Shown here piece after piece: positions 1 through 64,000 of a stretch of 64,000 nucleotides of DNA. The position numbers and the translations under genes are program-made. Under the pieces are notes generated by a model. That model did not search any database. It worked only from the letters and a program-made list of their open reading frames with translations, and was not told where the DNA came from. This stretch comes from a virus. Its lineage: Duplodnaviria; Caudoviricetes. Positions within the stretch are counted from its first letter, which is position 1. The number at the start of each line of letters is the position of its first letter. Location: the IMG/VR virus record IMGVR_UViG_3300046733_000629; one strand, written 5' to 3'.

Positions 1-1
1 G

Positions 2-226
2 GCCGTAAGTATTATGTGTCAAGACGAAAGAGTTTTTAAAGCTATGGAAATGGCCGGCACTCCTTGTCCGTTTAAAGGTGAAATTGGTGAAGCAGCACAA
101 AAGAAATGGGATGCTAATTCAGATCTAAAACCTGAGAACACACAAAAGGAGACAAAGAAAAATGATACCCTCAAAGGTGCTGCAATGGGCATTGGTGGTA
201 GTTTGTTGCTTCTTCTACTTCTTTAG
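2..226 (+). CDS. Hypothetical protein, 5'-truncated by the window edge, with a C-terminal hydrophobic segment
   Basis: The frame is open from base 2 (AVSIMCQDERVFKAMEMAGTPCPF), so the track start at 14 is probably internal. Ends in GIGGSLLLLLLL. Confidence 0.7.
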   Translation, partial: AVSIMCQDERVFKAMEMAGTPCPFKGEIGEAAQKKWDANSDLKPENTQKETKKNDTLKGAAMGIGGSLLLLLLL

Positions 227-3200
227 TAGTGTAGCATTAGCCACAGATACATCAGCTCCAGACAATCCAACAACTACATCTCCAAGCACATTAGATTTAA
301 GTGATGGAACCATTACGAATCCACAATATGGATGTCCTAGTGGAACAACAGCCGCACAAGTTAATACTTCAAATTGGGGTACCGAAACAGTTCGCTTTGG
401 CGAATGTGTCAACACGTTTGCTATAACATATGCAATCAATCAAGCACTACAAGGGTCAGGTGTTAGCATAGACAAAGTCCACTACAGTTGGCGTTATGTT
501 ATGTGCTTTAATACACCAGGCGAGAGTTGTAATGATAACATCAGCAACAGAGTTAATACCACTACAGGTGAAGTTACAGATGACCAATACTTTGATGAAC
601 TACAAGTTGTTATTGAAATAACAGATAGCAGTGGAAATGTAGTTGAAACTAAAACATGGAACATGGATACTTGGTATCAATGGAATGCCGCTAATAGTCA
701 CAGTGATAATGAAATACAAGATGGTTCAGTTTATTGGCAGATACACGAAGACAATATAGAAGTATACAATCACATAGATAAAACAGGAACCATACGCACA
801 CCAAATAGTGTAGGTGATGTGAGATTTAGAATTAGTGGATACGACAAAGGCAATTGGGATGGATACTACGGACCAGTTATAAACAGATTACAAACTTGGT
901 TTACTTATAGAGCAAACCCATGTAATGATACAGCTCTATATGATCCTAGTTGTCCAGGTTACTCTGAAGCATATGCAACATGGCAATACGATCAAAATTG
1001 TGCCGCTGATGCACTTTATGATCCAGGGTGTCCTGGTTATTCCACTGCATATTACAATCAACAATGTAGTGCAGACCCACTTTATGATAGTGGCTGTGAC
1101 GGATATGCTACAGCATATTACAATCAACAATGTAGTGCGGATCCATTATACGATAGTGGATGTGATGGATACGATCAGGCTTACCTAACACAACAATGTA
1201 ACTTAGACTCACACTATAGTAGTTCATGCCCAAATTATAGTTGGGCCGTTGCTACTATGACTGGTGCCATAGAAAACAAAGCAGGAGAAGGCAGTGACTT
1301 TATTGAAATAGTTAAAGCCGATAACAGTAACATATGGAATGCATTATTTTACAACGAATCAGAATTAGACAATGGTGAGTGGTATGCATTATGTAACTCA
1401 CGTGATGATGGTTGCGAAGATGCAGTTATTAGTAGTGCTAGTTTTAATTATAATGGTAACCATTATGCATTCTTATACACAAAAGACGAAGATGGAAATT
1501 CCTATACGCCTGTTAATGGATCCAACTATCTATTTCTAACTGAAACAAGGTTAGATGCATACTGTGATCAAAATGCACTTACCAGTAAATTTTGTGACGG
1601 ATATGAGACTGCATATTATAATTCACAATGTGAATCTAATCCATTATATGACAGTGGTTGTCCTGGATATGCACAAGCATATGAAGACCAGCAATGTAGT
1701 ATTAATCCATTGCATAGCACAAATTGTAGTGGATATCAACAAGCATATTATAATCAACAGTGTAGTGCTGATCCACTTTATGATAGTGGTTGCCCAGGTT
1801 ATTCTACAGCATATTACAACCAACAGTGTAGTTTAGATGCAACATATGACAGTGGTTGTCCAGGTTATGCAGAGGCTTATTTTACACAACAATGTAATGC
1901 AGACCCATTGTATGATAGTGAATGTCCGGGTTACGAAAGTGCATACTTTACACAGCAATGTAATGCAGACCCACTTTACGATAGTGCATGTAGTGGCTAT
2001 GATGAAGCATACTTTACACAGCAATGCACAGCCAACCCACTTTATAACAGTGAATGTAGTGGATACGACACAGCATATTTTAATCAGCAATGTGGATTAA
2101 ATGCATTATACAACAGTGAGTGTAGTGGATATGATGAAGCATATCTAACTCAACAGTGTAGCATAAACACGTTATACGATAGCAGTTGCGATGGATACGA
2201 AGCGGCATATACACTAGCACAATGTAATGAGAATCCATTGTATGCTGAAAGTTGTGAAGGATATGAAGTATCATACTTTAATCAGCAATGTAGTTTTGAT
2301 CCACAGTATGATACACAATGTCCAGGTTATCAAGCACCAGTAGAAGATACTGTTGACCCAGTTGCAATTGACAATGGAATAAGCACGGGTGATAGTGTTG
2401 TTGATAGTATTCTTGCAACACCAGACTTACCAGTTGTTAATTTAATTCCAGACACACCAGAGCCAATTGAAGTACCTCAACCTGAAATAGTTATGCCAGA
2501 TATTCCAGAAGTAGAAGTTGTAGTTGAAGTACCTACTACAGTTGAGCAAATAGAATTAGAAGTAGAAGCACAGATAGAACAAGAATTAGAAATAGAAATA
2601 GAAATAGAAACACCAACAACTGAAGAACCAACAACAGAAGAAACAACAACTGAAGAACCAACAACTGAAGAAAGCACAACAGAAGAAAGTACTGAAGAAA
2701 GCACAACAGAAGAAAGTACTGAAGATGAGACAAGCAATGAGGAAACCACAGAAGAAAGTACTGAAGAAGAAAGTACTGAAGAAATCACAGAAGAAAGTAC
2801 TGAGGAAGAATCAACGGAGGAAGAATCAAGCAATGAGGAATCAACTGAAGAGGAAGCTACAGAAGAAACAACAGATACTGATGTAAAAGCAACACCTAAG
2901 AAGAAAATTAAAAAGTTATCTAAGAAACAAAAAGAAGATGCTAAACGTAAAAAGATGAAAGAAATTATTAAAAAGAAGTTAGCAAAGTTAGCAGATGATA
3001 TGGGTAAAGCAAAATCACTAGAAGCTCAACAAGCCTTACAACAAGTTATTGCCGCATTAATTAATTATGTTCCTGGGTTTAATGCTTATGGACAGTTTGC
3101 AATACCTGGAGTAGACTTTTACAATTCAGATGAGATTTACAAAGATAAAAAGATTCCAGAAAACCAACGTGGGTTAAGGAATGGATTAGCAAGTGAATTA

Positions 3201-3245
3201 TTACATAAGAAAATGGTTGATATGCAATACGAGGGAATGGAATAA
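162..3245 (+). CDS. Large secreted or surface protein with 17 Cys-rich 22-aa repeats, a Glu/Thr-rich stalk and a Lys-rich C-terminal region
   Basis: 1027-aa ORF. Signal-peptide-like N-terminus ending VALA, repeats of the type CSADPLYDSGCPGYSTAYYNQQ, and TTEEPTTEE runs. Confidence 0.85.
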   Translation: MIPSKVLQWALVVVCCFFYFFSSVALATDTSAPDNPTTTSPSTLDLSDGTITNPQYGCPSGTTAAQVNTSNWGTETVRFGECVNTFAITYAINQALQGSGVSIDKVHYSWRYVMCFNTPGESCNDNISNRVNTTTGEVTDDQYFDELQVVIEITDSSGNVVETKTWNMDTWYQWNAANSHSDNEIQDGSVYWQIHEDNIEVYNHIDKTGTIRTPNSVGDVRFRISGYDKGNWDGYYGPVINRLQTWFTYRANPCNDTALYDPSCPGYSEAYATWQYDQNCAADALYDPGCPGYSTAYYNQQCSADPLYDSGCDGYATAYYNQQCSADPLYDSGCDGYDQAYLTQQCNLDSHYSSSCPNYSWAVATMTGAIENKAGEGSDFIEIVKADNSNIWNALFYNESELDNGEWYALCNSRDDGCEDAVISSASFNYNGNHYAFLYTKDEDGNSYTPVNGSNYLFLTETRLDAYCDQNALTSKFCDGYETAYYNSQCESNPLYDSGCPGYAQAYEDQQCSINPLHSTNCSGYQQAYYNQQCSADPLYDSGCPGYSTAYYNQQCSLDATYDSGCPGYAEAYFTQQCNADPLYDSECPGYESAYFTQQCNADPLYDSACSGYDEAYFTQQCTANPLYNSECSGYDTAYFNQQCGLNALYNSECSGYDEAYLTQQCSINTLYDSSCDGYEAAYTLAQCNENPLYAESCEGYEVSYFNQQCSFDPQYDTQCPGYQAPVEDTVDPVAIDNGISTGDSVVDSILATPDLPVVNLIPDTPEPIEVPQPEIVMPDIPEVEVVVEVPTTVEQIELEVEAQIEQELEIEIEIETPTTEEPTTEETTTEEPTTEESTTEESTEESTTEESTEDETSNEETTEESTEEESTEEITEESTEEESTEEESSNEESTEEEATEETTDTDVKATPKKKIKKLSKKQKEDAKRKKMKEIIKKKLAKLADDMGKAKSLEAQQALQQVIAALINYVPGFNAYGQFAIPGVDFYNSDEIYKDKKIPENQRGLRNGLASELLHKKMVDMQYEGME
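921..2330 (+). repeat. Intragenic 66-bp (22-aa) repeats in two blocks: 5 copies at about 921-1245 and 12 copies at about 1563-2330
   Basis: Cys codons recur at a 66-bp period (1563 to 2289 = 11 x 66). Each unit is C-x9-C-x11. Confidence 0.9.
2611..2880 (+). repeat. Low-complexity Glu/Thr/Ser coding repeats (TTEEP/STEES)
   Basis: Repeated acaacagaagaa and agtactgaagaa units. Confidence 0.85.
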
Positions 3246-3565
3246 TGAGTTGTTTAGCAATTGGATTAGCATTAAGTATGCATTTAGGATTGGCAAATGA
3301 ATATAATCAAATACATCCATATGCTAAATGTGAAACATATAAAACAATAACAGGAATTTATTATAATAGTTTAGAAAATATTAGTTTATTTGGAGCAATG
3401 AAATATAAACTTACAGACGAATTATTATTAGATATAGGCATCGCAACAGGTTATGTATATGATGTCGTACCAATGGCAAGACTAAGATATAAGAATATTT
3501 TTATAATGCCTGCAATGGAAGAAGACGCTACTGGAGTAGTATTAGGAATTCAAGTAGATTTTTAA
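3245..3565 (+). CDS. Small exported protein, possibly an outer-membrane beta-barrel (weakly PagP-like)
   Basis: Hydrophobic N-terminus, GIYYNS..S and IATGY motifs, alternating strands, and a C-terminal Phe (LGIQVDF). Confidence 0.45.
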   Translation: MSCLAIGLALSMHLGLANEYNQIHPYAKCETYKTITGIYYNSLENISLFGAMKYKLTDELLLDIGIATGYVYDVVPMARLRYKNIFIMPAMEEDATGVVLGIQVDF

Positions 3566-3577
3566 AGGAGAATACAA

Positions 3578-4090
3578 ATGAGTAAAGAACAAACAACATT
3601 AGAAGTTGGCGGACTAAAGTTTACAGGCGGTAAACTATTCTTAGTCTTAACAATTTTAAGTACATTAGGTGGAGCCGCATGGGGAGGTTTTGAATTCTAT
3701 AATGATTATAGAAACATGAAAGCTAAGATAGAACGTTATGTAGCACCAGACCTAAGTGGAATAAAAGCAGAGCTTGCAATCATAGATCAAAAGTTAGACG
3801 ATAACAATGAATATTCTAAAGATATTAAAAACGGATTACGTGATGATATTGTTAGACTAGAACGTATTGTTGATGCAATTGAAGATGATGTAAACAAAAC
3901 AGAAGATAAAACACGTGAACTAATAACGCTAGCTGATCAACGTTTTGAAAACAAACGAGACCAGTTGCTAACAGACTATGAGCAAAAAGCAGATAGCTTA
4001 CGTACTAGTACTGATCTTAAACTAAAAGAACTAGAAAGCAGACTAAACAAAAGATTACAAAGAGCCTTAGATAATCCATTAGCTAACTAA
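3578..4090 (+). CDS. Membrane-anchored coiled-coil protein
   Basis: SD aaaggag upstream, one N-terminal TM segment (LFLVLTILSTLGGAAWGGF), then a heptad-rich charged region. Confidence 0.75.
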   Translation: MSKEQTTLEVGGLKFTGGKLFLVLTILSTLGGAAWGGFEFYNDYRNMKAKIERYVAPDLSGIKAELAIIDQKLDDNNEYSKDIKNGLRDDIVRLERIVDAIEDDVNKTEDKTRELITLADQRFENKRDQLLTDYEQKADSLRTSTDLKLKELESRLNKRLQRALDNPLAN

Positions 4091-5235
4091 TTTTTAGTCC
4101 TGGATATGCTACATTGTCTATGACATACCTGCATATTATCAAAGTTACTCATAATCTTCTTAAACGCAGCACCTTTAACAATATTGTTAAGGGTGTTGTT
4201 GTATATGCTTAATGATTGCTCATCTTCTTTAGTAATACCTGCCTCATCAAAATGTTGTTGTTGATCAACTCTCATAAAACAACAAGGTAAAAACAATCCT
4301 TCACTTGATACAAAGTTTGTATAGTTTTCTATGTTCATGCATTGTGGAAATATATGTTCTGTTTGATATGTTTCTTTTTTAACAACAGGAGCATTTTGAA
4401 ATCTACGTTTCTTATCAATATTTTTAGTAGTTACCTTTGTTTGTTTAACATCAACTATAGTTGCATCTTGTCCTTTTTGTTTTGATGAAGTAAACTTTTC
4501 TTGTACAGTTTCATTCTGGATTATCTCTTTGATCTTCATTGTACTTGATCTAGGTGTTACTCCTATTTTTAATCTAGGATGATTTATATTTAAATGATAT
4601 ACGTATTCTTCTAGTTTAGTTAAGTTCTCATCAAAGTCTGCTTTATTTGCTAACTGATCTTCTCTAGCTCTGTGTGTATGTATTATTACAAACTGTTTGA
4701 AGCCTAACTCTTTTGCAGTATCAAATGCAATTCTCATACTTTCAAAGTCTTGATTATATTTAAATACAATATACTTCCAACGCATGTTACAACCAGCATT
4801 AGATAATATTCTTGCACCTAATTCTATGCTTTTCCAGTCGCCGTTTATTCTATATTCTGTAAAGTTATCTGGAGTTCCGTCAATGCTATACTCAATTAAG
4901 TCTGTACTACCCATCAAATCTGCAATAGCTTGCCAATCTTCTGCTTGTCTATAACTTCCATTAGTATTAAATATAAACCTGCCACCCATTGCTTTGATAG
5001 CTCTAAGTGTTTTAACTAAGTGTGGATGATATAAAGCATCTCCATACGCACCTGTTAACCTAAAGTCATTTGCACCAGAATCTTTTAGAAACTCTATTAG
5101 TTTATCTTCATTGATATTACCATTGTCCCATAGATCCTTCTTGTGCTCTTGGAATGTTCTAGGACAATTTGGACATAGTAATGTACACTTTGATGTTAGT
5201 TCCAGTTCAAATTTGTTAGATATAGGGAATTGCAT
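4087..5235 (-). CDS. Radical SAM protein with C-terminal SPASM/twitch-like Cys domain (subfamily A)
   Basis: CTLLCPNC (CX3CX2C), GAYGDA, YSIDG...YR.NG.W, and C-terminal C...EGLFLPCC...CHRQC. Confidence 0.9.
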   Translation of the reverse strand: MQFPISNKFELELTSKCTLLCPNCPRTFQEHKKDLWDNGNINEDKLIEFLKDSGANDFRLTGAYGDALYHPHLVKTLRAIKAMGGRFIFNTNGSYRQAEDWQAIADLMGSTDLIEYSIDGTPDNFTEYRINGDWKSIELGARILSNAGCNMRWKYIVFKYNQDFESMRIAFDTAKELGFKQFVIIHTHRAREDQLANKADFDENLTKLEEYVYHLNINHPRLKIGVTPRSSTMKIKEIIQNETVQEKFTSSKQKGQDATIVDVKQTKVTTKNIDKKRRFQNAPVVKKETYQTEHIFPQCMNIENYTNFVSSEGLFLPCCFMRVDQQQHFDEAGITKEDEQSLSIYNNTLNNIVKGAAFKKIMSNFDNMQVCHRQCSISRTKN

Positions 5236-5265
5236 ATATTATGTAAACCTTTAAGTTTAGTTTTA

Positions 5266-5279
5266 ATAAATATATTTAT
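5266..5279. promoter_or_regulatory. Palindrome ATAAATATATTTAT, a candidate bidirectional late promoter (TAAATA on both strands)
   Basis: Lies between divergent genes; an identical copy is at 57984-57997. Confidence 0.6.
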
Positions 5280-5302
5280 GTAAAACAAATCCAATGATTT
5301 GC

Positions 5303-5331
5303 TTGACATTTGAAGTATAATCATGTATTAT
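5303..5331 (+). promoter_or_regulatory. sigma70-type promoter
   Basis: TTGACA-17-TATTAT, preceded by a 6-bp hairpin caaatc-caat-gatttg at 5286-5301. Confidence 0.75.
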
Positions 5332-5370
5332 ACACTAAAGCCTTATACATAAGAGCGGATTAATAACATT

Positions 5371-5994
5371 ATGGCAAGATTACTAATTATAACAGGTCCA
5401 CAAGGTAGTGGAAATCATGTTTTCAGTAAGTGTTTAGCAGTACACGAAGATGTGTATGGTTGGAAAAGTCTACTTAATACATATTGGGAAGGACATCACC
5501 ATGAGCCATTTGCAAAGTATTGGAATGATCCAGAACTATTACACGAGTTTGATTGGACACAAAAAGAACATTATGTAACTAGTATTAGTTGTCCATTTGT
5601 TAAGAATAAAGAACCTCATATACCAACGTATGAAAAGTTTATTGAGGTTGCTAGTAAATATTGTGAAGTATCGGTTGCTATTATTGGTAGAGATGTAAAC
5701 GTACTACAGTATCAACAACAGCGAGTAAGAAAGAAGCACACTACACCAATGGCACTAGATGCTTTTAAATGGTTACTCAATACAGAAAATTGTTCGTTTC
5801 TAAGTTTAGAACTATTGTATTTGTATAAGCAAAGTTACTTAGAACAGTTGAGTAATGAGTTAGATTGGCCAATAGCATTTTGGGATCCAGAAATAGATGC
5901 AATACTTTCTCATGATGCTAACGAGAAATATATTAAAGATGTACACGAATATTGGTTAGACTTTGAAGTCGACCGAGCTATAAAAGAAAGTTAA
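5371..5994 (+). CDS. P-loop / sulfotransferase-like protein
   Basis: N-terminal IITGPQGSGNH motif; 207 aa. Confidence 0.5.
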   Translation: MARLLIITGPQGSGNHVFSKCLAVHEDVYGWKSLLNTYWEGHHHEPFAKYWNDPELLHEFDWTQKEHYVTSISCPFVKNKEPHIPTYEKFIEVASKYCEVSVAIIGRDVNVLQYQQQRVRKKHTTPMALDAFKWLLNTENCSFLSLELLYLYKQSYLEQLSNELDWPIAFWDPEIDAILSHDANEKYIKDVHEYWLDFEVDRAIKES

Positions 5995-6008
5995 TTAGAG
6001 AGAATTAT

Positions 6009-6713
6009 ATGTTAGATGTTTTTATGCTGTCGTTTGGTGAACCAGATGCAGATGATAATTTTAAAATCCTACAAGAGAAAGCACCACATGCAAAACGCAT
6101 TGATGGAATTGAAGGATTGTTAAACGCACACAAAGCATGTGCAGAAGAAAGTCGTACTAGTTATTTTTATGTATGTGATGCAGATGCAGTCATACAAGAA
6201 AACTTTGCATTTAAATTTGAACCAAGTGATAGACGAGAACCATACCCAGGTGTAAAAGAAACTGAATGTGTGTTTACATATCGTAGCCACAATCCTATTA
6301 ATGATCTCATATATGGATATGGTGGAGTAAAGTTATTTCCTAAGAAGAATTTATTAGAAGTAGAAGAATTTAAAGTAGACATGACTACGAGTATTGGTGC
6401 AAAATTTGTACCTAAGTTTGAAATAGCAAACACTACAGCATTTAATACTGATCCATTTAGTACATGGAAAAGTGCATTTCGAGAGTGTACTAAACTATCA
6501 AGTAATATTATTGATCATAACAAGCAAGTTGATGATGCATATAGATTAGAAGTATGGTGTACACGTGGAGAAAACAGACGATACGGAGACTATGCACTAA
6601 CTGGTGCAAAACAGGGTAGAGACTTTGGAACACATTACAAAGGCAATACAGATGCATTACGTAAAATTAATGACTGGAATTGGCTAAAGGAGAAATTTAA
6701 TGAAGCTATCTGA
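6009..6713 (+). CDS. Putative GT-A fold glycosyltransferase-like protein
   Basis: FYVCDADAV (DxD motif) after an N-terminal beta-alpha unit; GYGGVKLFP. Confidence 0.5.
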   Translation: MLDVFMLSFGEPDADDNFKILQEKAPHAKRIDGIEGLLNAHKACAEESRTSYFYVCDADAVIQENFAFKFEPSDRREPYPGVKETECVFTYRSHNPINDLIYGYGGVKLFPKKNLLEVEEFKVDMTTSIGAKFVPKFEIANTTAFNTDPFSTWKSAFRECTKLSSNIIDHNKQVDDAYRLEVWCTRGENRRYGDYALTGAKQGRDFGTHYKGNTDALRKINDWNWLKEKFNEAI

Positions 6714-7947
6714 TTTCCAAGAACAATATCATTGGATGAATGGACTTAGCGAATACTTTAAGTTCAATGGACAAGAAGAACGTTGGGAATATATACATAA
6801 AGCATTATATCATGACAACTGGTATCGTAAACGTGATGTTATGATTGATTTAGCATCTATGCCTAACAGTAACCCTTCTCATGTAAGAGCTTGGATGAAT
6901 GTTCTATTACATGAAAAACTTGAAGATGTAGAACTAAAGCCACAGATGCTTGCAACACTATTTAGAAAGTATATGAGAGAAGATCCTTTTCTAGTAAACA
7001 TTTGTCAGTTTGTAAACTATTGGGCTAAAGGTGATCATGCCGCAGAGATGCCTGACATGAATGACTTTTTAAGTAGAGGACAAGTAAAATCAAAACTATG
7101 GTTAATAAGTGAATTAGTTAAAATTGTAGATGGTCCTATTGGTAACATTGCATTTTATGGAGGCTGGTATAATTTCTTAGCACACATGATGTTCCATCAA
7201 TTTGATGTAAACAAAATATATAGTATTGATTTAGATGATTCAGTAGTAGTACCAAGTAAACGTTTATATCCAGAAGAAGTAGCGGCTGATAGATTTATTC
7301 CTGTAACAACAGATGTAAGCAAGTTACAATGGCGTGATAAAGGTTTATGGTTTCAAGACCACGATAAACGCAGTGAGCAAATTGAAGAATGGATGACTAA
7401 GCAAGAAGAAGCATTAACTGAAAAGAGACAATCAATAATTGACCAATGGTTACAAAAACAAGAGAGTGCTTTAACTCTAAAGCGACAACCATTAATTGAT
7501 AAGTTTATAGATGAGAATCAAGAAAACATCAAACAAGGTATAGTAAACAAAGAAGAAGTAATTAATAAGATAAGTGAAGACTTACGTACTGAGATGTTTA
7601 AAGACAAAGAAGAAGTAATTAATAAGATAAGTGAAGACTTACGTACTGAGATGTTTAAAGACAAAGAAGCCGTGTTTGAAAACTATGGCTGGCGTACACT
7701 TGCTGAAGAAATTAATATGGTTATTAATACAAGTTGCGAACACATGGATAACACATGGTTTGAAAACTTACCAAGTGGAACATTTGTAGTATTACATCAA
7801 AACGATTACTTTGAAAACGAGCAACATAGTAATTGTTGTAAAGACTTAGAAGAAGTAAAAAGTAAATACCCAATGCAAAGTATCTTTTATGAAGGTGAAT
7901 TAGACACTCATCTATACAATAGGTTTATGCTGATTGGCATAAAATAA
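6700..7947 (+). CDS. Putative SAM-dependent methyltransferase-like protein with an internal repeat insertion
   Basis: IAFYGGWY (motif I-like), YSIDLD (motif II-like), VINTSCEH; a charged helical insertion lies between these motifs. Confidence 0.5.
   Translation: MKLSDFQEQYHWMNGLSEYFKFNGQEERWEYIHKALYHDNWYRKRDVMIDLASMPNSNPSHVRAWMNVLLHEKLEDVELKPQMLATLFRKYMREDPFLVNICQFVNYWAKGDHAAEMPDMNDFLSRGQVKSKLWLISELVKIVDGPIGNIAFYGGWYNFLAHMMFHQFDVNKIYSIDLDDSVVVPSKRLYPEEVAADRFIPVTTDVSKLQWRDKGLWFQDHDKRSEQIEEWMTKQEEALTEKRQSIIDQWLQKQESALTLKRQPLIDKFIDENQENIKQGIVNKEEVINKISEDLRTEMFKDKEEVINKISEDLRTEMFKDKEAVFENYGWRTLAEEINMVINTSCEHMDNTWFENLPSGTFVVLHQNDYFENEQHSNCCKDLEEVKSKYPMQSIFYEGELDTHLYNRFMLIGIK
7547..7669 (+). repeat. 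Exact in-frame 57-bp tandem duplication (19 aa) plus a partial third copy
   Basis: 7547-7603 is identical to 7604-7660 and encodes KEEVINKISEDLRTEMFKD twice. Confidence 0.95.
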
Positions 7948-8184
7948 ATGGCAAAGGGTGTAGTATACATAGACTTCATTATGGAAGAATTTACAGAACT
8001 AAGTGCAATAGACGCATGTTGTAAAATTACTTCAGAAATAGCATTGCAAGGCTTACAGTATGGAATTGACTTTTGGTTTCATGATTATGATCCAGATGAT
8101 GCAGTATTAAAATTTGGATTCAAAGATCAGCACGAAGCATATCTATTAAAATTAGCAGGTATAAATCAACCTAGCATACATTAA
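7948..8184 (+). CDS. Small hypothetical protein, paralog of the next gene
   Basis: QGLQYGIDFW...LKFGFKDQHEAYLLKL. Confidence 0.7.
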   Translation: MAKGVVYIDFIMEEFTELSAIDACCKITSEIALQGLQYGIDFWFHDYDPDDAVLKFGFKDQHEAYLLKLAGINQPSIH

Positions 8185-8424
8185 ATGGCTATTATAGAAT
8201 ACACAGTGAAAGAATATACTACAACAACAGATCAATTTGCTACATATGATGCCATTGCAAACGTATCAGCACAGTTAGCAGATCAGGGATTTGAATATTC
8301 AGTTGACTTTTGGCTACAAGAAGTATACTATGATGCAGATGGTAACCAACAATTAAAATTTCAATTTGCAGATGATAAGCAAGCTATGTTGATAAAGATA
8401 AAAGGAATTGACAACAATGGATAG
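8185..8424 (+). CDS. Small hypothetical protein, paralog of the previous gene
   Basis: QGFEYSVDFW...LKFQFADDKQAMLIKI. Confidence 0.7.
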   Translation: MAIIEYTVKEYTTTTDQFATYDAIANVSAQLADQGFEYSVDFWLQEVYYDADGNQQLKFQFADDKQAMLIKIKGIDNNG

Positions 8425-8674
8425 AGAATTATGGGATGCCATACTAGATAACTTTACATTGAGAGAGTTACAAAAAGAAGCGGCTAGAGCAATAACTACT
8501 ATGCCAGCAGATAATAACAGTATTCATAAGTTTAACAAAGAAGCACATCATAACAGCCAGTTATGGTACAAAGCAGTAATAATTTATTACTGTGAAGAAC
8601 ATGGAGGGTTTCCTAGCGAGATTGGTCCTGGTAAAGATGTAACATTTGTTTTAGACGAGGAAGATAATAAATAA
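8417..8674 (+). CDS. Hypothetical protein
   Basis: ORF coupled to its neighbours; likely ATG at 8417 (MDRELWD). Confidence 0.6.
   Translation: MDRELWDAILDNFTLRELQKEAARAITTMPADNNSIHKFNKEAHHNSQLWYKAVIIYYCEEHGGFPSEIGPGKDVTFVLDEEDNK
8667..8673 (+). promoter_or_regulatory. Late-promoter-like ATAAATA
   Basis: About 25 nt upstream of the cupin start; overlaps the upstream stop codon. Confidence 0.45.
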
Positions 8675-8698
8675 ACAATCTTAAACAGGAGAAGGAGC

Positions 8699-9025
8699 AT
8701 GCTAGTAAATATAAATGACATAGGTGGAGAAGTTATTAAAGACAACAAAACCTATAAACTAAAAGATAATACACTCTTAAATAATTTAGTTGTCAGTTCT
8801 ACGGATTTAAAACCATACCAAAGTACAAATGGTCATAGACATCCAGGACAAGAAGAAGTATACTATTTTGTTAAAGGTGCTGGTACTATGTATTTAGATG
8901 AAATCCCTAGATTTGTACAAGCAGGAGATGTTGTACTAATTGAAGATGGAGTACATCACAGAGTTAGTTGTGGCCCACATGGCTTATATTTTGTATGCGT
9001 TTTCGACGGAAAGCGATCACATTAA
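8699..9025 (+). CDS. Cupin-domain protein
   Basis: GHRHPGQEEVYYFVKGAGTM...AGDVVLIEDGVHHRV (cupin motifs 1 and 2); SD aggag. Confidence 0.85.
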   Translation: MLVNINDIGGEVIKDNKTYKLKDNTLLNNLVVSSTDLKPYQSTNGHRHPGQEEVYYFVKGAGTMYLDEIPRFVQAGDVVLIEDGVHHRVSCGPHGLYFVCVFDGKRSH

Positions 9026-9378
9026 TGGAATTATTAATAACGAACATAGTTTATGTTCTGTATAGATTATTAATTACTGCCCACATTGTAAAGTTCTTTA
9101 ATAAAATGATGCCGTATTCGTTTGCGGTACTAATTGCCGCTCAGGTAAGTTTTTTATATGATGGTGGATTATTTGCAGTGCTATTTCAAGCACAAGCATT
9201 ACCACCTATTATGGAAATAGTACAAGCGAACATAATGTACACACTACGAGTTGGTATGGCATGGGCATTTATTTATTGGCTGTGGCAACACAGAAACCTT
9301 AATTATTATTTGGCAGTATTTATTGGTGCAGAAGTTACATTTGCAATAGACTATTTTATATTTGACGGCATATTTTAG
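9025..9378 (+). CDS. Integral membrane protein with about 4 TM segments
   Basis: Very hydrophobic ORF; ATG at 9025 overlaps the cupin stop (TAATG). Confidence 0.7.
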   Translation: MELLITNIVYVLYRLLITAHIVKFFNKMMPYSFAVLIAAQVSFLYDGGLFAVLFQAQALPPIMEIVQANIMYTLRVGMAWAFIYWLWQHRNLNYYLAVFIGAEVTFAIDYFIFDGIF

Positions 9379-9379
9379 A

Positions 9380-9386
9380 ATAAATA
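9380..9386 (+). promoter_or_regulatory. Late-promoter-like ATAAATA
   Basis: In the 29-nt gap upstream of the radical SAM gene at 9408. Confidence 0.55.
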
Positions 9387-9407
9387 CTTAGTATTGGAAA
9401 GACTTGA

Positions 9408-10505
9408 ATGTATAATTATAAAGACATAACAGAGGTTCACCTTGAAGTTACACAACGTTGTAATGCCGCATGTCCTATGTGTGATAGGAATGAAAATGGT
9501 GGAGCAGTTAATCAACACATCAGAGGAAATGAACAAGAGCTAACGTTAGACGATTGCATTGATGTATTTCCTGCTGACTTTATATCACAATTAAATGTAA
9601 TGTATATGTGTGGTAATTTAGGAGACCCAATTAGTGCTAGAGATACATTAGAAATAATGGAATGGTTTCGTGATTGTAATCCTGATATGTGGTTAAGCAT
9701 GAATACTAATGCTGGTGCTAGAGATGTAGAATGGTGGGCACGACTTGCAAAGATAATAGGTCGTAAAGGTTGTGTTATTTTTAGTGTAGATGGATTAGAG
9801 AACACCAATCATTTATATAGACAGAATGTACGTTGGGAAATTGTAGAGCGTAACATGAAAGCATTTATTGCCGCAGGTGGTAGAGCTAGATGGGACTACT
9901 TGATATTTGAACACAGTGAATGTGATGTAGAACGTGCAGAACAACTTGCCAAAGAATGGGGTGTTGAAAAGTTTATGAAAAAGAAAACAGGACGTTTTAT
10001 AACACAATCAAGTAAAGCAAAACAATCTCATCAAGCAAAGAACCGTAAAGGTAAAGAAACTACTGAACTTAAGAAACCTAAGAAAGCAGAGTATCAAAAT
10101 ACAGCATTGTTAAAACAAAAAGAGATTGAGAAAACATATGGAAGTATGATGGACTATTATAACAAAGCACACATTAGTTGTAAGGTAGCCCAAAAAGAAA
10201 AGAATAAAAGTATGTTTGTAACAGCAGAGGGATTAATTATGCCTTGTTGTTGGACAGCCGGACGTATGTATAAATGGTGGCACGAAGATCCTAAAGTAGA
10301 ACAAGTATGGGATTTTATTGATCGTGCAGGAGGTAAAGATGGAATTAGTGCTAAAGTACATGGCATTGAAGGAGTATTTGCTAGCGGAATAATGAAAGAC
10401 ATACAACGAAGTTGGAGCTTAGATAGCATCAAGAATGGAAAATTAGGAGTTTGTGCTCAGAAGTGTGGCACAGAATTTGACCCGTATGCAGAACAATTCA
10501 AATAA
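9408..10505 (+). CDS. Radical SAM/SPASM-like protein (subfamily A)
   Basis: CNAACPMC, GNLGDP, FSVDGLENTNHLYR, EGLIMPCC...CAQKC. Confidence 0.92.
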   Translation: MYNYKDITEVHLEVTQRCNAACPMCDRNENGGAVNQHIRGNEQELTLDDCIDVFPADFISQLNVMYMCGNLGDPISARDTLEIMEWFRDCNPDMWLSMNTNAGARDVEWWARLAKIIGRKGCVIFSVDGLENTNHLYRQNVRWEIVERNMKAFIAAGGRARWDYLIFEHSECDVERAEQLAKEWGVEKFMKKKTGRFITQSSKAKQSHQAKNRKGKETTELKKPKKAEYQNTALLKQKEIEKTYGSMMDYYNKAHISCKVAQKEKNKSMFVTAEGLIMPCCWTAGRMYKWWHEDPKVEQVWDFIDRAGGKDGISAKVHGIEGVFASGIMKDIQRSWSLDSIKNGKLGVCAQKCGTEFDPYAEQFK

Positions 10506-11670
10506 AAAACCAGCATGTTATGCACCTTGGATAACAACATATGAAAGTGCTTTAGGTAAGATTAACCCATGCTGTGATGCAAAGGGTTGGTTAATACCTA
10601 ACAAAGAGAAAAAAAGTCTTACATTTGAAGAACGATGGAATGACCCAGAAATGGTTAAGTTCAGAGAAACCTTAATGACTGGAGAACTTCCTGATAATTG
10701 TGGTAACTGTTTACATAATGAAAAGAATGGTGCTAGATCTTTAAGAGAAGAATATAATGACTTTGAAGAACATGTAGAATTAGATAAGTTTAAACTAGTA
10801 CATATGGATTATAGAGAAAGTAATATATGTAATATGAGTTGTAAAATGTGTGGACATGATTTAAGTAGTACACACGCATTGTCACAAGGTATGTATGGTA
10901 AGACTGGTATAATGAACAATCCAACAAATCCACAAATATATCTTGATAACTTAGAAAATTTAAGAAGTATTAATTTTGCAGGCGGTGAACCAGCATTAAT
11001 GGATTCATTTTATGATGTACTTAATGCTATTATTGATAGAGATTTACAAAAGAATATTGATGTAAGTCTTGTAACAAATGGTTCAGTTATTATGAAAAAT
11101 AATGATAATTGGATAGAAAAAATAACACAAGGTGGATTTAAGGCTGCAAACATTGCAGTGAGTGTTGATTGCATGGAAGATGCTCATAACTATTGGCGTC
11201 AGAAGAATACTTGGAAATCAGTACATAATACATTAGAATATATGATAAAATGTAGACAAGAAGGAATGTGTGATCCAGGTGTAAGATTATCTGTCAGAGC
11301 CGCAATAGGTTGGCCAAATGCTTATGCGGCTAAGGACGTGTTTGATACATATACTAACCAAGTAGATCATATTAGACATAATTTTGTTAACAACCCAAAC
11401 TGGTTATCAATTGATATGTTACCTATAAAACATATAAAAGCATTAATTGAACACTGGGCAGATTATCCTTTTATACAAAAAGCATTCAGTAAACTAAATG
11501 AACCATCTGTTGATCATACTAAAGAGATCGCAATGAAGAAGTGGAAAAGAAACAACGAACTGTTAGACAACTACAACAGAGATATGACCTTTGCTGATGC
11601 TTTTCCTGAATTTGCAGAATTCTATAATTCAATTATCGTTCCTAAAACAGGAAAATTACAAAGAGGTTGA
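10486..11670 (+). CDS. Radical SAM protein with N-terminal twitch-like Cys domain (subfamily B)
   Basis: CYAPW...PCC...C.NC, then SNICNMSCKMC and NFAGGEP; likely start at ATG 10486. Confidence 0.9.
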   Translation: MQNNSNKKPACYAPWITTYESALGKINPCCDAKGWLIPNKEKKSLTFEERWNDPEMVKFRETLMTGELPDNCGNCLHNEKNGARSLREEYNDFEEHVELDKFKLVHMDYRESNICNMSCKMCGHDLSSTHALSQGMYGKTGIMNNPTNPQIYLDNLENLRSINFAGGEPALMDSFYDVLNAIIDRDLQKNIDVSLVTNGSVIMKNNDNWIEKITQGGFKAANIAVSVDCMEDAHNYWRQKNTWKSVHNTLEYMIKCRQEGMCDPGVRLSVRAAIGWPNAYAAKDVFDTYTNQVDHIRHNFVNNPNWLSIDMLPIKHIKALIEHWADYPFIQKAFSKLNEPSVDHTKEIAMKKWKRNNELLDNYNRDMTFADAFPEFAEFYNSIIVPKTGKLQRG

Positions 11671-11695
11671 CAAATACTCTATAATTTGTTATAAT
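11667..11695 (+). promoter_or_regulatory. Perfect sigma70 promoter with extended -10
   Basis: TTGACA-17-TATAAT with TG at 11687-11688; the TGA of the -35 is the upstream stop codon. Confidence 0.9.
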
Positions 11696-11732
11696 ACGTA
11701 TATATTAACACAAAACTAAGGATAAATCAAAG

Positions 11733-12188
11733 GTGATTAACGACTTAGGACTACAAGACCAACTGTTGGTCGATGACTATGAACAATGGGATGCATATTA
11801 TAATCATATGCTCACTAAGTTCTATGTTGAAAAGTTAGCAAAGCAGTGCGTTCAATTTGGCAAAGAATTTCCACGCAATGTTGACTGGTCTTCATTACAC
11901 ACAGATAAATTTGTAATGACAAAAAACAAAACACCAGGAACAATGGGTGTTAACTTTAGTGCCACACACTTTGTAGAAGATACTTACTACAACATCTCAA
12001 AATACATATTTAATAATACAGTTTATGCTGACAAGCTACAAGACTATCTAGTGCAAAACAAAAGATCAAAGATAAAACCTTTTGCTATGCAATACCTTAT
12101 AGGAGCAATTGAAGCTGAAAATAAAACTACGTTCATTGCATGCTATGATAAAATTAAACAAATTGAATGGAAAGAGAGTAACTGGTAA
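11733..12188 (+). CDS. Hypothetical protein
   Basis: 151-aa ORF with GTG start just downstream of a consensus promoter. Confidence 0.65.
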   Translation: MINDLGLQDQLLVDDYEQWDAYYNHMLTKFYVEKLAKQCVQFGKEFPRNVDWSSLHTDKFVMTKNKTPGTMGVNFSATHFVEDTYYNISKYIFNNTVYADKLQDYLVQNKRSKIKPFAMQYLIGAIEAENKTTFIACYDKIKQIEWKESNW

Positions 12189-12445
12189 TGCCTAGACCTA
12201 CACAACGATTTCTTAAACCAACATCATTCAAGCCTAAAGGTTCTGTGTTTGAAGGACTGATATGGAAACAACCTAATTCAAAAGGTACTGATACATATGA
12301 TGTAGAATGTACTGAAAAAGGATTTACATGTGATTGTCCAGGATTTACTTTTCGAGGCAAATGTAAACATAGTTTAGAAGTTTTAACAAGAGTAGAGACA
12401 GCATTGGATGATAAACATCCTCAGTACCGTTGGGAGTTAACATGA
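12188..12445 (+). CDS. SWIM zinc-finger protein
   Basis: YDVECTEKGFTCDCPGFTFRGKCKH (CxC...CxH). Confidence 0.8.
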   Translation: MPRPTQRFLKPTSFKPKGSVFEGLIWKQPNSKGTDTYDVECTEKGFTCDCPGFTFRGKCKHSLEVLTRVETALDDKHPQYRWELT

Positions 12446-12981
12446 CAACACATGCAATGATTGATTTAGAAACACTTGGTACTGGTCCAGATTGTGTAGT
12501 ACTAACTATTGGTGGTGTTAAATTTAATCCAAATTCTATAAGTGAACATTGGGATCCATTGTATTATAAATTTAATGTAGACGAGCAGTTAGACAAAGGC
12601 AGAACTACATTAGAAAGTACTCTTGAATGGTGGGGTAAGCAAGAAGAAAGTGTACGTGAAGAAGCATTAGGTGATGACAATCGTACACCTGTATTAGAAG
12701 TATTACAAGCATTGAATAAATGGTGCGTTGGTGCTGATACAATATGGTGCCAAGGACCAGCATTTGATATATGTATACTAGAAAACTTATTAAAACAATA
12801 CAATCATCATACACCTTGGCCATTTTGGAAGATACGTGATAGTAGAACATTATTTGGTATCATGCCAAAAGATCCACGCAAAGCAATAAAATTTAATGCA
12901 CACAATGCACTCGAAGATTGTAAAGTACAGGCATTATGTGTTCAACAAACAATAAAAGATTTGGGTTTAACTATACGGTAA
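12442..12981 (+). CDS. DEDDh 3'-5' exonuclease (RNase AS / Rv2179c-like)
   Basis: MIDLETLG, IWCQGPAFDI, RDSRT, HNALEDC. Confidence 0.85.
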   Translation: MTTHAMIDLETLGTGPDCVVLTIGGVKFNPNSISEHWDPLYYKFNVDEQLDKGRTTLESTLEWWGKQEESVREEALGDDNRTPVLEVLQALNKWCVGADTIWCQGPAFDICILENLLKQYNHHTPWPFWKIRDSRTLFGIMPKDPRKAIKFNAHNALEDCKVQALCVQQTIKDLGLTIR

Positions 12982-13004
12982 CCCAATAGTAAGAAGTCAT
13001 GGTA

Positions 13005-13060
13005 TTAGAAAAAGTCAATTTTAAACTCATTATATGTAAGTTTTTGTTGACTTTTTCTAA
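13005..13060. repeat. Perfect 14-bp inverted repeat with a 28-nt spacer; the right arm contains the -35 box
   Basis: TTAGAAAAAGTCAA at 13005-13018 and TTGACTTTTTCTAA at 13047-13060. Confidence 0.85.
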
Positions 13061-13075
13061 ATACTATTATACAAT
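13047..13075 (+). promoter_or_regulatory. sigma70-type promoter, followed by a TAAATA at 13095-13100
   Basis: TTGACT-17-TACAAT. Confidence 0.7.
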
Positions 13076-13112
13076 AATAAACATTAATAGATTCTAAATA
13101 GGAGAATAAAAT

Positions 13113-13862
13113 ATGAGTACTCGAGATATTGTGCAAGACATTGTCAAGCACACAGCCGGACTAGGCTTTATTACATCAGTAAAAGTCACAGGAACTAATG
13201 AAGAAACAACACTTGATGCAATGGATGCAGATCGTACAGTGATTCTACAAGCAAAATTACACAATGCAGTTGATGATTTCAATGGTGAGTTTGGTCTAGG
13301 TAACTTAGGTTTCTTAGCAGGCATTACTTCATTAGGAAATTATCAAACAGATGATTCTACAGTAGAAGTAGTAACACGTGAACGTAATGGAGTAACAGTT
13401 CCAGATCATTTGATGTTTAAAGATGTAGAAGGTAATACAGATCAGTATCGCTTTATGTCAAAAGAAATCATTGAACAAACATTACAAACTGTAAAGTTTA
13501 AAGGTGTTGAATGGGATGTAACATTTGAACCAACAAAAGCAAAAGTAAATGAGCTACAACAAGTAGCAGGTATTTACGGAGGCATCGAACCTAACTTTAC
13601 TGTCAAGACAGTAGATGGTAATTTAGTTATTACTGTAGGCGCACAAGATGGTAGCTTCACAGGTAAACGTACATTCGCACAAAATGTAAATGGTGAGATT
13701 ACAGAAGGCTATGCATGGCCACTTAACCAAGTACTAGCAATCCTAAAACTAGGAATGTCAGGTGCATGTGTAATGCAAATTAGTAAAAAAGGTGCATTGC
13801 TTATTTCAGTTGATTCAGGCATTGGCAAATACGATTATATTTTACCAGCACTAACAGTATAG
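13113..13862 (+). CDS. Probable DNA sliding clamp (gp45/PCNA-like)
   Basis: 249 aa (PCNA-like size), two beta-rich halves, AMDADRTV near the N-terminus and C-terminal YDYILPA. Fold inferred, not searched. Confidence 0.5.
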   Translation: MSTRDIVQDIVKHTAGLGFITSVKVTGTNEETTLDAMDADRTVILQAKLHNAVDDFNGEFGLGNLGFLAGITSLGNYQTDDSTVEVVTRERNGVTVPDHLMFKDVEGNTDQYRFMSKEIIEQTLQTVKFKGVEWDVTFEPTKAKVNELQQVAGIYGGIEPNFTVKTVDGNLVITVGAQDGSFTGKRTFAQNVNGEITEGYAWPLNQVLAILKLGMSGACVMQISKKGALLISVDSGIGKYDYILPALTV

Positions 13863-13872
13863 AGAATAGAAT

Positions 13873-15372
13873 ATGGCAGATAGAAAAGACTTAACAACTA
13901 GTAATAAAGACTACAGTGTATTCTTACCGAGTATCAGTAGCTTTTATTCTAAGTTTATAGCACAAGCACAAATGCGTCCAGACTTTGTTAAGCCTGAACG
14001 TATGCCTGCAGGCTTTGAATATGGTATTGATGGCTTTGACTTTTTAAAGCCTAAAGACAATTACTATAATTACAAATGGGGTCTTTACTCTGCCGGGCAT
14101 GCTACTCGAGATACTGCTAAGAGTGATGTACAGGAACCAATGATTCAAAAGCGAGACAGGGAGAATAGTTTTATCCTTGGCGACAGTGGTGGGTTCCAGA
14201 TTGCTACAGGTGTAATCAAATGTGATTGGCCTAACTTTAAAACAGATGATGATCTGCGTAAGACAATTCTTAACTGGTTGGAACATACAGCAGATTATAG
14301 TATGGTATTAGATATTCCTACATTGGCTGCGGCACCACCGCTTAATGCTAAGACAGGATTAACTAATTGGGTTGATTGTTTAGAATATACAATGTTCAAT
14401 AATGATTACTTTGTTCGTAACAGACAAGGTAAAACTAAGTTCTTAAATGTATTACAAGGTAACAACGAGCAACAAGCAGATGATTGGTATGGTGCAGTTA
14501 AGCATTATCCATTTGAAGGTTGGGCTATGGCTGGTTACAATATGAAGCAATTACATCTTGCATTACGTAGACTTATTGTAATGCGTGATGAGAAGATGCT
14601 TGACCCAGGTAGAGATCTAATACACTACTTAGGTACAAGTAAATTAAATTGGTCGTGTATCTTTACTGCAATACAACGTAACATTAGAGAAACTATTAAT
14701 CCTAATATGATGGTAACATATGATGCCGCTAGTCCGTTTATTACAACGGCTAAAGGTCAAGCATATACACAACATGTACATAGGAACAATAAGTTTAGTT
14801 ATGTTATGGAACAGGCAGTAGATGATAAACGTTTCCAACACAGTGACATTCCTTTCCCATTTAATAGTCCAATTGGTGAACGTATGAATATGGGAGACTT
14901 ATGTTACATGGGTCCAGGTATGTTAAACAAACTTGGAAAAGAAGGCAAGACTAGTTGGGATAGTTTCTCATACTTCTTGTTAATGGCACACAATGTTTAT
15001 CAACACATTGAAGCATGTCAACGTGCTAATACACTTGCTGACATTGCAACAACCAGGTACAAGCCAAGTCACTTAGAATGGAATAAAGTGAAACCTGGAC
15101 AAAGTGAATTTGATTTATGGGTTCCACGTGATGTAATTTATGTTACAGAATTTATAAATCAATTATTTAAAAGTGAAACACCTATGCAAATGCTAGAAGA
15201 AGGTGAAGCAATGCTAACACACTTCAGTGGTATGAAAACTATTAAAACAACACAAGGTGCTTTTGATAGTTTATTTGACTCAGGTGATAATGCTCAAGAA
15301 GAAAGCGATGGCGAATTTACAGCTGAACAGGCTGAAGCGGCAGAAGATTTCTTAGAGCACCTAGAACAGTAA
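13873..15372 (+). CDS. dpdA: TGT-like 7-deazaguanine transglycosylase (DpdA-like)
   Basis: ILGDSGGFQ (TGT catalytic Asp motif), HYLGTS and YDAASP (second catalytic Asp region); lies next to QueD-like and folE genes. Confidence 0.75.
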   Translation: MADRKDLTTSNKDYSVFLPSISSFYSKFIAQAQMRPDFVKPERMPAGFEYGIDGFDFLKPKDNYYNYKWGLYSAGHATRDTAKSDVQEPMIQKRDRENSFILGDSGGFQIATGVIKCDWPNFKTDDDLRKTILNWLEHTADYSMVLDIPTLAAAPPLNAKTGLTNWVDCLEYTMFNNDYFVRNRQGKTKFLNVLQGNNEQQADDWYGAVKHYPFEGWAMAGYNMKQLHLALRRLIVMRDEKMLDPGRDLIHYLGTSKLNWSCIFTAIQRNIRETINPNMMVTYDAASPFITTAKGQAYTQHVHRNNKFSYVMEQAVDDKRFQHSDIPFPFNSPIGERMNMGDLCYMGPGMLNKLGKEGKTSWDSFSYFLLMAHNVYQHIEACQRANTLADIATTRYKPSHLEWNKVKPGQSEFDLWVPRDVIYVTEFINQLFKSETPMQMLEEGEAMLTHFSGMKTIKTTQGAFDSLFDSGDNAQEESDGEFTAEQAEAAEDFLEHLEQ

Positions 15373-15385
15373 ATGGAGGAACGTT

Positions 15386-15589
15386 ATGGGAACAGGTACA
15401 ATTAATAGTAAAAAAAGATATCTAAATAACTTAACAACCAAACATAGAATGCTTGACAAAGAAATAAATGTGTTATATAATAATCACAGTAGCGATGATA
15501 TTGTTAAAGCAAAGAAACAAGAAAAGTTACAATTGAAAGAAGCAATTGTTGCTATGGAAAATGAACTAAATCAAATAAGTAAACACTAA
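15386..15589 (+). CDS. DUF465/YdcH-like small coiled-coil protein
   Basis: LTTKHRMLDKEI...KKQEKLQLKEAI. Confidence 0.7.
   Translation: MGTGTINSKKRYLNNLTTKHRMLDKEINVLYNNHSSDDIVKAKKQEKLQLKEAIVAMENELNQISKH
15453..15481 (+). promoter_or_regulatory. Perfect sigma70 promoter embedded in the DUF465-like CDS
   Basis: TTGACA-17-TATAAT, oriented toward 15605 and the queD-like gene. Confidence 0.75.
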
Positions 15590-15604
15590 CTAGGTAATAT
15601 AGTA

Positions 15605-16135
15605 ATGAAAAGAGATTATACATCAAGCAATGACGTAACTGGCGTAACGTTCTTTGTCGGAACAGAAATTGAACATACTCCTACTTTTGGTATGAAAACA
15701 CTATTTGTAGTTGGTATGCAAGATATAGATGAAGTTAAAGAAATGGCAGAACGTAATGAAGTTGATGCTATCTATTTAGGTGCTAATCAAAGTTTTGAGA
15801 TTACTGGAGAACATGGAACTGATGCTGAACAAGAAGGTTGGGATGCATTAGTTAAGGGTTTGGTTACAGACTATTATGTAACATTAGACTTTGATTTAGA
15901 AGATGTTGATTGGATCCAAGAAAGTGGATACACTGAATATAATAATTTTATCCCAATGGTATCTGTTAAGGTTCCATACATTGAACAGTTGGGATATAAT
16001 ACTTGTATTAAATTTGATGATATTGATTTTAATGCAACAAATAAAGGAGTATGGACACACCGTCTACATTCTTTAATGGACCCTAAGAAGTTCACAAATT
16101 GGAACCAATACAAACAAGACGAAATAATTGAATAG
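15605..16135 (+). CDS. Hypothetical protein in the deazaguanine cluster
   Basis: 176-aa ORF with FFVGTEIEHTP and IYLGANQSF motifs. Confidence 0.75.
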   Translation: MKRDYTSSNDVTGVTFFVGTEIEHTPTFGMKTLFVVGMQDIDEVKEMAERNEVDAIYLGANQSFEITGEHGTDAEQEGWDALVKGLVTDYYVTLDFDLEDVDWIQESGYTEYNNFIPMVSVKVPYIEQLGYNTCIKFDDIDFNATNKGVWTHRLHSLMDPKKFTNWNQYKQDEIIE

Positions 16136-16146
16136 GAGAATATACA

Positions 16147-16341
16147 ATGCCAAAGAAAATTCGTTTAATGGATGATGCAACAGCAACAGCAACGGCTGAA
16201 GCACCAGCAACTACAACAGAAGCAGGTGCAGGCTCTGTTGATAAACAAACAGTTGATGCACTAATGAAGTATCTTGAAGCTATTGATTGGAAGCTATGGG
16301 AAATGCTTAAAATCATGAAAGCCGATCAAGAAAGTAAGTAA
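16147..16341 (+). CDS. Small hypothetical protein
   Basis: SD aggag; Ala/Thr-rich N-terminal part, then YLEAIDWKLWEM. Confidence 0.65.
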   Translation: MPKKIRLMDDATATATAEAPATTTEAGAGSVDKQTVDALMKYLEAIDWKLWEMLKIMKADQESK

Positions 16342-16342
16342 C

Positions 16343-16735
16343 ATGATTAATGTAACACAACGGCAAATCTGGGTAACATTTAGTAAGGAAGGTGTACACT
16401 TGTATCCTGCCGCTATTGATGATCCAGCACTAGCCACAGGTAAGTGGGATGACGTGTCATTCTTAGGATATGCACACAGACATATCTTTCACTTTAAAGT
16501 AGCAATTGATGTGTTCCATGATGACAGAGATATTGAATTTATTCAATTCAAACGTTGGTTGGAATCACTATATGCTAACAGCACATTAGAACTAAATCAT
16601 CGTAGTTGTGAGATGATAGCAGAGGAATTAGCACAGGAAATACACAACAAGTATCCTAATCGTTCAATTACAATTTCAGTCGCAGAGGATAATGAGAACG
16701 GTGCGACAATGACATTTAACCCAACAGAAGGATAA
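16343..16735 (+). CDS. queD: QueD-like T-fold protein (6-carboxy-5,6,7,8-tetrahydropterin synthase-like)
   Basis: H, HRH, IEF and SCEMIAE pattern typical of phage QueD-like proteins. Confidence 0.7.
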   Translation: MINVTQRQIWVTFSKEGVHLYPAAIDDPALATGKWDDVSFLGYAHRHIFHFKVAIDVFHDDRDIEFIQFKRWLESLYANSTLELNHRSCEMIAEELAQEIHNKYPNRSITISVAEDNENGATMTFNPTEG

Positions 16736-16739
16736 CGTA

Positions 16740-17099
16740 ATGTCTACAATTAAAAACGACAATAGCGTTTCAGTAAATTATTTTAAACTGGCTGGCTATT
16801 ATAACATCAATGATATTAAGTATGACCTACTTAAAATTATTGCTCCATATGATGGATACATGTATAATGAGAAAGAAACAGACAAACTCATTAGTGTATT
16901 TAACTCTTACTTGGGAGACCTTAAAAAGAGTTATAAAATCTTTAGTTATGATATTCAGACTACTGAAAAAGAAAATGCATTTACTTTTGATATTCAAATC
17001 AAAATGCAAAAAGACCGTAGCCCTAAGAAGCTAAAAATCCACGTAGGTAAACTTTGGTACGAAGTTAACAAAGCCAAAGAAGCGAGTGAGAATGCGTAA
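16740..17099 (+). CDS. Hypothetical protein
   Basis: 119-aa ORF in the operon. Confidence 0.65.
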   Translation: MSTIKNDNSVSVNYFKLAGYYNINDIKYDLLKIIAPYDGYMYNEKETDKLISVFNSYLGDLKKSYKIFSYDIQTTEKENAFTFDIQIKMQKDRSPKKLKIHVGKLWYEVNKAKEASENA

Positions 17100-18309
17100 G
17101 CTATTCTACATGGGCTTAGAACCTTATGAAGGTCGTTACACACTACAGTTACAAGACTGGAGTGAAGCGGCTTTTAAAAAACGTGGCATCGAATATGTAG
17201 TTGTTCCAGGCACTACAATCGATAATACTAAATCAATTAGTGTAGGGCAAGTACTAGATGCACATGGTAGATCATACTTTGGTATGAGTCAACTTATGAA
17301 CTTAGTACAAATGATGCGTAATGGTGAATGTAGCGGAGAAGATGTAGTATTCTTTGAAGATATGTTCCAACCTGGTATTGAAAGTTTACCATACATTATG
17401 TGTCAAGTTCCAGAAGAACAACGACCAAAGATTTATTTACGTTGTTTAGCACAAGCAGTAGACCCAGATGACTTTGTTCATGTATGGGGTATGAGCAAGT
17501 GGATGTCTTTATACGAACAAATGTGTAATGAGATTCCTAATGTACATATTCTTGCAACTAATGAAGAAATGGTTGCACATATGCGTATTGCTAATTGGAA
17601 TGCACCAATCTACAACATATCTGGTTTGAGCTTTGGCAAAGAAGAAGTTCAAAGTCGTGTTGATAATAAAATTAAGCCATGGGAAGAACGTAGCAACAGA
17701 GTAGTATTTGCGGCACGTTTTGATCAAGAGAAGCAACCAGACTTCTTTATGGATGTTATCGAAATGGTACACGAAAGAACTAAATCTTTTGATAGAGATG
17801 ACTTAACAGATAAAATTTATCCTGTAGAGTTTGCAGTACTAAGTGGAGGACCTTTACGTAGTAATAATCAAAAGTATTTAGATAGAGCTTTACAAATGGA
17901 AGCAGAAGGTAAACTTACAATTCTAAAAGATTTACAGAAGAATGATTACTATAATGTAGTTAATGATTCTAAAGTAATGTTTAATTGTGCATTGCAAGAC
18001 TGGGTATCTAATACAGTAAGTGAAGCAGATGCATTAGGTTGTAACGTAGTTTATCCTGCATACAGAAGTTTTCCAGAAACGTTTGCAAACGATCATACTA
18101 GACTTTACATGCCATGGAGTAAAGAAGATGCAGTAAGTAAAATCTTAGCAGGACTTGAAGCACCTTCTAACAACATGGGTAAGATTAGTGATTGGACAAA
18201 CGGAACTATCGATCGTATGATTGATATTATGGAAGGCAGTTATAAACATAACCAATGGTTACGTAGTGGTAACAGATATCGTGATCACGTAGCTAAGGAG
18301 AAATATTAA
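17092..18309 (+). CDS. GT-B fold glycosyltransferase
   Basis: VVFAARFDQEKQP, Y...KVMFNCALQDWVSNTVSEADALGC..VYP...SFPE (GT-B C-terminal domain signature). Confidence 0.8.
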   Translation: MRKLFYMGLEPYEGRYTLQLQDWSEAAFKKRGIEYVVVPGTTIDNTKSISVGQVLDAHGRSYFGMSQLMNLVQMMRNGECSGEDVVFFEDMFQPGIESLPYIMCQVPEEQRPKIYLRCLAQAVDPDDFVHVWGMSKWMSLYEQMCNEIPNVHILATNEEMVAHMRIANWNAPIYNISGLSFGKEEVQSRVDNKIKPWEERSNRVVFAARFDQEKQPDFFMDVIEMVHERTKSFDRDDLTDKIYPVEFAVLSGGPLRSNNQKYLDRALQMEAEGKLTILKDLQKNDYYNVVNDSKVMFNCALQDWVSNTVSEADALGCNVVYPAYRSFPETFANDHTRLYMPWSKEDAVSKILAGLEAPSNNMGKISDWTNGTIDRMIDIMEGSYKHNQWLRSGNRYRDHVAKEKY

Positions 18310-18310
18310 T

Positions 18311-19273
18311 ATGAAAGTACTAGTAACAGGAGCAGGTGGATATATTGGTTCACAAACATGTAAGACATTATATAACAAAGGATATCATGTCGTAGGTGTT
18401 GATAGAAACAGGATTAAACATAGCTATTGTAAAACTGTTTATTCAGGAAATTACAGTGACTACGCCGTGCAAGCGTTACTACTTGATATTGATTGCGTAG
18501 TTCATATTGGAGCAACCAGTTTAGTTGGACCTAGTGTTTTAGACCCTAGTAAGTACTATAACAACAATGTTGCAAGTACACTTGAACTACTTGATGCATG
18601 TAAAAATCAAGGCGTTAATCGTTTTGTTTTTGCAAGCAGTGCGGCAACTTATGGTGAGCCAGAGGAAGATGTATGTAATGAAAAAGAAATACATGAACCT
18701 GTAAACCCATATGGTTGGAGCAAACGTATGACTGAGATTATGTTAAAAGATTATGCAACTGCATATGGAATTAACAGTGTCAGTTTACGTTTCTTTAACG
18801 TAGCTGGTGCAGACTTAGATGGTGAGTTTGGACAAGAAAAAGCGGCTACACATATTATTGCTAAACTTATGGAAATGACTATGGCTGGCAAAGACTTTAC
18901 ATTAAATGGAGATAGTTTTAATACACCAGACGGAACTTGTGTTAGAGATTATGTACATGTAGATGATGTAGCACGTGGTATAGCTATGGCAGTAGACTTC
19001 ACACAATTTAAAAATGATGCTTATGTATTTAACTTAGGCAACGGTGAAGGATACAGTAACATGGATATTGTAAAAGCAGTTGAAGATCATACACCATTAA
19101 AACCTGTTATTCATACAGGACCTGCTAGAGCAGGAGATCCTGCAAAGCTAGTAGCAGATAGTGAACTAGCAAATAAACTATTGCAATGGAAGCCAAACTA
19201 TGGACTTGACACAATAGTTAAGACAGCATACAATTATTATTTAAAAACAAATAAAACGACATCCTCGTCGTAA
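18311..19273 (+). CDS. galE: UDP-glucose 4-epimerase
   Basis: VLVTGAGGYIGS, FASSAATYG, YGWSK (YxxxK), LRFFNVAG, GTCVRDYVHV, RAGDP. Confidence 0.9.
   Translation: MKVLVTGAGGYIGSQTCKTLYNKGYHVVGVDRNRIKHSYCKTVYSGNYSDYAVQALLLDIDCVVHIGATSLVGPSVLDPSKYYNNNVASTLELLDACKNQGVNRFVFASSAATYGEPEEDVCNEKEIHEPVNPYGWSKRMTEIMLKDYATAYGINSVSLRFFNVAGADLDGEFGQEKAATHIIAKLMEMTMAGKDFTLNGDSFNTPDGTCVRDYVHVDDVARGIAMAVDFTQFKNDAYVFNLGNGEGYSNMDIVKAVEDHTPLKPVIHTGPARAGDPAKLVADSELANKLLQWKPNYGLDTIVKTAYNYYLKTNKTTSSS
19206..19234 (+). promoter_or_regulatory. sigma70 promoter embedded in the galE 3' end, upstream of folE
   Basis: TTGACA-17-TACAAT. Confidence 0.65.
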
Positions 19274-19281
19274 ACTCGGAG
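19256..19281 (+). promoter_or_regulatory. Hairpin, possibly a small pseudoknot, next to the folE Shine-Dalgarno
   Basis: Stem ACGAC/GTCGT, loop ATCCTC, then AAACTC and the SD GGAG. Confidence 0.4.
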
Positions 19282-19287
19282 AACAAA

Positions 19288-19977
19288 ATGAGTAAAAGTA
19301 AAGAAATTAAGGCCCGTTTGCAGGACGCAAACATTCGTCATTGGGCAGGCGACAACATTTCAGAAGTCTTACAACAAGGCGACAAAGAAGCACTAATTGA
19401 AGATGCCACAGTAGCATTTGAAAACGTTCTTGATACATTATTAATTGACAGACATAACGATCCTAATTCAATGGGTACAGCAAGGCGCCTAGCTAAAATG
19501 TACTACAATGAAATTATGGCAGGACGTTATGATCCTGCTCCTGGTGCAACAGCATTTCCTAATGACAGCGATGATCGATATGAAGGTATGCTAGTAGTAC
19601 GTAGTGAACTTAAAAGCATGTGTTCGCATCACCATCAGCCAGTAGCAGGTATTGCATACATTGGTATTATTGCCGCAGACAAACTAATTGGTTTAAGCAA
19701 GTACACACGTATTGCACAATGGTGTTCTAGACGTGGTACACTACAAGAAGAACTTGCTAACGACATTGTACGTGAAATTCAAAAAGCAACAGATGCAAAA
19801 CACTTAGGTGTATATATTCAAGCAACACATGGTTGTTGTGAGAACAGAGGTATTATGGCAACTAGCAGTCTTACACAGACAACTGTACTAAAAGGTGCAT
19901 TCAAAGATGATCCTGGTACAAAGAAAGAGTTTATGGATAACATTAAACTACAACAATCATATGCGAGTGGAAAATAA
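19288..19977 (+). CDS. folE: GTP cyclohydrolase I
   Basis: TARRLAKMY, SMCSHHH, IGLSKYTRI, LQEEL, HGCCENRG. Confidence 0.95.
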   Translation: MSKSKEIKARLQDANIRHWAGDNISEVLQQGDKEALIEDATVAFENVLDTLLIDRHNDPNSMGTARRLAKMYYNEIMAGRYDPAPGATAFPNDSDDRYEGMLVVRSELKSMCSHHHQPVAGIAYIGIIAADKLIGLSKYTRIAQWCSRRGTLQEELANDIVREIQKATDAKHLGVYIQATHGCCENRGIMATSSLTQTTVLKGAFKDDPGTKKEFMDNIKLQQSYASGK

Positions 19978-19978
19978 A

Positions 19979-20482
19979 ATGGTGAACAAAGTATATTATA
20001 CATGGAAAGATATTGAACATATGGTTAACACTGTTAACAATCTTATGTTTGCAGACAATTGGCGTCCTGACTACATTGTAGGAATGACACGTGGTGGATT
20101 AGTACCAGCAGTCATTATGTCTAACATTACAGGAATTAAAATGCATGCGTTAGATGTGCGTTTCCGTGATGGAGACTCTCAAGAATCAAATTCTTGGATG
20201 GCTGAAGATGCACATTCAGGTAAAAACATTCTTGTGTTTGATGACATTAATGATAGTGGTAAAACTATGCAATGGGTTAAAGATGATTGGCCATCGGGTT
20301 GTTATCCAGGTAGTGCTTGGGATAATGTTTGGGGTAATAATGTTAGGTTTGCCTCATTACTTGACAACCAAGCAAGTGACTTTGGCGAAGTAGATTACAC
20401 AGCTATGGAAATTAATAAAATGGAAAAGGATGTATGGGTAGTATTTCCTTGGGAAGGTGAGCGAGATTATGGAAACTTCTGA
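19979..20482 (+). CDS. Purine phosphoribosyltransferase (Gpt-like)
   Basis: IVGMTRGGLVPA, LVFDDINDSGKT (PRPP loop), WVVFPWE; likely start at ATG 19979. Confidence 0.85.
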   Translation: MVNKVYYTWKDIEHMVNTVNNLMFADNWRPDYIVGMTRGGLVPAVIMSNITGIKMHALDVRFRDGDSQESNSWMAEDAHSGKNILVFDDINDSGKTMQWVKDDWPSGCYPGSAWDNVWGNNVRFASLLDNQASDFGEVDYTAMEINKMEKDVWVVFPWEGERDYGNF

Positions 20483-20777
20483 TGATACTATAACTATAAC
20501 ATCTGCTCCAGACTATTCTCATTCATATTATACTGTAGCTCCATCTAGTATTACAATAGATATAGATGAACCTGAGATTGTAATTGGAGATATGACTGCT
20601 ACAGAACTTTGTAAAACAATTAAAAATCAACGGTTAGAGATTGAAGCCCTTACTGATATATTAAATGAAATAGTTGATTCAGGTAACTTAAATATTCCTA
20701 TGAATATAAAAGAAAGAGTATCTCAAAAACAATTCCTTGAGATACTATCAGGAGACTCAAACAATGAAGACATTTAA
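20469..20777 (+). CDS. Hypothetical protein
   Basis: ORF overlapping both neighbours; ATG at 20469. Confidence 0.55.
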   Translation: METSDDTITITSAPDYSHSYYTVAPSSITIDIDEPEIVIGDMTATELCKTIKNQRLEIEALTDILNEIVDSGNLNIPMNIKERVSQKQFLEILSGDSNNEDI

Positions 20778-21333
20778 AATTGAAATGTATGGATATGGTG
20801 GTGAGATAGTACTAGGTACTATTACCAAAGAAGCATACGAACATTGGGCAGACAGAGACGAAGAAGATGAAGGAAGACATCATCATTTATTTTGGGACCC
20901 ATATGAAGAACAAGAGGGCAATGATGTTATTGATGATGACGATCCACGTTTTTTAGGCATGTGGCATGAGATAGATGATATTACACATACACATGGTGCA
21001 TTTTATGATCGTTGTACAGTTGAAGTAATTGATGAAGATGATAAAACAATCTGGCAAACTGAAGATCCTGAAATAGAATCTACTACAATTGAAGATCCAG
21101 ATGATCAGCCAGCAGGATATTATTTTAAAGGTTGGAGCTCTGAAAAGGGGCATTTCTTTAGTGCAGAGTTTGATGCAGAGGAATTTGACCCTAAAAAGCT
21201 GAAGTTTTTTGCTACAAATGTTGATTGTGATGTAGTAATTGATAGTGTAGAATATGACGGAAATACGCTAGATAATGACGGTGGAGACACCATAGGTAAG
21301 TCCTTAGGCCAGGAATTTTACGAAAATCTATAA
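20764..21333 (+). CDS. Acidic hypothetical protein
   Basis: SD aggag upstream of ATG 20764 (MKTFKIEMYGYGGE). Confidence 0.7.
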   Translation: MKTFKIEMYGYGGEIVLGTITKEAYEHWADRDEEDEGRHHHLFWDPYEEQEGNDVIDDDDPRFLGMWHEIDDITHTHGAFYDRCTVEVIDEDDKTIWQTEDPEIESTTIEDPDDQPAGYYFKGWSSEKGHFFSAEFDAEEFDPKKLKFFATNVDCDVVIDSVEYDGNTLDNDGGDTIGKSLGQEFYENL

Positions 21334-21350
21334 AAACCAAGACATTTCGG

Positions 21351-21379
21351 TTGACAAATCATAGTATTCTTGTTATTAT
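21351..21379 (+). promoter_or_regulatory. sigma70 promoter with extended -10
   Basis: TTGACA-17-TATTAT with TG at 21371-21372. Confidence 0.85.
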
Positions 21380-21419
21380 ATACAAGTAAGTTAAATTAAT
21401 AACAAGTCAGGAGACTATA

Positions 21420-24110
21420 ATGAAGAAACTATTAGCAACATTTATTATTGCTATATCACTTTCAACAAGTGCATATGCTGGCAATTTTAAAAGCTATTAT
21501 GATTATGCAAGTAATCTAAATAGCGGGCTACAAATTAGCTTTTCTACGTCAATGATTAATAATTATACACGTAGTAACAAAATGTACAAAAACTTGATTG
21601 ACAAGTACGATCATATGTTTTCAAAGTACGGCTGGTTTCAAACTATGAAAGAACGTTATGCGTTCCAACTATCCGAGATCAATAAATTTCAACAATTAAT
21701 TAACGTTAAAGAAGCACAAGTAACTCTTGTAAACACAACTTATAAGGTTACAACTGGTGTTGTTGTAAGGCGTGGTGCAACTACTCTTACAAACGAATCT
21801 ACAAAAGTTGTTGAAGAAACATCTGGCAATATAGTTAAAGAGTTTGCAGTAGTTACTAAAGTTTATAGTACTCCTATTAGAAAAGATTATTGGGAAAATA
21901 CTAATACTATTACTCATTACAGTGATGGTACTACAGGTAGTTCTAATAGTAACAAAATTACAAAAACTACGAACGAAGTTGAAACTGATTCTAAAGTTGA
22001 AAGAGAACTTATCAGAGAATATGCTTTAGTCATACCAGAAGAAGATAACAAGGTAGTTGACAATGCAGACATTAAAATTCTAACTGAGGCAGAATACTTA
22101 GCTAGAAATGATGTTACTCTGTTTGAAACAGAAACATATAATGAAGCAGTTTGGAATATGAACAGTAGAATTAATGAATGGTATACTGTTAATATTTTAT
22201 CTAAAAATTATGCTAACCACTTAGAACAAATTGGTGCACCAGCCGCTTGGGCTAGAGGATACACAGGTAAAGGTAGTACAATTGCTATACTTGATACTGG
22301 TATAGACATGGACCATACTGAGTTTGAAGGCAAGATTAAAGGTGCAGAATGTTTTACAGGACTATGTAAAAATGGACATGAAACAATACATGACGCAAAT
22401 AGATTCTCACACGGAACACATGTTGCAAGTATTGCGGCAGGTAACTTAGACGGCAACGGTACAACAGGTGTTGCACCAGATGCAGACTTGTTAATTGCTA
22501 AGACAGCATGGAACTTTGGATCGTTTGATTTTAGTGTAGCAGATGAAGCAATTGCTTGGGCCGTAAACAACGGAGCAGATGTAATTAACATCAGTGCTAA
22601 CTATATGTTTGATAGAACATACATCAATAGTATAGAAGAGATTTCTCCGGGTATGTATAAGTCAACAGATACAAGAGGACGTAATGGTAAAACATATGAC
22701 AAGTTTGGATATGCGGCACTAGCAGACAGCGATCTTTATTACAAAGATATTGTTGAATCAATGAAAGGTCACGAAGCGGTACTAGTATTGTCAGCAGGTA
22801 ACCAAGGAACAGATGTTGCAGGTCAGCCTAGTTTTATTGCACTAGACGAAGAAGTTGGTGATAGGGTTTTGATTGTTGGTAACTATGATGCACGTCAAGG
22901 TGACATATATAGGCTTTCTAATAAAGCAGGTACTATGTGTTTTGAGGTTAATGTAGATGGTAGTTGTGCAACAAACAAACGAATCAGTGATAGCTTTATA
23001 CTTGCACCAGGTAGGTATGTAGCAGGTGCTGATGCAAATGGTGAGTATAGAACTAACAGTGGAACGTCACAGTCGGCTCCTATGGTATCAGGTGCAGTTG
23101 CAATTGTACATCAAATGTGGCCACATATGACAGGTGCTAACTTAACTAAACTATTGTTAAATACTGCTAATAAGGATCTTCCTAACTATGATGAGAATGT
23201 ACATGGTCAAGGATTGTTAGACTTAGATGCGGCAACACTTCCACAAGGTGCTATTGGTCTTCCTACTACAGGTAGAGCAGAAGGTGGTACTATAAATATT
23301 GGAAGCAGTGGTACTATTGCAATGTCAGGTAATGCTACAATTTCAGCATTGTCACAAACAATGGTAATTGATGATTACGATAGGGATTATTACTTTGATG
23401 CTAACACTATGGTACAAATTAATGACACAAGAACTGCAAGTGCTACATCGTCAGCATTGTATGGATTTACTCCAGACTACTATATTGGGTACAATGGTGG
23501 TACTATTATCCCAATGACAAATGGTGGTACACATATTGCACTTAATGAAGATAACAATAATGTAAGTATTGTACAAAAGTATGAAGGGTTTACATTGGGT
23601 CTTGTTAATGAACAAGGTAGCTTCTTAGGTAACATTGCTGATAGTGAACTTATGAAAGTTACCGGAGCAGAAACTGCATACTTAGGTTACAGTTTTGATA
23701 ACGGTAATGTGTTTGGTAGTGCAACACTAGGAGCAACTAAACTAGATGTAGACAGTAGTTCAATGCTTAAGAGTGCAGACATTATGATGTCTAACAGTGC
23801 AACACTAGGTATTAAGCAAACTGTAGACAGTAGCACATTTGGATTTGTAGCAAGTGTACCAGTTAGTATTACTAGCGGTGATGCACACTTTGATGTTCCA
23901 TCAAGTATAAGTAGTGATGGAAATATTAACAATTCAGAAATGAGTAGTTCGATGAAAGCTGATAAAAGAGAAGTTGACTTTGGAATGTTTTATAACTTCA
24001 ATCCAACAGATACAACTGCATTTACGGCTAACGTAGAACTTAGAACTAATTACGCAGGTACAAGCGAAGATACAGTAAGTGCAGGCGTTACATATAGGAT
24101 AATGTTTTAA
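21420..24110 (+). CDS. Subtilisin-family (S8) serine protease with signal peptide and probable C-terminal beta-barrel (autotransporter-like)
   Basis: AILDTGID, HGTHVASIAAG, SGTSQSAPMVSG (D/H/S triad); N-terminal MKKLL...SAYA; C-terminal AGVTYRIMF. Confidence 0.9.
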   Translation: MKKLLATFIIAISLSTSAYAGNFKSYYDYASNLNSGLQISFSTSMINNYTRSNKMYKNLIDKYDHMFSKYGWFQTMKERYAFQLSEINKFQQLINVKEAQVTLVNTTYKVTTGVVVRRGATTLTNESTKVVEETSGNIVKEFAVVTKVYSTPIRKDYWENTNTITHYSDGTTGSSNSNKITKTTNEVETDSKVERELIREYALVIPEEDNKVVDNADIKILTEAEYLARNDVTLFETETYNEAVWNMNSRINEWYTVNILSKNYANHLEQIGAPAAWARGYTGKGSTIAILDTGIDMDHTEFEGKIKGAECFTGLCKNGHETIHDANRFSHGTHVASIAAGNLDGNGTTGVAPDADLLIAKTAWNFGSFDFSVADEAIAWAVNNGADVINISANYMFDRTYINSIEEISPGMYKSTDTRGRNGKTYDKFGYAALADSDLYYKDIVESMKGHEAVLVLSAGNQGTDVAGQPSFIALDEEVGDRVLIVGNYDARQGDIYRLSNKAGTMCFEVNVDGSCATNKRISDSFILAPGRYVAGADANGEYRTNSGTSQSAPMVSGAVAIVHQMWPHMTGANLTKLLLNTANKDLPNYDENVHGQGLLDLDAATLPQGAIGLPTTGRAEGGTINIGSSGTIAMSGNATISALSQTMVIDDYDRDYYFDANTMVQINDTRTASATSSALYGFTPDYYIGYNGGTIIPMTNGGTHIALNEDNNNVSIVQKYEGFTLGLVNEQGSFLGNIADSELMKVTGAETAYLGYSFDNGNVFGSATLGATKLDVDSSSMLKSADIMMSNSATLGIKQTVDSSTFGFVASVPVSITSGDAHFDVPSSISSDGNINNSEMSSSMKADKREVDFGMFYNFNPTDTTAFTANVELRTNYAGTSEDTVSAGVTYRIMF

Positions 24111-24694
24111 TGGCAGGAAACAAATACAAAACATATACAAGGGGCAAGCTAGAAGTAATAGCTGGCCCTATGTTTGCAGGAAAGAGCAGTGAGCTTTTAA
24201 AAAGGCTCCTGTTCATTGAACATGGTGGGCATAAAGTATTAGTACTTAAACCTATTATTGATGATCGTTATGAGAGTAATTTTATCGTAACACACAATCA
24301 ATTAAAACACCCGGCTGTGGCTGTAATAGATTTAGAATTAGTAAAAGATAATTACACAATTAAACCTTATAACTTTCACACAGTATTCATTGACGAAGTA
24401 CAGTTTTTTGATAATAAAGAAACTATGTGGTTTATTGAAGAAGGATTAAGAGAAGGTGTTAATTTTGTTGTAGCAGGTTTAGATCAAGATAGTAGAGGTG
24501 TTCCATTTGAAACTACATCGAGGTGTTTAGCACTAGCAGATGAAGTTATAAAGATTAGAGCATTCTGTACAATATGTGGAATGGATGCAGGTAAGACACA
24601 ACGTCTGCGAGCAACTAAACATTCTGATAGAGTAAAGGTAGGTGGTAGTGAAACATACGAACCACGTTGCCATGAACATTGGGAGAGCAAGTAA
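24110..24694 (+). CDS. tdk: Thymidine kinase
   Basis: GPMFAGKS, FIDEVQFF, VAGLD, C..C, VGGSETYEPRC..H. Confidence 0.95.
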   Translation: MAGNKYKTYTRGKLEVIAGPMFAGKSSELLKRLLFIEHGGHKVLVLKPIIDDRYESNFIVTHNQLKHPAVAVIDLELVKDNYTIKPYNFHTVFIDEVQFFDNKETMWFIEEGLREGVNFVVAGLDQDSRGVPFETTSRCLALADEVIKIRAFCTICGMDAGKTQRLRATKHSDRVKVGGSETYEPRCHEHWESK

Positions 24695-25002
24695 TGAAAA
24701 AAGTATTAATGGTTGATCCACCAAGTGGATGGAAATACGGATTTCCAAAACCTTTACCGGAGAGAGCTACAATACATTATGGTGGAACTGATTATGGAGT
24801 ATCCAAGGGCTTTAATGTAATTGAATGGTTGCTTAATAATGGTTATCCACAGTCAGAAATTAATTTACATGGTGAAGTTTTTCCATGTAAGTATTTTACA
24901 CAATCATTAGACCTTGTTGACGAAACATTACTAGGTGAAGATATGAACGAACAAGTAGGTAAATTAATCTACTCAGGCAGACTATTCAGCAAAGGAGAAT
25001 AA
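24694..25002 (+). CDS. Hypothetical protein
   Basis: ATG overlaps the tdk stop; begins MKKVLMVDPPSGWKYGFPK. Confidence 0.7.
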   Translation: MKKVLMVDPPSGWKYGFPKPLPERATIHYGGTDYGVSKGFNVIEWLLNNGYPQSEINLHGEVFPCKYFTQSLDLVDETLLGEDMNEQVGKLIYSGRLFSKGE

Positions 25003-25003
25003 A

Positions 25004-25453
25004 ATGAAAGTCTACGTTGGACCTTATCCAAGTCATTCTAAATGGCATAACATAATTGGTTATCAGCCAGAACAAAAGATATCAGTAAAAATTGATAGTT
25101 GGGATACATGGAGCATGGATGAAACACTTGCTCATATTGTATTACCTATGCTAGAACAATTAAAAGAAAAAACACATGGTTATCCAAACGGCTTAACTGA
25201 AAAGAAGTGGGATGCAATATTAGATGAAATGATTTTTGCATTTAGATCAAAAACATTTGATTGGCAAGATGAATTTATATCCGGTGAATGGGATGTTTAT
25301 CTTAAAGAAGTAACTGGTAGTGATAATATGGAAATGAATTATGGAGACAAACATACATACAAAATAGATAAAGAAAGTATGGACAAAGTTCAGAAACGTA
25401 TTACCAAAGGATTTAAATTGTTTGGGCAATATTATGAAAATTTATGGGATTAA
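25004..25453 (+). CDS. Hypothetical phage protein
   Basis: SD aggag; WDTWSMDETLAHIVLPML...WDAILDEMIFAF. Confidence 0.75.
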   Translation: MKVYVGPYPSHSKWHNIIGYQPEQKISVKIDSWDTWSMDETLAHIVLPMLEQLKEKTHGYPNGLTEKKWDAILDEMIFAFRSKTFDWQDEFISGEWDVYLKEVTGSDNMEMNYGDKHTYKIDKESMDKVQKRITKGFKLFGQYYENLWD

Positions 25454-25457
25454 TTAA

Positions 25458-25667
25458 ATGAAGTATAAACAAACTGGTACTAACAGTTGGACTGTTGAAG
25501 TACAAGAAAATGGCAAAACAAAAGAATTGTTTATTGAGTTCCCACAAGATTGTATTGATCAAGTTGGATGGGCGGAAGGCGACGACTTAGAATGGATGCC
25601 TAATGAAGATGGTATTTCTTGGACTATAAGAAAGAAAAAAGATGAAACTGATCGAAAAAGAACCTAA
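25458..25667 (+). CDS. AbrB/MazE-like swapped-hairpin small protein
   Basis: FIEFPQDCIDQVGWAEGDDLEW pattern. Confidence 0.55.
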   Translation: MKYKQTGTNSWTVEVQENGKTKELFIEFPQDCIDQVGWAEGDDLEWMPNEDGISWTIRKKKDETDRKRT

Positions 25668-25794
25668 ACGTTATTATGATTGGATGCTATGGAAAATGCG
25701 ACAAGTAGATAACGAAGAAAGTATGAGTAAGAAGATAGGACTAGATATTGATAAGAAACTAGCTGAAACAAATAAGGTAAAAGTAGAAAACTAA
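25642..25794 (+). CDS. Small hypothetical protein (50 aa, not in the ORF track)
   Basis: MKLIEKEPKRYYDWMLWKMRQ...; fills the gap and its TAA stop begins the TAAATA motif. Confidence 0.5.
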   Translation: MKLIEKEPKRYYDWMLWKMRQVDNEESMSKKIGLDIDKKLAETNKVKVEN

Positions 25795-25797
25795 ATA
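25791..25797 (+). promoter_or_regulatory. Late-promoter-like CTAAATA, 5 nt before the ATG
   Basis: TAAATA at 25792-25797, ATG at 25803, no SD. Confidence 0.5.
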
Positions 25798-25802
25798 CAT
25801 AC

Positions 25803-26480
25803 ATGTTGCCAACTAACTCTCTTGAAATTGAACTTACTACAAAATGTACACTAGGTTGTCCATCATGTCCACGTAATAATCCATATGATAGCCGTAAGCT
25901 ATGGGATGTAGGACACATTGACACTGACCTTGTTCTAAGATTAGCAGATGAAGTAGAACAAGATAATACTAGAGTATTGTTTGTAGGTTGTTACGGAGAT
26001 CCAATATATCATCCAGACTTTATAAATATTATGAAGGTGTATGCAGAAAAGAAAATAAGTGTATTAGTGCATACCAATGCATCATTTAAAACTGATAAAT
26101 GGTGGAAAGAACTTGTTTGGACAATACCGTGGAATAATAAAATTGAATTCGAGTTTAGTGTAGATGGCTTAGAAGATACAAATCATTTATATAGAATAAA
26201 CTCAAAGTGGAAAAGTATCCAAACTGGAATGCAAGAGCTTTCTAAATATATTAAACAACAAAATGATCCTGCTAAAATACCACAAGTAAGTTGGAAGTTC
26301 TTAGTATTTCCATACAACGAACATCAAGTTAACGAAGCACAAGAACTATGTAATGACTATGGTTTTAAATTTTATGCGGCAAAGAGCGAAAGAACAATAG
26401 CAAGTTATAGAGTAGAAAACAATTACATATATGATTGGAAAGGTAAAGGAGATTTATCGTGGAAAATAAAAGAGAACTAA
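25803..26480 (+). CDS. Radical SAM core domain (subfamily A, lacking the C-terminal Cys domain)
   Basis: CTLGCPSC, GCYGDP, FSVDGLEDTNHLYR, WKFLVF.YNEHQ. Confidence 0.9.
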   Translation: MLPTNSLEIELTTKCTLGCPSCPRNNPYDSRKLWDVGHIDTDLVLRLADEVEQDNTRVLFVGCYGDPIYHPDFINIMKVYAEKKISVLVHTNASFKTDKWWKELVWTIPWNNKIEFEFSVDGLEDTNHLYRINSKWKSIQTGMQELSKYIKQQNDPAKIPQVSWKFLVFPYNEHQVNEAQELCNDYGFKFYAAKSERTIASYRVENNYIYDWKGKGDLSWKIKEN

Positions 26481-26809
26481 AACCTAGATGTACACTGTAC
26501 AAAAATCCTATGTTCTTATCTGCTGATAAAAAACTAAAACCTTGTTGCTTTCTAAATCCACATGCTGAATGGAAAATATTTAAAGAGTGGGGAGAAGAAA
26601 GAGGACTTGACATTTCAGAAGATTTGGATATAATGAAATATAGTAGAAAAGAAATATTTGAAAGTGCAACCTGGAAAGGGTTGTTAGAAAGTTTTAAGAC
26701 AGATGATGCTCCATATACATGCTATAAAGAATGTGGACATGATTCTTATACAAGTGATACAATGACAGCAAAGCATTCAAAATACAAACAAGATAACAAT
26801 AAGGAATAA
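26459..26809 (+). CDS. Stand-alone SPASM/twitch-like Cys domain
   Basis: PRC...FLSADKKLKPCC...CYKEC; GTG start with SD aaggag. Confidence 0.75.
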   Translation: MENKRELKPRCTLYKNPMFLSADKKLKPCCFLNPHAEWKIFKEWGEERGLDISEDLDIMKYSRKEIFESATWKGLLESFKTDDAPYTCYKECGHDSYTSDTMTAKHSKYKQDNNKE

Positions 26810-26811
26810 AA

Positions 26812-28194
26812 ATGACAAAAGCAATAGTCGTGCTTGCAGACTCAAAACAAGCAAAGAAACTTGGTGCACCAGTTAAACGTGCATCAGCAAACTTAGAAAA
26901 AAGTGTAGACATATCGTTTGCACATGAAGAATATGATTACATTACTGTAATTGAAACTAAACCTAAAACAGCAAACGATGCTCGTGAACTAGGTGGAGAT
27001 ATGTTTAGCAAGTATAAAAAAATAGCTACTACATTAGAACTTGATGATGCATTAGGTTTTAGTAATGACATTCTCGAAGGAATTGACTTAGCAGGATACA
27101 CATTTAATAAGTACAAAACAGATTCAAAAGATATTAAATTAGATTCTGTAACTATTAATAGCAAAAGCATTGATGAAGTTAAACAAAGTATTTCAGGTAG
27201 TATCAATTTTGCACGTGACTTAGTATCAGAACCAGGTAACGTATTATATCCACAAACATATGCGGCACGTATTCAACGTAACTTATCACCAACTGGTATA
27301 ACAGTAAAACTATATCATGAATCACAACTAAAAGAAATGGGACTTAACTTATTATTAAGTGTAGGACAAGGTAGTGAGAAAGATAGTTATGTAGTTGTTA
27401 TGGAACACATGAACGGCAAAGAAGGCGAACAGCCAATTGCATTAGTAGGTAAAGGTGTTACATTTGATACAGGTGGTATTAGTTTGAAACCAGGACGCAA
27501 CATGGGCGATATGAAATACGACATGGGCGGTAGTGCCGCAGTAGTAGGTGCTATGCATGCAATTGGTACACAAAAGATTAAACGTAACGTAGTAGGTATT
27601 GTAGGCTTAGTAGAGAACATGCCAGACGGTAAAGCAATTAAGCCAGGTGATGTAGTTACTTCACTTAGTGGACAGACTGTAGAAAATTTAAATACAGATG
27701 CAGAAGGTAGACTTGTACTTGCAGATATATTAACATATGTACAAAAAGAATATAACCCATATGTGATAGTTGATCTAGCAACACTAACAGGTGCAATTGT
27801 AGCGGCTCTTGGTCATGAAATGGCAGGACTATTTACTAACTCAAGTGATTTAGAATTTGCAATTGATGATGCAGGTAAAGTATCTGGAGAAGGATTCTAT
27901 CGTATGCCAATGGGTTCTAACTATGCAAAAATGATTAAATCTCCAATTGCAGATATGCAAAACATTGGCGGACCATATGCAGGATCAACAACAGCCGCAG
28001 AGTTTTTATACAAATTTGTAGATAACAAAACAGCATGGGCTCACTTAGATATTGCAGGTATGGCTTGGGAAGAAAAAGGTAAACCAGTTACTCCTAAAGG
28101 TGCGGCAGGATTTGGTGTACGTACATTATTTAATCTTGTTAACAGTGTACCTAATAAACAATCGCTTGAAATTGATAAGGATATGGATTACTAA
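26812..28194 (+). CDS. pepA: Leucyl aminopeptidase (M17)
   Basis: LVGKGVTFDTGGISLKP, MKYDMGG, NTDAEGRLVLAD, DLATLTGA, WAHLDIAG. Confidence 0.95.
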   Translation: MTKAIVVLADSKQAKKLGAPVKRASANLEKSVDISFAHEEYDYITVIETKPKTANDARELGGDMFSKYKKIATTLELDDALGFSNDILEGIDLAGYTFNKYKTDSKDIKLDSVTINSKSIDEVKQSISGSINFARDLVSEPGNVLYPQTYAARIQRNLSPTGITVKLYHESQLKEMGLNLLLSVGQGSEKDSYVVVMEHMNGKEGEQPIALVGKGVTFDTGGISLKPGRNMGDMKYDMGGSAAVVGAMHAIGTQKIKRNVVGIVGLVENMPDGKAIKPGDVVTSLSGQTVENLNTDAEGRLVLADILTYVQKEYNPYVIVDLATLTGAIVAALGHEMAGLFTNSSDLEFAIDDAGKVSGEGFYRMPMGSNYAKMIKSPIADMQNIGGPYAGSTTAAEFLYKFVDNKTAWAHLDIAGMAWEEKGKPVTPKGAAGFGVRTLFNLVNSVPNKQSLEIDKDMDY

Positions 28195-28955
28195 TGGCAA
28201 ACACAATAGCAGTATTTGGTTGTGGCTTCGTTGGTGGAACTGTAGCAAATTACTTAGAAGAACATGGAACTAAGGTTATAAGAGTAGATCCAAAACTATA
28301 TCCATTTCAAGATCCATATGATGCAGTTTTTGATTCAGATGGTATAGTAATTGCAGTACCAACTCCAAGTAAAGATGATGGTACATGTGATGATAGTATG
28401 ATTACAAAAGTATTATCTTACTGTGATGCTCGTTCAAAGGTATTGATTAAAAGCACAGTAACACCAGACTTGCTACAGAATTATGATGTAAATGTAGTAT
28501 ACAACCCTGAGTTCTTAAGAGAAGCACATGCAAAAGAAGACTTTGAAAATCAACATACATTTGTATTAGGACATCATAAGCATAATGAACCAGATGCAAA
28601 ATGGTGGGCAGAAGTATTTCAAATTGATGCATCAAAGTGTATATTTACAAATAGACGTACTGCAAGCATGATCAAATACACACATAATTCGTGGTTAGCA
28701 ACAAAAGTTGCATGGTTTCATGAGCTATATGATAATCTACCACCAGAAGTTGACTATGACGCTATTACTAGTGCCTTGGGTAGATTTCCTACAGTAGGAT
28801 CGACACATATGCAAGCGCCAAACTCAGAGGGCGGCCTAGGATATAGTGGTGCTTGTTTTCCTAAAGATGTAAAAGCCTTGACAAATGTCGTAAATCATAG
28901 TATACTTAGTAAAGTTAAAGAAACAAATAATAAACTAAACTCTAAAGGAGAATAA
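28194..28955 (+). CDS. UDP-glucose/GDP-mannose dehydrogenase family protein, short form
   Basis: IAVFGCGFVG, IAVPTP, IKSTV.P, NPEFLRE, GYSGACFPKD; the usual C-terminal domain is absent. Confidence 0.85.
   Translation: MANTIAVFGCGFVGGTVANYLEEHGTKVIRVDPKLYPFQDPYDAVFDSDGIVIAVPTPSKDDGTCDDSMITKVLSYCDARSKVLIKSTVTPDLLQNYDVNVVYNPEFLREAHAKEDFENQHTFVLGHHKHNEPDAKWWAEVFQIDASKCIFTNRRTASMIKYTHNSWLATKVAWFHELYDNLPPEVDYDAITSALGRFPTVGSTHMQAPNSEGGLGYSGACFPKDVKALTNVVNHSILSKVKETNNKLNSKGE
28878..28906 (+). promoter_or_regulatory. sigma70 promoter embedded in the dehydrogenase 3' end
   Basis: TTGACA-17-TATACT, upstream of 28956 and queE. Confidence 0.65.
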
Positions 28956-29453
28956 ATGATGAATGTAAAAGAACTATTAATTATTGCGTTAGGTTGTTTA
29001 ATATTTTTAGTAGCTACAAGTCCGGTAAGAGCAGACGAAGTAGAAAAACAAAAAGTAGATGGATATGTAAAACACTACTACAAAACTGTTCAAGTGCAAA
29101 ATAGGCAGAATAACAGAGTATGTAGAGATGTTGATGTTCCAATTTACGGTAACAGTAATCAAGGTTTATCAGGAGAACAAGTTATAGGTGCTATTATTGG
29201 TGGCGTAATTGGTTCTAAAATTGGTAAAGGTGATGGGAATAAGATTGCAACAGGCGTTGGTGCAGTAATTGGTTCTCAAGTAGGTAAAAACAAAACACAA
29301 CAAAACATTGTTGGATACAAAAGAACAACAGTGTGTGAAGACAATCCTACTTATACAACAGAATATAAAAGAGTATACAGTCACAGTGTTGTTAGGTTTA
29401 CTGACAATGAAAACAGAGTATATGATATTAAATTCCAGAAGTATCAAAACTAG
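28956..29453 (+). CDS. Glycine-zipper 2TM exported protein
   Basis: Signal-like N-terminus; GAIIGGVIGSKIGKG...ATGVGAVIGSQVG. Confidence 0.8.
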   Translation: MMNVKELLIIALGCLIFLVATSPVRADEVEKQKVDGYVKHYYKTVQVQNRQNNRVCRDVDVPIYGNSNQGLSGEQVIGAIIGGVIGSKIGKGDGNKIATGVGAVIGSQVGKNKTQQNIVGYKRTTVCEDNPTYTTEYKRVYSHSVVRFTDNENRVYDIKFQKYQN

Positions 29454-29468
29454 TAACAGGAGAAAACA

Positions 29469-30365
29469 TTGGATAAGCTAAGGTATAGTGAAGCTTTCTA
29501 TTCGGTACAAGGTGAAGGTAAATTTGTAGGAGTGCCTAGTGTATTCCTACGTACATTTGGTTGTAACTTTCGTTGCATGAACTTTGGAGTAGATACAAAG
29601 AAAGATCGTTGGGAACAACATGCAGAAGGTAACAGGTATAATGCAGAAGTAAAAGGTTTGCTTGATGCAGGTGTACATAAACAAGAAATTGAATTTGAAC
29701 AGTTACCTATTGTACATACAGGTTGTGATACTTATGCAAGTATCTATCCTGAATTTAAACATTTTAATAAACAAGCTACAATTGATGAAGTTGTAGAACA
29801 TCTTCTATCGTTAACACCTAATGGTAAGTGGGTACAAGACAATGGGCAAGATGTACATCTTATTTTAACAGGCGGCGAACCATTGCTTGCTTGGCAAAGA
29901 TTATATATTGATCTTTTTAACCACCCACGTATGAAGGATTTAAAAAATGTTACATTTGAAACAAACACTACACAAAAATTACATGCAGATTTTGCAGAGT
30001 ATCTCAACAATCAAGACAGAATCAAAGTCACTTGGAGTTGTTCCCCAAAACTTAGTGTTAGCGGAGAACGTTGGGAAGATGCTATTAAACCTAGTGTGGC
30101 TAATGAATATATTAGTGTTAACGATAGTGACATGTATCTTAAGTTTGTTGTCGCTAGTGAAGATGATTTTAACGAAGTCAAAAAAGCTGTTAGTGCTTAT
30201 CAGAGTTCCGGGGTACAATGTCCAGTATATCTTATGCCGCTTGGCGGACGTAGTGAAGAATACTCCCTTAACGTTAAAGACGTGGCTGAAGCGTGTATGG
30301 CAGAAGGTTGGAGGTTCACACCAAGACTCCACATCAGTCTCTTCGGAAACGCCTGGGGAACATAA
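29469..30365 (+). CDS. queE: 7-carboxy-7-deazaguanine synthase (radical SAM)
   Basis: EAFYSVQGEG, VFLRTFGCNFRC, GCDT, LTGGEPL, FETN, SPKL, PRLH; TTG start with SD aggag. Confidence 0.93.
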   Translation: MDKLRYSEAFYSVQGEGKFVGVPSVFLRTFGCNFRCMNFGVDTKKDRWEQHAEGNRYNAEVKGLLDAGVHKQEIEFEQLPIVHTGCDTYASIYPEFKHFNKQATIDEVVEHLLSLTPNGKWVQDNGQDVHLILTGGEPLLAWQRLYIDLFNHPRMKDLKNVTFETNTTQKLHADFAEYLNNQDRIKVTWSCSPKLSVSGERWEDAIKPSVANEYISVNDSDMYLKFVVASEDDFNEVKKAVSAYQSSGVQCPVYLMPLGGRSEEYSLNVKDVAEACMAEGWRFTPRLHISLFGNAWGT

Positions 30366-30402
30366 ACTTAATGAAGGCTTAGAGTTTGACACAGGTGAAG
30401 AT

Positions 30403-30513
30403 ATGCTTCTAAGTTTACGAGACAAGTATATAGAAAAAAATAAAGAGTATAACAAAAAAGTCAATAAGAATAAAGAAGTTGACGAAGATGCAATTAGAAA
30501 AGCAGGATGGTAA
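30403..30513 (+). CDS. Very small hypothetical protein (36 aa)
   Basis: SD aggtga before ATG 30403; fills the gap after queE. Confidence 0.4.
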   Translation: MLLSLRDKYIEKNKEYNKKVNKNKEVDEDAIRKAGW

Positions 30514-30516
30514 ATT

Positions 30517-30720
30517 ATGCAAGATCCAAAAATTAAAAAACTAGTAACTACATTTGAATCTGATTTAGATAAAATTAATAAATCATGGAATGCATTGCAA
30601 AAGTCAGGTGTGTATGTACGTATGGAAATACGAGGCAATCATACATACGATGATCCAAAATGGCTTGAAGCAAATCAAATTACAGAAGAAGTGAGTTACA
30701 AGAAAAGTATTAAAGAATGA
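30517..30720 (+). CDS. Hypothetical protein
   Basis: 67-aa ORF coupled to sufE. Confidence 0.6.
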   Translation: MQDPKIKKLVTTFESDLDKINKSWNALQKSGVYVRMEIRGNHTYDDPKWLEANQITEEVSYKKSIKE

Positions 30721-31109
30721 AAATAAACAAATGGTCAGAAGATCTAGGTTTATTAGAAGGTCAAGAAAGACTAATGTATCTGGTTGACTTGGCAAGAAAT
30801 GCAACAACATTACCTAAAGAACTACGTACAGACGACAGACTAATAGGCGGGTGTATGAGTAAGATATGGGTAGATGTTGGCGTAAAAGAAAATATAGTGC
30901 ATGTATATTATGATAGTGACGCTATGATTACAAAAGGAATTACAAGCATAGTTTGTGATTGCTTTTCAGACATGCCAGTTGAAGATGCAAAAAAGATAAA
31001 GTCCGAGGACTTCGAAGGATTAGGTATACAGCAGTTACTGACTCCTCAAAGGCGAAATGGCCTAGGAAGTTTAATTGGAACAATTATAGATAAGGTAAGC
31101 AGAATATGA
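30717..31109 (+). CDS. sufE: SufE-family Fe-S sulfur-transfer protein
   Basis: IGGCMSKIWV (active Cys), DSDAMITKGI, LTPQRRNGL. Confidence 0.88.
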   Translation: MKINKWSEDLGLLEGQERLMYLVDLARNATTLPKELRTDDRLIGGCMSKIWVDVGVKENIVHVYYDSDAMITKGITSIVCDCFSDMPVEDAKKIKSEDFEGLGIQQLLTPQRRNGLGSLIGTIIDKVSRI

Positions 31110-32203
31110 AGCAAGGCAATTATATTTTTACAAGCGAAAGTGTAAGTAGAGGGCACCCAGATAAGGTGTCAGATCAAATTAGTGATGCACTAGTTGATGC
31201 AGGACTAAAAAACGGCGACGAGACAACTCGTGTAGCAGTTGAAACACTTGTAACCACTAACCATGTAACGGTAGCGGGTGAGGTAAAAAACTTTAACGTA
31301 AGCAATGATGAGGTAAAACAAATCATTCGTGATAAAGTTAAAGAGATTGGATATGAACAAGATGGATTCCATTGGGATAATTTAAACATCTATAACGAAA
31401 TTCATTCCCAATCAGGAGATATTGGATTAGGAACAGACAACTTTGGTGCAGGTGACCAAGGTATTATGTTTGGTTATGCATGCACAGATAACGATGCAAT
31501 GCTACCAGCACCTATTCATTACTCACATGAAATTCTAAAACGTTTAGATGCAATGAGAGCAGAAGGATATGAATTTTTATTACCAGATGCTAAGTCACAA
31601 GTAAGTGTTCAATACGATGGCGGTAAGGTAAAACGTATTGATCAAATTGTTGTGTCACATCAACACAAAGAAGGATTTCAACATAGCATTAAGGCACCTA
31701 TTAAAGATGCCGCAGAAGAAGTATTAGGAGATTTAATTGATAAAGAAACTGTATGGCATATCAATCCTACTGGTAATTTTGTTATTGGTGGACCCGATGG
31801 AGACACAGGTCTCACAGGCAGAAAGATTATTGTTGATACTTATGGTGGTTTTGCTCCCCATGGCGGCGGCGCATTTAGTGGAAAAGATCCTACCAAAGTA
31901 GACCGTTCAGCGGCATATATGGCACGTTGGTTAGCAAAGAATGTAGTAGCAGATAACATGGCTGATTGGTGTAGTATTCAACTTAGCTATGCAATTGGTG
32001 TAAAAGAGCCTACTAGCATTTACGTTGATAGTGATGGACACAATAGAAGTATTCAAAAGTTTATTGAAGATAATATTGATCTAACACCAAAAGCGATCAT
32101 TGACAGATTTGATTTATTCAAGTATACTAAGTATAGTGAAAATTGTATTTACGGACACTTTGGTAATAAAGATGTTCCGTGGGAACAGATTGGATGGAAA
32201 TAG
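31106..32203 (+). CDS. metK: S-adenosylmethionine synthetase
   Basis: FTSESVSRGHPDK, GAGDQG, PDAKSQV, GGPDGDTGLTGRKII, GGGAFSGKDPTKVDRS. Confidence 0.97.
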   Translation: MKQGNYIFTSESVSRGHPDKVSDQISDALVDAGLKNGDETTRVAVETLVTTNHVTVAGEVKNFNVSNDEVKQIIRDKVKEIGYEQDGFHWDNLNIYNEIHSQSGDIGLGTDNFGAGDQGIMFGYACTDNDAMLPAPIHYSHEILKRLDAMRAEGYEFLLPDAKSQVSVQYDGGKVKRIDQIVVSHQHKEGFQHSIKAPIKDAAEEVLGDLIDKETVWHINPTGNFVIGGPDGDTGLTGRKIIVDTYGGFAPHGGGAFSGKDPTKVDRSAAYMARWLAKNVVADNMADWCSIQLSYAIGVKEPTSIYVDSDGHNRSIQKFIEDNIDLTPKAIIDRFDLFKYTKYSENCIYGHFGNKDVPWEQIGWK

Positions 32204-32211
32204 GAGGAAAT

Positions 32212-32481
32212 ATGATGGGTTGGTGGAACAAACTAGTACAACGTAAAAAAGCCGAAGAAGTAAGTGCTAAAGATAAAGCTACTGCTAAAGGCGAACCTTA
32301 TGTAAAAGTACTAGAAGTTAAGTTTGATAAAGACAAACCAGGTGATGGTTACTTTGAATTAGAATGGAATCAAATATTTGTAAAACAATTACTTGAAGCA
32401 GGCTATTCAGGTGCCGATGAAAATGAAATAGTTGATGCATGGTTTACCGGACTTTGCAGAACAATTGCAGACGAACAGTAA
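32212..32481 (+). CDS. Hypothetical phage protein
   Basis: SD aggagg; EPYVKVL...YFELEWN...VDAWF. Confidence 0.75.
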   Translation: MMGWWNKLVQRKKAEEVSAKDKATAKGEPYVKVLEVKFDKDKPGDGYFELEWNQIFVKQLLEAGYSGADENEIVDAWFTGLCRTIADEQ

Positions 32482-32484
32482 TAC

Positions 32485-32513
32485 TTGACATTCCATTCGT
32501 GGTGTGTTACAAT
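32485..32513 (+). promoter_or_regulatory. sigma70 promoter with extended -10
   Basis: TTGACA-17-TACAAT with TG at 32505-32506. Confidence 0.85.
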
Positions 32514-32539
32514 ATAAACTTAATAATTACAGGATCTTT

Positions 32540-33541
32540 ATGATGAGTTATATACTAGTAGACGCGGCTAATATGTTTTTCCGTGCTAGGCATGTAGTAC
32601 AACGTGGTGCAGATATGTACACAAAAATTGGTATGAGTTATCATATCATGTTTAACAGTATTAATAAAGTATGGCGAGAGCAAAATGGTACACATGTTGT
32701 ACTATGCTTGGAAGGCCGTAGTTGGCGTAAAGACGCATATGAACCTTACAAACGTAATAGGTCTGTTGCACGTGAAGCACTTAATGATAAAGATGCAGAA
32801 GAAGATCGTGCATTTTGGGAAGCCTTTGATGAGCTTAAAACATTCTTTGAGAAACGTACAAATGTAACTGTATTACAACATGGCGAATGTGAAGCAGATG
32901 ACTTTATTGCACGTTGGATACAGAATCATCCCGATGACAAGCATTGCATTGTAAGCAGTGATAGTGACTTTTATCAGTTACTTGCTCCTAATGTTAATCA
33001 GTACAATGGTATTACAGGACAACTTATTACAACTGAAGGCATCTTTAATGATAAGGGTAAACCTGTTATTGATAAGAAAACTAAAGAGCCTAAAGAAATA
33101 GGTGACCCACAGTGGTTGTTGTTTGAGAAGTGTATACGAGGCGACACTAGTGACAATGTGTTTAGTGCATGTCCAGGTGCTCGTAAGAAAGGCACTAAGA
33201 ACAAAGTAGGTATGTTAGAAGCATTTGCAGATAAAGATACTAAAGGTTATAATTGGAATAACTTTATGCTACAACGTTGGGTAGATCATGAGAACGTTGA
33301 ACATCGTGTGTTAGAAGATTACGAACGTAATAGACAAATTATTGATCTCACTATGCAACCCGATCATATTAAAACAAAGCTAGATGAAGCTATTGTAGAA
33401 CAAGTACAAAAAGAACAGAAGTCACAAGTAGGTATACACTTTATGAAGTTCTGTGGTAAATGGGATATGCAAAAGATTGTAGACAAAGCACAAGATCATT
33501 CTAATTATCTCAATAGGAGTTATGCAAGTGCCAAGGCCTAG
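32540..33541 (+). CDS. rnh: T4-type RNase H / 5'-3' exonuclease (FEN-like)
   Basis: ILVDAANMFFR, CEADDFIA, VSSDSDFYQL, GDTSDNV. Confidence 0.9.
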   Translation: MMSYILVDAANMFFRARHVVQRGADMYTKIGMSYHIMFNSINKVWREQNGTHVVLCLEGRSWRKDAYEPYKRNRSVAREALNDKDAEEDRAFWEAFDELKTFFEKRTNVTVLQHGECEADDFIARWIQNHPDDKHCIVSSDSDFYQLLAPNVNQYNGITGQLITTEGIFNDKGKPVIDKKTKEPKEIGDPQWLLFEKCIRGDTSDNVFSACPGARKKGTKNKVGMLEAFADKDTKGYNWNNFMLQRWVDHENVEHRVLEDYERNRQIIDLTMQPDHIKTKLDEAIVEQVQKEQKSQVGIHFMKFCGKWDMQKIVDKAQDHSNYLNRSYASAKA

Positions 33542-34262
33542 AGCATACGTTTTTGATGTAGATGGTACACTTACTGTAAGTAGAACTCTAATGGATCCAG
33601 AATTCAAAGAGTTCTTTACAAAATTCATAGAATATAATAAAGTATATATTGTAACAGGTAGTGACTATTCTAAAACATTAGAACAACTAGGCGAAGATAC
33701 AATGCATGCAGTAGAACGTTCATATAATTGCAGTGGAAATAGTGTATGGGAAAATGGTATTAACGTACATAATAACGAATGGAAGTTAGATGAAAAGCCT
33801 TGGAAGTATTTAGAATCTAAATTAATCCATAGTCACTTTGAACCAAAGACAGGATGGCATTTTGATGAACGACCAGGACTATTGAATTTTAGTATACTAG
33901 GTAGAAATGCAAAACCTCATCAAAGAGCAATGTATGAAGAGTTTGATATGAAACATAAAGAACGTGAATACATTGCATCTGAATTTAATTACCACTTTCA
34001 AAAAGAATATAAAATTGTTGCACAAGTTGCAGGTGCAACAGGTTTAGATATTATGCCTATAGGAAAAGACAAAAGGCAAATCTTAAAAGACTTTGACGAT
34101 ATGCATGTTACCTTCTTTGGTGACATGATGCAACCCGGAGGCAATGACGCTCCACTTAAAAATGCAATCACATCTAGGAACAATACTTCAGATAAAGTTA
34201 TTCAAGTAACTGATTGGCAACACACATACAATGAACTAAAGGAGATTACAAATGGTAATTGA
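33522..34262 (+). CDS. HAD-IIB phosphomannomutase-like enzyme
   Basis: FDVDGTLTVSR, VTGSD, NFSILGR, FFGD...GGND. Confidence 0.85.
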   Translation: MQVPRPRAYVFDVDGTLTVSRTLMDPEFKEFFTKFIEYNKVYIVTGSDYSKTLEQLGEDTMHAVERSYNCSGNSVWENGINVHNNEWKLDEKPWKYLESKLIHSHFEPKTGWHFDERPGLLNFSILGRNAKPHQRAMYEEFDMKHKEREYIASEFNYHFQKEYKIVAQVAGATGLDIMPIGKDKRQILKDFDDMHVTFFGDMMQPGGNDAPLKNAITSRNNTSDKVIQVTDWQHTYNELKEITNGN

Positions 34263-34518
34263 ACGAGAAGAACTACAAGCACTACTTCAAGAAAAGGTTA
34301 TGGAAGTTACCTTTACTAAAATTAATGGCGATAAACGTATCATGGAATGTACATTGCAAGCATCAGTTTTGCCACCAGCAAAAAAAGATGAACCAATTAC
34401 ACAGAAGAAAGTACGTGCAATTAATCCAGAAGTTATGAGTGTATGGGATACAAATGCAAATGGCTTTAGAAGTTTCCGTATGGCAAATATTTTGGAAGTA
34501 AAAGAAGTAACTGCATAA
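34252..34518 (+). CDS. Small SH3-like / WYL_2 protein
   Basis: VTFTKINGDKRIMECTL...VWD...GFRSFR. Confidence 0.7.
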   Translation: MVIEREELQALLQEKVMEVTFTKINGDKRIMECTLQASVLPPAKKDEPITQKKVRAINPEVMSVWDTNANGFRSFRMANILEVKEVTA

Positions 34519-34964
34519 TGTCATTAAAGATTAAAGAAATTATAAAAGATAAGTTTTGGATTGTAGAAGGACAGTATGGAAAGGCTGGAACACTACGAAA
34601 ACTTGATGATGGCTATGAATTCTTTGATCAGAATAATAACACAAAACAGCTATTAGATAGCCTTAAGAGCTTCAAACAAGCTAATACAGCGCCTATTACT
34701 GGTTCAGTGCAAGTATACAAGGGTCTTCCTACAAACACCGTAGAATTATACCCTGTTGAGCACGACACAATGCCATTGTTTAAGAAATCACTAAATGCTA
34801 AAACTACGTTTGTAGCAGGTTACTATATTTTAAAATATGAAGGAATGGGGTGGCAACATGCGTTCTGTCCTAAACTAGAAACAGTTGAAAAATATGAGAC
34901 AAGAGGTCCATATTTTACAGAATGGGATATGAACATAAATTTAAAGAAGGCGAGGAAAGAATGA
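34518..34964 (+). CDS. Hypothetical phage protein
   Basis: 148-aa coupled ORF; AGYYIL...WQHAFCPKL. Confidence 0.7.
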   Translation: MSLKIKEIIKDKFWIVEGQYGKAGTLRKLDDGYEFFDQNNNTKQLLDSLKSFKQANTAPITGSVQVYKGLPTNTVELYPVEHDTMPLFKKSLNAKTTFVAGYYILKYEGMGWQHAFCPKLETVEKYETRGPYFTEWDMNINLKKARKE

Positions 34965-35383
34965 AAATATTACAATATATTTTAATTGGTACATGCTGTC
35001 TTGCGTGGGTAGCATATGCTAAAGCACAAACAATTAACCCAGATGATATGTTAAACAATGATAATGGTACTATAGAAGCTCCGGCACCCAAAGTACCTGA
35101 ATCACAGCCAAAACTATCAAAAGAATGGGTAACACTAAGTCGTGGAGTACTATGTAATTCAATTGGTATGGTACGTGAGATGTTAAAAACTATGCGAGGA
35201 CAGACTACATGGGCCGCGGCGGCAAATCAAATGCAACCAGGTGATCCTTTTAATGCATTAATTATTGTTAGAAATCCAGAAACAAGGTCGTATTCAGTAA
35301 TACTAATGAGTACAGACAACAACATAGCATGTATTGTTTCAACAGGTATAGGTTTAGAACTGTTAGATAACGATCAAAACTAA
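34961..35383 (+). CDS. Exported hypothetical protein
   Basis: SD gagg before ATG 34961; signal-peptide-like N-terminus ending AKA. Confidence 0.65.
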   Translation: MKILQYILIGTCCLAWVAYAKAQTINPDDMLNNDNGTIEAPAPKVPESQPKLSKEWVTLSRGVLCNSIGMVREMLKTMRGQTTWAAAANQMQPGDPFNALIIVRNPETRSYSVILMSTDNNIACIVSTGIGLELLDNDQN

Positions 35384-35423
35384 GTTTCTAAAAGCCATTA
35401 AGTATAGTTTTTTCTTCGATATG

Positions 35424-35431
35424 TATAAATA
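35424..35431 (+). promoter_or_regulatory. T4-type late promoter TATAAATA
   Basis: Exact T4 late consensus, intergenic, 23 nt before ATG 35455. Confidence 0.7.
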
Positions 35432-35454
35432 CACATATAGGAGAAACAATAATA

Positions 35455-35757
35455 ATGGCAAGACCAAAACCCAACATTATACTTGATCAAGTTGATAAGA
35501 GTTATAATAGTGAACAGATACTAGAAGCAGATGCAATATACGCAGTATATTACGAAAACAAACCAATAAACCTAAGGACAATGAATACACTAGTAAATTA
35601 TCCAGGTCCAAAGTATAAGAAGGTAAGTTTCTCAAATAGCGGGCATGCATTTAATTTATCGGATAGACTAAACAAAAAGTTTAATACAAATAAATTTAAT
35701 GTGGTAAAATTGATAGATGGTGAAACAGTCACAAGAGATTCAAAAAATTCAAACTAA
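35455..35757 (+). CDS. Hypothetical phage protein
   Basis: SD aggag; MARPKP...PGPKYKKVSFSN.GHA. Confidence 0.75.
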   Translation: MARPKPNIILDQVDKSYNSEQILEADAIYAVYYENKPINLRTMNTLVNYPGPKYKKVSFSNSGHAFNLSDRLNKKFNTNKFNVVKLIDGETVTRDSKNSN

Positions 35758-36034
35758 AATTATAGATTTGATTAAAATTGAGTTGACACCAAAAATAGTA
35801 TTTAAAAACTCACATACCTTACGGTTAACAAAAACAGGTGAACGTGTGTTAAGCAAGCTATACGACAGTTATTCATTTGACCCACCAAAGTTAAATGGAC
35901 ATAATTTAATTAATTTATTAAGAAAAATGAGATATCCGTATTACATTGATAAGAAGAAGCTAGTTCTATTTACTGAACAAGATTCGTTTCTTGCAAAATT
36001 AGCCGGAGCACAAGGATGGTTAGATGGCAAATAG
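35717..36034 (+). CDS. Hypothetical protein
   Basis: 105-aa ORF; PYYIDKKKLVLF. Confidence 0.6.
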   Translation: MVKQSQEIQKIQTKIIDLIKIELTPKIVFKNSHTLRLTKTGERVLSKLYDSYSFDPPKLNGHNLINLLRKMRYPYYIDKKKLVLFTEQDSFLAKLAGAQGWLDGK

Positions 36035-36233
36035 AATAAATGACTTTGATATACCAGAGTTAATATCAGTACACTGTACTGACAATGATCAAGATGTAGA
36101 AGTACAATACCTTTCACATCATAACAATACAATTAAAACAAGTTTACAAGGTATGAGATTAAACTTTGTACATTTAAAAAGGAACATTTACGTTGCTAAT
36201 TACTTAGGCCGCGAATTTGTAATGAAACTATGA
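36024..36233 (+). CDS. Hypothetical protein
   Basis: 69-aa coupled ORF. Confidence 0.6.
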   Translation: MANRINDFDIPELISVHCTDNDQDVEVQYLSHHNNTIKTSLQGMRLNFVHLKRNIYVANYLGREFVMKL

Positions 36234-36532
36234 AATTAGATTTACACGGAAATACAGTACATGCAGGCTGGAAAGTATTTACAGAACATGTAGCAGAATG
36301 TTATTTTAACAATATAAAAACAACAGAAATTATTACAGGACATGGCAAGATTGCTAAAGAGATTGAGTCCTGGGTACATGGAAATAGACATTGTACTGAA
36401 ATTCAACCTCACCCACAAAACACAGGGTCTTACTATGTAAAAATACGTAAGAACAAATTAAAGCAGAAACCTCAAAAAGTCAATACAAGTGTAGATTTAT
36501 CTCCACTATTAAAGAAATTTAATTCCTATTGA
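36230..36532 (+). CDS. Stand-alone Smr-domain protein
   Basis: LDLHG...EIITGHG...N.G. Confidence 0.8.
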   Translation: MKLDLHGNTVHAGWKVFTEHVAECYFNNIKTTEIITGHGKIAKEIESWVHGNRHCTEIQPHPQNTGSYYVKIRKNKLKQKPQKVNTSVDLSPLLKKFNSY

Positions 36533-36557
36533 CAGTATGTACAAACTCGTATATTAT
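36529..36557 (+). promoter_or_regulatory. sigma70 promoter
   Basis: TTGACA-17-TATTAT; its TGA is the Smr stop codon. Confidence 0.8.
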
Positions 36558-36588
36558 AACTTAAATCAACCAAGAAGAGAATGTATAA

Positions 36589-37038
36589 ATGTCAAATAAT
36601 AGTTTCGCTCAATTTGTACAACAGATAAACACTATGAATAAAGAACAAACAGAAGGCCAGGTAAAAATAAATCCTAAGGAAAATGCCAAGTGGTGGTATA
36701 AACTTAGTTTAGAAGAAAAACAAAAAGCATTTTATGCAGTAATCAGCACAATGTATAAAGCTGAAGTAGAAGACAGGGGTAATTTTAGACATTCAATTTA
36801 TGATGTATTTAAATTTGGCCCTGATATGTATGAAGCTACAATTGCTTCAGGATATGAAAAGTTGCATGATTTATTAGAAGAAGATGATATGTTTAAAGAT
36901 ATAAACAATATTCAGTTAGCAGATGAGTCGGGATCAATAAGCCTTGATATTAACGTCAACGGATTTGAAATTGATACAGTAGATAACGGCTACGGAAGCA
37001 AAACACTTAGAATTAAATTTACGCCAGACCCAGAGTAG
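36589..37038 (+). CDS. Hypothetical protein
   Basis: 149-aa ORF after the promoter. Confidence 0.65.
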   Translation: MSNNSFAQFVQQINTMNKEQTEGQVKINPKENAKWWYKLSLEEKQKAFYAVISTMYKAEVEDRGNFRHSIYDVFKFGPDMYEATIASGYEKLHDLLEEDDMFKDINNIQLADESGSISLDINVNGFEIDTVDNGYGSKTLRIKFTPDPE

Positions 37039-37053
37039 AAGAGGATTAACCAA

Positions 37054-37719
37054 ATGTCAGTAAAGCTAGTAAGCTACACAACTCCATCTAATGAGTTCCA
37101 CGATAAGGGATTAGAAAATGTGCAAGACTTAGTTGCATTCTGTGCAAAAGTATCAAACCCTGCATCACAAATTAATAAAGAAACAAGTGAGAAGCTTATT
37201 AAGTATTTAATTAAGCACCAACATTGGAGTCCACTTGAGATGGCAAACGCTGTTTTAGAAATTGAAACTACCAGAGACATTGCACATCAAATTGTAAGAC
37301 ATAGAAGTTTTGCATTCCAAGAATTTAGTCAACGTTATGCAAACCCAAATGAAATGGGTGACATGTTTGTAATACGTGAAGCACGATTGCAAGATACTAA
37401 GAACAGACAGAACAGTGTAGAAGTTGATAGCGAATCAGATATTCATTATGCTTGGGCTTCTAAACAACAAGAAGTAATTGACAAAGCAAAAGAAGCATAC
37501 GATTGGGCGATAAATAATGGTATAGCCAAAGAACAAGCTAGAGCAGTATTACCAGAAGGAAATACAAAGACACGATTGTACATGAATGGTACAATTCGTA
37601 GTTGGGTACATTACATTGAATTACGAAGTGCTAATGGTACGCAAAAAGAACATATGGAGATTGCGATTGCTTGTGCTAAAGTAATAGCACAAATATTTCC
37701 AATCGCCAAGGAGTTGTAA
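37054..37719 (+). CDS. thyX: FAD-dependent thymidylate synthase
   Basis: HWSPLE, RHRSFAFQEFSQRY, EQARAVLP, Q.EH. Confidence 0.95.
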   Translation: MSVKLVSYTTPSNEFHDKGLENVQDLVAFCAKVSNPASQINKETSEKLIKYLIKHQHWSPLEMANAVLEIETTRDIAHQIVRHRSFAFQEFSQRYANPNEMGDMFVIREARLQDTKNRQNSVEVDSESDIHYAWASKQQEVIDKAKEAYDWAINNGIAKEQARAVLPEGNTKTRLYMNGTIRSWVHYIELRSANGTQKEHMEIAIACAKVIAQIFPIAKEL

Positions 37720-38462
37720 TGAGAGTAAACAAAAAGATTGTAGCTGATTTAGCAAACTTTATCAAAATGCGTTATAATATTAGTGTAACAGAATTTGAAG
37801 AAACATACCCAGAACTATTTAAAACATTTATGAGAATGCAATTTTGGTTAGATGAAGTAACATTATCTAGATACTTTGGACCTAATCCAAATGCAGAAGA
37901 AGAAGGTACCTATTGGGTACAGCAATTAAAATGGGATACACGTAGAACTGGAAAACAGTTACTTGAAAAGATTAGAGACTTGCAAGATAATTACGAAGAC
38001 CCAATGAAGATTATTGATGTTGGCTGTGGTGAGAACGAGTGGAAAACACATTTAGGTGCTAGAGTAACAGGAATAGATCCACACCATCCAAATGCAGATT
38101 TTAAAATAGGCATCAATGAATATGCACAAGATCATTCAGATGAGTTTGATGTTGTGTTAGCACTAGGAAGTATTAACTTTGGCGATCAAAAAGAAATAGA
38201 AAGACAAGTAGCGAATGTAGTTAAGTTATGCAAATCCGGCGGCAAGATATTTTGGCGTTGTAATCCAGGCATTACACACGATAATCCACAAGCAAAATGG
38301 GTAGACTTTTTTGCTTGGTCAGAAGAGTTTTTGCGTGACATGGCAGAAAAAACTGGATGTACTATAGACGATTTTGATTGGGATCATCAATCAGATGAAG
38401 ATCCACGTTGGGGTAATCGACTATATTCTGAATGGACAAAAAATCCATTTAACACACTATAA
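37719..38462 (+). CDS. Class I SAM-dependent methyltransferase
   Basis: IIDVGCG, VTGID, FDVVLALGSI, LCKSGG. Confidence 0.8.
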   Translation: MRVNKKIVADLANFIKMRYNISVTEFEETYPELFKTFMRMQFWLDEVTLSRYFGPNPNAEEEGTYWVQQLKWDTRRTGKQLLEKIRDLQDNYEDPMKIIDVGCGENEWKTHLGARVTGIDPHHPNADFKIGINEYAQDHSDEFDVVLALGSINFGDQKEIERQVANVVKLCKSGGKIFWRCNPGITHDNPQAKWVDFFAWSEEFLRDMAEKTGCTIDDFDWDHQSDEDPRWGNRLYSEWTKNPFNTL

Positions 38463-38479
38463 CTACTAACCTTTCGTAG

Positions 38480-38486
38480 ATAAATA
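38480..38486 (+). promoter_or_regulatory. Late-promoter-like ATAAATA
   Basis: Intergenic, upstream of the S1 protease; a 9-bp hairpin follows at 38513-38535. Confidence 0.5.
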
Positions 38487-38543
38487 CTATAGTTAGAAAG
38501 CAGAAGTTATTACTTTTCTGACAAACTCAGAAAAGGTGACTAT

Positions 38544-39836
38544 ATGTCTATAGACAATGGAATATTCAAAAACACACTAAAAGCTATTATTAAAATAGCG
38601 AAATACATACATTTAAAAATTAAGAAGTACTCAATTACGAGTGCTATCATTCTAGCAGTACTACTCAGTACTGTAATAAATTCCCATTACAGACCAATAC
38701 AAGAAAAGTTACATAATGGAATCAATTGGGTTTATGATATTAATGAACCAATTGGCGAAGCTCTGTACGAAGTTAATGGATTTATTTTAAATGGTAAATT
38801 CTTTGACCAAGAAAGAAAAGCAAAAAATGCTATATATGAATCGTATGGAAGTGTAGTTAGTATTGCAGTATCTTCAGATGATGACATACTAAACAGAACA
38901 CAAGCTGGTCGAGGAACTGGATTTATAATCAAAGTAACAGACGAATATGCTCTTGTTGCTACCAATCACCATGTTATAAATGCCGCAATAGACAGTGAAG
39001 CATTTAAAGTTAATATATCAACAGCAATGGACATGTGGCAATACGAAGCAGAAATCATTGGATATGATGAGATACTTGATGTTGCAGTTGTAAAAATATA
39101 CAAACAAGATAACGAAGATTGGACAGCATTAGAATTTTCAAATGATACTGATCTAGGTATTGGTGATCCCGTAGTTGTAATCGGACACGGTATGAGTATG
39201 CCATGGACAAGCACACAAGGACATGTTGTATACAAAGATAGATATGGAACAAGACCTTATTCATTAATGCTACAAGTTGATGCAGTAATTAACCAAGGTA
39301 ACAGCGGCGGCCCTATTATAGATATGAACGGTAAAGTAATTGGAATTGCACAAAGTATATACAGTCCTGGCAGAACAATACCTGGTTGGGATGGAGTTGG
39401 AATGGCAGTATCATCTAAGCAAGCACAACGTTCAATTGATTATATTTTAAGTCCACAATACAGTGCCAAAGGTTATGTGCCTTATGCAGAGTTTCCATTC
39501 AATCTTGGAACATTTGAACTAGCACAAGTTTTAGATATTAAGAAAGAAGATAGACGTTATGCTTATATTGATTATTCAAGTCTAAAACCAGATGCAGAAA
39601 AAACAGTTGGGCATGCTAGTGGATTATTACAAGATGATGTAATCATATCAATAAATGATGAACAAATTTATAATAGTTTTTATGTATTAAAACAAACTAT
39701 ATATGCATTTCCAGGAGACGAGTGGGATGTTGTAGTTAGACGTAATGATGAGATTGTTACTGTAAAAATTGCATTGCGTGAAATGAGTAGAGAAAAACTA
39801 TTAAACTCTGTAAAAGTGAGAACTGGCGGAAGGTGA
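38544..39836 (+). CDS. HtrA/DegP-like trypsin (S1C) serine protease with N-terminal TM anchor and PDZ-like C-terminus
   Basis: GTGFII, ATNHHV, LDVAVVK, INQGNSGGP, GLLQDDVIISIN. Confidence 0.9.
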   Translation: MSIDNGIFKNTLKAIIKIAKYIHLKIKKYSITSAIILAVLLSTVINSHYRPIQEKLHNGINWVYDINEPIGEALYEVNGFILNGKFFDQERKAKNAIYESYGSVVSIAVSSDDDILNRTQAGRGTGFIIKVTDEYALVATNHHVINAAIDSEAFKVNISTAMDMWQYEAEIIGYDEILDVAVVKIYKQDNEDWTALEFSNDTDLGIGDPVVVIGHGMSMPWTSTQGHVVYKDRYGTRPYSLMLQVDAVINQGNSGGPIIDMNGKVIGIAQSIYSPGRTIPGWDGVGMAVSSKQAQRSIDYILSPQYSAKGYVPYAEFPFNLGTFELAQVLDIKKEDRRYAYIDYSSLKPDAEKTVGHASGLLQDDVIISINDEQIYNSFYVLKQTIYAFPGDEWDVVVRRNDEIVTVKIALREMSREKLLNSVKVRTGGR

Positions 39837-40051
39837 AGAATATATCACACTACGACCTACTAACCAAATATAAAGATAAACCAATAAAGCAATTTGCATG
39901 GTTTCCAAAGCGTATGACTGACGGAACTATAGCATTATTTTGTCATTATTACATACAAGTTCATGTAAAAAGTGCAGATCCTAAGCATATGTGGATGGAT
40001 TTTACATATCTCTCTGAAAAAGACTACTTCTTAGAAAAACTCAAAGGTTGA
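39833..40051 (+). CDS. Hypothetical protein
   Basis: 72-aa ORF; FAWFPKRMTDG. Confidence 0.55.
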   Translation: MKNISHYDLLTKYKDKPIKQFAWFPKRMTDGTIALFCHYYIQVHVKSADPKHMWMDFTYLSEKDYFLEKLKG

Positions 40052-40076
40052 CATTCTAGCCAAGATATCTTATAAT
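40048..40076 (+). promoter_or_regulatory. Perfect sigma70 promoter
   Basis: TTGACA-17-TATAAT; its TGA is the upstream stop codon. Confidence 0.9.
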
Positions 40077-40109
40077 ATTTACTAATAAGTAAAACTTTAG
40101 GAGATATAA

Positions 40110-41399
40110 ATGAAAACCTTGAATATACTAATAGCTCTGCTATTTTTGTCAGCATGTCAAACTACAACTGGCACAGTAAATATTGATAAACCAATTGGCT
40201 TACATCCAAACACATTAACACAAATTAAAGTTGTAGACAATTGGGAACCTGTTGCTGATATGGATATTCTAAAATCTTATATGGGTAAATCCTATAATAT
40301 GAAAACTTACTCAATTGAATACGTACAAAAGAAAAATATCAATTGTATTGACAAATTTCAAAATGTACCTGCATTAAAGAACACCAGAGATAATAGCTCA
40401 TCAAGAGAATGGTTTAAGTGTCATCAATGGTTTCATGCAAAGTCACCGGATAATCCACAGATGCTTGCTGACATGTTATTGCATTGGGCAAACAATCCAG
40501 AGCAAATGAATATTAGACGAGGTGACTTATTGATGCAAGGTTATCAACTTCCTAGCACTATGGGAACGTTTGCTACTTTATATTCTATATGGTATAATGA
40601 TATAACATTTACTACAGAACAAAGAAACAAGGTAGACACATACTTAACTAACTGGCTAATGAAATACAATAGACCTGTTATTGATCCAGGTGAACGTAAA
40701 TGCAATATAAAGAATTACAAGTCTGTATTAAATGATAATGTAGATTCTAATACCTGTGGTAATAAAACTATTAGGATGGCAGTTGGCTCTATTATGTTTG
40801 GATTAAGAACTGAGAATCAAAACCTACTTGACCATGGACATGATCATTTATATGTAGTTTGGTCGCAAATTGATCCAGACGGTGTTTGGGTAAACAATGC
40901 GGCTAGAGGTAATCAGTCCTTTAGTTACTTGTTAGATAACATTGGACACTTTAGTTTCTTAGCAGAAGTATATCATAACTTAGGATATGATTTATTTGAA
41001 CATACACTTCCACATGGAGCAAAAGTAAAAGATGTATTAGCATGGAACTATGAATTTCTATCTGATTTTAAATTAGCAGGAAAATATGCAAAGTATAATG
41101 TAGGCTCAATGTGGACTACATGGAGTAAAATTAAAAACTTGTCACAGGCTCAGTTTATACAGTTAGACAATGCTACAAATTCTTACAACTATTCAGGTGG
41201 GTATAAGCAATGGAATGCTACACATGCACGTTATATGGCTAGATATCAACCTGAAAAATATGTAGAAGTAAAGCATTACAAAAAGCATGCAATTATAATC
41301 AACTCAGCTAATCCTGTACCATACAATGGAATGTATTATGGAAATGGATCAGAAAACGTAGTAGTTTCTTCAATCACACAACAATTACAGAGTCAATAA
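40110..41399 (+). CDS. Lipoprotein, putative alginate-lyase-like (alpha/alpha toroid) enzyme
   Basis: Lipobox LFLSAC; N...MAVG..., NNAARG.QSFSY, LAEVYHNLGYDLF (PL5/PL17-like pattern, judged by eye). Confidence 0.5.
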   Translation: MKTLNILIALLFLSACQTTTGTVNIDKPIGLHPNTLTQIKVVDNWEPVADMDILKSYMGKSYNMKTYSIEYVQKKNINCIDKFQNVPALKNTRDNSSSREWFKCHQWFHAKSPDNPQMLADMLLHWANNPEQMNIRRGDLLMQGYQLPSTMGTFATLYSIWYNDITFTTEQRNKVDTYLTNWLMKYNRPVIDPGERKCNIKNYKSVLNDNVDSNTCGNKTIRMAVGSIMFGLRTENQNLLDHGHDHLYVVWSQIDPDGVWVNNAARGNQSFSYLLDNIGHFSFLAEVYHNLGYDLFEHTLPHGAKVKDVLAWNYEFLSDFKLAGKYAKYNVGSMWTTWSKIKNLSQAQFIQLDNATNSYNYSGGYKQWNATHARYMARYQPEKYVEVKHYKKHAIIINSANPVPYNGMYYGNGSENVVVSSITQQLQSQ

Positions 41400-42550
41400 T
41401 GATGCGTTTATTAACAGTCGTATTTCTTGTATTAGCATATGCAGATATGTCAAATGCAAATGAGATAAAGTTTCCTGGTAAATTTTATACTACAGAACTT
41501 AATACTTGTTCTGCATTAAATAAAGATGATACATTTAGGAACATGTCAACAATTAAAACAGTAAAAGGATTAATAGGATATGATTGGTCAAAGTATCATA
41601 CAGAAACTGGCACTTCACTAACTGTCAATCATGCTGTCATTACTGTACCTATTAAGAAAATGCTGACTGCAACACATCATGCAATTTCTGATGATGATCA
41701 AATGGAAATTAAAATTGCTACAGAATTACTAGTAGAGATAGCAGAAGCCAATACACTATATAATAGTATAGGACCTGTTGAATTAAGAAGTAAGCCTAAG
41801 TGCTGGCAAAACAGTGATCCATCTGCACCATGTTGGTTTCATGAATATGAGTTTGCCGCTGGTGTATTTTCTAACTATATGATAAGTGCTATATGGTTAA
41901 AAGATGAATTATCAAAAGAACAACACAAGATTGTTGATAGGTACATTAAAAAAATGTATGATAAGTTTTTCAAACCATTTGAAATGAAACCACGTGGACC
42001 AGGAATATATCAAATGGCAAATGGTGGACTATCAACATTAATATATGCATCTTGGACAAATGATAAGAAACTTGCACTAAAGGAAATCAAATACAGACTA
42101 AAAGTATTTGATAAAAGAATATTTGATGATGGATACATTGACAATAATTCATTTAGAGGATACAGATCACAATGGTATCATTCTTATGGATTAAATATTA
42201 TTCTTGGATATGTATATATTGCTGATTTATGGGGTATAACAATATCAGACAAACTACAACAAAAGTTAGTTAAATCTTCTAACTTAGTAAACTTAGCAAT
42301 TACTGATAAAGTTAAGTTCAGATCACGTGCAAAAACATTTACTGGAAAAACTAGAAACGCAATCAAAGATAAAAATAAAGCTATTCCACATACACACCAA
42401 ATGGCTATAGCTATTGATACATTAATGTTAGAAGTAACAGATGTAGTAATGCTAGAAGATCCTCTATATTTGTCAAAAAGAAAGTGGCATACTGTAGATG
42501 GAATTGACGATTTGATAGGTTTTAACCCAAATTGTATCAAAAAAAATTAA
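41399..42550 (+). CDS. Exported putative alginate-lyase-like enzyme
   Basis: Signal peptide; QMANGGL, FDDGYIDNNSFRG..SQWYHSYGL. Confidence 0.5.
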   Translation: MMRLLTVVFLVLAYADMSNANEIKFPGKFYTTELNTCSALNKDDTFRNMSTIKTVKGLIGYDWSKYHTETGTSLTVNHAVITVPIKKMLTATHHAISDDDQMEIKIATELLVEIAEANTLYNSIGPVELRSKPKCWQNSDPSAPCWFHEYEFAAGVFSNYMISAIWLKDELSKEQHKIVDRYIKKMYDKFFKPFEMKPRGPGIYQMANGGLSTLIYASWTNDKKLALKEIKYRLKVFDKRIFDDGYIDNNSFRGYRSQWYHSYGLNIILGYVYIADLWGITISDKLQQKLVKSSNLVNLAITDKVKFRSRAKTFTGKTRNAIKDKNKAIPHTHQMAIAIDTLMLEVTDVVMLEDPLYLSKRKWHTVDGIDDLIGFNPNCIKKN

Positions 42551-42558
42551 ATTAATTT

Positions 42559-42587
42559 AAAAACCCTTGTTTTATAAGGGTTTTTTT
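42559..42587 (+). terminator. Rho-independent terminator (symmetric A and T tails)
   Basis: AAAAACCCTTG-tttta-TAAGGGTTTTTTT. Confidence 0.8.
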
Positions 42588-42610
42588 ATGACTTTTTTTA
42601 ACTTATCTGG

Positions 42611-42639
42611 TTGACAGGTAAGACGTCTTACTGTATACT
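42611..42639 (+). promoter_or_regulatory. sigma70 promoter whose spacer contains the perfect palindrome GTAAGACGTCTTAC
   Basis: TTGACA-17-TATACT; palindrome at 42618-42631. Confidence 0.85.
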
Positions 42640-42672
42640 GTAAGTATAGTTAATAAAAAAGGAGTTATAAAA

Positions 42673-42870
42673 ATGAATACACTTTTAAATACAATAGGCG
42701 GATTACTAATAGCAGTAGGATTAATGGCTATGGCTGGATCTGCAAATGATTGTGATGGTGCTTGTGTTGAAACTGCAAATTCAATAAGCGAAATGCTAAC
42801 AGTAATGATTATGGGTTTAACGTCAATGGGTATTGGCGGATATCTTTTGTTCATTACAAATAACAAATAG
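42673..42870 (+). CDS. Small 2-TM membrane protein with a Cys pair in the loop
   Basis: SD aaggag; TM-NDCDGAC-TM. Confidence 0.75.
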   Translation: MNTLLNTIGGLLIAVGLMAMAGSANDCDGACVETANSISEMLTVMIMGLTSMGIGGYLLFITNNK

Positions 42871-42873
42871 GGG

Positions 42874-42902
42874 TTGACAAACTAAGTAAGACGTATTACT
42901 AT
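42874..42902 (+). promoter_or_regulatory. sigma70 promoter overlapping a second copy of the palindrome (GTAAGACGTATTAC)
   Basis: TTGACA-17-TACTAT; motif at 42886-42899 with 1 mismatch. Confidence 0.8.
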
Positions 42903-42910
42903 AGTATTAT

Positions 42911-44083
42911 ATGCCAAAAAAGAAACAAATTTTACCACTAGAAGAAGGAAACGAAAATATGCAAACTGCGATATCAGAAGCAAGAACTGTAAAAATTAGT
43001 GAAGCAACGACTCTCATTACACGAGCTTTTAAAAAGAAGCGTCCTGTGTTTTTATGGGGTCCTCCAGGAATTGGTAAGTCAGAGCTAGTACAAGGTATTG
43101 GCGATTCAGGTGCATTGGGTAAGACCCTTGTAATTGATATGCGTCTTGCATTATTTGAGCCAACTGATTTACGTGGCTACCCTGTACCAAATATGGAAAC
43201 AGGTGTTATGCAATGGTTACCACCAGCAGATTTGCCTAGTGCAGAAGTTGCCGCACAATACGATACAGTTATCGTATTCCTAGACGAGATGAACTCAGCG
43301 GCACCAAGTGTACAAGCCGCAGGTTACCAGTTAATTCTTAACAGACGTATTGGACAATATGTACTACCAGATAACGTTGTAATGATTGCCGCAGGTAATC
43401 GTGAGACAGATAAAGGTGTTACATACAGAATGCCTAAGCCACTTGAGAACAGGTTTGTTCATTTTGAACTACGTGTTGATTTCCAAGATTGGTTAAATTG
43501 GGCTGTTGAAAAACAAGTTAACCCAGATGTAGTTGGTTACTTGTCATTTGCTAAAGGCGATCTTTATAACTTTGATCCACAATCAAGTTCACGTGGATTT
43601 GCTACACCAAGGGCTTGGACATTTACTTCAGAACTACTTGAAGATGAAGAAGACTTGTCAGATAGCTTGCAGACTGATATGGTTGCAGGTTGTGTTGGTG
43701 AAGGTATTGCAGTTAAGTTTATGGCACACCGTAAGATTGCAGGCGACCTTCCTGTTCCAGAAGATGTACTAGATGCTAAAGTTAAAAAAGTTGCTAATAC
43801 TGAAGTATCAGCTATGTATGCACTAGCTACATCATTATGTTATGAACTACGTGATAGACATATTGCTGGTGAAAAAGCAGGTGCTGATTCTAAAGAAATG
43901 AAAAAGTACCACAAGAGCTTTAGTAACTTTATTGGGTTCATGATGGATAACATGGAAACTGAGATGGTTGTAATGGCATCACGTATTGCAATGCAACAGT
44001 ACAAGTTGGTACCTAAGCAAAAAGAAATTGAACGTTTTGATGAATACTTTGGTCGTTATGGTAGACTCGTACTTGACGCCTAA
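42911..44083 (+). CDS. MoxR-like AAA+ ATPase
   Basis: LWGPPGIGKS (Walker A), FLDEMNSA (Walker B), AAGN, PLENRF, TPRAW; alternative start at 42959. Confidence 0.9.
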   Translation: MPKKKQILPLEEGNENMQTAISEARTVKISEATTLITRAFKKKRPVFLWGPPGIGKSELVQGIGDSGALGKTLVIDMRLALFEPTDLRGYPVPNMETGVMQWLPPADLPSAEVAAQYDTVIVFLDEMNSAAPSVQAAGYQLILNRRIGQYVLPDNVVMIAAGNRETDKGVTYRMPKPLENRFVHFELRVDFQDWLNWAVEKQVNPDVVGYLSFAKGDLYNFDPQSSSRGFATPRAWTFTSELLEDEEDLSDSLQTDMVAGCVGEGIAVKFMAHRKIAGDLPVPEDVLDAKVKKVANTEVSAMYALATSLCYELRDRHIAGEKAGADSKEMKKYHKSFSNFIGFMMDNMETEMVVMASRIAMQQYKLVPKQKEIERFDEYFGRYGRLVLDA

Positions 44084-44393
44084 ATTAAAAGAGGGAGAGA
44101 CAGTAGACCTCTCCCTTTATTCACCCCGAGAACGTACTAACATTCGTTTATACGGATTAGACTTTAAAGATTTTACACCACAAATGTTACATGAATACAA
44201 ACGTAAATGGGCACCAAATTGTGAGACAGTTACTATTAGAGGACAGTATTCAAAAGCCCAGAAATGGTGTAGAACACACTGTTTCCACCAAGATTTTGAA
44301 ATACAAAAATATGCAAATCCAGACGATAGTCATAGTGTTCACTTTAAAAATGCTGAAGAAGCTATGCTTTTTAGACTGTCGTTTACAGGTTGA
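44058..44393 (+). CDS. Hypothetical protein
   Basis: Likely ATG at 44058; C-terminal VHFKNAEEAMLFRL resembles the 7948/8185 proteins. Confidence 0.6.
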   Translation: MVDSYLTPKLKEGETVDLSLYSPRERTNIRLYGLDFKDFTPQMLHEYKRKWAPNCETVTIRGQYSKAQKWCRTHCFHQDFEIQKYANPDDSHSVHFKNAEEAMLFRLSFTG

Positions 44394-44418
44394 CAGTTAT
44401 AGTGTTTTATAGTATTAT
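44390..44418 (+). promoter_or_regulatory. sigma70 promoter
   Basis: TTGACA-17-TATTAT; its TGA is the upstream stop codon. Confidence 0.8.
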
Positions 44419-44448
44419 AGTAATATAGTTAGAAATAAGGACGGTATA

Positions 44449-45621
44449 ATGATAAAAACTGCGGAAGAAAGAATTACACAGTCTAGGGTTAGGTTGCTAT
44501 TAACTAAGCCTTTCTTTGGACAACTGGCTGTTCGTTTAAAAATAGAAGATGCTAGTTCATGGATACCTACTGCCGCTACATGCGGTCGTAAGTTTATGTT
44601 TAATAGAGAGTTTGTAGACAGTTTATCAGATGATATGTTAGACTTTCTTGTAGGACATGAAGTGTTGCATTGTGTATTTGATCATATGCAAGCACGTGGA
44701 GACCGTGAACCGCAATTGTATAATGCGGCGGCTGATTACAATATTAATATGACACTAGTTGAACAAAACATTGGTAAGCCAATTTCAGAAGATAAACTAG
44801 GTGGCGGTAAGATATGCTTAGATTGGAAATACCAAGGTTGGAACAGTTATGAGATTTATGACGATTTGTTTGAAAATCGTAAAGATGCTAAAGGCATGGA
44901 TGTACACTTAGAAGAAGGTACAGAAGCAGGTGAAGATAAAGATGGTAAATCTACACCAGTTATGACAGAAGCAGAAAAGAAAGAATTAGCAGACGAAATT
45001 AAACAAGCTACAATACAAGCGGCACAGAGTGCAGGACAAGGTGTACCAGAAGCTATTAAGCGAATGATTAATGAACTTGTTGCTCCTAAAATGGATTGGA
45101 GAGATGTACTAAGAACACAATTAGAAAGTTCTATTAAAAATGATTTTACTTTTATGCGTCCAAGTAAACGAAGTGGTGATGTTTTATTTCCAGGCATGAA
45201 CAAAGATGAGATGTTGAATATTGCAGTTGCACTTGATACATCAGGTAGTATTAGTCAAGATATGTTACGTGACTTTTTAAGTGAAGTACAAGGCATTATG
45301 GATCAATACCAAAGTTACAAAGTACACATCTTTCAATTTGATACAGGTGTATACGGTGTAGAAGAATTTACCAGCGATGATGGTAGAACAATGGCAGACT
45401 ATGAACTAAAAGGTGGTGGCGGAACTGACTTTGATGTAGTATTTAATTACATGGAACAATACAATATTGAACCAGATCAATTAGTTATGTTCACAGATGG
45501 TTACCCTTGGGGTTCATGGGGCAATGCAGATTACTGTGATACATTATTTTGTATACACGGTGACAAAGAAAGAAGAATTACTGCACCATTTGGTGTAACA
45601 GTACATTATGAGGCGGCATAA
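44449..45621 (+). CDS. DUF2201-type metallopeptidase plus vWA domain protein
   Basis: HEVLH (HExxH), N.AAD..IN, VALDTSGSIS (MIDAS), GGGGTDF, FTDGY. Confidence 0.88.
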   Translation: MIKTAEERITQSRVRLLLTKPFFGQLAVRLKIEDASSWIPTAATCGRKFMFNREFVDSLSDDMLDFLVGHEVLHCVFDHMQARGDREPQLYNAAADYNINMTLVEQNIGKPISEDKLGGGKICLDWKYQGWNSYEIYDDLFENRKDAKGMDVHLEEGTEAGEDKDGKSTPVMTEAEKKELADEIKQATIQAAQSAGQGVPEAIKRMINELVAPKMDWRDVLRTQLESSIKNDFTFMRPSKRSGDVLFPGMNKDEMLNIAVALDTSGSISQDMLRDFLSEVQGIMDQYQSYKVHIFQFDTGVYGVEEFTSDDGRTMADYELKGGGGTDFDVVFNYMEQYNIEPDQLVMFTDGYPWGSWGNADYCDTLFCIHGDKERRITAPFGVTVHYEAA

Positions 45622-45628
45622 AAATAAG

Positions 45629-45931
45629 ATGAAAAATCAAATTAAAATTGTAAACAATGGCGGAAGCCTAAGTGAGACAGACTTGCAATTAATGCAAGGC
45701 ACAGAATTAGTAGTACAGATGATGAGAAATAGAATCATTGTCGTTACTAATAACAATGATATAGCATGGCAAGATCTGATGACAGATGTTAACGGGTTGT
45801 ATCATATTAGACATTTAGATAAGTCTAAGCAAATTTATCAACTATGGTTTGAGCTTGAAGTAGATATTAAGCAATTTGAGCGAAACCTTTATGTAAGCAA
45901 ATTAAGTAATACCGCACACGAGCCGGCATAA
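45629..45931 (+). CDS. Hypothetical protein
   Basis: About 100-aa ORF after the vWA gene. Confidence 0.6.
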   Translation: MKNQIKIVNNGGSLSETDLQLMQGTELVVQMMRNRIIVVTNNNDIAWQDLMTDVNGLYHIRHLDKSKQIYQLWFELEVDIKQFERNLYVSKLSNTAHEPA

Positions 45932-45934
45932 ATA
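45928..45934 (+). promoter_or_regulatory. Late-promoter-like ATAAATA
   Basis: Overlaps the upstream TAA; about 40 nt before 45975. Confidence 0.5.
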
Positions 45935-45974
45935 AACATAGTAGTTAATTAATAACTCAATAGGAGAATATAAC

Positions 45975-46205
45975 ATGGCTAAAGAAGAAGCTAAAAATAC
46001 TGAAGTTGCATTGTCAATTCAAGACATTGTTCTTTCAGCTAACATTATTGATCTCGCTACACAACGTGGAGCCTTTAAAGCGGCAGAAGCAGGTCAAGTT
46101 GGTGCATGTTTTGAAAAGCTAGTTGCTTTTATCAAAGCTAATACACCAGAATCAGAAGAAAATAAAGAGGCGACAGCAACTAAAGCTGAGTCTCCAAAGG
46201 AGTAA
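45975..46205 (+). CDS. Hypothetical phage protein
   Basis: SD aggag; IIDLATQRGAFKA.E...VG. Confidence 0.75.
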   Translation: MAKEEAKNTEVALSIQDIVLSANIIDLATQRGAFKAAEAGQVGACFEKLVAFIKANTPESEENKEATATKAESPKE

Positions 46206-46209
46206 ACTT

Positions 46210-46845
46210 ATGTCATCAATGAATACTAAACATGTTGGAAAACTATCCAACACAGGAAAAAAATGTGTAGTTGTCTTTAGAGAACTACCAGACGATCCTA
46301 GCAATTGTCTAGTTGTAGATACGGATGCACTTCCAGATTGGATGCATGATGATATCATTAATGCAGTAGAAGCACCAGGTGCTCAAGCATCACATAACTT
46401 CTACGAGTATGCAGAACGTACTGTTCTTTCAGATGGTACTAACATGCTACAATCTCTTCATTCAACAGGTAAGCTACAAAAACAGCCTACAAATAATGTT
46501 GTACTAACACCTAACAACGAAGTTGCAGTAGGTCTTGAAGAAATTAATAAACTTGTTAGAGAGCAAACTGATGGTAAAGACGTAGTAGCACCACCAGCAG
46601 ACGAACGTCCAATGGTAGGTAAAGATACTACATCAGCTGAAGCACCAGTTATTACTGAAGCATCAGCACCAACATCAACACCAGATACACTTGACCCAGA
46701 TACTATGGCCAAGAATCTATTAGCTCAAGCTAAAACGTTTGAACAAGAAGCGAAAAACCTAAAGTCGCAAGCATACGAAATGGCTCCAGGTTTAAAACCA
46801 GGACCAAAAAAAGCTAGTAAAAAAGAAGCTATAGCTTCAGAGTAA
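46210..46845 (+). CDS. Hypothetical phage protein
   Basis: ATG at 46210; KHVGKL..TGKKCVVVFRELP...CLVVDTDALP. Confidence 0.75.
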   Translation: MSSMNTKHVGKLSNTGKKCVVVFRELPDDPSNCLVVDTDALPDWMHDDIINAVEAPGAQASHNFYEYAERTVLSDGTNMLQSLHSTGKLQKQPTNNVVLTPNNEVAVGLEEINKLVREQTDGKDVVAPPADERPMVGKDTTSAEAPVITEASAPTSTPDTLDPDTMAKNLLAQAKTFEQEAKNLKSQAYEMAPGLKPGPKKASKKEAIASE

Positions 46846-46859
46846 AGTAAGGGGCTATA

Positions 46860-47153
46860 ATGCCAATTGAGAGAAAAGACAGGTCCTTCGATCTGATCTT
46901 TGATCAAGTATCAATGGACCATATTCCGGCTGAATACATAAAGGAGATTATGGTTGATTTAGGTACTGGAGAAAGGATCACGTTGACTAAAGATGATTTA
47001 TTAATGATTAAAAATAAGTCAGCAGATGATATCATTGCCGCACTAACGGTTGACTCAATGTCTAACATTAGTTTGAAGCTTGACTATAGTGCAATTAAAT
47101 CTGATGTACTACGTGGAGTGACAGGATTTTTAGGACAACATTTTGACAAATAG
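46860..47153 (+). CDS. Hypothetical protein
   Basis: 97-aa ORF. Confidence 0.65.
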   Translation: MPIERKDRSFDLIFDQVSMDHIPAEYIKEIMVDLGTGERITLTKDDLLMIKNKSADDIIAALTVDSMSNISLKLDYSAIKSDVLRGVTGFLGQHFDK

Positions 47154-47817
47154 TAATAGTAATATCTGGCTATGCGGTATACCAGGATCTAGATGGAGCG
47201 GAATTGATATACAATTGCGTTCTGTCTTACCTTCTGATCGTTCAGATGAAACACCAGATAGAACACAATACCACAGAGCGTTTGATCCAAATGACCCTAA
47301 CAATGGGCATCGTGGTAGCTATTGGGGCCCTGGTATGGGCTGTGGCGAAGACTGGGTAGACTTTAACTTTTTAACAAAACATAAATTACAAGACGATATC
47401 AACAATGTATTTTCTGGAGAAGGTTATCGTATTATTAAAAGTCATTTCTTTGCAAGGCATTTTAACTTAGATTTTATATGGAATAACTTTCCAGGTGATA
47501 AAATCATACTAGTTTATAGAGAACCACAAAAAAGTTTTGCTTGGTGGAGTGAAGTTATGTGCTTTGATGAAACACATTATCCAGATTACCGTCCAGGCTA
47601 TAAAAACTACGATAGAATGTGGGAAATACTATGGCAAGAAAGTTCTAAGATTACAGACTTTGCACTTAGAAAGAATTTAAATTTCCACACCTTTGATCTT
47701 AATCTATTTAACGAATGGGAAGGATTTGACTTTGACACCGCACAACATTTCAATGGGATAAATACTGATAAGCATAAAGATGTTTATATAGCATCTGCTA
47801 CAATCCCGGAGAAGTAA
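47143..47817 (+). CDS. Sulfotransferase-like / P-loop-related hypothetical protein
   Basis: WLCGIPGSRWS, IIKSH, IILVYREP (pattern typical of sulfotransferase folds). Confidence 0.5.
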   Translation: MTNSNSNIWLCGIPGSRWSGIDIQLRSVLPSDRSDETPDRTQYHRAFDPNDPNNGHRGSYWGPGMGCGEDWVDFNFLTKHKLQDDINNVFSGEGYRIIKSHFFARHFNLDFIWNNFPGDKIILVYREPQKSFAWWSEVMCFDETHYPDYRPGYKNYDRMWEILWQESSKITDFALRKNLNFHTFDLNLFNEWEGFDFDTAQHFNGINTDKHKDVYIASATIPEK

Positions 47818-48522
47818 ATGACATCACCCTTTAAAACGCCTTGGCACTTTGACAAATTTAGAAAAGATGAAGAAGGCGAATACGTAAAGATTGTAGGAAT
47901 CTTAGATGTAGATACAGTTTCAGACATTGTTAAGGCTCGTAGCAAGACTATGCAAAATCAACCTTACAATGAACAAAGATATGAACATGCCGCTAATAAG
48001 AAAAGCGATAATCATATTGAAGAAGATAAAGAAAACCCAGATGGCAAACCAGATGCTACAATGTTTAGAAAAATAAACTTTGATAAGTATCCAGGAGAGT
48101 TTCCACAATTCACAAAAATAGTAGACTTTTTAGCATTTGATACAAGTGAAAAATTAACTTGTAAATTTAATGATCAATATCCTAATGACCAGCTGATGTG
48201 GCATATTGATAATTTACCAGGTAACCCACGTATGGATCGTGTTATTGGCAATCCAGAATTTAAGAAAGCAAGTGGGAATAAAATTAGATTTTTAATTACA
48301 TTAGAAGATTGGGAACCTGGACAGGTATTTCAGTTTGGTAATAGAGTATACACACAATGGAAAGCTGGTACAATATTTACATGGGAATGGAGTACACTAC
48401 CTCACCTAACATGGAATGGTAGTTGGACTAAAAGACCATGCTTACAATTAACAGGAACTGCAACAGACAAGACTTGGGAAATAGTAAGAAACGGATCAGC
48501 TGATCACACATACAAATTTTAA
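47818..48522 (+). CDS. Fe(II)/2-oxoglutarate oxygenase-like (double-stranded beta-helix) protein
   Basis: WHID (HxD), WEPGQVFQFG, AGTIFTW...PH.TWNG...R. Confidence 0.65.
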   Translation: MTSPFKTPWHFDKFRKDEEGEYVKIVGILDVDTVSDIVKARSKTMQNQPYNEQRYEHAANKKSDNHIEEDKENPDGKPDATMFRKINFDKYPGEFPQFTKIVDFLAFDTSEKLTCKFNDQYPNDQLMWHIDNLPGNPRMDRVIGNPEFKKASGNKIRFLITLEDWEPGQVFQFGNRVYTQWKAGTIFTWEWSTLPHLTWNGSWTKRPCLQLTGTATDKTWEIVRNGSADHTYKF

Positions 48523-48527
48523 TGCAG

Positions 48528-48534
48528 ATAAATA
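48528..48534 (+). promoter_or_regulatory. Late-promoter-like ATAAATA
   Basis: In the 30-nt gap before the radical SAM gene at 48553. Confidence 0.55.
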
Positions 48535-48552
48535 ACATTATAAGGAATAAAC

Positions 48553-49977
48553 ATGGCAGATAATAAACTACCAAGCGATACTTTTTGTATCCTACCTTGG
48601 ATTCACCTTTCAACAAGACCAGACGGCAGTATGCGTGTATGTTGTACGGCTAACGCATCAAGTGTTGGAGCAACCAACGACAAAGAACATGGCGGCAGAG
48701 TTGGTATTGTTAGAACAGAAGATGGAAGACCAGCAAACTTAAATAACAGCGATCTAAATAGTTCGTGGAATAATAGCTATATGAGAAGTGTCAGACAAAT
48801 GATGCTTAAAGGCGATAAGCCTGCTAGTTGTTTAAAATGTTATAAAGAAGAAGATGCAGGACACAGATCAAAAAGACAATGGGAAACAGATTACTGGATT
48901 AAAGACGGTATTGATGTAGAACAATTAGTAAAGGAAACTTACGAAGATGGAAGTACTGATAGTAAATTACGGTATATTGATATCCGTATGGGGACGAAAT
49001 GTCAGTTGGGGTGCGTTATGTGTTCTCCACATGATAGTTCCGGCTGGGTAAAAGATTGGAATAAATTATATCCACAAATTACAAACGAGTCATTAAAAGA
49101 AACTATGACTTGGGAAAACAAAGGTAAAGAATTTGGTGCTAGTTATAATTGGCACAAAGACAATCCTGTATTTTGGGAACAATTTTATGCACAGATTCCA
49201 TATATTAGACAATTATATTTTGCTGGTGGTGAATCAACTGTTATTGAAGAACATTACGATATCTTAGATAAAGTTATTGAAATGGGATATGCACATCAAA
49301 TCGAAGTGCGTTATAATAGTAATGGTATTGAAATTCCAGATAGACTATTAGAGCAGTGGAAACATTTTCAAAAAGTAAGATTCCATTATAGTGTAGATAG
49401 CATTGAAGGTATGAATGATTATATTAGATACCCAAGTGAATGGGAACATAATCTAAAACAGTTTGAACTACTAGATACTAGAACAAGTAATAATGTAGAA
49501 ATTACTATTGCTTGTGCAGTTAATGCATTAAACATTCATTATATTCCAGACTTCCTTAAATGGAAACTACAACATGGATTTAAGAAAACAAACATGTGGC
49601 CTTTTGGTGCAGGTGGTATTAACTATCATTTTGTATATTGGCCAGGACACTTAAATGTTAAAGTGCTACCAGATGAATTCCTAGATAAGACTGAAGCTAA
49701 GTACGAAGAATTTATTGAATGGTGGAAAGAAAATTGGGAACTAGGTGTTCCTAGTTGGCACAAAGGCAAAGTATCATACGAGAAATGGCTAGATGCTAGT
49801 TACGGAATTAAACGACTCAGAGGCATGATTAGTTTTGCCCGTAGTGAAGATTGGAGCAGAAGACTTCCTGAATTCAGAGAATACATTAATAAATTAGATG
49901 AATTAAGAGGCACAGACTTCCGTGCTACCTTCCCTGAAATGGCATATCTTCTCGATGAGCCAGATGAAAAGCTATAG
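48553..49977 (+). CDS. Radical SAM protein with N-terminal twitch-like domain (subfamily B)
   Basis: FCILPW...CC...C.KC, GTKCQLGCVMC, YFAGGE. Confidence 0.92.
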   Translation: MADNKLPSDTFCILPWIHLSTRPDGSMRVCCTANASSVGATNDKEHGGRVGIVRTEDGRPANLNNSDLNSSWNNSYMRSVRQMMLKGDKPASCLKCYKEEDAGHRSKRQWETDYWIKDGIDVEQLVKETYEDGSTDSKLRYIDIRMGTKCQLGCVMCSPHDSSGWVKDWNKLYPQITNESLKETMTWENKGKEFGASYNWHKDNPVFWEQFYAQIPYIRQLYFAGGESTVIEEHYDILDKVIEMGYAHQIEVRYNSNGIEIPDRLLEQWKHFQKVRFHYSVDSIEGMNDYIRYPSEWEHNLKQFELLDTRTSNNVEITIACAVNALNIHYIPDFLKWKLQHGFKKTNMWPFGAGGINYHFVYWPGHLNVKVLPDEFLDKTEAKYEEFIEWWKENWELGVPSWHKGKVSYEKWLDASYGIKRLRGMISFARSEDWSRRLPEFREYINKLDELRGTDFRATFPEMAYLLDEPDEKL

Positions 49978-50176
49978 CAATATAATACCAAACGTATCCT
50001 GGAAAGAAGTAAACTTTTTGTTCTTTTGTGTTAAAGGACATTTAATTCCAACAGAATATACAAACGAAGATATTAGAAGTATGTACGATAGTTACTTTAA
50101 AAGACTATGGGGCAACAACGAAAGAATGATTTATTGCAGAGATGAGTTTGAAGAATTATGGGGTATGAAAAACTAA
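49964..50176 (+). CDS. Small hypothetical protein between radical SAM genes
   Basis: 70 aa from ATG 49964; contains LWGNNE. Confidence 0.6.
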   Translation: MKSYSNIIPNVSWKEVNFLFFCVKGHLIPTEYTNEDIRSMYDSYFKRLWGNNERMIYCRDEFEELWGMKN

Positions 50177-50180
50177 ACAT

Positions 50181-51431
50181 ATGGAACTTAGACCCAAAAC
50201 TGTTAGAGAAAAAATAGAAGAACTTCCAACAAAAAGTTATTGTGCATATGCATGGTCAGGTGCAGCAATAGGACCAACCGGTGATGTATTTCCATGTTGT
50301 AGATGGCAAGGACCTCACACTCAAGGTGACCCTAACGTTCCAAACATTAAAGATGGGTTAGTAGCAGCCAGAGAAGGAAAATATTTTTCTAGAATAAGAG
50401 AGCAAATGATCAATGGAGAATATCCTTCTGGTTGTGCTAAATGCTGGAGAATAGAAAAGAAAAGATTAGAAGAAGAAGATGCAGGAATTCCTAGCCCACA
50501 GGATAGTGTACCTAGAGTACAAATTGGTCACAGAATAAAAGTAACATCAACTAAACCTCAAACTGAAAAGATTAGATACTTAGAAACAGGTGTTAGTAAC
50601 TTGTGTAATATGGCATGTGTAATGTGTGGACCATTAGCAAGTAGTACAATATTTTCAATAAAAAATCCAGGTGTAAAAGTTCCCAAAGGCTTTCACCAAG
50701 ATAATACTAACATTGATGATGACTTATCAGAATTACGTTATTTAAAATTTGTAGGTGGTGAGCCTATGTTAGAAAAGAAACATGATGACTTACTAGAAAT
50801 GGTTATTAACCAAAACGCTGATCCTTCTCAACTAGAAATGGAATACCATACTAATGCAAGTGTATTTCCTAGTGAACGTGTTATAGCATGTTGGAAGAAA
50901 ATAAAACTAGTAAGAATTATTTTTAGTTTAGATGGAGTAGGTGACAAAGTTAAACTTCAAAGGCCAGGAAAATATGTTTGGCAAGATTTAGAAGATACTG
51001 TAGATAAGTATGTAGCTATAACTAATGAAGTCAATATAGAATTTTCATCCAATACAGTATTAACTTCATTGAATATAGGACAAGGAATTGATACAGTAAA
51101 ATGGCTTTATAAAAAAGTAGGTAAATGTACGTTAGGTTGGTTTAATGTTAACCCAGAAGTTATGCCAAAGGTATCATCAAAGTATTTAAATCATAGAAAC
51201 CTAAGTAAAGAAACTAAAGAAAGAATTAAAAAAGAAATAGCTGATTTTAAACAATCAGAACACCCGGCATTAAAGACACCAATTGCTAAAATTTTAGATA
51301 TTATTCTACATCACATAGATGAGCATGGTGACTTAGACGAAGACTTGACCAGAGAATTGATTTTAGAAAAACATACTAATAAAGATAGATGGAAACACTT
51401 TGGTGAAGAATTAAAAAATTTAGATATATAG
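50181..51431 (+). CDS. Radical SAM protein (subfamily B)
   Basis: YCAYAW...PCC...CAKC, SNLCNMACVMC, KFVGGEP. Confidence 0.92.
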   Translation: MELRPKTVREKIEELPTKSYCAYAWSGAAIGPTGDVFPCCRWQGPHTQGDPNVPNIKDGLVAAREGKYFSRIREQMINGEYPSGCAKCWRIEKKRLEEEDAGIPSPQDSVPRVQIGHRIKVTSTKPQTEKIRYLETGVSNLCNMACVMCGPLASSTIFSIKNPGVKVPKGFHQDNTNIDDDLSELRYLKFVGGEPMLEKKHDDLLEMVINQNADPSQLEMEYHTNASVFPSERVIACWKKIKLVRIIFSLDGVGDKVKLQRPGKYVWQDLEDTVDKYVAITNEVNIEFSSNTVLTSLNIGQGIDTVKWLYKKVGKCTLGWFNVNPEVMPKVSSKYLNHRNLSKETKERIKKEIADFKQSEHPALKTPIAKILDIILHHIDEHGDLDEDLTRELILEKHTNKDRWKHFGEELKNLDI

Positions 51432-51439
51432 GAAAGAAC

Positions 51440-51976
51440 ATGAAATACATTTTAGTTGCTCTCAAAGAAGAGCTACCAGACCATGATTTACCTTCATCAG
51501 AATTCCAAGTATGGTATACTGGTGTTGGAAAAGTAAACGCATCTATATTTGCTACGTTAGCATGTATACAAAAAGACTGTGAAGCTGTTATTAATTACGG
51601 AACAGCAGGTACATTAAAACCTGAACTAGCCGGACAGTTACTACAAATAGGTACAGTTAGACAACGTGATATGGATGCAAGACCACAAGCAGAATTAGGT
51701 GTTACACCTTTTGATAATTCAGGATTTGATGGTGATATAGAACTTAGTAACAGTGCATACATATTAAGCACAGGTGATAACTTTGTAACGTCAGCACCAG
51801 AACTTGAAAGTGATTGTGTTGATATGGAAGCATATGCAATTGCCAAAGTATGTAAACACTTTCAAAAGCCATTTATATGTTATAAATATATTAGTGATTT
51901 AGCTGATGAGAATGCAGCAAAGACTTGGGTCGAAAATCAATCTAAAGGAGCTGATGCTTTTATAGCAATGACATAA
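51440..51976 (+). CDS. 5'-methylthioadenosine/SAH (5'-deoxyadenosine) nucleosidase
   Basis: TGVGKVNA, INYGTAG, STGDNFV, VDMEAYAIA, KYISD.AD. Confidence 0.88.
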   Translation: MKYILVALKEELPDHDLPSSEFQVWYTGVGKVNASIFATLACIQKDCEAVINYGTAGTLKPELAGQLLQIGTVRQRDMDARPQAELGVTPFDNSGFDGDIELSNSAYILSTGDNFVTSAPELESDCVDMEAYAIAKVCKHFQKPFICYKYISDLADENAAKTWVENQSKGADAFIAMT

Positions 51977-51977
51977 T

Positions 51978-53231
51978 ATGAGTGGATTCTGTGCATTACC
52001 ATTTGTTCAATATAGTACATACAACGGAGGTCGTTTTAGATTATGTTGTATGGCTAAAGAACCTACTGAACTTGTTAATCAAGAGAAGCTAGGTATTGAT
52101 GGTACATGGAATCACAAATATATAAAAGAAGTAAGACGTAAAATGACTGCTGGTGAGAAACTACCAGAGTGTATTGAATGTCATCATTTAGAGCGTAATG
52201 GAATAATGAGTTCACGCCAATGGGAAAACAAAGTATGGGCAGATGTTATTGATGATATAGTAGCAGATGCATCAGCTAATGATTGGAAAGTTGATCAGCC
52301 ATTACAATTTGATTTTAGACTTGGTAACTTATGCAATTTGCAATGCCAGATGTGCAACAAAGAAGCATCTCATTTAGTGAGTGTGGAACGTGCGGCAATG
52401 GTACAAAGCGGACTCGGAGCGAACCATCCTGATTGGGACGGCAATATTGCAAATAAAAAAGAAGCATTACTTCAACCAGGGATTGAATGGGAAAGTTTTG
52501 AAAGAATGTTACCTTATGCTCGTAAGATAAAACTGATAGGTGGCGAACCAACAGTAGCACAAGATATGTTTAAGTTGTTAGATATTGCAACAGAAAGTGG
52601 ACATGCTGAACATATTGAATTAAGTTTTTACACAAACATAACTAACATGCAAGACAAATGGCTTAATCAACTAGCTAAGTTTGAGAAAGTAATTGTTAAC
52701 TGTTCGTTAGAAGGAATGGGAGATATGAATGATTATTTACGTCCTCCATCTAAATGGGCAAGTGTTTGGAAGAATTTTGATAAATTAGTACAGTTTGCTG
52801 ATACTAAAGCAGGTAAGCGTATTAAGGTACGTGTTACTACAGTAAACCAAATGACCAACGCATTGCATATAACTAAGTTTTGGAAGTATATGCATGATTA
52901 CCAGATGACTAGTAATAGAGGCATTGGCATGAGTACCAATCAGTTAGTAGAGCCGGCATACTATAGCATGGCAAATGCTCCTGAATGGTTAAAGAAAGAA
53001 CAACGTGAACAGATTTTGGAATTTCTCAAAAGCATTGGCAATAGTCCGCATTTTGAGCAATATGAAGAACCTCTTATGGAGGTTGTTAATTTTAGTTTGG
53101 ATACTGAGCATAAGTATGATGCTGACATCATGCAACAGTATGTTCAAATCACAGAAAACTACGACAGATTCAGACAACACGATATTACCAAAGTGTCGCC
53201 CGAATTTGAAAGAATTAAAAGAGACCTCTGA
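51978..53231 (+). CDS. Radical SAM protein (subfamily B)
   Basis: FCALPF...CC...C.EC, GNLCNLQCQMC, KLIGGEP. Confidence 0.92.
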   Translation: MSGFCALPFVQYSTYNGGRFRLCCMAKEPTELVNQEKLGIDGTWNHKYIKEVRRKMTAGEKLPECIECHHLERNGIMSSRQWENKVWADVIDDIVADASANDWKVDQPLQFDFRLGNLCNLQCQMCNKEASHLVSVERAAMVQSGLGANHPDWDGNIANKKEALLQPGIEWESFERMLPYARKIKLIGGEPTVAQDMFKLLDIATESGHAEHIELSFYTNITNMQDKWLNQLAKFEKVIVNCSLEGMGDMNDYLRPPSKWASVWKNFDKLVQFADTKAGKRIKVRVTTVNQMTNALHITKFWKYMHDYQMTSNRGIGMSTNQLVEPAYYSMANAPEWLKKEQREQILEFLKSIGNSPHFEQYEEPLMEVVNFSLDTEHKYDADIMQQYVQITENYDRFRQHDITKVSPEFERIKRDL

Positions 53232-53288
53232 TATAACTGAAGCAGAAACTTATCGTCAGTGGGATTGTAAATGGAGTATTGATTTTTA

Positions 53289-54434
53289 ATGAAGTATGGA
53301 TTTAACAGTTGGAATAGTTGGGATAGACTAAAAGAATGCATGGTTGGCAATGTATATCCTACAGATTTCTTTTCAGTATATAAAGATAAAAGAATAGGTG
53401 ATGCATTAGAAAAAGTAAATGAAGATTCTAGACAAGATATTGCCAACCTTATTAATATTTTAAAAAGTGCAAGTGTCAAAGTAATACAAACGCCTAGTAA
53501 GTTTATAGACAAACGAGGCAATACAATTGATGATGTAAATAAAAACATTGAATATAGTAATACAATTCAAAAACCAATGCTTAGTCCTAGAGATGATTTT
53601 ATTGTAATGGGTGATACACTAGTTAATACAAGTGCTAATCATGCATATAACACATGGGGACCGTGGCAAGGTTGTGATGACTATATTAATCTTACTCGTG
53701 ATTTTGATGAAAAGTGGAATGATCCAGAAATGACTAAGTTCAAGGAAACATTAATGACGGATGAGTTTGATGTAGATGCACCTTGTATTATGCGAGCAGG
53801 TAAAGATATACAAGTTGATATAAGCCATCATAACAAAGGAACTATGGAATTTGCTAATACTTGGTTACCTAAACATATGCCTAATTTTAGAGTAAACACA
53901 ATAGAAATGGGTGGACACAGTGATGCAGTTATTTGTTTAGTTAAGCCAGGATTAATTATAAGTCATAGAAAAGTTAATAATTATGATGAACTATATCCTG
54001 GATGGGAAGTAATATATGTAGACAGACCAATGGACGAATATATAGATGCATATTGGGAACAAAAGAATAATATACCTAGTGTAATTAATTACTGGATAGA
54101 TGGTCAAGAAAGTAATAATGTATTACATGAATTTATAGGCAAGTGGATGCAAGTAGGACATGTTTACGAAACACATTTTAATGTTAATTGTTTAAGCATA
54201 GACGAAAGTACACTTGTATGTAATTATTATGATAAAGAACTAGCACAGAAATTAAAAAAACATAATGTTGAATTAGTAGAAGCACCAATGAGACACAGAC
54301 ATTTTTGGGATTGTGGAGTACATTGTGCAACAGTTGATTTGATAAGAGAAGGTGAATGTAAGGATTATTTTCCAACTAGAAAACAAGGACAATTTTTTGG
54401 AAAGCCGTGGGGAAATAATGAGACAAGAAGATAA
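53289..54434 (+). CDS. Amidinotransferase (glycine / inosamine-phosphate amidinotransferase family, pentein fold)
   Basis: NSWDRLKECMVG, PRDD, GGHSD, NCLSID, HCAT (catalytic His and Cys). Confidence 0.85.
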   Translation: MKYGFNSWNSWDRLKECMVGNVYPTDFFSVYKDKRIGDALEKVNEDSRQDIANLINILKSASVKVIQTPSKFIDKRGNTIDDVNKNIEYSNTIQKPMLSPRDDFIVMGDTLVNTSANHAYNTWGPWQGCDDYINLTRDFDEKWNDPEMTKFKETLMTDEFDVDAPCIMRAGKDIQVDISHHNKGTMEFANTWLPKHMPNFRVNTIEMGGHSDAVICLVKPGLIISHRKVNNYDELYPGWEVIYVDRPMDEYIDAYWEQKNNIPSVINYWIDGQESNNVLHEFIGKWMQVGHVYETHFNVNCLSIDESTLVCNYYDKELAQKLKKHNVELVEAPMRHRHFWDCGVHCATVDLIREGECKDYFPTRKQGQFFGKPWGNNETRR

Positions 54435-55641
54435 ATTTGGATTTAAAAGTTACAACAGTTGGGATCCATTAAAAAAAGTATTAATAGGAAGTACATTACC
54501 TAAAGACTTTTTTGCAGATTTTCCAGATAAAAAAGTAGCAGATGCTATGACCAAAGTAAATGAAGAAACACGTGAAGACTTGGATTACTTTGCAAAAGTT
54601 TTAGAAGAATCGTATGGTGTGCAAGTTTACAGAATGCCTGAAGCTTGTGTACTAAAAGACAGAAGATATAACAGTGTAGCAGAATTTATAGACTCTAATG
54701 GATATATTCCTAAACCATTTAATGCACCTAGAGACGATCAAATTATATTTGGTGAACATATGATTACAGGAACTACAAATCCTGTACATAGAATATTTCA
54801 CGGAACAAAAGAAGATACACATAATATATTCGACAACTATGCACCTTGGGCTGGCTGTAGTGATTTAATTGATATTGCTGATCCTCAACAAGAATTAAAC
54901 ATATTTGATGCAGTAGGTAAACCAGGCTTTACAATGAGTTGGCCTAGTATTATGAGAGCTGGCAAAGACATTATAATTGACATACACGACTTCAACGGTC
55001 CTACAAGACATTTAGCAGAAGCATGGGTAGATAAATTTAATGAGAAGTTTGGATATGATTTTAGAATAAACACAACAACAATGGGTGGTCATACTGATGC
55101 AGTTATGGCACTTGTAAAACCTGGACTTATAATAAGTCATACTAACGTAAACAAATATGAACAAACATTTCCTGGGTGGGATGTTATTAAAATACAACGA
55201 GCTCACAATGATCATACAACAGCATGGAATGACTTTCGTATATCTGAAAAAGATAAATGGAGAGGATCTAAAAAAAGACCTGTAGCAGATTATTGGATTG
55301 CTGGAGAAGAACATAATGTTGCATTAAATAAGTTTATTGATTTATATATGCATCCAAGCGTAGGTAGTTGCTTTGAAACTAACTTTGATGTTAATTGTTT
55401 AAGCATAGATGAGAATACAGTAGTTGCTAGTGGTCCTAGTAAAGTATTAGAGGACAAACTTGGCGAGCATAAGGTAGATGTAATTACTTGCAATATGCGT
55501 CATAGATTTTTCTGGGATGGCGGATTACATTGTGCAACTGTAGACTTATATCGCGAAGGCGATTGTGAAGATTATTTTCCAGAACGTACTACTGGTATTG
55601 ATTTTGGAAAACTATGGGGCAATAACGAACTACGCAGGTAA
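54418..55641 (+). CDS. Amidinotransferase, tandem paralog of the previous gene
   Basis: NSWDPLKKVLIG, PRDD, GGHTD, DGGLHCAT; start at ATG 54418. Confidence 0.85.
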   Translation: MRQEDKFGFKSYNSWDPLKKVLIGSTLPKDFFADFPDKKVADAMTKVNEETREDLDYFAKVLEESYGVQVYRMPEACVLKDRRYNSVAEFIDSNGYIPKPFNAPRDDQIIFGEHMITGTTNPVHRIFHGTKEDTHNIFDNYAPWAGCSDLIDIADPQQELNIFDAVGKPGFTMSWPSIMRAGKDIIIDIHDFNGPTRHLAEAWVDKFNEKFGYDFRINTTTMGGHTDAVMALVKPGLIISHTNVNKYEQTFPGWDVIKIQRAHNDHTTAWNDFRISEKDKWRGSKKRPVADYWIAGEEHNVALNKFIDLYMHPSVGSCFETNFDVNCLSIDENTVVASGPSKVLEDKLGEHKVDVITCNMRHRFFWDGGLHCATVDLYREGDCEDYFPERTTGIDFGKLWGNNELRR

Positions 55642-55671
55642 AACTAATAGTTAATCATTACATTCTCTGAA

Positions 55672-55678
55672 ATAAATA
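55672..55678 (+). promoter_or_regulatory. Late-promoter-like ATAAATA
   Basis: Intergenic, 31 nt before 55710. Confidence 0.55.
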
Positions 55679-55709
55679 TAATAAAGACAAATTCTATAGG
55701 AGATTAATT

Positions 55710-57122
55710 ATGGCACAAAAAGCGTTTATGGCAGATGCTGGAGTTCGTTTAAACGATTGGACTATCGTAGAATTAGCAAATGGCGATCTGCAAGTTTCAA
55801 ATATGCATACAATATCAGGCTCACAACGAATGTTTAGAGTTGATAAAGGATTACGTATTGGTGATTGGAGAATGACTATTGACGGTAACGGAGATATGTT
55901 ATTATCAGAGACTGCAATAACAGGATCGCAAAGACCTTTTATAGCAGATGGCGGAGTTAAGATTGGTGATTGGACATTACATCAAACACCAGACGGTGAT
56001 CTACATGCAGAAAAAGATGCAGTATCAATAAACTATAGCTTATCGTGCGATTATTCAACAGTTAATGAAGGTGGTACAGTTACCATAACGTTAACAACAA
56101 CAGGCGTAGCCAATGGAACTACCTTGCCATATACAATTACAGGAGTTGCTAGTGCAGATATTGATAATGCTAGCCTTACAGGAAACTTTGTAACTGGAAC
56201 AACTGATTCCATAACTTTAAACATTACAGCTGATACTACTACAGAAGGAACAGAAACTTTACAAATAGCATTAGATAATGGCAACGCAAGTAAGAGTGTT
56301 ACAATTAATGATACATCAACAACACCAGCTACTCAAGACGCTTCTGATTTTAATTGGAGCGTAACAACAACAATTGATCATTCTACTAATGGTGCTAATA
56401 CTATCAGCAGTAGTAATTATGACGATGCAAATTATCAGGCGCAATTAGCAGAAGGTGATACTATGACATGGACAGCAACAACAAATGCACCAAATGGAAC
56501 TACAGTATATTTCACTACTGTTTCAACATATTATGGTAGCTATGATTCAGCTGGTGATCCAAATTGGAATGACATATCAGGTAATCCTGGAACAAGTGGA
56601 ACTCTAACAGTTTCAAACGGACAAGTTAGTGCTACTATAACTGCGATAAGTGATAACACCGCAGAAGATGGCGAACTGAGACAAGTTTGGTTAATGAAAC
56701 AAGCAGGTGATTATAGTAATGTTCTTTCTAAATCACAATGGTTCCATATTGCTGATCCATCACAAAACTGGACTGCTCCATCGTCAGGTGAAACATTTAC
56801 AGGTGGTGAATACTACATGGACTCAGGCTCATCACAAGCACAATGGTATACAGCAGCTGACGGTTCAAATGGAAACGCACAAGTCCGTATTAGAATAGAT
56901 GAAGGACACGATCATGACTTACGCCGTGATATTAACTATGTTCTAGATAACTTATCAACAGGTGATACATTCTATGTTGGTACAACATCAGGAACTTCAA
57001 TGACAGTAACAGGTAATATTACTAAGACTCAAATCAGTGGCGATTATTATGATTATTACTTTGATGTAAGTGTAGCACCATCAAGTACAACATACTTTTA
57101 CGAATATACAGTAGTAGCATAA
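55710..57122 (+). CDS. Probable virion or fibre-type protein with three N-terminal repeats of about 35 aa and Calx-beta/Ig-like domains
   Basis: Q..F..D.G..I.DW......GD repeats; VNEGGTVTITLTTTGVANGTTLPYTITGV; Thr/Ser/Gly-rich. Confidence 0.6.
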   Translation: MAQKAFMADAGVRLNDWTIVELANGDLQVSNMHTISGSQRMFRVDKGLRIGDWRMTIDGNGDMLLSETAITGSQRPFIADGGVKIGDWTLHQTPDGDLHAEKDAVSINYSLSCDYSTVNEGGTVTITLTTTGVANGTTLPYTITGVASADIDNASLTGNFVTGTTDSITLNITADTTTEGTETLQIALDNGNASKSVTINDTSTTPATQDASDFNWSVTTTIDHSTNGANTISSSNYDDANYQAQLAEGDTMTWTATTNAPNGTTVYFTTVSTYYGSYDSAGDPNWNDISGNPGTSGTLTVSNGQVSATITAISDNTAEDGELRQVWLMKQAGDYSNVLSKSQWFHIADPSQNWTAPSSGETFTGGEYYMDSGSSQAQWYTAADGSNGNAQVRIRIDEGHDHDLRRDINYVLDNLSTGDTFYVGTTSGTSMTVTGNITKTQISGDYYDYYFDVSVAPSSTTYFYEYTVVA

Positions 57123-57130
57123 TAAATAGA

Positions 57131-57961
57131 TTATAGATTTATAATTCTTTTAGCCATGCATAGGTCAGGCTTAACCAAGCTCTCATTTAATATATCAGCT
57201 TCAAAACATTGTAGCTTTGTACCAAACACAATTTGATGTGTTATCCATTGTGCATTAAAGAACCAAATGTCACCTGGATTAAAAGTAATATAATGTAATG
57301 GGTGGTGAAATTGATCCCATTGTTGTTCATTCCAAACACATCTATTACGCATTTCAGTAATAAATGTATGTATATCGTTTTTGTTTAACTCACCTAAATT
57401 AAATTCATCTTTATAATCATAGTACATTTTTTCTAAGTCAGGTCCAAAAGATAACACTCTAGGACGTTTCTTATCTAGTTGTACAAACATACGTATCTGT
57501 TGTTCATTGCCTGTATGTTGTTCATCTAGTTCGTCTAGGTGTAGTTTATTTTCTACTAATGTATTGTATCTGTGACTGAGCATACGTTCGGTTGTTTTGT
57601 AATGTGGGAATAGCATATCAAATACTTCGTTCCAACCTTGTTGTGATTGTTTATGCTTCTTATGAAACAAGTCTATTTGTTCCTCAGACCAATTACGTTC
57701 ATCTCTTAATCTATTACGTTTTTTGATATGGCTGTTATACCATGGCATAATCCATTTATTATCGGGGATAGTCCAATCTGGTAAGTCGTTATAATAATCA
57801 TAATCAAGTTGTGGAATAGTTAAGTTCTTAATAACCACTGGCCATCCGCTCTCAAATGCTTCGTATACCTTATAATTATCTGTTAAATCTTCTTTCTTTG
57901 CGTCAAACACATTGACAACAAAGTCGTCTCCTGCTATAATATCTTTAGCGATTCGGGTCAT
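57131..57961 (-). CDS. Kdo hydroxylase (KdoO)-like Fe(II)/2OG dioxygenase
   Basis: LFPHY, KLHLDE, IRMFVQL...PRVLSFG, FNPGDIWFF...TH.IVFG resemble KdoO motifs. ATG at 57961 with SD ggag; the track start at 58123 is too long. Confidence 0.65.
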   Translation of the reverse strand: MTRIAKDIIAGDDFVVNVFDAKKEDLTDNYKVYEAFESGWPVVIKNLTIPQLDYDYYNDLPDWTIPDNKWIMPWYNSHIKKRNRLRDERNWSEEQIDLFHKKHKQSQQGWNEVFDMLFPHYKTTERMLSHRYNTLVENKLHLDELDEQHTGNEQQIRMFVQLDKKRPRVLSFGPDLEKMYYDYKDEFNLGELNKNDIHTFITEMRNRCVWNEQQWDQFHHPLHYITFNPGDIWFFNAQWITHQIVFGTKLQCFEADILNESLVKPDLCMAKRIINL

Positions 57962-57983
57962 ATGTACTCCATTATATATGTAG

Positions 57984-57997
57984 ATAAATATATTTAT
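57984..57997. promoter_or_regulatory. Palindrome ATAAATATATTTAT, a candidate bidirectional late promoter
   Basis: Lies between divergent genes and is identical to 5266-5279. Confidence 0.6.
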
Positions 57998-58676
57998 GAC
58001 AGTTGATAATGGTACATATGCTGGTTTAAATATAAATTTTATGCGAGTTGGCAGAAGATTTAATGTTGATGCTAGTACCAGATGTAATTTATTATGCCCA
58101 GGTTGTACAAGAACACAAGACATGGCGGCTGGAAATCGTAATTGGGATATAACAGATTTAAAACTTGAATACTTACAAGCATTGTTACATCCTAGAAATA
58201 GAATTAGTTGTGTTACTTATAATGGTGCTCTTAGCGATCCAATATACAGTGGTACAATGACAGAACAATTGGAATATATTAATACTTTAGAATTTAGACC
58301 CAGAGTAATTATTTCAACTAATGGCAGTGGACGTAATGAAAAGTGGTGGAAACATTTTTCTAGTTTATTAAGAAAACAAGATTGGCTACAATTTAGCATT
58401 GACGGATTAGAAGATACTAATCACATATATAGAGTCAATGCAAGATGGAATAGTATTATGGCAGGAGTAAAAACTGTCAGAGAAAATTGGAATGGAAGTC
58501 TATGGTGGAGATACGTAGTGTTTGAACACAATTATCATCAAGTAGGTAAAGCTAAACAATTAGCTGAGGAGTTGGGATTTGATAAATTTCAACCAATGGT
58601 TGGTGATAGAAGAACTCCGGCACATATGTTATTAAAAAGTGCAACATGGCAAGAGATATTAAATGATATATCCTAG
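57996..58676 (+). CDS. Radical SAM core domain (subfamily A, split)
   Basis: CNLLCPGC, GALSDP, FSIDGLEDTNHIYR, WRYVVFEHN. Confidence 0.9.
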   Translation: MTVDNGTYAGLNINFMRVGRRFNVDASTRCNLLCPGCTRTQDMAAGNRNWDITDLKLEYLQALLHPRNRISCVTYNGALSDPIYSGTMTEQLEYINTLEFRPRVIISTNGSGRNEKWWKHFSSLLRKQDWLQFSIDGLEDTNHIYRVNARWNSIMAGVKTVRENWNGSLWWRYVVFEHNYHQVGKAKQLAEELGFDKFQPMVGDRRTPAHMLLKSATWQEILNDIS

Positions 58677-59016
58677 ATGCAAAGTAGTAGGACCAAACGC
58701 TAACTCAGAAGCAATGTCAATGAGATTTGACGGCTATGTTGTTCCATGTTGTCATATGAATAGTCAACATGCAATGGATAAGTTATCATTGTTCTTGGGT
58801 AAAGATGTAAAAAATATACACATTACAAGTGGACATAGTATAGATGAAATAAATACTAGCAAAGAATATAAACGTATTGAAGATAGTTGGAACACACCTA
58901 CACCTTTTTCAATTTGTAAAAGTGCATGTGGTAGACCAGGTGAAATAGGTCCAGACATACATCGCACAGGAACACAATTCGTTCAAAAGACTTTAAACAA
59001 GGATACACATGAATAA
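58663..59016 (+). CDS. Stand-alone SPASM/twitch-like Cys domain
   Basis: YPRC...FDGYVVPCC...CKSAC. Confidence 0.75.
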   Translation: MIYPRCKVVGPNANSEAMSMRFDGYVVPCCHMNSQHAMDKLSLFLGKDVKNIHITSGHSIDEINTSKEYKRIEDSWNTPTPFSICKSACGRPGEIGPDIHRTGTQFVQKTLNKDTHE

Positions 59017-60076
59017 ATCAGTAAATGCATGGAGCGAGTTTCAACCGCTAAAAAAAGTAGTGCTTGGCGCTCCGTTTCCACCTGAAACATTTGATTGGCA
59101 TAAGGACAAAGAGACTCGTGATGTTATGCGTCAGATCTTTACAGAAACAGCAGAGGACTTACAAGTGCTGGAGGGGATATTAAAGGGCAAAGGTATTGAA
59201 GTAATACGTCCAAAGAATATATTTACAATCACAGGTGAAGAACAGATTCAATTACCATGGATGCATTGTGGTTTTCCAAACCACCCATTAATGCCACGTG
59301 ATACATTAATGCCATATGGTAATAGTATTTTTGAACTGTTTACAGGTAGCGATAATCGCTACTTTGAAAATCTCGCATATTACGATCATTGTAGTAAATG
59401 GTTTCGTGAAGGTGCAGATTGGGTTAGTATGCCAGGAGTACTAGTAGAGAGTGGTAAAAAATACGACCACTTTGTAAAAAACGATCGACTGCTTTATCAT
59501 GCGGCTAATATGATAAAGTGTGGACGCCACGTTTTGTTTAGCCAACCTTACGAGGGAGACAATAAACGAGGCAGAGGAACGGCACTGGGCCGCGAATGGA
59601 TTCAACGTGAAATAAAGTTGCGATATCCAGACACCCAATTTTTGGACATACCAGTAGGAGGACACATCGACGGAAAAATAGCTCTACTAAAACCTGGCGT
59701 ACTGATGACCTGGAATAAAAACTGGGTACCAGAAGAAATGAAAAACTGGACTATTATTGAAGTAGATGATGACTTTGATATGCCCGAAGACTTTCAACAA
59801 ACTCGTAAGCGTAGATTTCATAAAGAATATGTAAGCAAGTGGTTAGAGCATTGGGTAGGTTGTCCAGATGAAAGTGTGTTTGATGTTAATGTATTATCAT
59901 TAGATGAAAGCACAGTTATTTGTACAGGAAAAAACGAACAAGCATTTGCTGAAATGGAAGCACACGGCATTGAACCAATTTACTGGAATTTTAGACATCA
60001 GTATTTTTGGGATGGTGGCATTCACTGTTTAACAAGTGATATAGTTAGAGAAGGAGATTGTGAGAGTTATGTATAA
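59009..60076 (+). CDS. Amidinotransferase (third paralog)
   Basis: WSEFQPLKKVVLG, PRD, GGHIDG, DGGIHCLT. Confidence 0.88.
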   Translation: MNKSVNAWSEFQPLKKVVLGAPFPPETFDWHKDKETRDVMRQIFTETAEDLQVLEGILKGKGIEVIRPKNIFTITGEEQIQLPWMHCGFPNHPLMPRDTLMPYGNSIFELFTGSDNRYFENLAYYDHCSKWFREGADWVSMPGVLVESGKKYDHFVKNDRLLYHAANMIKCGRHVLFSQPYEGDNKRGRGTALGREWIQREIKLRYPDTQFLDIPVGGHIDGKIALLKPGVLMTWNKNWVPEEMKNWTIIEVDDDFDMPEDFQQTRKRRFHKEYVSKWLEHWVGCPDESVFDVNVLSLDESTVICTGKNEQAFAEMEAHGIEPIYWNFRHQYFWDGGIHCLTSDIVREGDCESYV

Positions 60077-60413
60077 TCATTTAAAAAATTACATTGGAAT
60101 ATATCTATTAGCAATGGTATGTTTTCTAATATATGCATCTGAACCAACAGATGAAATACCAGTTTGGATATGGTATCTTTTCATTCCAGTAGTTTTATGG
60201 AAAACGCCACCGTTTAATATTGGTGATTGGTTTTGGGGTAAAGTAGCAAGTTTTTGGATGTGGATATTGAAACCATTTACAAGATGGCAAAACACTTGGC
60301 CTACATGGGTAAAGTATGTGTTTGGTATTGTACTTATTATATTGTTTGAAGAATATATTTTAAAGCCAGCAGGCTACACAATGTATCCTTGGAGAATAGA
60401 TTTTAATGGCTGA
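60069..60413 (+). CDS. Trp-rich membrane protein
   Basis: Two to three hydrophobic segments; ATG at 60069. Confidence 0.65.
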   Translation: MYNHLKNYIGIYLLAMVCFLIYASEPTDEIPVWIWYLFIPVVLWKTPPFNIGDWFWGKVASFWMWILKPFTRWQNTWPTWVKYVFGIVLIILFEEYILKPAGYTMYPWRIDFNG

Positions 60414-61467
60414 TATAATGGAATGGCATAAAAATGTTACTTCATTGCAGTTTGACATTAGTAGTCATTGCAATGCACGTTGCGGTGCATGTGTAAGAAA
60501 CAAAGATGGCGGGGAAACTGAATCAAATTTAGAACTAGCACATTTTGATTTTGACTTATGGAAACGTATAGCATATGAAGATACTAAACGTTGGTATATA
60601 CATAGACTAAATCTAAATGGAAATTGGGGCGATCCAATGATGCATCCAAAATTAGTAGAAATGATGGAAGTATGGTTAGATGCACACCCAAGAAGTACAC
60701 CATCAATTGCAACAAATGGAAGTATGAGAGGACCAAAGTTTTGGCATGACTTAGCTAGTGTAATGCATCACTTTCCAAATCATAAAGTAGACTTCTCAAT
60801 TGATGGAATGGGAGACACACATAGCATATATCGTAGACGTACAGACTTTAATAAAATTTGTGAAAATGTAAAATCGTTTTCCGAAGCAGGCGGGCATGCT
60901 ACAATACAATTTACAATGTTTGAACATAACGAACATCAGCATAAAGAAGTTGAAGATTTAGCAAGGTCGTTAGGAGCAATGCAACTTGTTAAACGTAGAA
61001 GTCATTCTTCAAATATGGTTATAAAAGATAAAGATGAAGAATATAAAATAACAGCAACTGAAGGTATTCCAGAAGAAAGAATAAAATTAAAAGATGATAG
61101 AATTGAAAGTACAAATCCACACAAAGTACATATATTAGAAGCAAGTGATATGTATGATACTTATTTGAACACTTCAGAAAAACAAAAAACAAAATGTCCT
61201 TGGTACAATGCACAAGAGATTCAAATTGATCCTTGGGGTACAGTTTGGCCATGTTGTCATGTTAGTCTATTTGGAGTTCATTTAGAAAAGCATAATATTG
61301 CTAATGAAGTAGATGAAACATTTGTACAGGCTAGAAAAGATAATAATTTAAAAGATAGTTCTTTGTATGATATATTAAAGTCTGATTGGTATAACGAACA
61401 TGTTAAGTTAAGCGTCAAAGGCGCAAAATGGAAAACATGTCAACGAACATGTGGAGTTGAAGCATAA
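60406..61467 (+). CDS. Radical SAM/SPASM-like protein (subfamily A)
   Basis: CNARCGAC, GNWGDP, FSIDG...YR, DPWGTVWPCC...CQRTC. Confidence 0.92.
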   Translation: MADIMEWHKNVTSLQFDISSHCNARCGACVRNKDGGETESNLELAHFDFDLWKRIAYEDTKRWYIHRLNLNGNWGDPMMHPKLVEMMEVWLDAHPRSTPSIATNGSMRGPKFWHDLASVMHHFPNHKVDFSIDGMGDTHSIYRRRTDFNKICENVKSFSEAGGHATIQFTMFEHNEHQHKEVEDLARSLGAMQLVKRRSHSSNMVIKDKDEEYKITATEGIPEERIKLKDDRIESTNPHKVHILEASDMYDTYLNTSEKQKTKCPWYNAQEIQIDPWGTVWPCCHVSLFGVHLEKHNIANEVDETFVQARKDNNLKDSSLYDILKSDWYNEHVKLSVKGAKWKTCQRTCGVEA

Positions 61468-62717
61468 TGTATAAAAATCCTATGTTAGATGATCATAGAT
61501 TCCCTACATGTTTAGCACCATGGAACGCATTAACTATTAAGTGGGGCGGTGCAGTATTGCCTGACATTATTTACAATGGCAAGTTTGGAAACATTACAAG
61601 ACAAACATTACCAGAGATATTAAACAGTGAAGAAGCAGTAGCATTGCGTAAGTCGCATGCAAGTAGAATAGTTCCAGAAGCATGTTTAGCATGTACCAAA
61701 AAAGAACAAAGCGGTAAAAGTCGTAGAATGTATTTTTGGGATAAACTTGATGTCGATGTTAAAAAAGGAAGTATTAAGAACACAGCAAACAGTAAGCCTG
61801 ACATACGTTATTTAGATTTTACAATCAGTAATAAATGTAATTTAGCATGCATACATTGTAATCCTTTTGTAAGTACAGGGTGGACCAAAGATGGAAAGAA
61901 ACTAAACAAAGAAAAGCCAGACTATTGGAAACAAGCACAAATAGGATATCACGGTGTAGAAGATATGACATTCCTTGATAACTTGTTTGCTGATCCAGAC
62001 TATTTTCGTAACCTACAGTGGGTAGCATTAAGAGGCGGAGAGCCATTGTATGATGAGAGTTGTAAAGCAATATTACAGTGGTTTATTGATCAAGGACTAG
62101 CAAAGAATATTATGCTAGACATTAGTACAAATGCTACAGTTTTCGATGATGACTTTCAGGAGATATTTAAACACTTTAAGCATATTGAATTGCTTATCAG
62201 TATTGAAGCAGTAGATGAATTATACAGTGTAGTACGAGGAGGATCGTATACATTTAAAGAATTAGAAGAAAACATAGAAAAGTTTTATACATATCCTAAC
62301 ATTGAAGTTGTGTTTGCAGTAACAGTTATGTTAACAAACGTATTTGGGTTAGACAAAGTATGGGACTGGTTTAAAGAAAAACACATGCATAGAGCAAGTA
62401 TAAGCATGAGTAATGTTGTAGTTAATCCTACATATTTAAATATTGCATACATGCCAGATGTGTTAAAATATATTATGTATGATAAGCTATTGTCTATTCC
62501 AGATCAAAGCATTTGGCCTAAAGGCAGTTATCATGTAGACGAAATACATTACCAAACTGGAATACATGCTATCAGAGATGGATTACAAGTTGAGGTAAAC
62601 GAAAAAGAACAAGAAAAGCAATGGGATTGGTTTGTCAAGTATACAAAAGACTTAGACAGATTACGTGGAACAAACACGTTTGAATTAATAAAGGAGTTAA
62701 AATTATATGAACAGTAA
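61467..62717 (+). CDS. Radical SAM protein (subfamily B)
   Basis: TCLAPW, ACLAC, SNKCNLACIHC, ALRGGEP. Confidence 0.92.
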   Translation: MYKNPMLDDHRFPTCLAPWNALTIKWGGAVLPDIIYNGKFGNITRQTLPEILNSEEAVALRKSHASRIVPEACLACTKKEQSGKSRRMYFWDKLDVDVKKGSIKNTANSKPDIRYLDFTISNKCNLACIHCNPFVSTGWTKDGKKLNKEKPDYWKQAQIGYHGVEDMTFLDNLFADPDYFRNLQWVALRGGEPLYDESCKAILQWFIDQGLAKNIMLDISTNATVFDDDFQEIFKHFKHIELLISIEAVDELYSVVRGGSYTFKELEENIEKFYTYPNIEVVFAVTVMLTNVFGLDKVWDWFKEKHMHRASISMSNVVVNPTYLNIAYMPDVLKYIMYDKLLSIPDQSIWPKGSYHVDEIHYQTGIHAIRDGLQVEVNEKEQEKQWDWFVKYTKDLDRLRGTNTFELIKELKLYEQ

Positions 62718-63645
62718 CCCAGATTTTGGTACCAGTGGCAACAGCGTCTGGAATCAACAATATTTTGATTTTTTAAATGAAACATTCTTTCCTAAAATTG
62801 ATATCACTACAATTGCTGATGAATCAAATATTATGCTTGATAGATATCAAGGATGGATAGAAAGTAGTACATTAAATAAATTTAAAGGACTAGACGCATT
62901 TCCAATGCGTTATGCAAGCGTTGGTACTACGCAAGCGTTAGATTGGTGGCATTATTATTGTGCAGTTAACAACATGGATCTAAAAATGTTTAGAGGAGAG
63001 TACCCATATCATAGAGATGCATACTTACAAACTCATTTGGGTTGGGATGATTGTATTGAAGATTGTGGATTAATTGCAGGTGATGCAGTTGTAGTAAGTG
63101 TTCCATTTAGTGCAACAGGCAGACTTCCAATACAATGGGAAGACTTAATGAAAACATGTAACAGACTAAAGATTCCAGTGTTTGTTGATTGTGCATGGTT
63201 TGGAACTTGCTTTGGTATTACTGTTAACTTAGATGAACCATGTATTAAAATGGTTGCATTTAGTACAACAAAAGGACTTAGTTGTGGTAACTGGCGTGCA
63301 GGTATTGTGTTTAGTAAAGTAAACGAAAAAGACTTTAAACGTGCTACTGATGGTAGCTTAGAAACACAAACAGATTGGAATCATGGTAATCATCTTAATA
63401 CTGCTATTGCTAACAGATTAATGGCAGAGTTTTCACCAGATACTATTCCTAAAAAATATATGGCATCGCACATGGCAGTATGTAAACATTATGGATTAAT
63501 TCCTACACAAACTGTACATATTGCAGAAGGTGCTCGTGGAACTGAATGGGACGTATTTCATAGAGATGAAACATACAATAGAATTAATATTTCAAAAGCA
63601 TTGAAGCGACACAAGAACAAGGGAAACTTTTATGACAACATATGA
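62707..63645 (+). CDS. PLP-dependent (fold type I) aminotransferase or decarboxylase-like enzyme
   Basis: VFVDCAWFG (D-x-A) and FSTTKGL...RAG (Schiff-base Lys). Confidence 0.75.
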   Translation: MNSNPDFGTSGNSVWNQQYFDFLNETFFPKIDITTIADESNIMLDRYQGWIESSTLNKFKGLDAFPMRYASVGTTQALDWWHYYCAVNNMDLKMFRGEYPYHRDAYLQTHLGWDDCIEDCGLIAGDAVVVSVPFSATGRLPIQWEDLMKTCNRLKIPVFVDCAWFGTCFGITVNLDEPCIKMVAFSTTKGLSCGNWRAGIVFSKVNEKDFKRATDGSLETQTDWNHGNHLNTAIANRLMAEFSPDTIPKKYMASHMAVCKHYGLIPTQTVHIAEGARGTEWDVFHRDETYNRINISKALKRHKNKGNFYDNI

Positions 63646-64000
63646 TGATCCTATTAACATAACAACTAAAGGACAATATCCAATTAGAGCCCATATGGTA
63701 TTTAATAACATGGGTCCAGAAAACTGTGAAGATATCCTTTGGCAGAATGTAATAGATTCAACAAGTAATCTTGAAGGAAACGAAATAGGTGTAAGTGTAA
63801 CACAGAGTTATCAATATACAAAGTTAAATGACGATCCAACTATTATGGTTAGATGGCAAGGTATTAAGACTACAAATGGTAATGAATTTAGAATTGGTCT
63901 AGGAAAAGGAATACCAGCAGATAAAAGAACACCACCTATAATGTCTGGCAATATGAAAACCGGAGTGCAAGTCAATAGTACACTATCTATACAATCAGTA
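63632..64000 (+). CDS. Hypothetical protein, 3'-truncated by the window edge (not in the ORF track)
   Basis: Open from ATG 63632 (MTTYDDPINITTKGQYP) to the end of the window. Confidence 0.65.
   Translation, partial: MTTYDDPINITTKGQYPIRAHMVFNNMGPENCEDILWQNVIDSTSNLEGNEIGVSVTQSYQYTKLNDDPTIMVRWQGIKTTNGNEFRIGLGKGIPADKRTPPIMSGNMKTGVQVNSTLSIQSV

What the first reader, a model, noticed from the sequence alone, without database searches (positions are those of the whole stretch)
13873..20482. 7-deazaguanine DNA-modification cluster with an embedded glycosyltransferase, GalE and purine PRTase: candidate new (glycosylated or CDG-derived) base
Seen: dpdA-like, DUF465, unknown, small, queD-like, unknown, GT-B, galE, folE and gpt-like genes in one co-oriented run, with queE at 29469 and no queC in the window. 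Established: FolE, QueD and QueE convert GTP to CDG; QueC makes preQ0; phage DpdA proteins exchange guanine in DNA for 7-deazaguanines to evade restriction. Inference: the GT and UDP-sugar epimerase sit between queD and folE, so they may add a sugar to the inserted base, a derivative I do not know to be described. The PRTase may recycle the guanine released by base exchange or activate the deazaguanine to a nucleotide.
Basis: partly seen in the sequence, partly recalled or inferred. Interest (0 to 1): 0.85.

Follow-up and report, generated by a model that had tools for sequence, protein, structure and literature searches.

The report
Deazaguanine DNA cluster with built-in glycosyltransferase
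A marine jumbo phage carries the genes that replace guanine in its DNA with 7-deazaguanine, and a sugar-transferring enzyme with its own sugar-supply gene sits inside that gene set in many unrelated phages, which points to a sugar-bearing purine in DNA that has not been described.

Summary
Window 13873-20482 is one co-oriented, tightly packed run. It encodes a transglycosylase with a confirmed TGT fold (DpdA-like), DUF465, three unknown proteins, a QueD-like T-fold protein, a GT-B glycosyltransferase, GalE, FolE and an XGPRT-like phosphoribosyltransferase. QueE lies at 29469. No QueC is present.

One correction: the "queD-like" gene is DpdL, the proposed 7-carboxy-7-deazaguanine decarboxylase of Cellulophaga phage phiST. 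It is not QueD, and no canonical QueD lies in the window. The expected base is therefore 7-deazaguanine (dDG), not CDG or preQ0.

The glycosyltransferase belongs to the system:
- All 14 phage DpdA clusters with enough flank carry both this GT family and DpdL.
- In cultured phages the GT sits inside deazaguanine clusters in the PA5oct group, Phosso, ACP17, X1/BUDD, BCSR5 and BUCT-ZZ01.
- Phages with QueC (pf16) lack the GT.
- The sugar-nucleotide genes beside the GT change with lineage: GalE, a sugar dehydrogenase, or an NDP-heptose-like set.

No paper in the searched library describes a glycosylated deazaguanine in DNA. The chemistry is untested. Other reports of this scan reached the same reading on other phage DNA. 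Verdict: a new variant of a known system, of high interest, and testable by mass spectrometry on existing phages.

The parts
13047..13075 (+). sigma-70-like promoter match (10 of 12) upstream of the clamp-like gene
   Evidence: a consensus match only
13113..13862 (+). 249-aa sliding-clamp-like protein, directly upstream of the transglycosylase gene in nearly all relatives
   Evidence: phrog_12062. Atlas look-alikes are PCNA/gp45 clamp clusters at 0.93-0.98. The Phosso homologue is annotated as a sliding clamp. Adjacent to the DpdA-like gene in 101 loci.
13873..15372 (+). DpdA-like DNA-guanine transglycosylase (TGT superfamily, distinct subfamily, 499 aa)
   Evidence: Model pLDDT 91. The top 50 PDB folds are all TGT. 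Invariant D104, S105, G107, D147, H251, G254 and D284 align with TGT D102, D156 and D280. hhalign to the ACP17, BUDD and BUCT-ZZ01 DpdA gives prob 95-97%.
15386..15589 (+). DUF465 small protein
   Evidence: Pfam 29.2 bits; present in 56 related loci
15453..15481 (+). perfect sigma-70 consensus (TTGACA-17-TATAAT) upstream of the p176-to-GalE run
   Evidence: a consensus match only
15605..16135 (+). p176, conserved protein of unknown function in the core module
   Evidence: 85 loci. The ACP17 homologue scores E 2.6e-41. No Pfam or PDB sequence hit. Only weak GT-A-like Atlas leads.
16147..16341 (+). 64-aa conserved small protein
   Evidence: 35 loci
16343..16735 (+). DpdL (QueD paralogue; proposed CDG decarboxylase giving 7-deazaguanine)
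   Evidence: Motif LGYAHRHIF matches LxxxHRHxF (PMC10516641). The family HMM hits phiST CGPG_00067 at E 3.8e-26. No PTPS Pfam hit. phrog_17812.
16740..17099 (+). 119-aa conserved protein of unknown function
   Evidence: 33 loci
17086..18309 (+). GT4-like (retaining-type) GT-B glycosyltransferase
   Evidence: Pfam at threshold. Model pLDDT 84. The nearest folds are glycogen synthase, BshA, MshA and PimA. Invariant R211, K216, E313 and E331. One HMM family that includes the PA5oct, ACP17, BUDD, BUCT-ZZ01, Phosso and BCSR5 genes.
18311..19273 (+). GalE, UDP-glucose 4-epimerase
   Evidence: TIGR01179 at 295.6 bits, above the cut-off
19206..19234 (+). sigma-70-like promoter match (11 of 12) inside the 3' end of galE, upstream of folE
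   Evidence: a consensus match only
19288..19977 (+). FolE, GTP cyclohydrolase I
   Evidence: Pfam 129.7 bits
19979..20482 (+). XGPRT-like 6-oxopurine phosphoribosyltransferase (the ORF is open from 19895; the likely start is near 19961-19979)
   Evidence: Pribosyltran 42.6 bits. NF006613 at 59 bits, below its cut-off. PDB sequence hits are 1vdm and E. coli Gpt.
28194..28955 (+). short NDP-sugar dehydrogenase-like protein (253 aa, lacks both ends of the family model)
   Evidence: In other lineages its homologue lies directly after the GT.
29469..30365 (+). QueE-like 7-carboxy-7-deazaguanine synthase
   Evidence: Hits five QueE NCBIfam models, all below their cut-offs. 40% identical to the BUCT-ZZ01 QueE and 30% to the PA5oct QueE.

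Best explanation
This is a replication-linked 7-deazaguanine DNA hypermodification system of a marine jumbo phage related to Pseudomonas phage PA5oct.

Inferred from established family functions: FolE, a QueD encoded outside the window or supplied by the host, and QueE turn GTP into 7-carboxy-7-deazaguanine. DpdL removes the carboxyl group to give 7-deazaguanine. The TGT-fold DpdA-like enzyme, encoded next to the sliding-clamp gene, exchanges guanine in phage DNA for that base.

Inferred from gene neighbourhood only: the conserved GT4-like glycosyltransferase then puts a sugar on the deazaguanine, either in DNA or on the free base before insertion. Its donor would be a UDP-hexose that GalE supplies here. 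Other lineages supply other sugars. The product would be a glycosylated 7-deazaguanine that blocks restriction enzymes and other DNA-targeting defences.

The XGPRT-like enzyme most likely returns the expelled guanine to GMP and then GTP, which feeds the pathway.

Shown here: the folds, motifs, family memberships and the conserved linkage. Not shown: any enzymatic activity, the acceptor atom, or the final base.
For: - TGT fold and conserved catalytic Asp pair of the 499-aa protein.
- Homology to DpdA of other deazaguanine phages.
- DpdL membership.
- No QueC in the window, in the complete genomes of PA5oct and BUCT-ZZ01, or in five related 99-184 kb contigs.
- GT and DpdL occur together in all 14 phage DpdA clusters with at least 7 kb of flank.
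- Starting from the GT instead, the PA5oct group, Phosso, ACP17, X1/BUDD, BCSR5 and BUCT-ZZ01 all hold it between or beside DpdA, DpdL, FolE and QueE.
- pf16, which has QueC and no DpdL, lacks the GT. phiST has DpdL without the GT. This places the GT downstream of DpdL.
- The residues expected to bind the nucleotide-sugar donor are invariant.
- The genes beside the GT are sugar-nucleotide genes that differ by lineage: GalE, a sugar dehydrogenase, GHMP kinase plus nucleotidyltransferase, or SIS plus nucleotidyltransferase/HAD plus GHMP kinase.
- PA5oct DNA resists restriction enzymes whose sites contain G, and nucleases that sense modified G target it. Its base has not been identified (PMC12191111).
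- A GT-B enzyme that glycosylates a free 7-deazapurine base is known from huimycin biosynthesis (bioRxiv 10.64898/2026.04.15.718813).
Against: - No chemical data exist for this phage or any GT-bearing relative.
- After decarboxylation, 7-deazaguanine has no hydroxyl or carboxyl group. GT4-type enzymes usually make O-glycosides.
- phiST reaches complete dDG replacement without this GT.
- The structural neighbours of the GT act on small molecules, not DNA. Known phage DNA glucosyltransferases are not its closest folds.
- No canonical QueD lies in the window.
- The decarboxylase activity of DpdL is itself only proposed, and its reconstitution failed (PMC10516641).
Confidence: 0.55

Rival explanations
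1. The DNA carries plain 7-deazaguanine (dDG), as in phiST. The GT and GalE glycosylate something other than the base, such as a virion or replication protein, a host envelope polymer or a small metabolite. They sit in the cluster only because early counter-defence genes travel together.
For: phiST makes dDG without a GT. The nearest GT folds act on small-molecule or lipid acceptors. A distant member of the GT family in PhiXhv-type phages sits with GlmS and a deacetylase, not with deazaguanine genes.
Against: The GT is interleaved between DpdA, DpdL and QueE in lineages that share little else. It is found with DpdL in 14 of 14 clusters and is absent from phages with QueC. Plain co-travel would not keep this order across DpdA subfamilies.
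Confidence: 0.2
2. The pathway runs at nucleotide level, as in tubercidin and toyocamycin biosynthesis. The PRTase joins CDG or 7-deazaguanine to PRPP. The ribotide is then converted to a dNTP and incorporated by the polymerase, or it becomes a free nucleoside-type product that the GT decorates. The TGT-like enzyme plays a secondary role.
For: A PRTase is kept in the cluster in 10 of 15 clusters, and in PA5oct and BUCT-ZZ01. Tubercidin clusters combine CDG synthesis without QueC with a PRTase, a decarboxylase and a GMP reductase. A GMP-reductase/IMPDH-like gene lies between FolE and the PRTase in L065. phiST has a P-loop kinase-like gene and MazG in its cluster.
Against: The PRTase is closest to guanine/xanthine salvage enzymes. 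The transglycosylase keeps all its catalytic residues and is the most conserved gene of the module. Guanine salvage alone explains both the PRTase and a GMP reductase in an AT-rich phage.
Confidence: 0.12
3. FolE, the T-fold protein and the GT make a pterin glycoside, as the cyanobacterial biopterin glucosyltransferase does, and not a DNA base.
For: UDP-glucose:tetrahydrobiopterin glucosyltransferase is among the structural neighbours of the GT, at rank 15. The T-fold protein is a PTPS paralogue.
Against: QueE and a DpdA-type transglycosylase are always present. The T-fold protein belongs to the DpdL family of a phage with proven dDG. The pterin GT is no closer than many other GT4 enzymes.
Confidence: 0.05
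4. The TGT-like enzyme modifies tRNA, not DNA.
For: Its fold is that of the tRNA-guanine transglycosylases.
Against: It sits beside the DNA polymerase and clamp genes. The profile shows no conserved zinc-site cysteines of tRNA TGTs. It is homologous to the DpdA of deazaguanine-DNA phages. PA5oct DNA behaves as G-modified.
Confidence: 0.03

Closest known systems
DpdA3/DpdL system of Cellulophaga phage phiST (dDG fully replaces dG; Cui et al. 2023, PMC10516641)
   Same: Both have FolE and QueE without QueC. Both have a DpdL of the same family (HMM E 3.8e-26) and a TGT-superfamily DNA transglycosylase. The expected base is 7-deazaguanine.
   Different: The window's transglycosylase is 499 aa and shows no sequence-level match to the 259-aa phiST DpdA3. 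The window has a GT, GalE, a PRTase, p176 and a clamp linkage, all of which phiST lacks. phiST has MazG and a kinase-like gene, which the window lacks.
Pseudomonas jumbo phage PA5oct (Wroclawvirus) locus EST35_0314-0322
   Same: The gene set is the same: clamp-like, DpdA-like (38% identity), GT family, DpdL (58%), PRTase and QueE. PA5oct DNA behaves as G-modified (PMC12191111).
   Different: Its GT is a different subtype (20% identity). It has no full GalE, only a 172-aa fragment-like gene. FolE and two PTPS genes lie 55 kb away. The genes are annotated as hypothetical, and the base has not been identified.
DpdA2-type clusters with DpdL in Acidovorax phage ACP17, Xanthomonas phages BUDD/X1, Burkholderia phage BCSR5 and phage BUCT-ZZ01
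   Same: DpdL and the same GT family lie between DpdA, FolE and QueE. ACP17 also has p176. The BUCT-ZZ01 GT is 70% identical to the window's.
   Different: Their DpdA is of another subfamily, related only at profile level with E 1e-8 to 1e-10. They are T4-like rather than jumbo genomes.
T-even phage DNA glucosyltransferases (alpha- and beta-GT on hydroxymethylcytosine)
   Same: Both are phage GT-B enzymes. Both use NDP-sugars, presumably to hide DNA from nucleases, and the sugar chemistry varies by lineage.
   Different: The T-even acceptor is a hydroxymethyl pyrimidine. The families differ, and these enzymes are not among the closest folds. No hydroxymethylase was seen in the cluster.
HuiG of huimycin biosynthesis and the tubercidin PRTase TubE (7-deazapurine natural products)
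   Same: Huimycin gives a precedent for a GT-B enzyme that glycosylates a 7-deazapurine base. Tubercidin gives a precedent for a PRTase acting on CDG in a pathway without QueC.
   Different: Both are actinomycete secondary metabolism acting on free bases or nucleotides, with no DNA insertion. Homology to the phage genes was not tested here.

Membership tests
DpdA (TGT-superfamily DNA-guanine transglycosylase) | TGT (beta/alpha)8 fold | tested here: met
   pLDDT 91. The top 50 PDB matches are all TGT, prob 1.00. Atlas rows with the TGT and DpdA Pfam families reach TM 0.81-0.83 by the row.
DpdA (TGT-superfamily DNA-guanine transglycosylase) | Catalytic Asp pair and base-binding Asp/Gln (Z. mobilis TGT D102, D280, D156, Q203) | tested here: met
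   D104, D147 and D284 are invariant in 63 sequences. The motif NVLQG aligns with GIQQG of TGT.
DpdA (TGT-superfamily DNA-guanine transglycosylase) | Match to the Pfam TGT or DpdA models at the gathering score | tested here: not met
   No Pfam hit for the window protein. Only 2 of 63 relatives touch PF01702, at E 0.006.
DpdA (TGT-superfamily DNA-guanine transglycosylase) | Exchanges guanine in DNA for a 7-deazaguanine | not testable with these tools
   Indirect only: the gene context, and the restriction resistance of PA5oct.
DpdA3 subfamily (phiST CGPG_00065 type) | Sequence relationship to phiST DpdA3 | tested here: not met
   The family HMM gives E 0.26 against phiST DpdA3. The lengths are 499 and 259 aa.
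DpdL (proposed CDG decarboxylase) | Signature LxxxHRHxF in place of the QueD signature CxxxHGH | tested here: met
   LGYAHRHIF at residues 41-49.
DpdL (proposed CDG decarboxylase) | Homology to phiST CGPG_00067 | tested here: met
   HMM E 3.8e-26, 80.5 bits.
DpdL (proposed CDG decarboxylase) | Occurs with DpdA, FolE and QueE and without QueC | tested here: met
DpdL (proposed CDG decarboxylase) | Decarboxylates CDG | not testable with these tools
   Only proposed in the source paper, where reconstitution failed.
QueD (PTPS-I, CPH4 synthase) | CxxxHGH motif and Pfam PTPS match | tested here: not met
   Leu replaces the Cys. There is no PF01242 hit. An HMM of relatives' PTPS gives E 0.85.
GT4-like GT-B glycosyltransferase | GT-B two-Rossmann fold | tested here: met
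   pLDDT 84. Foldseek prob 1.00 to glycogen synthase, BshA, MshA and PimA.
GT4-like GT-B glycosyltransferase | Conserved Arg/Lys phosphate-binding pair and Glu of the C-terminal donor-binding motif | tested here: inconclusive
   R211, K216, E313 and E331 are invariant across the family, cultured phages included. Their assignment to these roles is by analogy, not by superposition.
GT4-like GT-B glycosyltransferase | Pfam Glycos_transf_1 at the gathering score | tested here: met
   26.7 bits against 26.4, which is marginal.
GalE (UDP-glucose 4-epimerase) | NCBIfam equivalog TIGR01179 above its cut-off | tested here: met
   295.6 bits against 262.3.
XGPRT (gpt-type 6-oxopurine phosphoribosyltransferase) | Equivalog model above its cut-off | tested here: not met
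   NF006613 scores 59 bits against a cut-off of 138. The general PRTase domain passes. The nearest PDB sequences are purine PRTs and E. coli Gpt.
QueE (CDG synthase) | QueE equivalog models above their cut-offs | tested here: not met
   Five QueE models hit at E 1e-8 to 1e-14, all below their cut-offs. The family HMM links it to annotated phage QueE genes.

The most novel reading that the evidence does not exclude
These phages carry the first glycosylated purine in DNA. The base would be 7-deazaguanine bearing a sugar that differs between lineages: a hexose via GalE here, a uronic acid or a heptose elsewhere. It would be made by a four-gene core (p176, DpdA, GT, DpdL) that works at the replication fork through the sliding clamp.
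Probability: 0.45. Interest if true: 0.9.

Novelty: new variant of a known kind. Interest (0 to 1): 0.78.

Why it matters
Sugar-bearing bases in DNA are known only for pyrimidines: glucosyl- and arabinosyl-hydroxymethylcytosine, and base J. A glycosylated deazapurine would be a new class of natural DNA base.

The gene set is very widespread. It comprises over 7,700 transglycosylase homologues and 942 clusters at 50% identity, mostly in marine and freshwater jumbo phages. It also occurs in therapy-relevant Pseudomonas phages of the PA5oct group, whose modified G has not been identified.

The finding may also explain why dDG could not be reconstituted from DpdA and DpdL alone, since conserved partners (GT, p176) were left out. 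It offers new enzymes for DNA labelling. The question can be tested directly on phages already in culture.

Tried and rejected
- Megablast of the region against phage genomes found no match.
- No whole genome is held for the window. QueC and QueD were therefore sought in the complete genomes of relatives and in long contigs instead.
- The phiST DpdA3 shows no sequence-level match to the window's family, so DpdA3 membership was rejected.
- p176 has no Pfam hit and no PDB sequence hit, even with a 44-sequence profile. The Atlas gave only weak GT-A-like leads below 0.9.
- A clamp-family profile against PDB sequences found nothing. The clamp reading rests on Atlas look-alikes and on the Phosso annotation.
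- Complex prediction of the clamp with DpdA residues 440-499 scored 0.55, against a best control of 0.00. The runs agree in at least 55% of contacts, and the partner pLDDT is at least 44. The mark was reached by 51 of 78 solved complexes and 2 of 108 mismatched pairs. At 0.60 or under, only 5 solved complexes and all 4 passing mismatches are found. This counts as weak support only.
- The search for related loci with the 63-sequence alignment failed because no stretch was conserved enough. A 10-sequence alignment worked.
- Literature searches for DpdA with phosphoribosyltransferase, and for deazaguanine with hexose, returned nothing. The supplements of Cui 2023 are not held, and the MMBR review is not held.
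- The radical SAM cluster at 47-64 kb was considered as part of the pathway. It was left aside, because it is separate in the window and was not tested for linkage.

Full report
WHAT IS THERE

The window has 34% G+C and is almost wholly coded on the + strand. No whole genome is held for it, and no phage record matches it at the DNA level.

From 13113 to 20482 the ORFs follow each other with gaps of 1-15 bp or short overlaps. In order they are:
- a 249-aa protein
- a 499-aa protein
- DUF465
- proteins of 176, 64, 130 and 119 aa
- a 407-aa glycosyltransferase
- GalE
- FolE
- a phosphoribosyltransferase

A QueE-like gene lies at 29469-30365. A short NDP-sugar dehydrogenase-like gene lies at 28194-28955, and a SAM synthetase gene at 31106.

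Three near-perfect sigma-70 consensus sites precede the units clamp-DpdA, p176-to-GalE and FolE-PRT. These are consensus matches only.

THE TRANSGLYCOSYLASE

The 499-aa protein has no Pfam, NCBIfam or PHROG match. It does carry GDSGGFQ.

Its family is very large:
- More than 7,700 proteins score E <= 1e-3 among the 8,000 scored.
- The 50% identity library holds 942 representatives.
- Most come from aquatic metagenomes, on contigs of up to 344 kb.

In 63 diverse members S73, D104, S105, G107, D147, P149, H251, G254 and D284 never vary. A profile of these sequences hits only tRNA-guanine transglycosylases among PDB sequences, weakly (E about 0.1). The register is exact:
- D104 falls on Z. mobilis D102.
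- D147 falls on D156.
- NVLQG falls on GIQQG.

The AlphaFold2 model has pLDDT 91 and pTM 0.90. Its 50 best PDB fold matches are all TGTs, with prob 1.00 and E about 3e-7. Viral TGT and DpdA clusters of the ESM Atlas match it at TM 0.81-0.83 by the row.

Profile-profile comparison links the family to three other proteins:

| Protein | hhalign probability | E-value |
|---|---|---|
| ACP17 DpdA | 96.9% | 1.9e-10 |
| BUDD "queuine tRNA-ribosyltransferase" | 96.2% | 2.3e-09 |
| BUCT-ZZ01 416-aa protein | 95.3% | 2.1e-08 |

The family does not match the 259-aa DpdA3 of phiST at sequence level. I read it as a distinct DpdA subfamily.

THE T-FOLD GENE IS DpdL, NOT QueD

The 130-aa protein has no PTPS hit. 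It carries LGYAHRHIF.

Cui et al. 2023 define DpdL, the proposed CDG decarboxylase of phiST, by the change of the QueD signature CxxxHGH to LxxxHRHxF (PMC10516641). An HMM built from the window's family hits phiST DpdL at E 3.8e-26. The alignment shows shared blocks along the whole length.

No canonical QueD lies in the window, either by an HMM of relatives' PTPS or by tblastn with three phage QueD proteins. Close relatives carry one, in two different slots that are empty here. PA5oct has two and BUCT-ZZ01 one.

QueC is absent from the window. It is also absent from the complete genomes of PA5oct and BUCT-ZZ01 and from five related contigs of 99-184 kb.

The pathway therefore ends at CDG and, through DpdL, at 7-deazaguanine. 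This is the base shown to replace all G in phiST.

THE GLYCOSYLTRANSFERASE

Pfam places the GT at the threshold of Glycos_transf_1. The model (pLDDT 84) is a GT-B fold. Its nearest solved structures are retaining GT4/GT5 enzymes: glycogen synthase, BshA, MshA and PimA. In the viral structure library the second-best match is the ACP17 homologue.

E12, R17, Y18, D92, D126, D129, E144, R211, K216, E313 and E331 are invariant in 41 diverse members. They are also kept in PA5oct, BUCT-ZZ01 and ACP17, and all but one (D126) in BUDD. The family therefore looks catalytically intact.

LINKAGE

I collected 116 loci and labelled their ORFs with iteratively built HMMs.

Downstream of the DpdA-like gene the usual order is (DUF465), p176, DpdL, GT, (GalE or a sugar dehydrogenase), FolE, PRTase, QueE. 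The clamp-like gene lies directly upstream.

After clustering the transglycosylases at 70% identity, 15 clusters have enough flank. Fourteen of them hold both the GT and DpdL. The one without either is a bacterial island with integrases. Two truncated loci (L050, L051) lack both together.

I also ran the test in reverse, starting from the GT. The family occurs in these cultured phages, each time beside DpdL and FolE or QueE:
- the PA5oct group (11 records)
- Phosso
- ACP17
- X1/BUDD
- BCSR5
- BUCT-ZZ01

.

A more distant group, the PhiXhv/Ep0xx phages (24% identity), holds its gene with GlmS and a deacetylase instead.

pf16 has QueC and no DpdL, and it has no GT. phiST has DpdL but no GT. The GT therefore depends on DpdL, and DpdL does not depend on the GT. 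This places the GT after the decarboxylation step.

THE SUGAR SUPPLY VARIES

The gene after the GT differs by lineage:
- GalE in the window's clade and several others
- a short sugar dehydrogenase
- GHMP kinase plus nucleotidyltransferase plus HIT (L038)
- SIS isomerase, a nucleotidyltransferase/HAD fusion and GHMP kinase, which is the gene set of an NDP-heptose pathway (L114)

The GT itself comes in two subtypes that are about 20% identical. They occupy the same slot in phages whose flanking genes are 55-78% identical. The window's subtype is usually followed by GalE.

The window's GT is 70% identical to that of BUCT-ZZ01, although the other shared genes are only 28-40% identical. The GT allele therefore moves between phages. 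This pattern resembles the diversification of DNA sugars in T-even phages. The comparison rests on my own knowledge.

THE PHOSPHORIBOSYLTRANSFERASE

The PRTase passes the general PRTase model. It is closest to xanthine/guanine salvage enzymes, but below their curated cut-offs. In PA5oct its homologue lies directly before QueE.

Two readings fit:
- It salvages the guanine expelled by base exchange back to GMP and GTP, the precursor of the pathway. I prefer this reading because of the enzyme's nearest relatives.
- It forms a deazaguanine ribotide, as in tubercidin and toyocamycin biosynthesis.

A GMP-reductase/IMPDH-like gene lies between FolE and the PRTase in L065. It is compatible with both readings.

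LINK TO REPLICATION

The 249-aa gene upstream looks like a sliding clamp. Atlas look-alikes are PCNA and gp45 clusters at 0.93-0.98. The Phosso homologue is annotated as a clamp.

In several loci the DNA polymerase gene precedes it.

The acidic tail of the transglycosylase holds a conserved SLF in a low-confidence linker. A complex prediction of the clamp with residues 440-499 scored 0.55, against a best control of 0.00. By the tool's own calibration this is weak support. I therefore treat coupling to the replication fork as a lead only.

LITERATURE

The searched library holds no paper that combines DpdA with a phosphoribosyltransferase, or deazaguanine DNA with a hexose.

Cui et al. 2023 mention neither the GT nor the PRTase. 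They report that dDG could not be reconstituted from DpdA and DpdL of phiST or ACP17, and they suggest that other enzymes may be needed.

PA5oct DNA resists enzymes with G in their sites, and nucleases that sense modified G target it. The base was not identified (PMC12191111).

A GT-B enzyme that glycosylates a free 7-deazapurine base is known from huimycin biosynthesis.

EARLIER NOTES OF THIS SCAN

First readers and two follow-up reports on freshwater jumbo phages reached the same reading on other DNA. I reached mine from my own tests before seeing them.

VERDICT

I put 0.55 on a glycosylated deazaguanine as the product of this system. I put 0.2 on plain dDG with the GT serving another target. 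The rest goes to nucleotide-level, pterin or tRNA readings.

Noticed in passing
window 13113-13862: A 249-aa sliding-clamp-like gene lies directly upstream of the DpdA-like gene in about 100 related loci. The DpdA C-terminal tail has a conserved SLF motif. The complex prediction gave only weak support (0.55 against a best control of 0.00).
   Followed up: partly
window 24679-25802 and 29453-29469: Close relatives carry a canonical QueD (PTPS) in one of two slots: between thymidine kinase and a radical SAM gene, or between the glycine-zipper gene and QueE. Both slots lack it in the window, so QueD seems to move or to be lost between near-identical phages.
   Followed up: partly
L114:9323-12074 and L038:12843-15138: Directly after the GT, other lineages carry an NDP-heptose-like gene set (SIS, a nucleotidyltransferase/HAD fusion, GHMP kinase) or GHMP kinase plus nucleotidyltransferase plus HIT, where the window has GalE.
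   Followed up: partly
L065:11808-12851 (also L100:8748-9797): In L065 an IMPDH/GMP-reductase-like gene (Pfam E 1.9e-70) lies between FolE and the PRTase, which recalls the toyocamycin and tubercidin pathways or purine salvage. L100 has an ORF of similar size in the same slot that was not scanned.
   Followed up: no
L039:6210-11613: A bacterial island holds a 32%-identical DpdA-like gene between two integrase genes. With it are a 509-aa unknown protein and an OGG-family glycosylase, next to a GAP1/DO-GTPase defence-like system. No deazaguanine synthesis genes are nearby.
   Followed up: no
window 47143-64000: A dense run of at least six radical SAM or SPASM genes, a PNP_UDP_1 nucleosidase-like gene and an aminotransferase-like gene. 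Another first-reader note reports similar genes in one operon with the GT in a different genome.
   Followed up: partly
window 17086-18309 compared with L001:9001-10167: The GT is 70% identical to that of 'Synechococcus phage BUCT-ZZ01', while DpdL, FolE, PRTase and QueE are 28-40% identical. This suggests recent exchange of the GT allele between unrelated phages.
   Followed up: partly
L119:8382-8861 (phiST CGPG_00066): The phiST gene between DpdA3 and DpdL, described as unique in the source paper, has a Walker-A-like motif (GEICSGKDT) and looks like a small P-loop kinase. This hints at a nucleotide-level step in that phage.
   Followed up: no
window 21420-24110, 26812-28194, 30717-31109, 31106-32203: The same region holds a large S8 subtilase, an M17 leucyl aminopeptidase, SufE and a SAM synthetase. 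SufE and MetK could serve the many radical SAM enzymes.
   Followed up: no
window 28194-28955: The NDP-sugar dehydrogenase-like gene is only 253 aa and lacks both ends of the family model. The same short form is conserved in relatives and often lies right after the GT.
   Followed up: partly

Follow-up and report, generated by a model that had tools for sequence, protein, structure and literature searches.

Radical-SAM enzymes are inhibited by 5'-deoxyadenosine, and nucleosidases of the Pfs type dispose of this compound; clearing the inhibitor is a known role of Pfs/MtnN in E. coli (PMC8102628, PMC10986504). A T4-like marine virus with a 183-kb genome carries 12 radical-SAM genes together with an A-type carrier, a PaaD/DUF59-type protein and ClpP, and its authors suggested that the Fe-S assembly proteins of viruses work for the Fe-S enzymes that the viruses themselves encode (Nishimura et al., 2017 mSphere; PMC5332604). 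Viral metK, mtnN and sufE are likewise already known as auxiliary genes: viral contigs carry metK and mtnN (Kieft et al., bioRxiv 10.1101/2021.01.05.425418) and, in oxygen-minimum-zone viromes, sufE (PMC8940887).

The window analyzed here, a stretch of 64,000 nucleotides, belongs to the genome of an uncultured, T4-related marine jumbo phage that has 20 or more radical-SAM genes. An initial annotation had counted 11 radical-SAM enzymes in the window, and we recover this number: ten ORFs combine a CxxxCxxC motif with radical-SAM/SPASM model matches, and a QueE-like gene makes the eleventh (Table 1). Four of the ten are paralogues (the genes at 4087-5235, 9408, 25803 and 57996), and genes of unknown function are interspersed among those at 57996-62717. 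Only one weak methyltransferase-like gene was found where the initial annotation had at least two.

Table 1. Features of the window, in order of position.
Feature	Coordinates	Strand	Evidence
Radical-SAM/SPASM gene outside main cluster	4087..5235	-	CxxxCxxC at residue 17; SPASM 28 bits
Two radical-SAM genes, second of N-terminal-twitch type	9408-10505; 10453-11670	+	radical-SAM/SPASM models, CxxxCxxC
FolE (GTP cyclohydrolase I) and xanthine/guanine-type phosphoribosyltransferase	19288..20482	+	PF01227 129.7 bits; PF00156 42.6 bits; PRK09177 59.9 bits, below cut-off
Small 225-aa radical-SAM gene	25803..26480	+	PF04055 35.4 bits; CxxxCxxC at residue 15
QueE-like radical-SAM protein (7-carboxy-7-deazaguanine synthase family)	29469..30365	+	five NCBIfam QueE models, all far below cut-offs
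67-aa ORF	30517..30720	+	stop overlaps SufE start (ATGA)
SufE-type sulfur acceptor	30717..31109	+	PF02657 94.3 bits, cut-off 27
MetK, S-adenosylmethionine synthetase	31106..32203	+	TIGR01034 429.3 bits, cut-off 309.4; all three Pfam domains
Methyltransferase-like gene, weak	37719..38462	+	Methyltransf_23 25.3 bits, cut-off 27
Radical-SAM enzyme, N-terminal twitch/SPASM domain; first of cluster	48553..49977	+	NF033640 413 bits, cut-off 170; CxxxCxxC at residue 150
N-terminal-twitch radical-SAM enzyme, directly upstream of nucleosidase	50181..51431	+	NF033640 208 bits; CxxxCxxC at residue 142
178-aa 'mini' MTA/SAH/5'-deoxyadenosine-type nucleosidase	51440..51976	+	PF01048 (PNP_UDP_1) 63 bits
N-terminal-twitch radical-SAM enzyme, directly downstream of nucleosidase	51978..53231	+	NF033640 302 bits; CxxxCxxC at residue 119
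Three more cluster radical-SAM genes	57996-58676; 60406-61467; 61467-62717	+	radical-SAM/SPASM models, CxxxCxxC

A 258-kb contig, 100% identical over the overlap, extends the genome past the window end; the cluster runs on, with 9 further radical-SAM genes. Downstream lies an operon for a SufT-like protein, the ferredoxin FdxA (160.7 bits, cut-off 135), Nfu, Apt (adenine phosphoribosyltransferase; 161.2 bits, cut-off 125) and an A-type carrier (71.3 bits, cut-off 58.8), with PRPP synthetase encoded further along. The search of the rest of the genome for sufS, iscA and ferredoxin that the initial annotation had proposed thus yielded carrier, ferredoxin, Nfu and SufT-like protein, but no cysteine desulfurase in the readable part. 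Both here and in two relatives, Apt sits amid Fe-S assembly genes; in relative G002, which carries a phage IscS, the order is Nfu-IscS (722 bits)-x-Apt-carrier.

The nucleosidase scores below the curated MTAN cut-offs of NCBIfam, where its best match is PRK05634 ("nucleosidase"; 92.5 bits, cut-off 129). All 50 top PDB fold matches of its AlphaFold model (pLDDT 94.7) are MTANs or related futalosine/aminodeoxyfutalosine nucleosidases. In 30 homologues, residues E11, M129-E130 and D153, the counterparts of E. coli Glu12, Met173-Glu174 and Asp197, never vary. By its predicted structure, this is an MTA/SAH-nucleosidase fold with every catalytic residue, and 5'-deoxyadenosine is its putative substrate.

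The gene starts 8 bases past one radical-SAM gene and ends 1 base before the next, confirming that it is sandwiched between the two. Eleven related IMG/VR contigs and three further assemblies (55-81% identity) preserve this placement, while neighboring genes vary; the upstream radical-SAM gene is missing in some relatives, and other genes occupy its slot. Marine metatranscriptome contigs from two samples of one study span 49654-51868 with no differences and bridge the upstream junction between radical-SAM gene and nucleosidase, a hint of transcription. Divergent copies (43% identity) lie inside other radical-SAM clusters, one with about seven radical-SAM genes (G095) and another with MetK 1.5 kb downstream of the nucleosidase, within the cluster (L119/L121); at a further locus (L009) a 227-aa radical-SAM gene overlaps the nucleosidase stop. 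In the complete 342.6-kb genome G040, an N-twitch radical-SAM gene lies two genes from a different MTAN, one of full length (196.9 bits, cut-off 169). Overall, 18 of 37 phage loci but 0 of 79 bacterial records have a radical-SAM ORF within 4 kb of the nucleosidase, and on the protein tree the radical-SAM-adjacent state needs four changes, at least three of them forced by well-supported branches. We conclude that linkage of the nucleosidase to radical-SAM clusters recurs, in about four phage lineages, and, among the records compared, only in phages.

Such linkage could also mean that the nucleosidase works within the cluster's pathway rather than removing waste: one of the flanking radical-SAM enzymes would attach SAM's 5'-deoxyadenosyl group to a substrate, the nucleosidase would cut off adenine, and the next radical-SAM enzyme would continue. 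In the futalosine menaquinone route MqnE adds this group, and MTAN/MqnB frees adenine from aminodeoxyfutalosine. MTAN-family enzymes are known in such a role, and the fold matches include the H. pylori and C. jejuni aminodeoxyfutalosine nucleosidases; the gene lies between two radical-SAM genes in every clade member, and beside radical-SAM genes in other lineages. However, the NCBIfam futalosine hydrolase model matches weakly, at 40.5 bits far under its cut-off of 124.7, and the protein is 45-60% identical to the ordinary cellular mini-nucleosidase of SAR116, SAR86, SAR11 and others, down to the invariant residues. G040 has a standard full-length MTAN at the equivalent position, and sister phage nucleosidases occur away from radical-SAM genes: 20 of 32 nucleosidase contigs show no such gene, and there the nucleosidase sits between thymidine kinase and DHFR or beside a YhhQ-type transporter. 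We consider a pathway role improbable. In marine bacteria the commonest neighbor of the mini-nucleosidase is Apt (9 of 35 loci), which fits adenine as the product.

QueE, SufE and MetK are co-oriented and tightly packed at 29469-32203, as first annotated, with 4-base overlaps (ATGA) joining the 67-aa ORF to SufE and SufE to MetK. Of the two small ORFs described between QueE and SufE, one is convincing (67 aa, with no Pfam or NCBIfam family match); the 151-base gap after QueE holds an ATG frame of at most 33 codons. The QueE-like protein reaches 53 bits with its best QueE model (cut-off 260), matches PDB QueE 6nhl/4njg at the N-terminal motif, and has a split cluster motif, C32-x3-C36 ... C86, whose cysteines are invariant across 33 distinct phage homologues (36-100% identity). 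SufE falls below the cut-offs of the NCBIfam SufE/CsdE models; its sulfur-carrying Cys46 (GGCMSKIW context) does not vary among 42 distinct phage homologues, nor do the MetK substrate-binding motifs among 50. MetK, SufE and nucleosidase genes are intact and, judged by sequence, look functional.

MetK forms part of a conserved block, FolE-QueE-MetK-flap-endonuclease. Of the arrangements at 80 MetK loci, G040 included, FolE-QueE-MetK is the most frequent, and the QueE-like gene adjoins FolE in most relatives; across these contigs the genes upstream of MetK are FolE/QueE or one from the deazaguanine cluster, and downstream come a 100-aa ORF and the flap endonuclease. In the window, FolE and the phosphoribosyltransferase beside it are the 7-deazaguanine context of QueE, outside the support set. 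SufE is a sporadic insert, present or absent among close relatives: no more than about a dozen contigs have it between QueE and MetK, as in the window's clade, and the closest relative by MetK (G015, 92%) has MetK and nucleosidase but no SufE in its 110 kb.

Because the two genes have FolE and QueE as their conserved neighbors instead of the large radical-SAM cluster, MetK, and perhaps SufE, might primarily serve 7-deazaguanine DNA modification or counter-defense. The exact insertion of SufE between QueE and MetK would suit this, as would the fact that QueE is itself a radical-SAM Fe-S enzyme. Yet QueE is reported to use SAM catalytically, without consuming it, and a single such enzyme hardly needs its own SAM synthetase. 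In some contigs another gene replaces QueE and MetK still keeps the 100-aa ORF and flap endonuclease, so the linkage may be plain synteny; moreover, MetK contigs are rich in radical-SAM genes far beyond QueE, which was not counted at the threshold used. We regard this reading as the least probable of those considered.

We compared radical-SAM content with 40 control contigs selected by ThyX; these comparisons ignore shared ancestry, and most contigs are 5-40% fragments. The initial annotation had proposed checking all three genes for a correlation with radical-SAM gene count; enrichment is seen for two. Radical-SAM genes occur on 26 of 30 MetK contigs (7.6 per 100 kb) against 15 of 40 controls (2.9 per 100 kb; Fisher 6e-5, or 2e-4 without near-duplicates, uncorrected for shared ancestry), and on 23 of 29 SufE contigs against 17 of 40 controls (Fisher 0.003, likewise uncorrected), but nucleosidase-selected contigs show no enrichment (11/23 versus 17/40). 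Among the controls none carries SufE or MetK (0/40 each) and one carries the nucleosidase (1/40). Nine control contigs with 6-12 radical-SAM genes each have none of the three, nor do G113 (complete, 117 kb, 4 radical-SAM matches) and G109 (75% complete, 268 kb, 9 matches); G081 (86% complete, 8 matches) has SufE only, and in G040 the three genes lie far apart. MetK, SufE and nucleosidase are not one co-inherited module. The initial proposal of an assembled supply, cofactor and waste-removal kit therefore survives in part: the three genes are intact, Apt, PRPP synthetase, Nfu, carrier, SufT-like protein and ferredoxin accompany them, and the nucleosidase is linked to radical-SAM genes, but the set is not inherited together and some radical-SAM-rich contigs and genomes do without all three. 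Only the nucleosidase is physically built into the radical-SAM cluster; the other support genes are common optional marine-phage helpers.

Alternatively, these could be three unrelated general auxiliary metabolic genes that lie close to radical-SAM genes through common descent and tight packing rather than for a dedicated function. MetK and nucleosidase would then sustain the host methionine/SAM cycle and purine salvage during infection (methylation, polyamines, nucleotides), and SufE would prop up host Fe-S homeostasis. Among viruses metK and mtnN are widespread, occurring in many types outside any radical-SAM context (bioRxiv 10.1101/2021.01.05.425418), ocean viromes hold viral sufE without sufS (PMC8940887), and metK occurs in 134 deposited phage records, mostly Streptococcus prophages. 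The radical-SAM-rich controls lacking all three, the thymidine kinase/DHFR and transporter contexts, and the housekeeping bacterial orthologues beside apt point the same way. Against this stand the nucleosidase's entry into radical-SAM clusters in about four separate lineages and in two protein forms, set against 0 of 79 bacterial records; the enrichment on MetK and SufE contigs; MetK inside the L119/L121 cluster; and Apt among the Fe-S assembly genes. We consider this reading possible, though unlikely.

We moderately favor the view that the phage has intact copies of three cellular housekeeping genes, MetK, SufE and the mini-nucleosidase, which optionally boost its own SAM- and Fe-S-dependent chemistry and were acquired and placed independently, not as a module. 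Radical-SAM enzymes would split SAM into methionine and 5'-deoxyadenosine; the nucleosidase, translated with the flanking radical-SAM genes, would hydrolyze 5'-deoxyadenosine, and probably MTA and SAH too, to adenine; phage Apt and PRPP synthetase could convert adenine to AMP, and MetK would make SAM again from ATP and methionine. SufE would receive persulfide sulfur from a cysteine desulfurase, probably the host's in this genome, and with phage Nfu, A-type carrier and SufT-like protein load the clusters; FdxA may supply electrons. The analysis shows gene identities, conserved catalytic residues, fold, gene order and distribution across relatives, whereas the substrates (5'-deoxyadenosine included), the flux and the phage radical-SAM enzymes as beneficiaries are inferred, as is the high-flux, stoichiometric modification suggested in the initial annotation.

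For a similar T4-like marine viral genome, the Fe-S half of this idea has been in print since 2017, and the window's genome encodes the same carrier, DUF59 protein and ClpP. SufE, MetK, nucleosidase and Apt are unmentioned for that genome (PMC5332604), so the SAM-supply and by-product half is not covered there. Previously reported viral metK, mtnN and sufE are of the same families, under purifying selection, with sufE lacking sufS; in contrast to our reading, they were taken as manipulation of host sulfur and methionine metabolism, and "radical SAM" has 0 occurrences in the Kieft et al. preprint (bioRxiv 10.1101/2021.01.05.425418; PMC8940887). The order of radical-SAM enzyme, adenine-releasing nucleosidase and radical-SAM enzyme is reminiscent of the futalosine pathway (MqnE, MTAN/MqnB, MqnC), by analogy only, as the phage radical-SAM genes have no sequence evidence for MqnE or MqnC.

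The nucleosidase itself shares the fold of E. coli Pfs/MtnN (EC 3.2.2.9; PDB 1jys, 1nc1, 1z5n; TM-score ~0.8 for the phage model) and has equivalents of Glu12, Met173-Glu174 and Ser196-Asp197. Unlike the 232-aa E. coli enzyme, it is about 55 residues shorter, lacks in alignment the hairpin that follows the first strand and some of the lining of the 5'-substituent pocket, falls below curated MTAN cut-offs, and is phage-borne and embedded in a radical-SAM cluster. The mini-nucleosidases of marine bacteria (SAR116, SAR86, SAR11/Fonsibacter, Litoricola, SAR202; PRK05634 type) share its length and invariant residues and are 45-60% identical to it, but sit beside apt and other housekeeping genes. 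SAR116/Puniceispirillaceae records form the nearest clade on the tree, and the phage gene probably derives from such a mini-nucleosidase of streamlined marine bacteria.

The initial annotation proposed that the phage had assembled a kit serving its radical-SAM enzymes, with MetK supplying SAM, SufE serving Fe-S clusters and a nucleosidase removing 5'-deoxyadenosine. The 11 radical-SAM genes that it counted are borne out, as ten ORFs with CxxxCxxC and matches to radical-SAM/SPASM models, five of them N-terminal-twitch paralogues, plus a QueE-like gene; of its two or more methyltransferase-like genes we found one in the window, and that one weak. The window is AT-rich (GC 32-36%), with nearly all genes on one strand, among them thymidine kinase, ThyX, flap endonuclease, GTP cyclohydrolase I, sugar-nucleotide enzymes and proteases. 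The sole blastn match among deposited phages was the flap endonuclease (~69% DNA identity to the giant phages CBB, GAP32 and PA5oct), with no close phage and no cultured relatives; among the uncultured marine contigs of IMG/VR, many show synteny with the window. Alongside the radical-SAM genes the phage carries an unusual load of degradative enzymes, three paralogues inside the radical-SAM cluster that gave no match in Pfam scans, and a MoxR/DUF2201 pair kept immediately upstream of that cluster in nearly all relatives, at 80-93% identity.

Features of the window discussed in the text (bits for N-terminal-twitch genes are against NF033640, cut-off 170)
Feature	Position	Remarks
N-terminal-twitch/SPASM radical-SAM	10453-11670	paralogue of identical layout; mutual identity of the five 21-28%
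N-terminal-twitch/SPASM radical-SAM	48553-49977	413 bits; CxxxCxxC present
N-terminal-twitch/SPASM radical-SAM	50181-51431	208 bits; CxxxCxxC present
N-terminal-twitch/SPASM radical-SAM	51978-53231	302 bits; CxxxCxxC present
N-terminal-twitch/SPASM radical-SAM	61467-62717	paralogue of identical layout
Nucleosidase	51440-51976 (+)	178 aa; MTA/SAH-nucleosidase-like
QueE-like gene	29469-30365	co-oriented with 67-aa ORF, SufE, MetK
67-aa ORF	30517-30720	overlaps SufE by ATGA
SufE	30717-31109	overlaps MetK by ATGA
MetK	31106-32203	last gene of ATGA-overlapping trio
Gene with homologues upstream of MetK	13113-13862	
Degradative enzymes	21420-24110, 26812-28194, 38544-39836, 40110-42550	S8 subtilase (896 aa), M17 leucyl aminopeptidase (398 bits), trypsin-like protease with PDZ domain, two alginate-lyase-like proteins
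MoxR-like AAA ATPase, then DUF2201 metallopeptidase/VWA protein	42911-45621	
Three paralogues in radical-SAM cluster	53289-54434, 54352-55641, 59009-60076	~360-430 aa; 25-41% identity
Candidate SufS, rejected	62707-63645	weak class I/II aminotransferase match; no NCBIfam match

The nucleosidase begins 8 bases after one N-terminal-twitch radical-SAM gene and ends 1 base before another, and this order, twitch gene, nucleosidase, twitch gene, recurs across the window's clade, in 11 IMG/VR contigs and three other assemblies. The genes in between vary, being the 50181 gene in the window, DoxX and a small ORF in contig L266, and two unknown genes in contig L265. Contig G095, which entered solely as a control selected by ThyX, has a 43%-identical nucleosidase amid about seven radical-SAM genes; loci L119/L121 have a 43% copy behind four or five N-terminal-twitch-like radical-SAM genes, followed 1.5 kb further on by MetK; in contig L009 the nucleosidase stop is overlapped by a 227-aa radical-SAM gene; and the complete 342.6-kb genome G040 encodes a full-length MTAN of the standard type (196.9 bits vs 169) two genes from an N-terminal-twitch gene. 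Of 37 phage loci, 18 have a radical-SAM ORF no more than 4 kb from the nucleosidase, against 0 of 79 bacterial records. On the maximum-likelihood tree the radical-SAM-adjacent state requires four changes, at least three of them forced by well-supported branches, with L249 and L119 on long branches of unsure placement. This association has exceptions: of 32 contigs carrying the nucleosidase, 20, which are fragments, show no radical-SAM gene, and one phage lineage without radical-SAM genes nearby has the nucleosidase between clamp loader and thymidine kinase on one side and DHFR on the other. In another lineage with no radical-SAM genes nearby, a YhhQ/Vut_1-type transporter of the queuosine-precursor family stands directly 5' of the mini-nucleosidase (L014 9173-10552).

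In marine metatranscriptome libraries from two samples of one study, contigs align to 49654-51868, 49754-51734 and 50818-51693 with zero differences and span the radical-SAM/nucleosidase junction; as assemblies, possibly with DNA carry-over, they are no proof of transcription or of a single transcript. Others cover 32158-32699, and large parts of 31990-51989 are uncovered by such assembled contigs, which says nothing on expression levels. Promoter and terminator scans around the nucleosidase and the QueE-SufE-MetK loci gave sites no more numerous than in shuffled sequence.

The nucleosidase itself is a shortened member of the MTAN fold, at 178 aa against 232 aa in E. coli. Its AlphaFold model (pLDDT 94.7) retrieved, as the top 50 PDB matches, only MTANs or related futalosine/aminodeoxyfutalosine nucleosidases, at query TM-scores of 0.72-0.82, and a PDB sequence search returned the same families and one unnamed plant chain, pairing VDMEAYAIAKVC with VEMEATAIAHVC and ISDLADE with ISDVADQ. 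Among 30 homologues E11, M129, E130 and D153 are invariant, and E11, E130 and D153 match the catalytic Glu12, Glu174 and Asp197 of the E. coli enzyme. The protein scores under every curated MTAN cut-off (PRK05584, 72 vs 169; TIGR01704, 55 vs 73.8), the best model being the PRK05634 "nucleosidase" (92.5 vs 129), and we therefore name it MTAN-like instead of filing it as a curated MtnN equivalog. Against 50,697 deposited phage records it gave 13 matches, mostly metagenomic or contaminant.

The short form is not peculiar to phages. We found more than 2,100 metagenome relatives of 97-312 aa, and proteins of equal length at 45-60% identity in SAR116, SAR86, Pelagibacteraceae, Fonsibacter, Litoricola, SAR202 and others, from sources that include genomes, single-cell/MAG assemblies and megabase contigs. 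In bacteria the gene most often adjoins one for a phosphoribosyltransferase (9 of 35 loci), and the two that we checked are both Apt (198 bits vs 125); with Apt adjoining the bacterial enzyme, adenine is the likely product. The tree joins the main phage group to SAR116/Puniceispirillaceae records (support 96), a placement that may hint at a donor or host lineage; inside the phage group are short Granulosicoccaceae MAG contigs, which may be mis-binned phage DNA.

MetK and SufE stand apart from this cluster. MetK is full length and exceeds the TIGR01034 equivalog cut-off (429.3 bits vs 309.4) and the cut-offs of its N, M and C Pfam domains, and GAGDQG, the TGRKIIVDTYGG-type loop and the SGKDPTKVDRS-type loop, which we take to be its substrate- and metal-binding motifs, are invariant in 50 distinct phage homologues. 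Its close relatives in IMG/VR number at least 413. The best 80 of these, 79-92% identical, have a 100-aa ORF and then a flap endonuclease downstream, and either FolE-QueE or a homologue of the 13113-13862 gene upstream; G040 also has MetK with the FolE-QueE arrangement. Given these conserved neighbours, MetK belongs to a conserved backbone block, outside the radical-SAM cluster. SufE exceeds its Pfam gathering score (PF02657, 94.3 bits vs 27) and falls below the NCBIfam equivalog cut-offs (SufE 65 vs 160, CsdE 48 vs 136); its Cys46, presumably the persulfide-accepting Cys51 of E. coli SufE, is invariant in 42 phage homologues. It is carried by 56 IMG/VR loci at 51-76% identity, and matched two of the 50,697 deposited phage records, both weakly. 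Within the window's clade about a dozen contigs have the QueE-SufE-MetK order, and elsewhere SufE lies among unrelated genes; the closest relative by MetK (G015, 92%) has no SufE across 110 kb.

The tightly packed, co-oriented run of queE, two small ORFs, sufE and metK in the initial annotation holds as to gene order, except for its first small ORF, in which no start yields more than 33 codons. The QueE-like protein is below curated QueE cut-offs (best 53.4 bits vs 260), and its alignment to QueE structures in the PDB is confined to the N-terminal signature and core strand. It lacks CxxxCxxC and has three invariant cysteines in the pattern C-x3-C-x(37-49)-C, where a variable insert separates the last two (33 phage homologues, 36-100% identity); if these three cysteines bind a cluster, this would be a split, unusual radical-SAM motif.

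Contigs that carry MetK or SufE have radical-SAM genes more often than controls do. Among MetK contigs of at least 40 kb, 26/30 have such genes, at 7.6 matches per 100 kb, against 15/40 and 2.9 per 100 kb for ThyX controls at the same threshold (Fisher 6e-5; 2e-4 without evident near-duplicates; a statistic that ignores shared ancestry), and for SufE contigs of at least 30 kb the figures are 23/29 vs 17/40 (Fisher 0.003). Radical-SAM counts are lower bounds, because the fast pre-filter of the whole-record search misses some genes, as it did the 227-aa ORF in L009 (10537-11220; Pfam 38 bits). The 40 ThyX controls (2.6 Mb) include 17 with radical-SAM genes, nine of these with 6-12; in searches whose positive controls worked, none of the 40 had SufE, none had MetK, and G095 alone had the nucleosidase. 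All three genes are missing from G113 (117 kb, complete, 4 radical-SAM matches) and likewise from G109 (268 kb, 75% complete, 9 matches); the only one present in G081 (300 kb, 86% complete, 8 matches) is SufE; and the complete G040, with 15 matches, has all three, dispersed. We conclude that the helper genes were acquired independently of one another and occupy different places in the genome, and that related phages rich in radical-SAM genes can do without them.

Further parts lie outside the window. Over 11.3 kb the window agrees with JGI contig L257 at 99.99% identity, and it matches the start of L260, which lies on a 258.6-kb contig, at 100%; we sampled this longer contig by four exact-protein look-ups. 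Past the window end it has nine further radical-SAM genes and, ~28-31 kb beyond the end on the opposite strand, one operon (L263 6240-15465) that reads QueD, a 326-aa ORF, a SufT/DUF59-like gene, FdxA (160.7 bits vs 135), three small ORFs, Nfu, two small ORFs, Apt (161.2 vs 125), an A-type carrier (71.3 vs 58.8), MazG and RpiB, with ClpP and PRPP synthetase further along. The order in the relative G002 is Nfu, IscS (722 bits vs 548; L253 8247-9509), a 319-aa ORF, Apt and carrier, so the slot between Nfu and Apt holds IscS and the 319-aa ORF there, two small ORFs in the window's genome, and an N-terminal-twitch radical-SAM gene in G015. In all three genomes Apt sits among Fe-S assembly genes. 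Of the sufS, iscA and ferredoxin genes that the initial annotation had suggested seeking elsewhere in the genome, an A-type carrier and a ferredoxin are thus present, and no cysteine desulfurase partner (SufS/CsdA) was found in the window or in the ~40 kb read downstream. IscS is not the classical partner of SufE, and SufE-IscS pairing across relatives followed no consistent pattern.

The thrust of the kit interpretation is sound for the nucleosidase and plausible genome-wide; as an "assembled" supply chain it is overstated, the kit being a loose, optional set rather than a new system. We raise, as a tentative and on balance improbable suggestion, that the mini-nucleosidase is dedicated to radical-SAM chemistry in marine jumbo phages, either as a 5'-deoxyadenosine-specialised recycler or as a true pathway step. 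As a recycler, the nucleosidase together with phage Apt, PRPP synthetase and MetK would complete a cycle, encoded by the phage, that leads from adenine through AMP to SAM, which would let at least 20 radical-SAM enzymes run in streamlined hosts. As a pathway step, it would act on an adenosylated intermediate produced by the N-terminal-twitch enzymes on either side of it, from which it would remove adenine. Either, if true, would amount to a system of cofactor recycling or adenosyl transfer encoded by a virus, of which we found no description.

Running a radical-SAM enzyme is expensive: it takes Fe-S clusters, reducing power and a molecule of SAM for every turnover, and the by-product is poisonous to the enzyme. 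When a phage introduces at least 20 such enzymes into small, nutrient-limited marine cells, supply becomes a problem, and this genome shows which parts of the supply the phage lineage handles and which fall to the host. The recurrent position of a nucleosidase, predicted to release adenine, within radical-SAM clusters, which is seen in phages only, offers a cheap handle on an opaque biosynthetic cluster, and the 178-aa mini-nucleosidase, being the normal form in SAR11, SAR86 and SAR116, merits characterisation.

Several of these elements have precedents. Inhibition of radical-SAM enzymes by 5'-deoxyadenosine, and its handling by Pfs-type enzymes, are established (PMC8102628, PMC10986504); our literature search found no paper tying a phage nucleosidase to its removal. 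Both metK and mtnN have been reported as viral organosulfur auxiliary genes, with radical SAM not mentioned (bioRxiv 10.1101/2021.01.05.425418), and sufE without sufS has been reported in viruses (PMC8940887). A 183-kb T4-like marine viral genome has an A-type carrier, PaaD (DUF59) and 12 radical-SAM genes, and its viral Fe-S assembly genes were proposed to serve Fe-S proteins of viral origin (Nishimura et al., 2017; PMC5332604). The Fe-S half of the kit idea is thus already in the literature, and what is modestly new is that an MTAN-type enzyme is embedded in radical-SAM clusters specifically in phages, and the presence of Apt among Fe-S genes.

What the first reader, a model, noticed from the sequence alone, without database searches (positions are those of the whole stretch)
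47143..64000. Candidate undescribed biosynthetic cluster: 6 radical SAM enzymes, 3 amidinotransferases, a PLP enzyme, 2 Fe(II) oxygenase-like proteins, a sulfotransferase-like protein and a nucleosidase
Seen: about 17 kb of nearly contiguous tailoring enzymes; all three amidinotransferases keep the GGH.D His and HC.T Cys. Established: pentein amidinotransferases move the amidino group of Arg to an amine, and aminotransferase plus amidinotransferase pairs build guanidino-cyclitols (StsC/StrB1 in streptidine synthesis). Radical SAM dehydrogenases can create the keto groups that aminotransferases use (BtrN/BtrR in butirosin). Inference: an oxidise, aminate, amidinate route making a guanidinylated sugar, amino acid or base, installed late on virion glycans, proteins or DNA, or released as a small molecule. 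I know no characterised phage pathway with this composition.
Basis: partly seen in the sequence, partly recalled or inferred. Interest (0 to 1): 0.88.

Follow-up and report, generated by a model that had tools for sequence, protein, structure and literature searches.

The report
Phage radical-SAM, aminotransferase-like, amidinotransferase tailoring cluster
An abundant, uncultured marine jumbo phage carries a tightly packed, conserved set of radical-SAM, PLP, amidinotransferase and oxygenase genes, also found in predatory Bdellovibrio-like bacteria, that probably adds a guanidino group to an unidentified molecule; no member has been studied at the bench.

Summary
The gene content is real. The stretch is 97.6% coding. 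It holds four N-terminal-twitch radical SAM enzymes (NCBIfam NF033640), one C-terminal-SPASM rSAM, one rSAM split into core plus SPASM ORFs, three true amidinotransferase-family proteins, a fold-type-I PLP enzyme, two oxygenase-like proteins, a sulfotransferase-fold protein and a nucleosidase.

The genes are not randomly assorted. Across 51 viral loci (16 lineages), an N-twitch rSAM sits directly upstream of the PLP gene, or is fused to it, in 46. Natural rSAM::PLP fusions occur in both orders. An amidinotransferase lies within two genes in 30 loci (7 lineages). The same core occurs in Bdellovibrionales MAGs.

"Oxidise/activate, aminate, amidinate" is the best reading, but it is inferred. The PLP enzyme resembles amino-acid/keto-acid enzymes, not the StsC/BtrR sugar aminotransferases. 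Substrate and target are unknown. No precursor peptide or scaffold synthase was seen in the loci examined.

Uncharacterised precedents exist: Campylobacter phages CP220/CPt10 (2010) and cyanophage S-SCSM2R (2025), both in glycosyltransferase contexts. This scan has already found the same system on other DNA (a marine ~350-kb phage and Bdellovibrionales islands). It is a real, widespread system of unknown chemistry.

The parts
47143..47817 (+). Sulfotransferase-fold protein (224 aa)
   Evidence: No Pfam or PDB sequence hit. AF2 pLDDT 93. VIA-align best matches are TPST1 Z 10.6, tick TPST 10.2, TPST2 10.1, then other sulfotransferases. Invariant GxPGS.WSG and R126/S131. Present in most close relatives.
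47818..48522 (+). Cupin / Fe(II)-2OG oxygenase-like protein, PF05118-like (234 aa)
   Evidence: Atlas look-alike 0.96 to a viral cluster in which 90% of members carry PF05118. Invariant H129-x-D131 and H196. No direct Pfam hit. My profile of it hits the 2OG oxygenase next to the amidinotransferase in phage S-SCSM2R at 2.8e-13.
48553..49977 (+). N-terminal-twitch radical SAM enzyme; the most conserved gene of the set
   Evidence: NF033640 E 1.2e-123, 413 bits. CX3CX2C at residue 150; N-terminal Cys pattern C12, C30/31, C93, C96. 83-92% identity in near relatives and 66% in the far lineage. 2878 database homologs.
50181..51431 (+). N-terminal-twitch radical SAM enzyme (variable or accessory)
   Evidence: NF033640 E 2e-61. 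Orthologs are 53-60% identical or absent in relatives. Covered by RNA-library contigs identical to the window.
51440..51976 (+). MTA/SAH-type nucleosidase, likely clearing 5'-deoxyadenosine
   Evidence: PF01048 63 bits. NCBIfam nucleosidase models reach 2.7e-26 but stay below their equivalog cut-offs. Also found beside the rSAM cluster in an unrelated viral lineage, L025.
51978..53231 (+). N-terminal-twitch radical SAM enzyme
   Evidence: NF033640 E 7e-90. 74-92% identity in near relatives.
53289..54434 (+). Amidinotransferase paralog seen only in this window
   Evidence: Hits only amidinotransferases in the PDB, with HsvA best at 1.8e-7. GGH.D and HC.T are kept. 46% identical to the next gene. 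Relatives have no ortholog: best match 36-42%, to the 54415-type gene.
54415..55641 (+). Amidinotransferase, accessory (present in about half of the near relatives)
   Evidence: PDB hits are only amidinotransferases. Matches phrog_25854 at 3e-15. Orthologs 72-86% in L002, L007, L008, L012 and L013; weaker or absent elsewhere.
55710..57122 (+). Repeat-bearing, Thr/Ser-rich 470-aa protein; not an enzyme; inserted in a few relatives only
   Evidence: No family hit. Present only in L007, L008, L013, L036 and L048. RNA-library contigs identical to the window lie on it.
57131..57961 (-). Kdo-hydroxylase-like Fe(II)/2OG dioxygenase (276 aa from the conserved start)
   Evidence: Atlas look-alike 0.96 to bacterial clusters in which 49-60% of members carry PF11004. 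Invariant H141-x-D143 and H242. No direct Pfam hit. Conserved in viral lineages 0 and 6 and in Bdellovibrionales MAGs. Inverted in L002 and L012.
57912..57940 (+). Perfect sigma-70-type promoter match upstream of the second gene run
   Evidence: TTGACA, 17-nt spacer, TATAAT, 12 of 12 with TG extension. It is the only perfect match in 46000-64000, although the total number of promoter-like sites is at chance level.
57996..58676 (+). Radical SAM core without its own auxiliary-cluster domain
   Evidence: PF04055 27.5 bits. CX3CX2C at residue 30. Orthologs at 56% in L009 and L019.
58663..59016 (+). Stand-alone SPASM/twitch domain protein; overlaps the previous ORF by 14 nt in another frame
   Evidence: PF13186 25.1 bits. 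Cys pattern C6, C29/30, C85, C89. The same two-ORF arrangement occurs in L009 and L019.
59009..60076 (+). Core amidinotransferase
   Evidence: PDB phmmer: HsvA 4.9e-25, SxtG 7e-20, StrB1 1.6e-16, AGAT about 4e-13, and nothing else. 79-93% in near relatives, 47% in the far lineage, 45-50% in Bdellovibrionales MAGs. Covered by RNA-library contigs.
60060..60413 (+). Small hydrophobic (membrane-like) protein, accessory
   Evidence: No family hit. A close ortholog exists only in L007 and L013 (97%); L008 has a weaker match (39%).
60406..61467 (+). Radical SAM enzyme with C-terminal SPASM domain
   Evidence: PF04055 plus PF13186. Cys pattern C264, C283/284, C345, C349. Sits between the amidinotransferase and the N_Twi rSAM in most near relatives.
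61467..62717 (+). N-terminal-twitch radical SAM enzyme, the constant neighbour of the PLP gene
   Evidence: NF033640 E 2e-75. An N_Twi rSAM lies directly upstream of, or is fused to, the PLP gene in 46 of 51 viral loci. Only three N-terminal Cys (C15, C73, C76).
62707..63645 (+). Short (312 aa) fold-type-I PLP enzyme of the class I/II aminotransferase type
   Evidence: PF00155 25.1 bits, cut-off 19.7. K189 is invariant in A2 and nearly invariant in the 66-sequence A6; D161 is invariant in both. AF2 pLDDT 93. Z 19-22 to class I/II PLP enzymes. Natural fusions to N_Twi rSAM exist.
63632..64000 (+). Unknown ORF running off the window; conserved in some relatives
   Evidence: 71% ortholog in L002 and L012 (150 aa there), no family hit.

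Best explanation
This is one segment of a conserved tailoring system shared by large aquatic phages and Bdellovibrionales.

The core is a pair: an N-terminal-twitch radical SAM enzyme (NF033640) and a short class-I/II-type PLP enzyme. These two act on the same substrate. An arginine-dependent amidinotransferase and Fe(II)/2OG oxygenases (PF05118-like and Kdo-hydroxylase-like) are frequently added.

Most likely sequence of steps (inferred, not shown):
- The rSAM enzyme oxidises or otherwise activates a carbon of a pre-existing cellular scaffold.
- The PLP enzyme installs an amine there.
- The amidinotransferase converts that amine to a guanidino group.
- The other rSAM paralogs, the oxygenases and the sulfotransferase-fold protein add further decorations.
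- The phage's SAM synthetase (31106-32203) and the nucleosidase keep SAM available and remove inhibitory 5'-deoxyadenosine.

No scaffold synthase or precursor peptide was seen in the loci examined. The scaffold is therefore probably a host-made molecule. A sugar-type unit bearing a keto-acid or amino-acid function (for example a Kdo-like ulosonic acid of the envelope, or a glycan-linked amino acid) fits best. The product most likely ends up on a surface polymer of the infected cell or the virion.
For: Shown:
- Enzyme family assignments.
- Synteny: N_Twi directly upstream of or fused to the PLP gene in 46 of 51 viral loci and 13 of 16 lineages; amidinotransferase within two genes in 30 of 51 loci and 7 of 16 lineages.
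- Natural fusions: N_Twi::PLP (P0264, P0268), PLP::N_Twi (P0291), PhyH::PLP (P0290) and PLP::methyltransferase (P0284).
- The same core (PLP, N_Twi, amidinotransferase, N_Twi, Kdo-hydroxylase-like) in six Bdellovibrionales-type MAG records, one on a 917-kb contig.
- Orthologs are strongly conserved (83-92%) while paralogs share only 23-30% identity. This points to distinct fixed roles rather than redundant copies.
- RNA-library contigs identical to the window lie on several of the genes.

Context that favours a sugar-type target:
- In Synechococcus phage S-SCSM2R, an amidinotransferase, a PF05118-like oxygenase, an rSAM and a PLP enzyme sit in a run that includes five glycosyltransferase genes. 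A second amidinotransferase there is next to KdsA/KdsB.
- In Campylobacter phage CP220, five rSAMs plus an amidinotransferase are followed by two GT-A genes and, two genes further on, a PAP2 phosphatase.

Support functions:
- MetK in the window and the nucleosidase.
- In lineage L025 the rSAM cluster is flanked by NifU/Nfu, an Fe-S assembly protein, FTR1 and a ferredoxin-reductase-like gene.
Against: - No reaction has been shown for any member.
- The PLP enzyme is not of the sugar-aminotransferase (DegT) type, and its reaction class is open: transaminase, lyase, decarboxylase or oxoamine synthase.
- No glycosyltransferase, nucleotidyltransferase or transporter was recognised in 47-64 kb or in the Bdellovibrionales islands examined.
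- Each genome has 14-25 N_Twi matches but only one or two PLP genes, so most rSAMs cannot be feeding a transaminase.
- In the complete 328-kb relative, the amidinotransferase and the PLP gene are 33 kb apart and the N_Twi genes are scattered.
- The residue aligned with the AGAT triad Asp254 is His in AT59009 and Ser in AT54415.
- The oxygenase assignments are leads, not HMM hits.
Confidence: 0.4

Rival explanations
1. Protein or peptide maturation. The SPASM/twitch rSAM enzymes, Asp/Asn-hydroxylase-like oxygenases and the tyrosylprotein-sulfotransferase-like protein modify virion or secreted proteins. The amidinotransferases convert Lys or Orn side chains into homoarginine- or arginine-like residues.
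For: - Most characterised SPASM rSAMs are peptide or protein maturases. NCBIfam secondary hits are to PapB, MftC, anSME and similar.
- The best structural matches of the 47143 protein are tyrosylprotein sulfotransferases.
- PF05118 is a protein-hydroxylase family.
- An amidinotransferase and a 2OG oxygenase were detected in purified S-SCSM2R virions (PMC12801897).
- A Thr/Ser-rich repeat protein lies inside the cluster, and RNA-library contigs lie on it.
Against: - No small or large ORF family other than the enzymes is conserved across the 16 lineages.
- A class I/II PLP enzyme fused to the rSAM is unexpected for a peptide substrate.
- The repeat protein is present in only a few relatives.
- The twitch type (single auxiliary cluster) is typical of small-molecule enzymes such as BtrN and MoaA (own knowledge).
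Confidence: 0.17
2. It is not one pathway. The stretch is an accessory-gene hot spot holding members of a large rSAM paralog expansion with several independent targets. Only the small modules (N_Twi+PLP, amidinotransferase+N_Twi) are functional units.
For: - 14-25 NF033640 matches per genome, scattered over many places in the complete 328-kb relative.
- Variable gene content between close relatives: NTwi50181, AT54415, AT53289, the split rSAM, the repeat protein, and a single-gene inversion of the Kdo-hydroxylase-like gene.
- A separate perfect promoter match splits the region.
Against: - Order and content of the core are kept from 93% down to 47% identity and in bacteria.
- Genes abut or overlap, and the region is 97.6% coding.
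Confidence: 0.13
3. Nucleic-acid hypermodification. The enzymes build or finish a modified base, for example by amidinating an aminated 7-deazaguanine or a thymidine side chain.
For: - The window has a DpdA-like gene, and first-reader notes describe a 7-deazaguanine set around it at 13-20 kb.
- DpdA homologs are present in 4 of 5 carrier genomes tested.
- CP220-type Campylobacter phages carry both a QueD-like gene and the rSAM+amidinotransferase module.
- rSAM and PLP enzymes act in thymidine hypermodification (own knowledge).
Against: - The same core is found in Bdellovibrionales chromosomes.
- No DNA transferase, glycosylase or kinase was recognised in the cluster.
- The DpdA set is 30 kb away.
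- One carrier fragment lacks DpdA.
Confidence: 0.08
4. A free guanidino metabolite, such as an amidinated polyamine or a guanidino amino acid, used for DNA condensation in the capsid or to manipulate host or competitors.
For: - The best solved relative of AT59009 is HsvA (4.9e-25), which amidinates spermidine (PMC6187163).
- MetK and an MTA-type nucleosidase are also polyamine-pathway helpers.
- The PLP fold matches many arginine-handling enzymes (RohP, MppP, GntC, MppQ), though these are tied with ordinary transaminases.
Against: - No spermidine synthase or AdoMet decarboxylase was recognised among the window ORFs scanned.
- This reading does not explain the many rSAMs, the oxygenases or the sulfotransferase.
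- No exporter was seen.
Confidence: 0.08

Closest known systems
rSAM + 'glycine amidinotransferase' module of Campylobacter phages CP220/CPt10 (Timms et al. 2010, PMC2853527)
   Same: A phage-borne block of five rSAM genes around one amidinotransferase, described as an exchangeable module of unknown function. The amidinotransferase is a homolog: 24.5% identity by tblastn, and E 4e-64 with my profile.
   Different: CP220 has no detectable member of the PLP family, no Kdo-hydroxylase-like gene and at most one weak N_Twi-like rSAM. It is followed by two GT-A genes and, further on, a PAP2 phosphatase. The host and phage lineage are unrelated.
Amidinotransferase / rSAM / PLP / 2OG-oxygenase genes of Synechococcus phage S-SCSM2R (PMC12801897)
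   Same: The same four enzyme classes occur together in a cultured marine phage, with an amidinotransferase next to a PF05118-like oxygenase. The authors call them 'antibiotic synthesis genes' and give no function.
   Different: The PLP enzyme there is annotated as AHBA_syn/DegT-type. The genes are interleaved with five glycosyltransferases. There is only one rSAM and it is not N_Twi.
Aminocyclitol logic: BtrN (twitch rSAM dehydrogenase) + BtrR, or StsC + StrB1
   Same: Oxidation, PLP transamination and Arg-dependent amidination in sequence. StrB1 is a true homolog of the three amidinotransferases (profile E 1.5e-58). BtrN also carries a single auxiliary cluster (own knowledge).
   Different: The twitch domain here is N-terminal. 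The PLP enzyme is class I/II, not DegT. No cyclitol synthase was recognised. Dehydrogenase chemistry is not shown.
NCBIfam NF033640, 'twitch domain-containing radical SAM protein'
   Same: Four genes here score 208-413 bits against a 170-bit cut-off.
   Different: The family is only a sequence subfamily; I know of no assigned reaction. Here it is expanded to 14-25 matches per phage genome, and no copy clears the cut-off in 14 control genomes.
Envelope cationisation routes (ArnA/ArnB L-Ara4N; KdnB/KdnA Kdo8N) and KdoO (own knowledge)
   Same: These routes oxidise then transaminate a sugar of LPS, and there is a Kdo hydroxylase-like gene in the core set. They need no scaffold synthase because the host supplies the scaffold.
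   Different: Different enzyme families carry out oxidation and transamination. No amidination is known in those routes. The link is an analogy only.

Membership tests
Amidinotransferases (AGAT/StrB1/SxtG/HsvA branch of the pentein superfamily) | Full-length similarity to amidinotransferases rather than to the hydrolytic penteins | tested here: met
   The profile hits SxtG, StrB1, HsvA and AGAT at E 3.5e-59 to 1e-49, against arginine deiminase at 3e-3. Each of the three proteins alone hits only these seven PDB sequences.
Amidinotransferases (AGAT/StrB1/SxtG/HsvA branch of the pentein superfamily) | Catalytic Cys (AGAT C407) in HC.T; His303/Asp305 in H.D; Asp170 in PRD | tested here: met
   C340, H219, D221, R97 and D98 are invariant in 39 sequences, including all three window proteins.
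Amidinotransferases (AGAT/StrB1/SxtG/HsvA branch of the pentein superfamily) | Triad Asp (AGAT D254, FDAAD motif) | tested here: inconclusive
   The aligned residue is His in AT59009 (HAAN), Asp in AT53289 and Ser in AT54415; the column is variable. The mapping to D254 uses the HMMER alignment to SxtG and my own recollection of AGAT numbering.
Amidinotransferases (AGAT/StrB1/SxtG/HsvA branch of the pentein superfamily) | Arg-dependent amidino transfer to an amine | not testable with these tools
   Needs an enzyme assay.
NF033640 N_Twi_rSAM | Score above the curated cut-off (170 bits), CX3CX2C, and an N-terminal Cys-rich domain | tested here: met
   413, 208, 302 and 254 bits. CX3CX2C in all four. 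N-terminal C..CC..CxxC in three; NTwi61467 keeps only C15, C73 and C76.
Radical SAM alcohol dehydrogenases (BtrN, anSME type) | Specific sequence relationship or demonstrated two-electron oxidation | tested here: not met
   No specific relationship was found. The only anSME-model hits (TIGR03942 at E 2e-5, PRK13758 at 4e-4) are far below their cut-offs and no stronger than hits to many other SPASM families. The chemistry itself is not testable here.
Fold-type I PLP enzymes, class I/II aminotransferase family (PF00155) | HMM above the gathering score; Schiff-base Lys and ring-N Asp; the fold | tested here: met
   25.1 bits against 19.7. K189 is invariant in A2 and nearly invariant in the 66-sequence A6; D161 is invariant in both. 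AF2 pLDDT 93. Z 19-22 with 280-300 residues aligned to class I/II enzymes.
Sugar aminotransferases (DegT/DnrJ/EryC1: StsC, BtrR, ArnB) | Closest structural or sequence family | tested here: not met
   None appears among the 50 best Foldseek or the 50 best VIA-align matches.
Kdo hydroxylase KdoO (PF11004) | HMM match; HxD...H iron site | tested here: inconclusive
   No Pfam hit at E up to 5 and no PDB sequence hit. Atlas look-alike 0.96, with 217 shared features, to PF11004-bearing clusters. H141, D143 and H242 are invariant.
Asp/Asn beta-hydroxylase-like oxygenases (PF05118) | HMM match; HxD...H | tested here: inconclusive
   No Pfam hit for 47818-48522. Atlas 0.96 to a viral PF05118 cluster. 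H129, D131 and H196 are invariant. A different downstream gene in relative L002 does hit PF05118 at 7.5e-11.
PAPS-dependent sulfotransferases | Fold and PAPS-binding motifs | tested here: inconclusive
   The five best VIA matches are all sulfotransferases (Z 10.6-8.5), but P-loop kinases follow at Z about 8. Foldseek E is only 0.03 or weaker. Motifs are similar by eye only.
MTA/SAH (5'-deoxyadenosine) nucleosidase | PNP_UDP_1 fold; equivalog score | tested here: inconclusive
   PF01048 63 bits, over its cut-off. All NCBIfam equivalog models are below their cut-offs, and the protein is short at 178 aa.
RiPP biosynthetic gene cluster | A precursor peptide gene conserved beside the maturases | tested here: not met
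   All-versus-all clustering of ORFs of 40 aa or more from 55 loci in 16 lineages found no conserved family other than the enzymes and frame shadows.

The most novel reading that the evidence does not exclude
The N-terminal-twitch rSAM plus short class-I/II PLP enzyme is a previously unrecognised two-enzyme (sometimes one-polypeptide) module. It converts an unactivated carbon or alcohol of a host-made envelope sugar acid (Kdo-like) or amino-acid unit into an amine. Phages and predatory Bdellovibrionales then cap that amine with a guanidino group to recharge or disguise a Gram-negative surface.
Probability: 0.15. Interest if true: 0.88.

Novelty: new variant of a known kind. Interest (0 to 1): 0.68.

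Why it matters
These phages are common in seawater: this stretch occurs in at least 13 studies' metagenomes. They devote tens of kilobases and 14-25 paralogs of one uncharacterised radical SAM family to this system, together with their own SAM synthetase and by-product nucleosidase. A related viral lineage also carries Fe-S assembly, iron-uptake and reductase genes next to the cluster.

The same core occurs in predatory Bdellovibrionales. Solving one reaction, ideally that of the natural rSAM::PLP fusion protein, would assign chemistry to NF033640. It would also explain a module noticed but unexplained in Campylobacter phages since 2010, and could reveal a new guanidino-bearing surface or virion modification that bears on host range and receptor masking.

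Tried and rejected
- Megablast of the 17 kb against 50,697 phage records found nothing.
- tblastn of the most conserved rSAM found only Ralstonia jumbo phage RsoM2USA (23%) and a marine single-cell virus fragment.
- No whole genome is held for the window.
- Profile searches of the PLP, both oxygenase-like and the sulfotransferase-like families against PDB sequences gave nothing significant.
- A genome-contig scan with the 66-sequence PLP alignment failed for lack of conserved stretches.
- Complex prediction for NTwi61467 + PLP62707 gave no verdict (score 0.00, controls not run). This counts neither for nor against binding.
- CMP-sugar synthetase genes (PF02348) exist in two far relatives but lie about 120-150 kb from the cluster, and were not found in the near relatives' fragments, so they give no link.
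- In-frame TGA codons reported inside some N_Twi matches looked like possible selenocysteine. On reading, the stops lie outside the true ORFs, so this was rejected.
- A search for a conserved precursor peptide was negative.
- Literature searches for an N-terminal twitch rSAM, or for marine jumbo-phage rSAM clusters, found nothing relevant.

Full report
**What is there.**
- The window is AT-rich (about 34-37% GC) and nearly all genes are on the + strand.
- From 47143 to 64000 I count 18 ORFs covering 97.6% of the DNA. Many abut or overlap by a few bases.
- Four proteins (48553, 50181, 51978, 61467) match NCBIfam NF033640, 'twitch domain-containing radical SAM protein', at 208-413 bits against a 170-bit cut-off. 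Pfam places a SPASM-type domain before the radical SAM core in three of them.
- All four carry CX3CX2C. Three have an N-terminal C..CC..CxxC pattern that mirrors the C-terminal pattern of the ordinary SPASM enzyme at 60406, so they look like circular permutations of it.
- A sixth rSAM is split into a core ORF (57996) and a separate SPASM ORF (58663), overlapping by 14 nt in another frame. The same split occurs in relatives at 56% identity, so it is not a sequencing error.

**The amidinotransferases are real.**
- A 39-sequence profile hits SxtG, StrB1, HsvA and AGAT at E 3.5e-59 to 1e-49, and arginine deiminase only at 3e-3.
- Each window protein alone hits only those amidinotransferases in the PDB. 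AT59009 is closest to HsvA at 4.9e-25. HsvA amidinates spermidine (PMC6187163).
- The equivalents of AGAT Cys407, His303, Asp305 and Asp170 are invariant.
- The position aligned to the triad Asp254 is His in AT59009, Asp in AT53289 and Ser in AT54415.
- AT53289 and AT54415 are 46% identical to each other and 28-30% identical to AT59009.

**The other enzymes.**
- PLP protein: it passes PF00155. Lys189 is invariant in its close relatives and nearly invariant across 66 homologs; Asp161 is invariant in both alignments. It folds with pLDDT 93.
- Its 50 best structural matches by two methods are all amino-acid/keto-acid class I/II enzymes (Z 19-22). No DegT-type sugar aminotransferase is among them.
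- The nucleosidase passes PF01048.
- The two 'oxygenases' and the 'sulfotransferase' have no HMM or PDB sequence hits.
- Language-model look-alikes place 47818 with viral PF05118 proteins and 57131(-) with bacterial Kdo hydroxylases, both at 0.96. Both keep an invariant HxD...H.
- The 47143 protein folds with pLDDT 93, and its five best structural matches are all sulfotransferases, led by tyrosylprotein sulfotransferases at Z 10.1-10.6.

**Conservation.**
- Twenty IMG/VR loci carry AT59009 relatives.
- In the near group (79-93% identity) the order is: sulfotransferase-like, oxygenase, N_Twi, (N_Twi), nucleosidase, N_Twi, (amidinotransferase), Kdo-hydroxylase-like on the minus strand, (split rSAM), amidinotransferase, rSAM, N_Twi, PLP, followed by more N_Twi genes. 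Brackets mark variable genes.
- The far group (amidinotransferase 47%) keeps N_Twi48553-like (66%), amidinotransferase, N_Twi and PLP. It adds other rSAMs, including a B12-binding one.
- Anchoring on the PLP gene gave 51 viral loci in 16 lineages:
  - An N_Twi gene is directly upstream of, or fused to, the PLP gene in 46 loci (13 lineages).
  - An amidinotransferase lies within two genes in 30 loci (7 lineages).
  - No other family, and no small ORF, is conserved.
- An exhaustive search with the PLP protein found 324 homologs. Among them are fusions N_Twi::PLP (805 and 845 aa), PLP::N_Twi (699 aa), PhyH::PLP and PLP::methyltransferase.
- Together these results make the rSAM+PLP pair the functional core and the amidinotransferase a frequent add-on.

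**Scale and distribution.**
- Partial genomes of carriers hold 15-25 NF033640 matches. A complete 328,149-bp relative with terminal repeats holds 14, scattered over many places, with one amidinotransferase flanked by N_Twi genes. None of 14 control genomes has a copy over the cut-off.
- Another viral lineage flanks its ten-rSAM cluster with NifU/Nfu, an Fe-S assembly protein, the FTR1 iron permease, a ferredoxin-reductase-like gene and the nucleosidase.
- The window itself encodes SAM synthetase.
- A scan of species-representative genomes found the amidinotransferase clade (45-50% identity) almost only in Bdellovibrionales-type MAGs, one on a 917-kb contig. The same PLP, N_Twi, amidinotransferase, N_Twi and Kdo-hydroxylase-like core is present there, with up to a dozen rSAMs.
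- The window DNA is present in seawater metagenomes of at least 13 studies.
- Contigs from marine RNA libraries identical to the window lie on several of the genes and on the repeat protein. This hints at expression but does not prove it.
- The DpdA-like gene of the window is 38% identical to that of Pseudomonas jumbo phage PA5oct.

**Precedents.**
- Timms et al. 2010 described an exchangeable block of five rSAM genes plus a putative glycine amidinotransferase in Campylobacter phages CP220 and CPt10, with no function assigned (PMC2853527). In CP220 it is followed by two GT-A genes and, two genes further on, a PAP2 phosphatase.
- Synechococcus phage S-SCSM2R has one amidinotransferase next to KdsA/KdsB and 2OG oxygenases.
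- Its second amidinotransferase lies in a run with five glycosyltransferases, a DegT-type PLP enzyme, an rSAM and a PF05118-like oxygenase.
- One amidinotransferase and one oxygenase were detected in its virion preparation (PMC12801897).
- Earlier notes of this scan reported the same system in Bdellovibrionales islands and in a ~350-kb marine phage, with a similar reading. I confirmed the Bdellovibrionales occurrence independently.

**Interpretation.**
- Shown: the family memberships, the synteny, the fusions and the distribution.
- Inferred: that the rSAM activates a carbon, the PLP enzyme aminates it and the amidinotransferase makes a guanidine.
- The PLP::methyltransferase and PhyH::PLP fusions fit 'make an amine, then derivatise it'.
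- The absence of a recognisable scaffold synthase or precursor points to a host-made substrate.
- Phage glycosyltransferase contexts and the Kdo-hydroxylase-like core gene favour a sugar-type target. The amino-acid-type PLP fold favours a keto-acid or amino-acid function. A Kdo-like ulosonic acid would satisfy both, but that is speculation.
- The rivals (protein modification, independent paralogs, DNA modification, free guanidino metabolite) are not excluded.

**Verdict.** This is a real, conserved, widespread and uncharacterised enzyme system.

Noticed in passing
window 57912-57940 (+): A perfect TTGACA-17-TATAAT promoter match with a TG extension lies inside the 5' end of the minus-strand Kdo-hydroxylase-like gene, 56 nt before the rSAM at 57996. 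It suggests a separate transcription unit for 57996 onward.
   Followed up: partly
window 57996-59016; L009 8987-9995; L019 9002-9998: An rSAM core and its SPASM domain are encoded as two overlapping ORFs in different frames, and the arrangement is conserved at 46-56% identity. It is either a true two-subunit enzyme or a programmed frameshift.
   Followed up: partly
window 55710-57122: A 470-aa protein with three N-terminal sequence repeats and a long Thr/Ser-rich region is inserted in the cluster in only a few relatives. RNA-library contigs identical to the window span nearly the whole gene. It could be a virion decoration protein or a modification target.
   Followed up: partly
L002/L012 9110-9937 versus window 57131-57961: The Kdo-hydroxylase-like gene is on the + strand in two relatives and on the - strand in all others: a single-gene inversion inside an otherwise collinear block.
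   Followed up: no
window 48553-62717 (N_Twi genes) versus 60406-61467: The N-terminal Cys pattern (C-x17-CC-x41-61-CxxC) of the N_Twi enzymes mirrors the C-terminal pattern (C-x18-CC-x60-Cx3C) of the ordinary SPASM enzyme, as if circularly permuted. NTwi61467, the PLP partner, has lost the CC pair.
   Followed up: partly
G001 (record of L003) 19460-22159: One 916-aa open frame holds two consecutive NF033640 matches, a possible tandem rSAM-rSAM fusion.
   Followed up: no
L025/L026 284-2822 and 19777-20507: An unrelated viral lineage flanks its ten-rSAM cluster with ClpS, the FTR1 iron permease, NifU/Nfu, an Fe-S assembly protein, ClpP and a ferredoxin-reductase-like gene. This is a virus-encoded support set for Fe-S enzymes.
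   Followed up: no
window 4087-11670 and 25803-26480: Four more rSAM-type genes lie upstream: 4087(-) (SPASM hit plus CX3CX2C), 9408, the N_Twi at 10453, and 25803. The window also encodes SAM synthetase (31106), two alginate-lyase-like proteins (40110, 41399), ThyX, thymidine kinase, an M17 aminopeptidase and a subtilase.
   Followed up: partly
L014 17726-19579: The far-lineage cluster contains a B12-binding radical SAM enzyme followed by a redoxin. Both are absent from the window's stretch.
   Followed up: no
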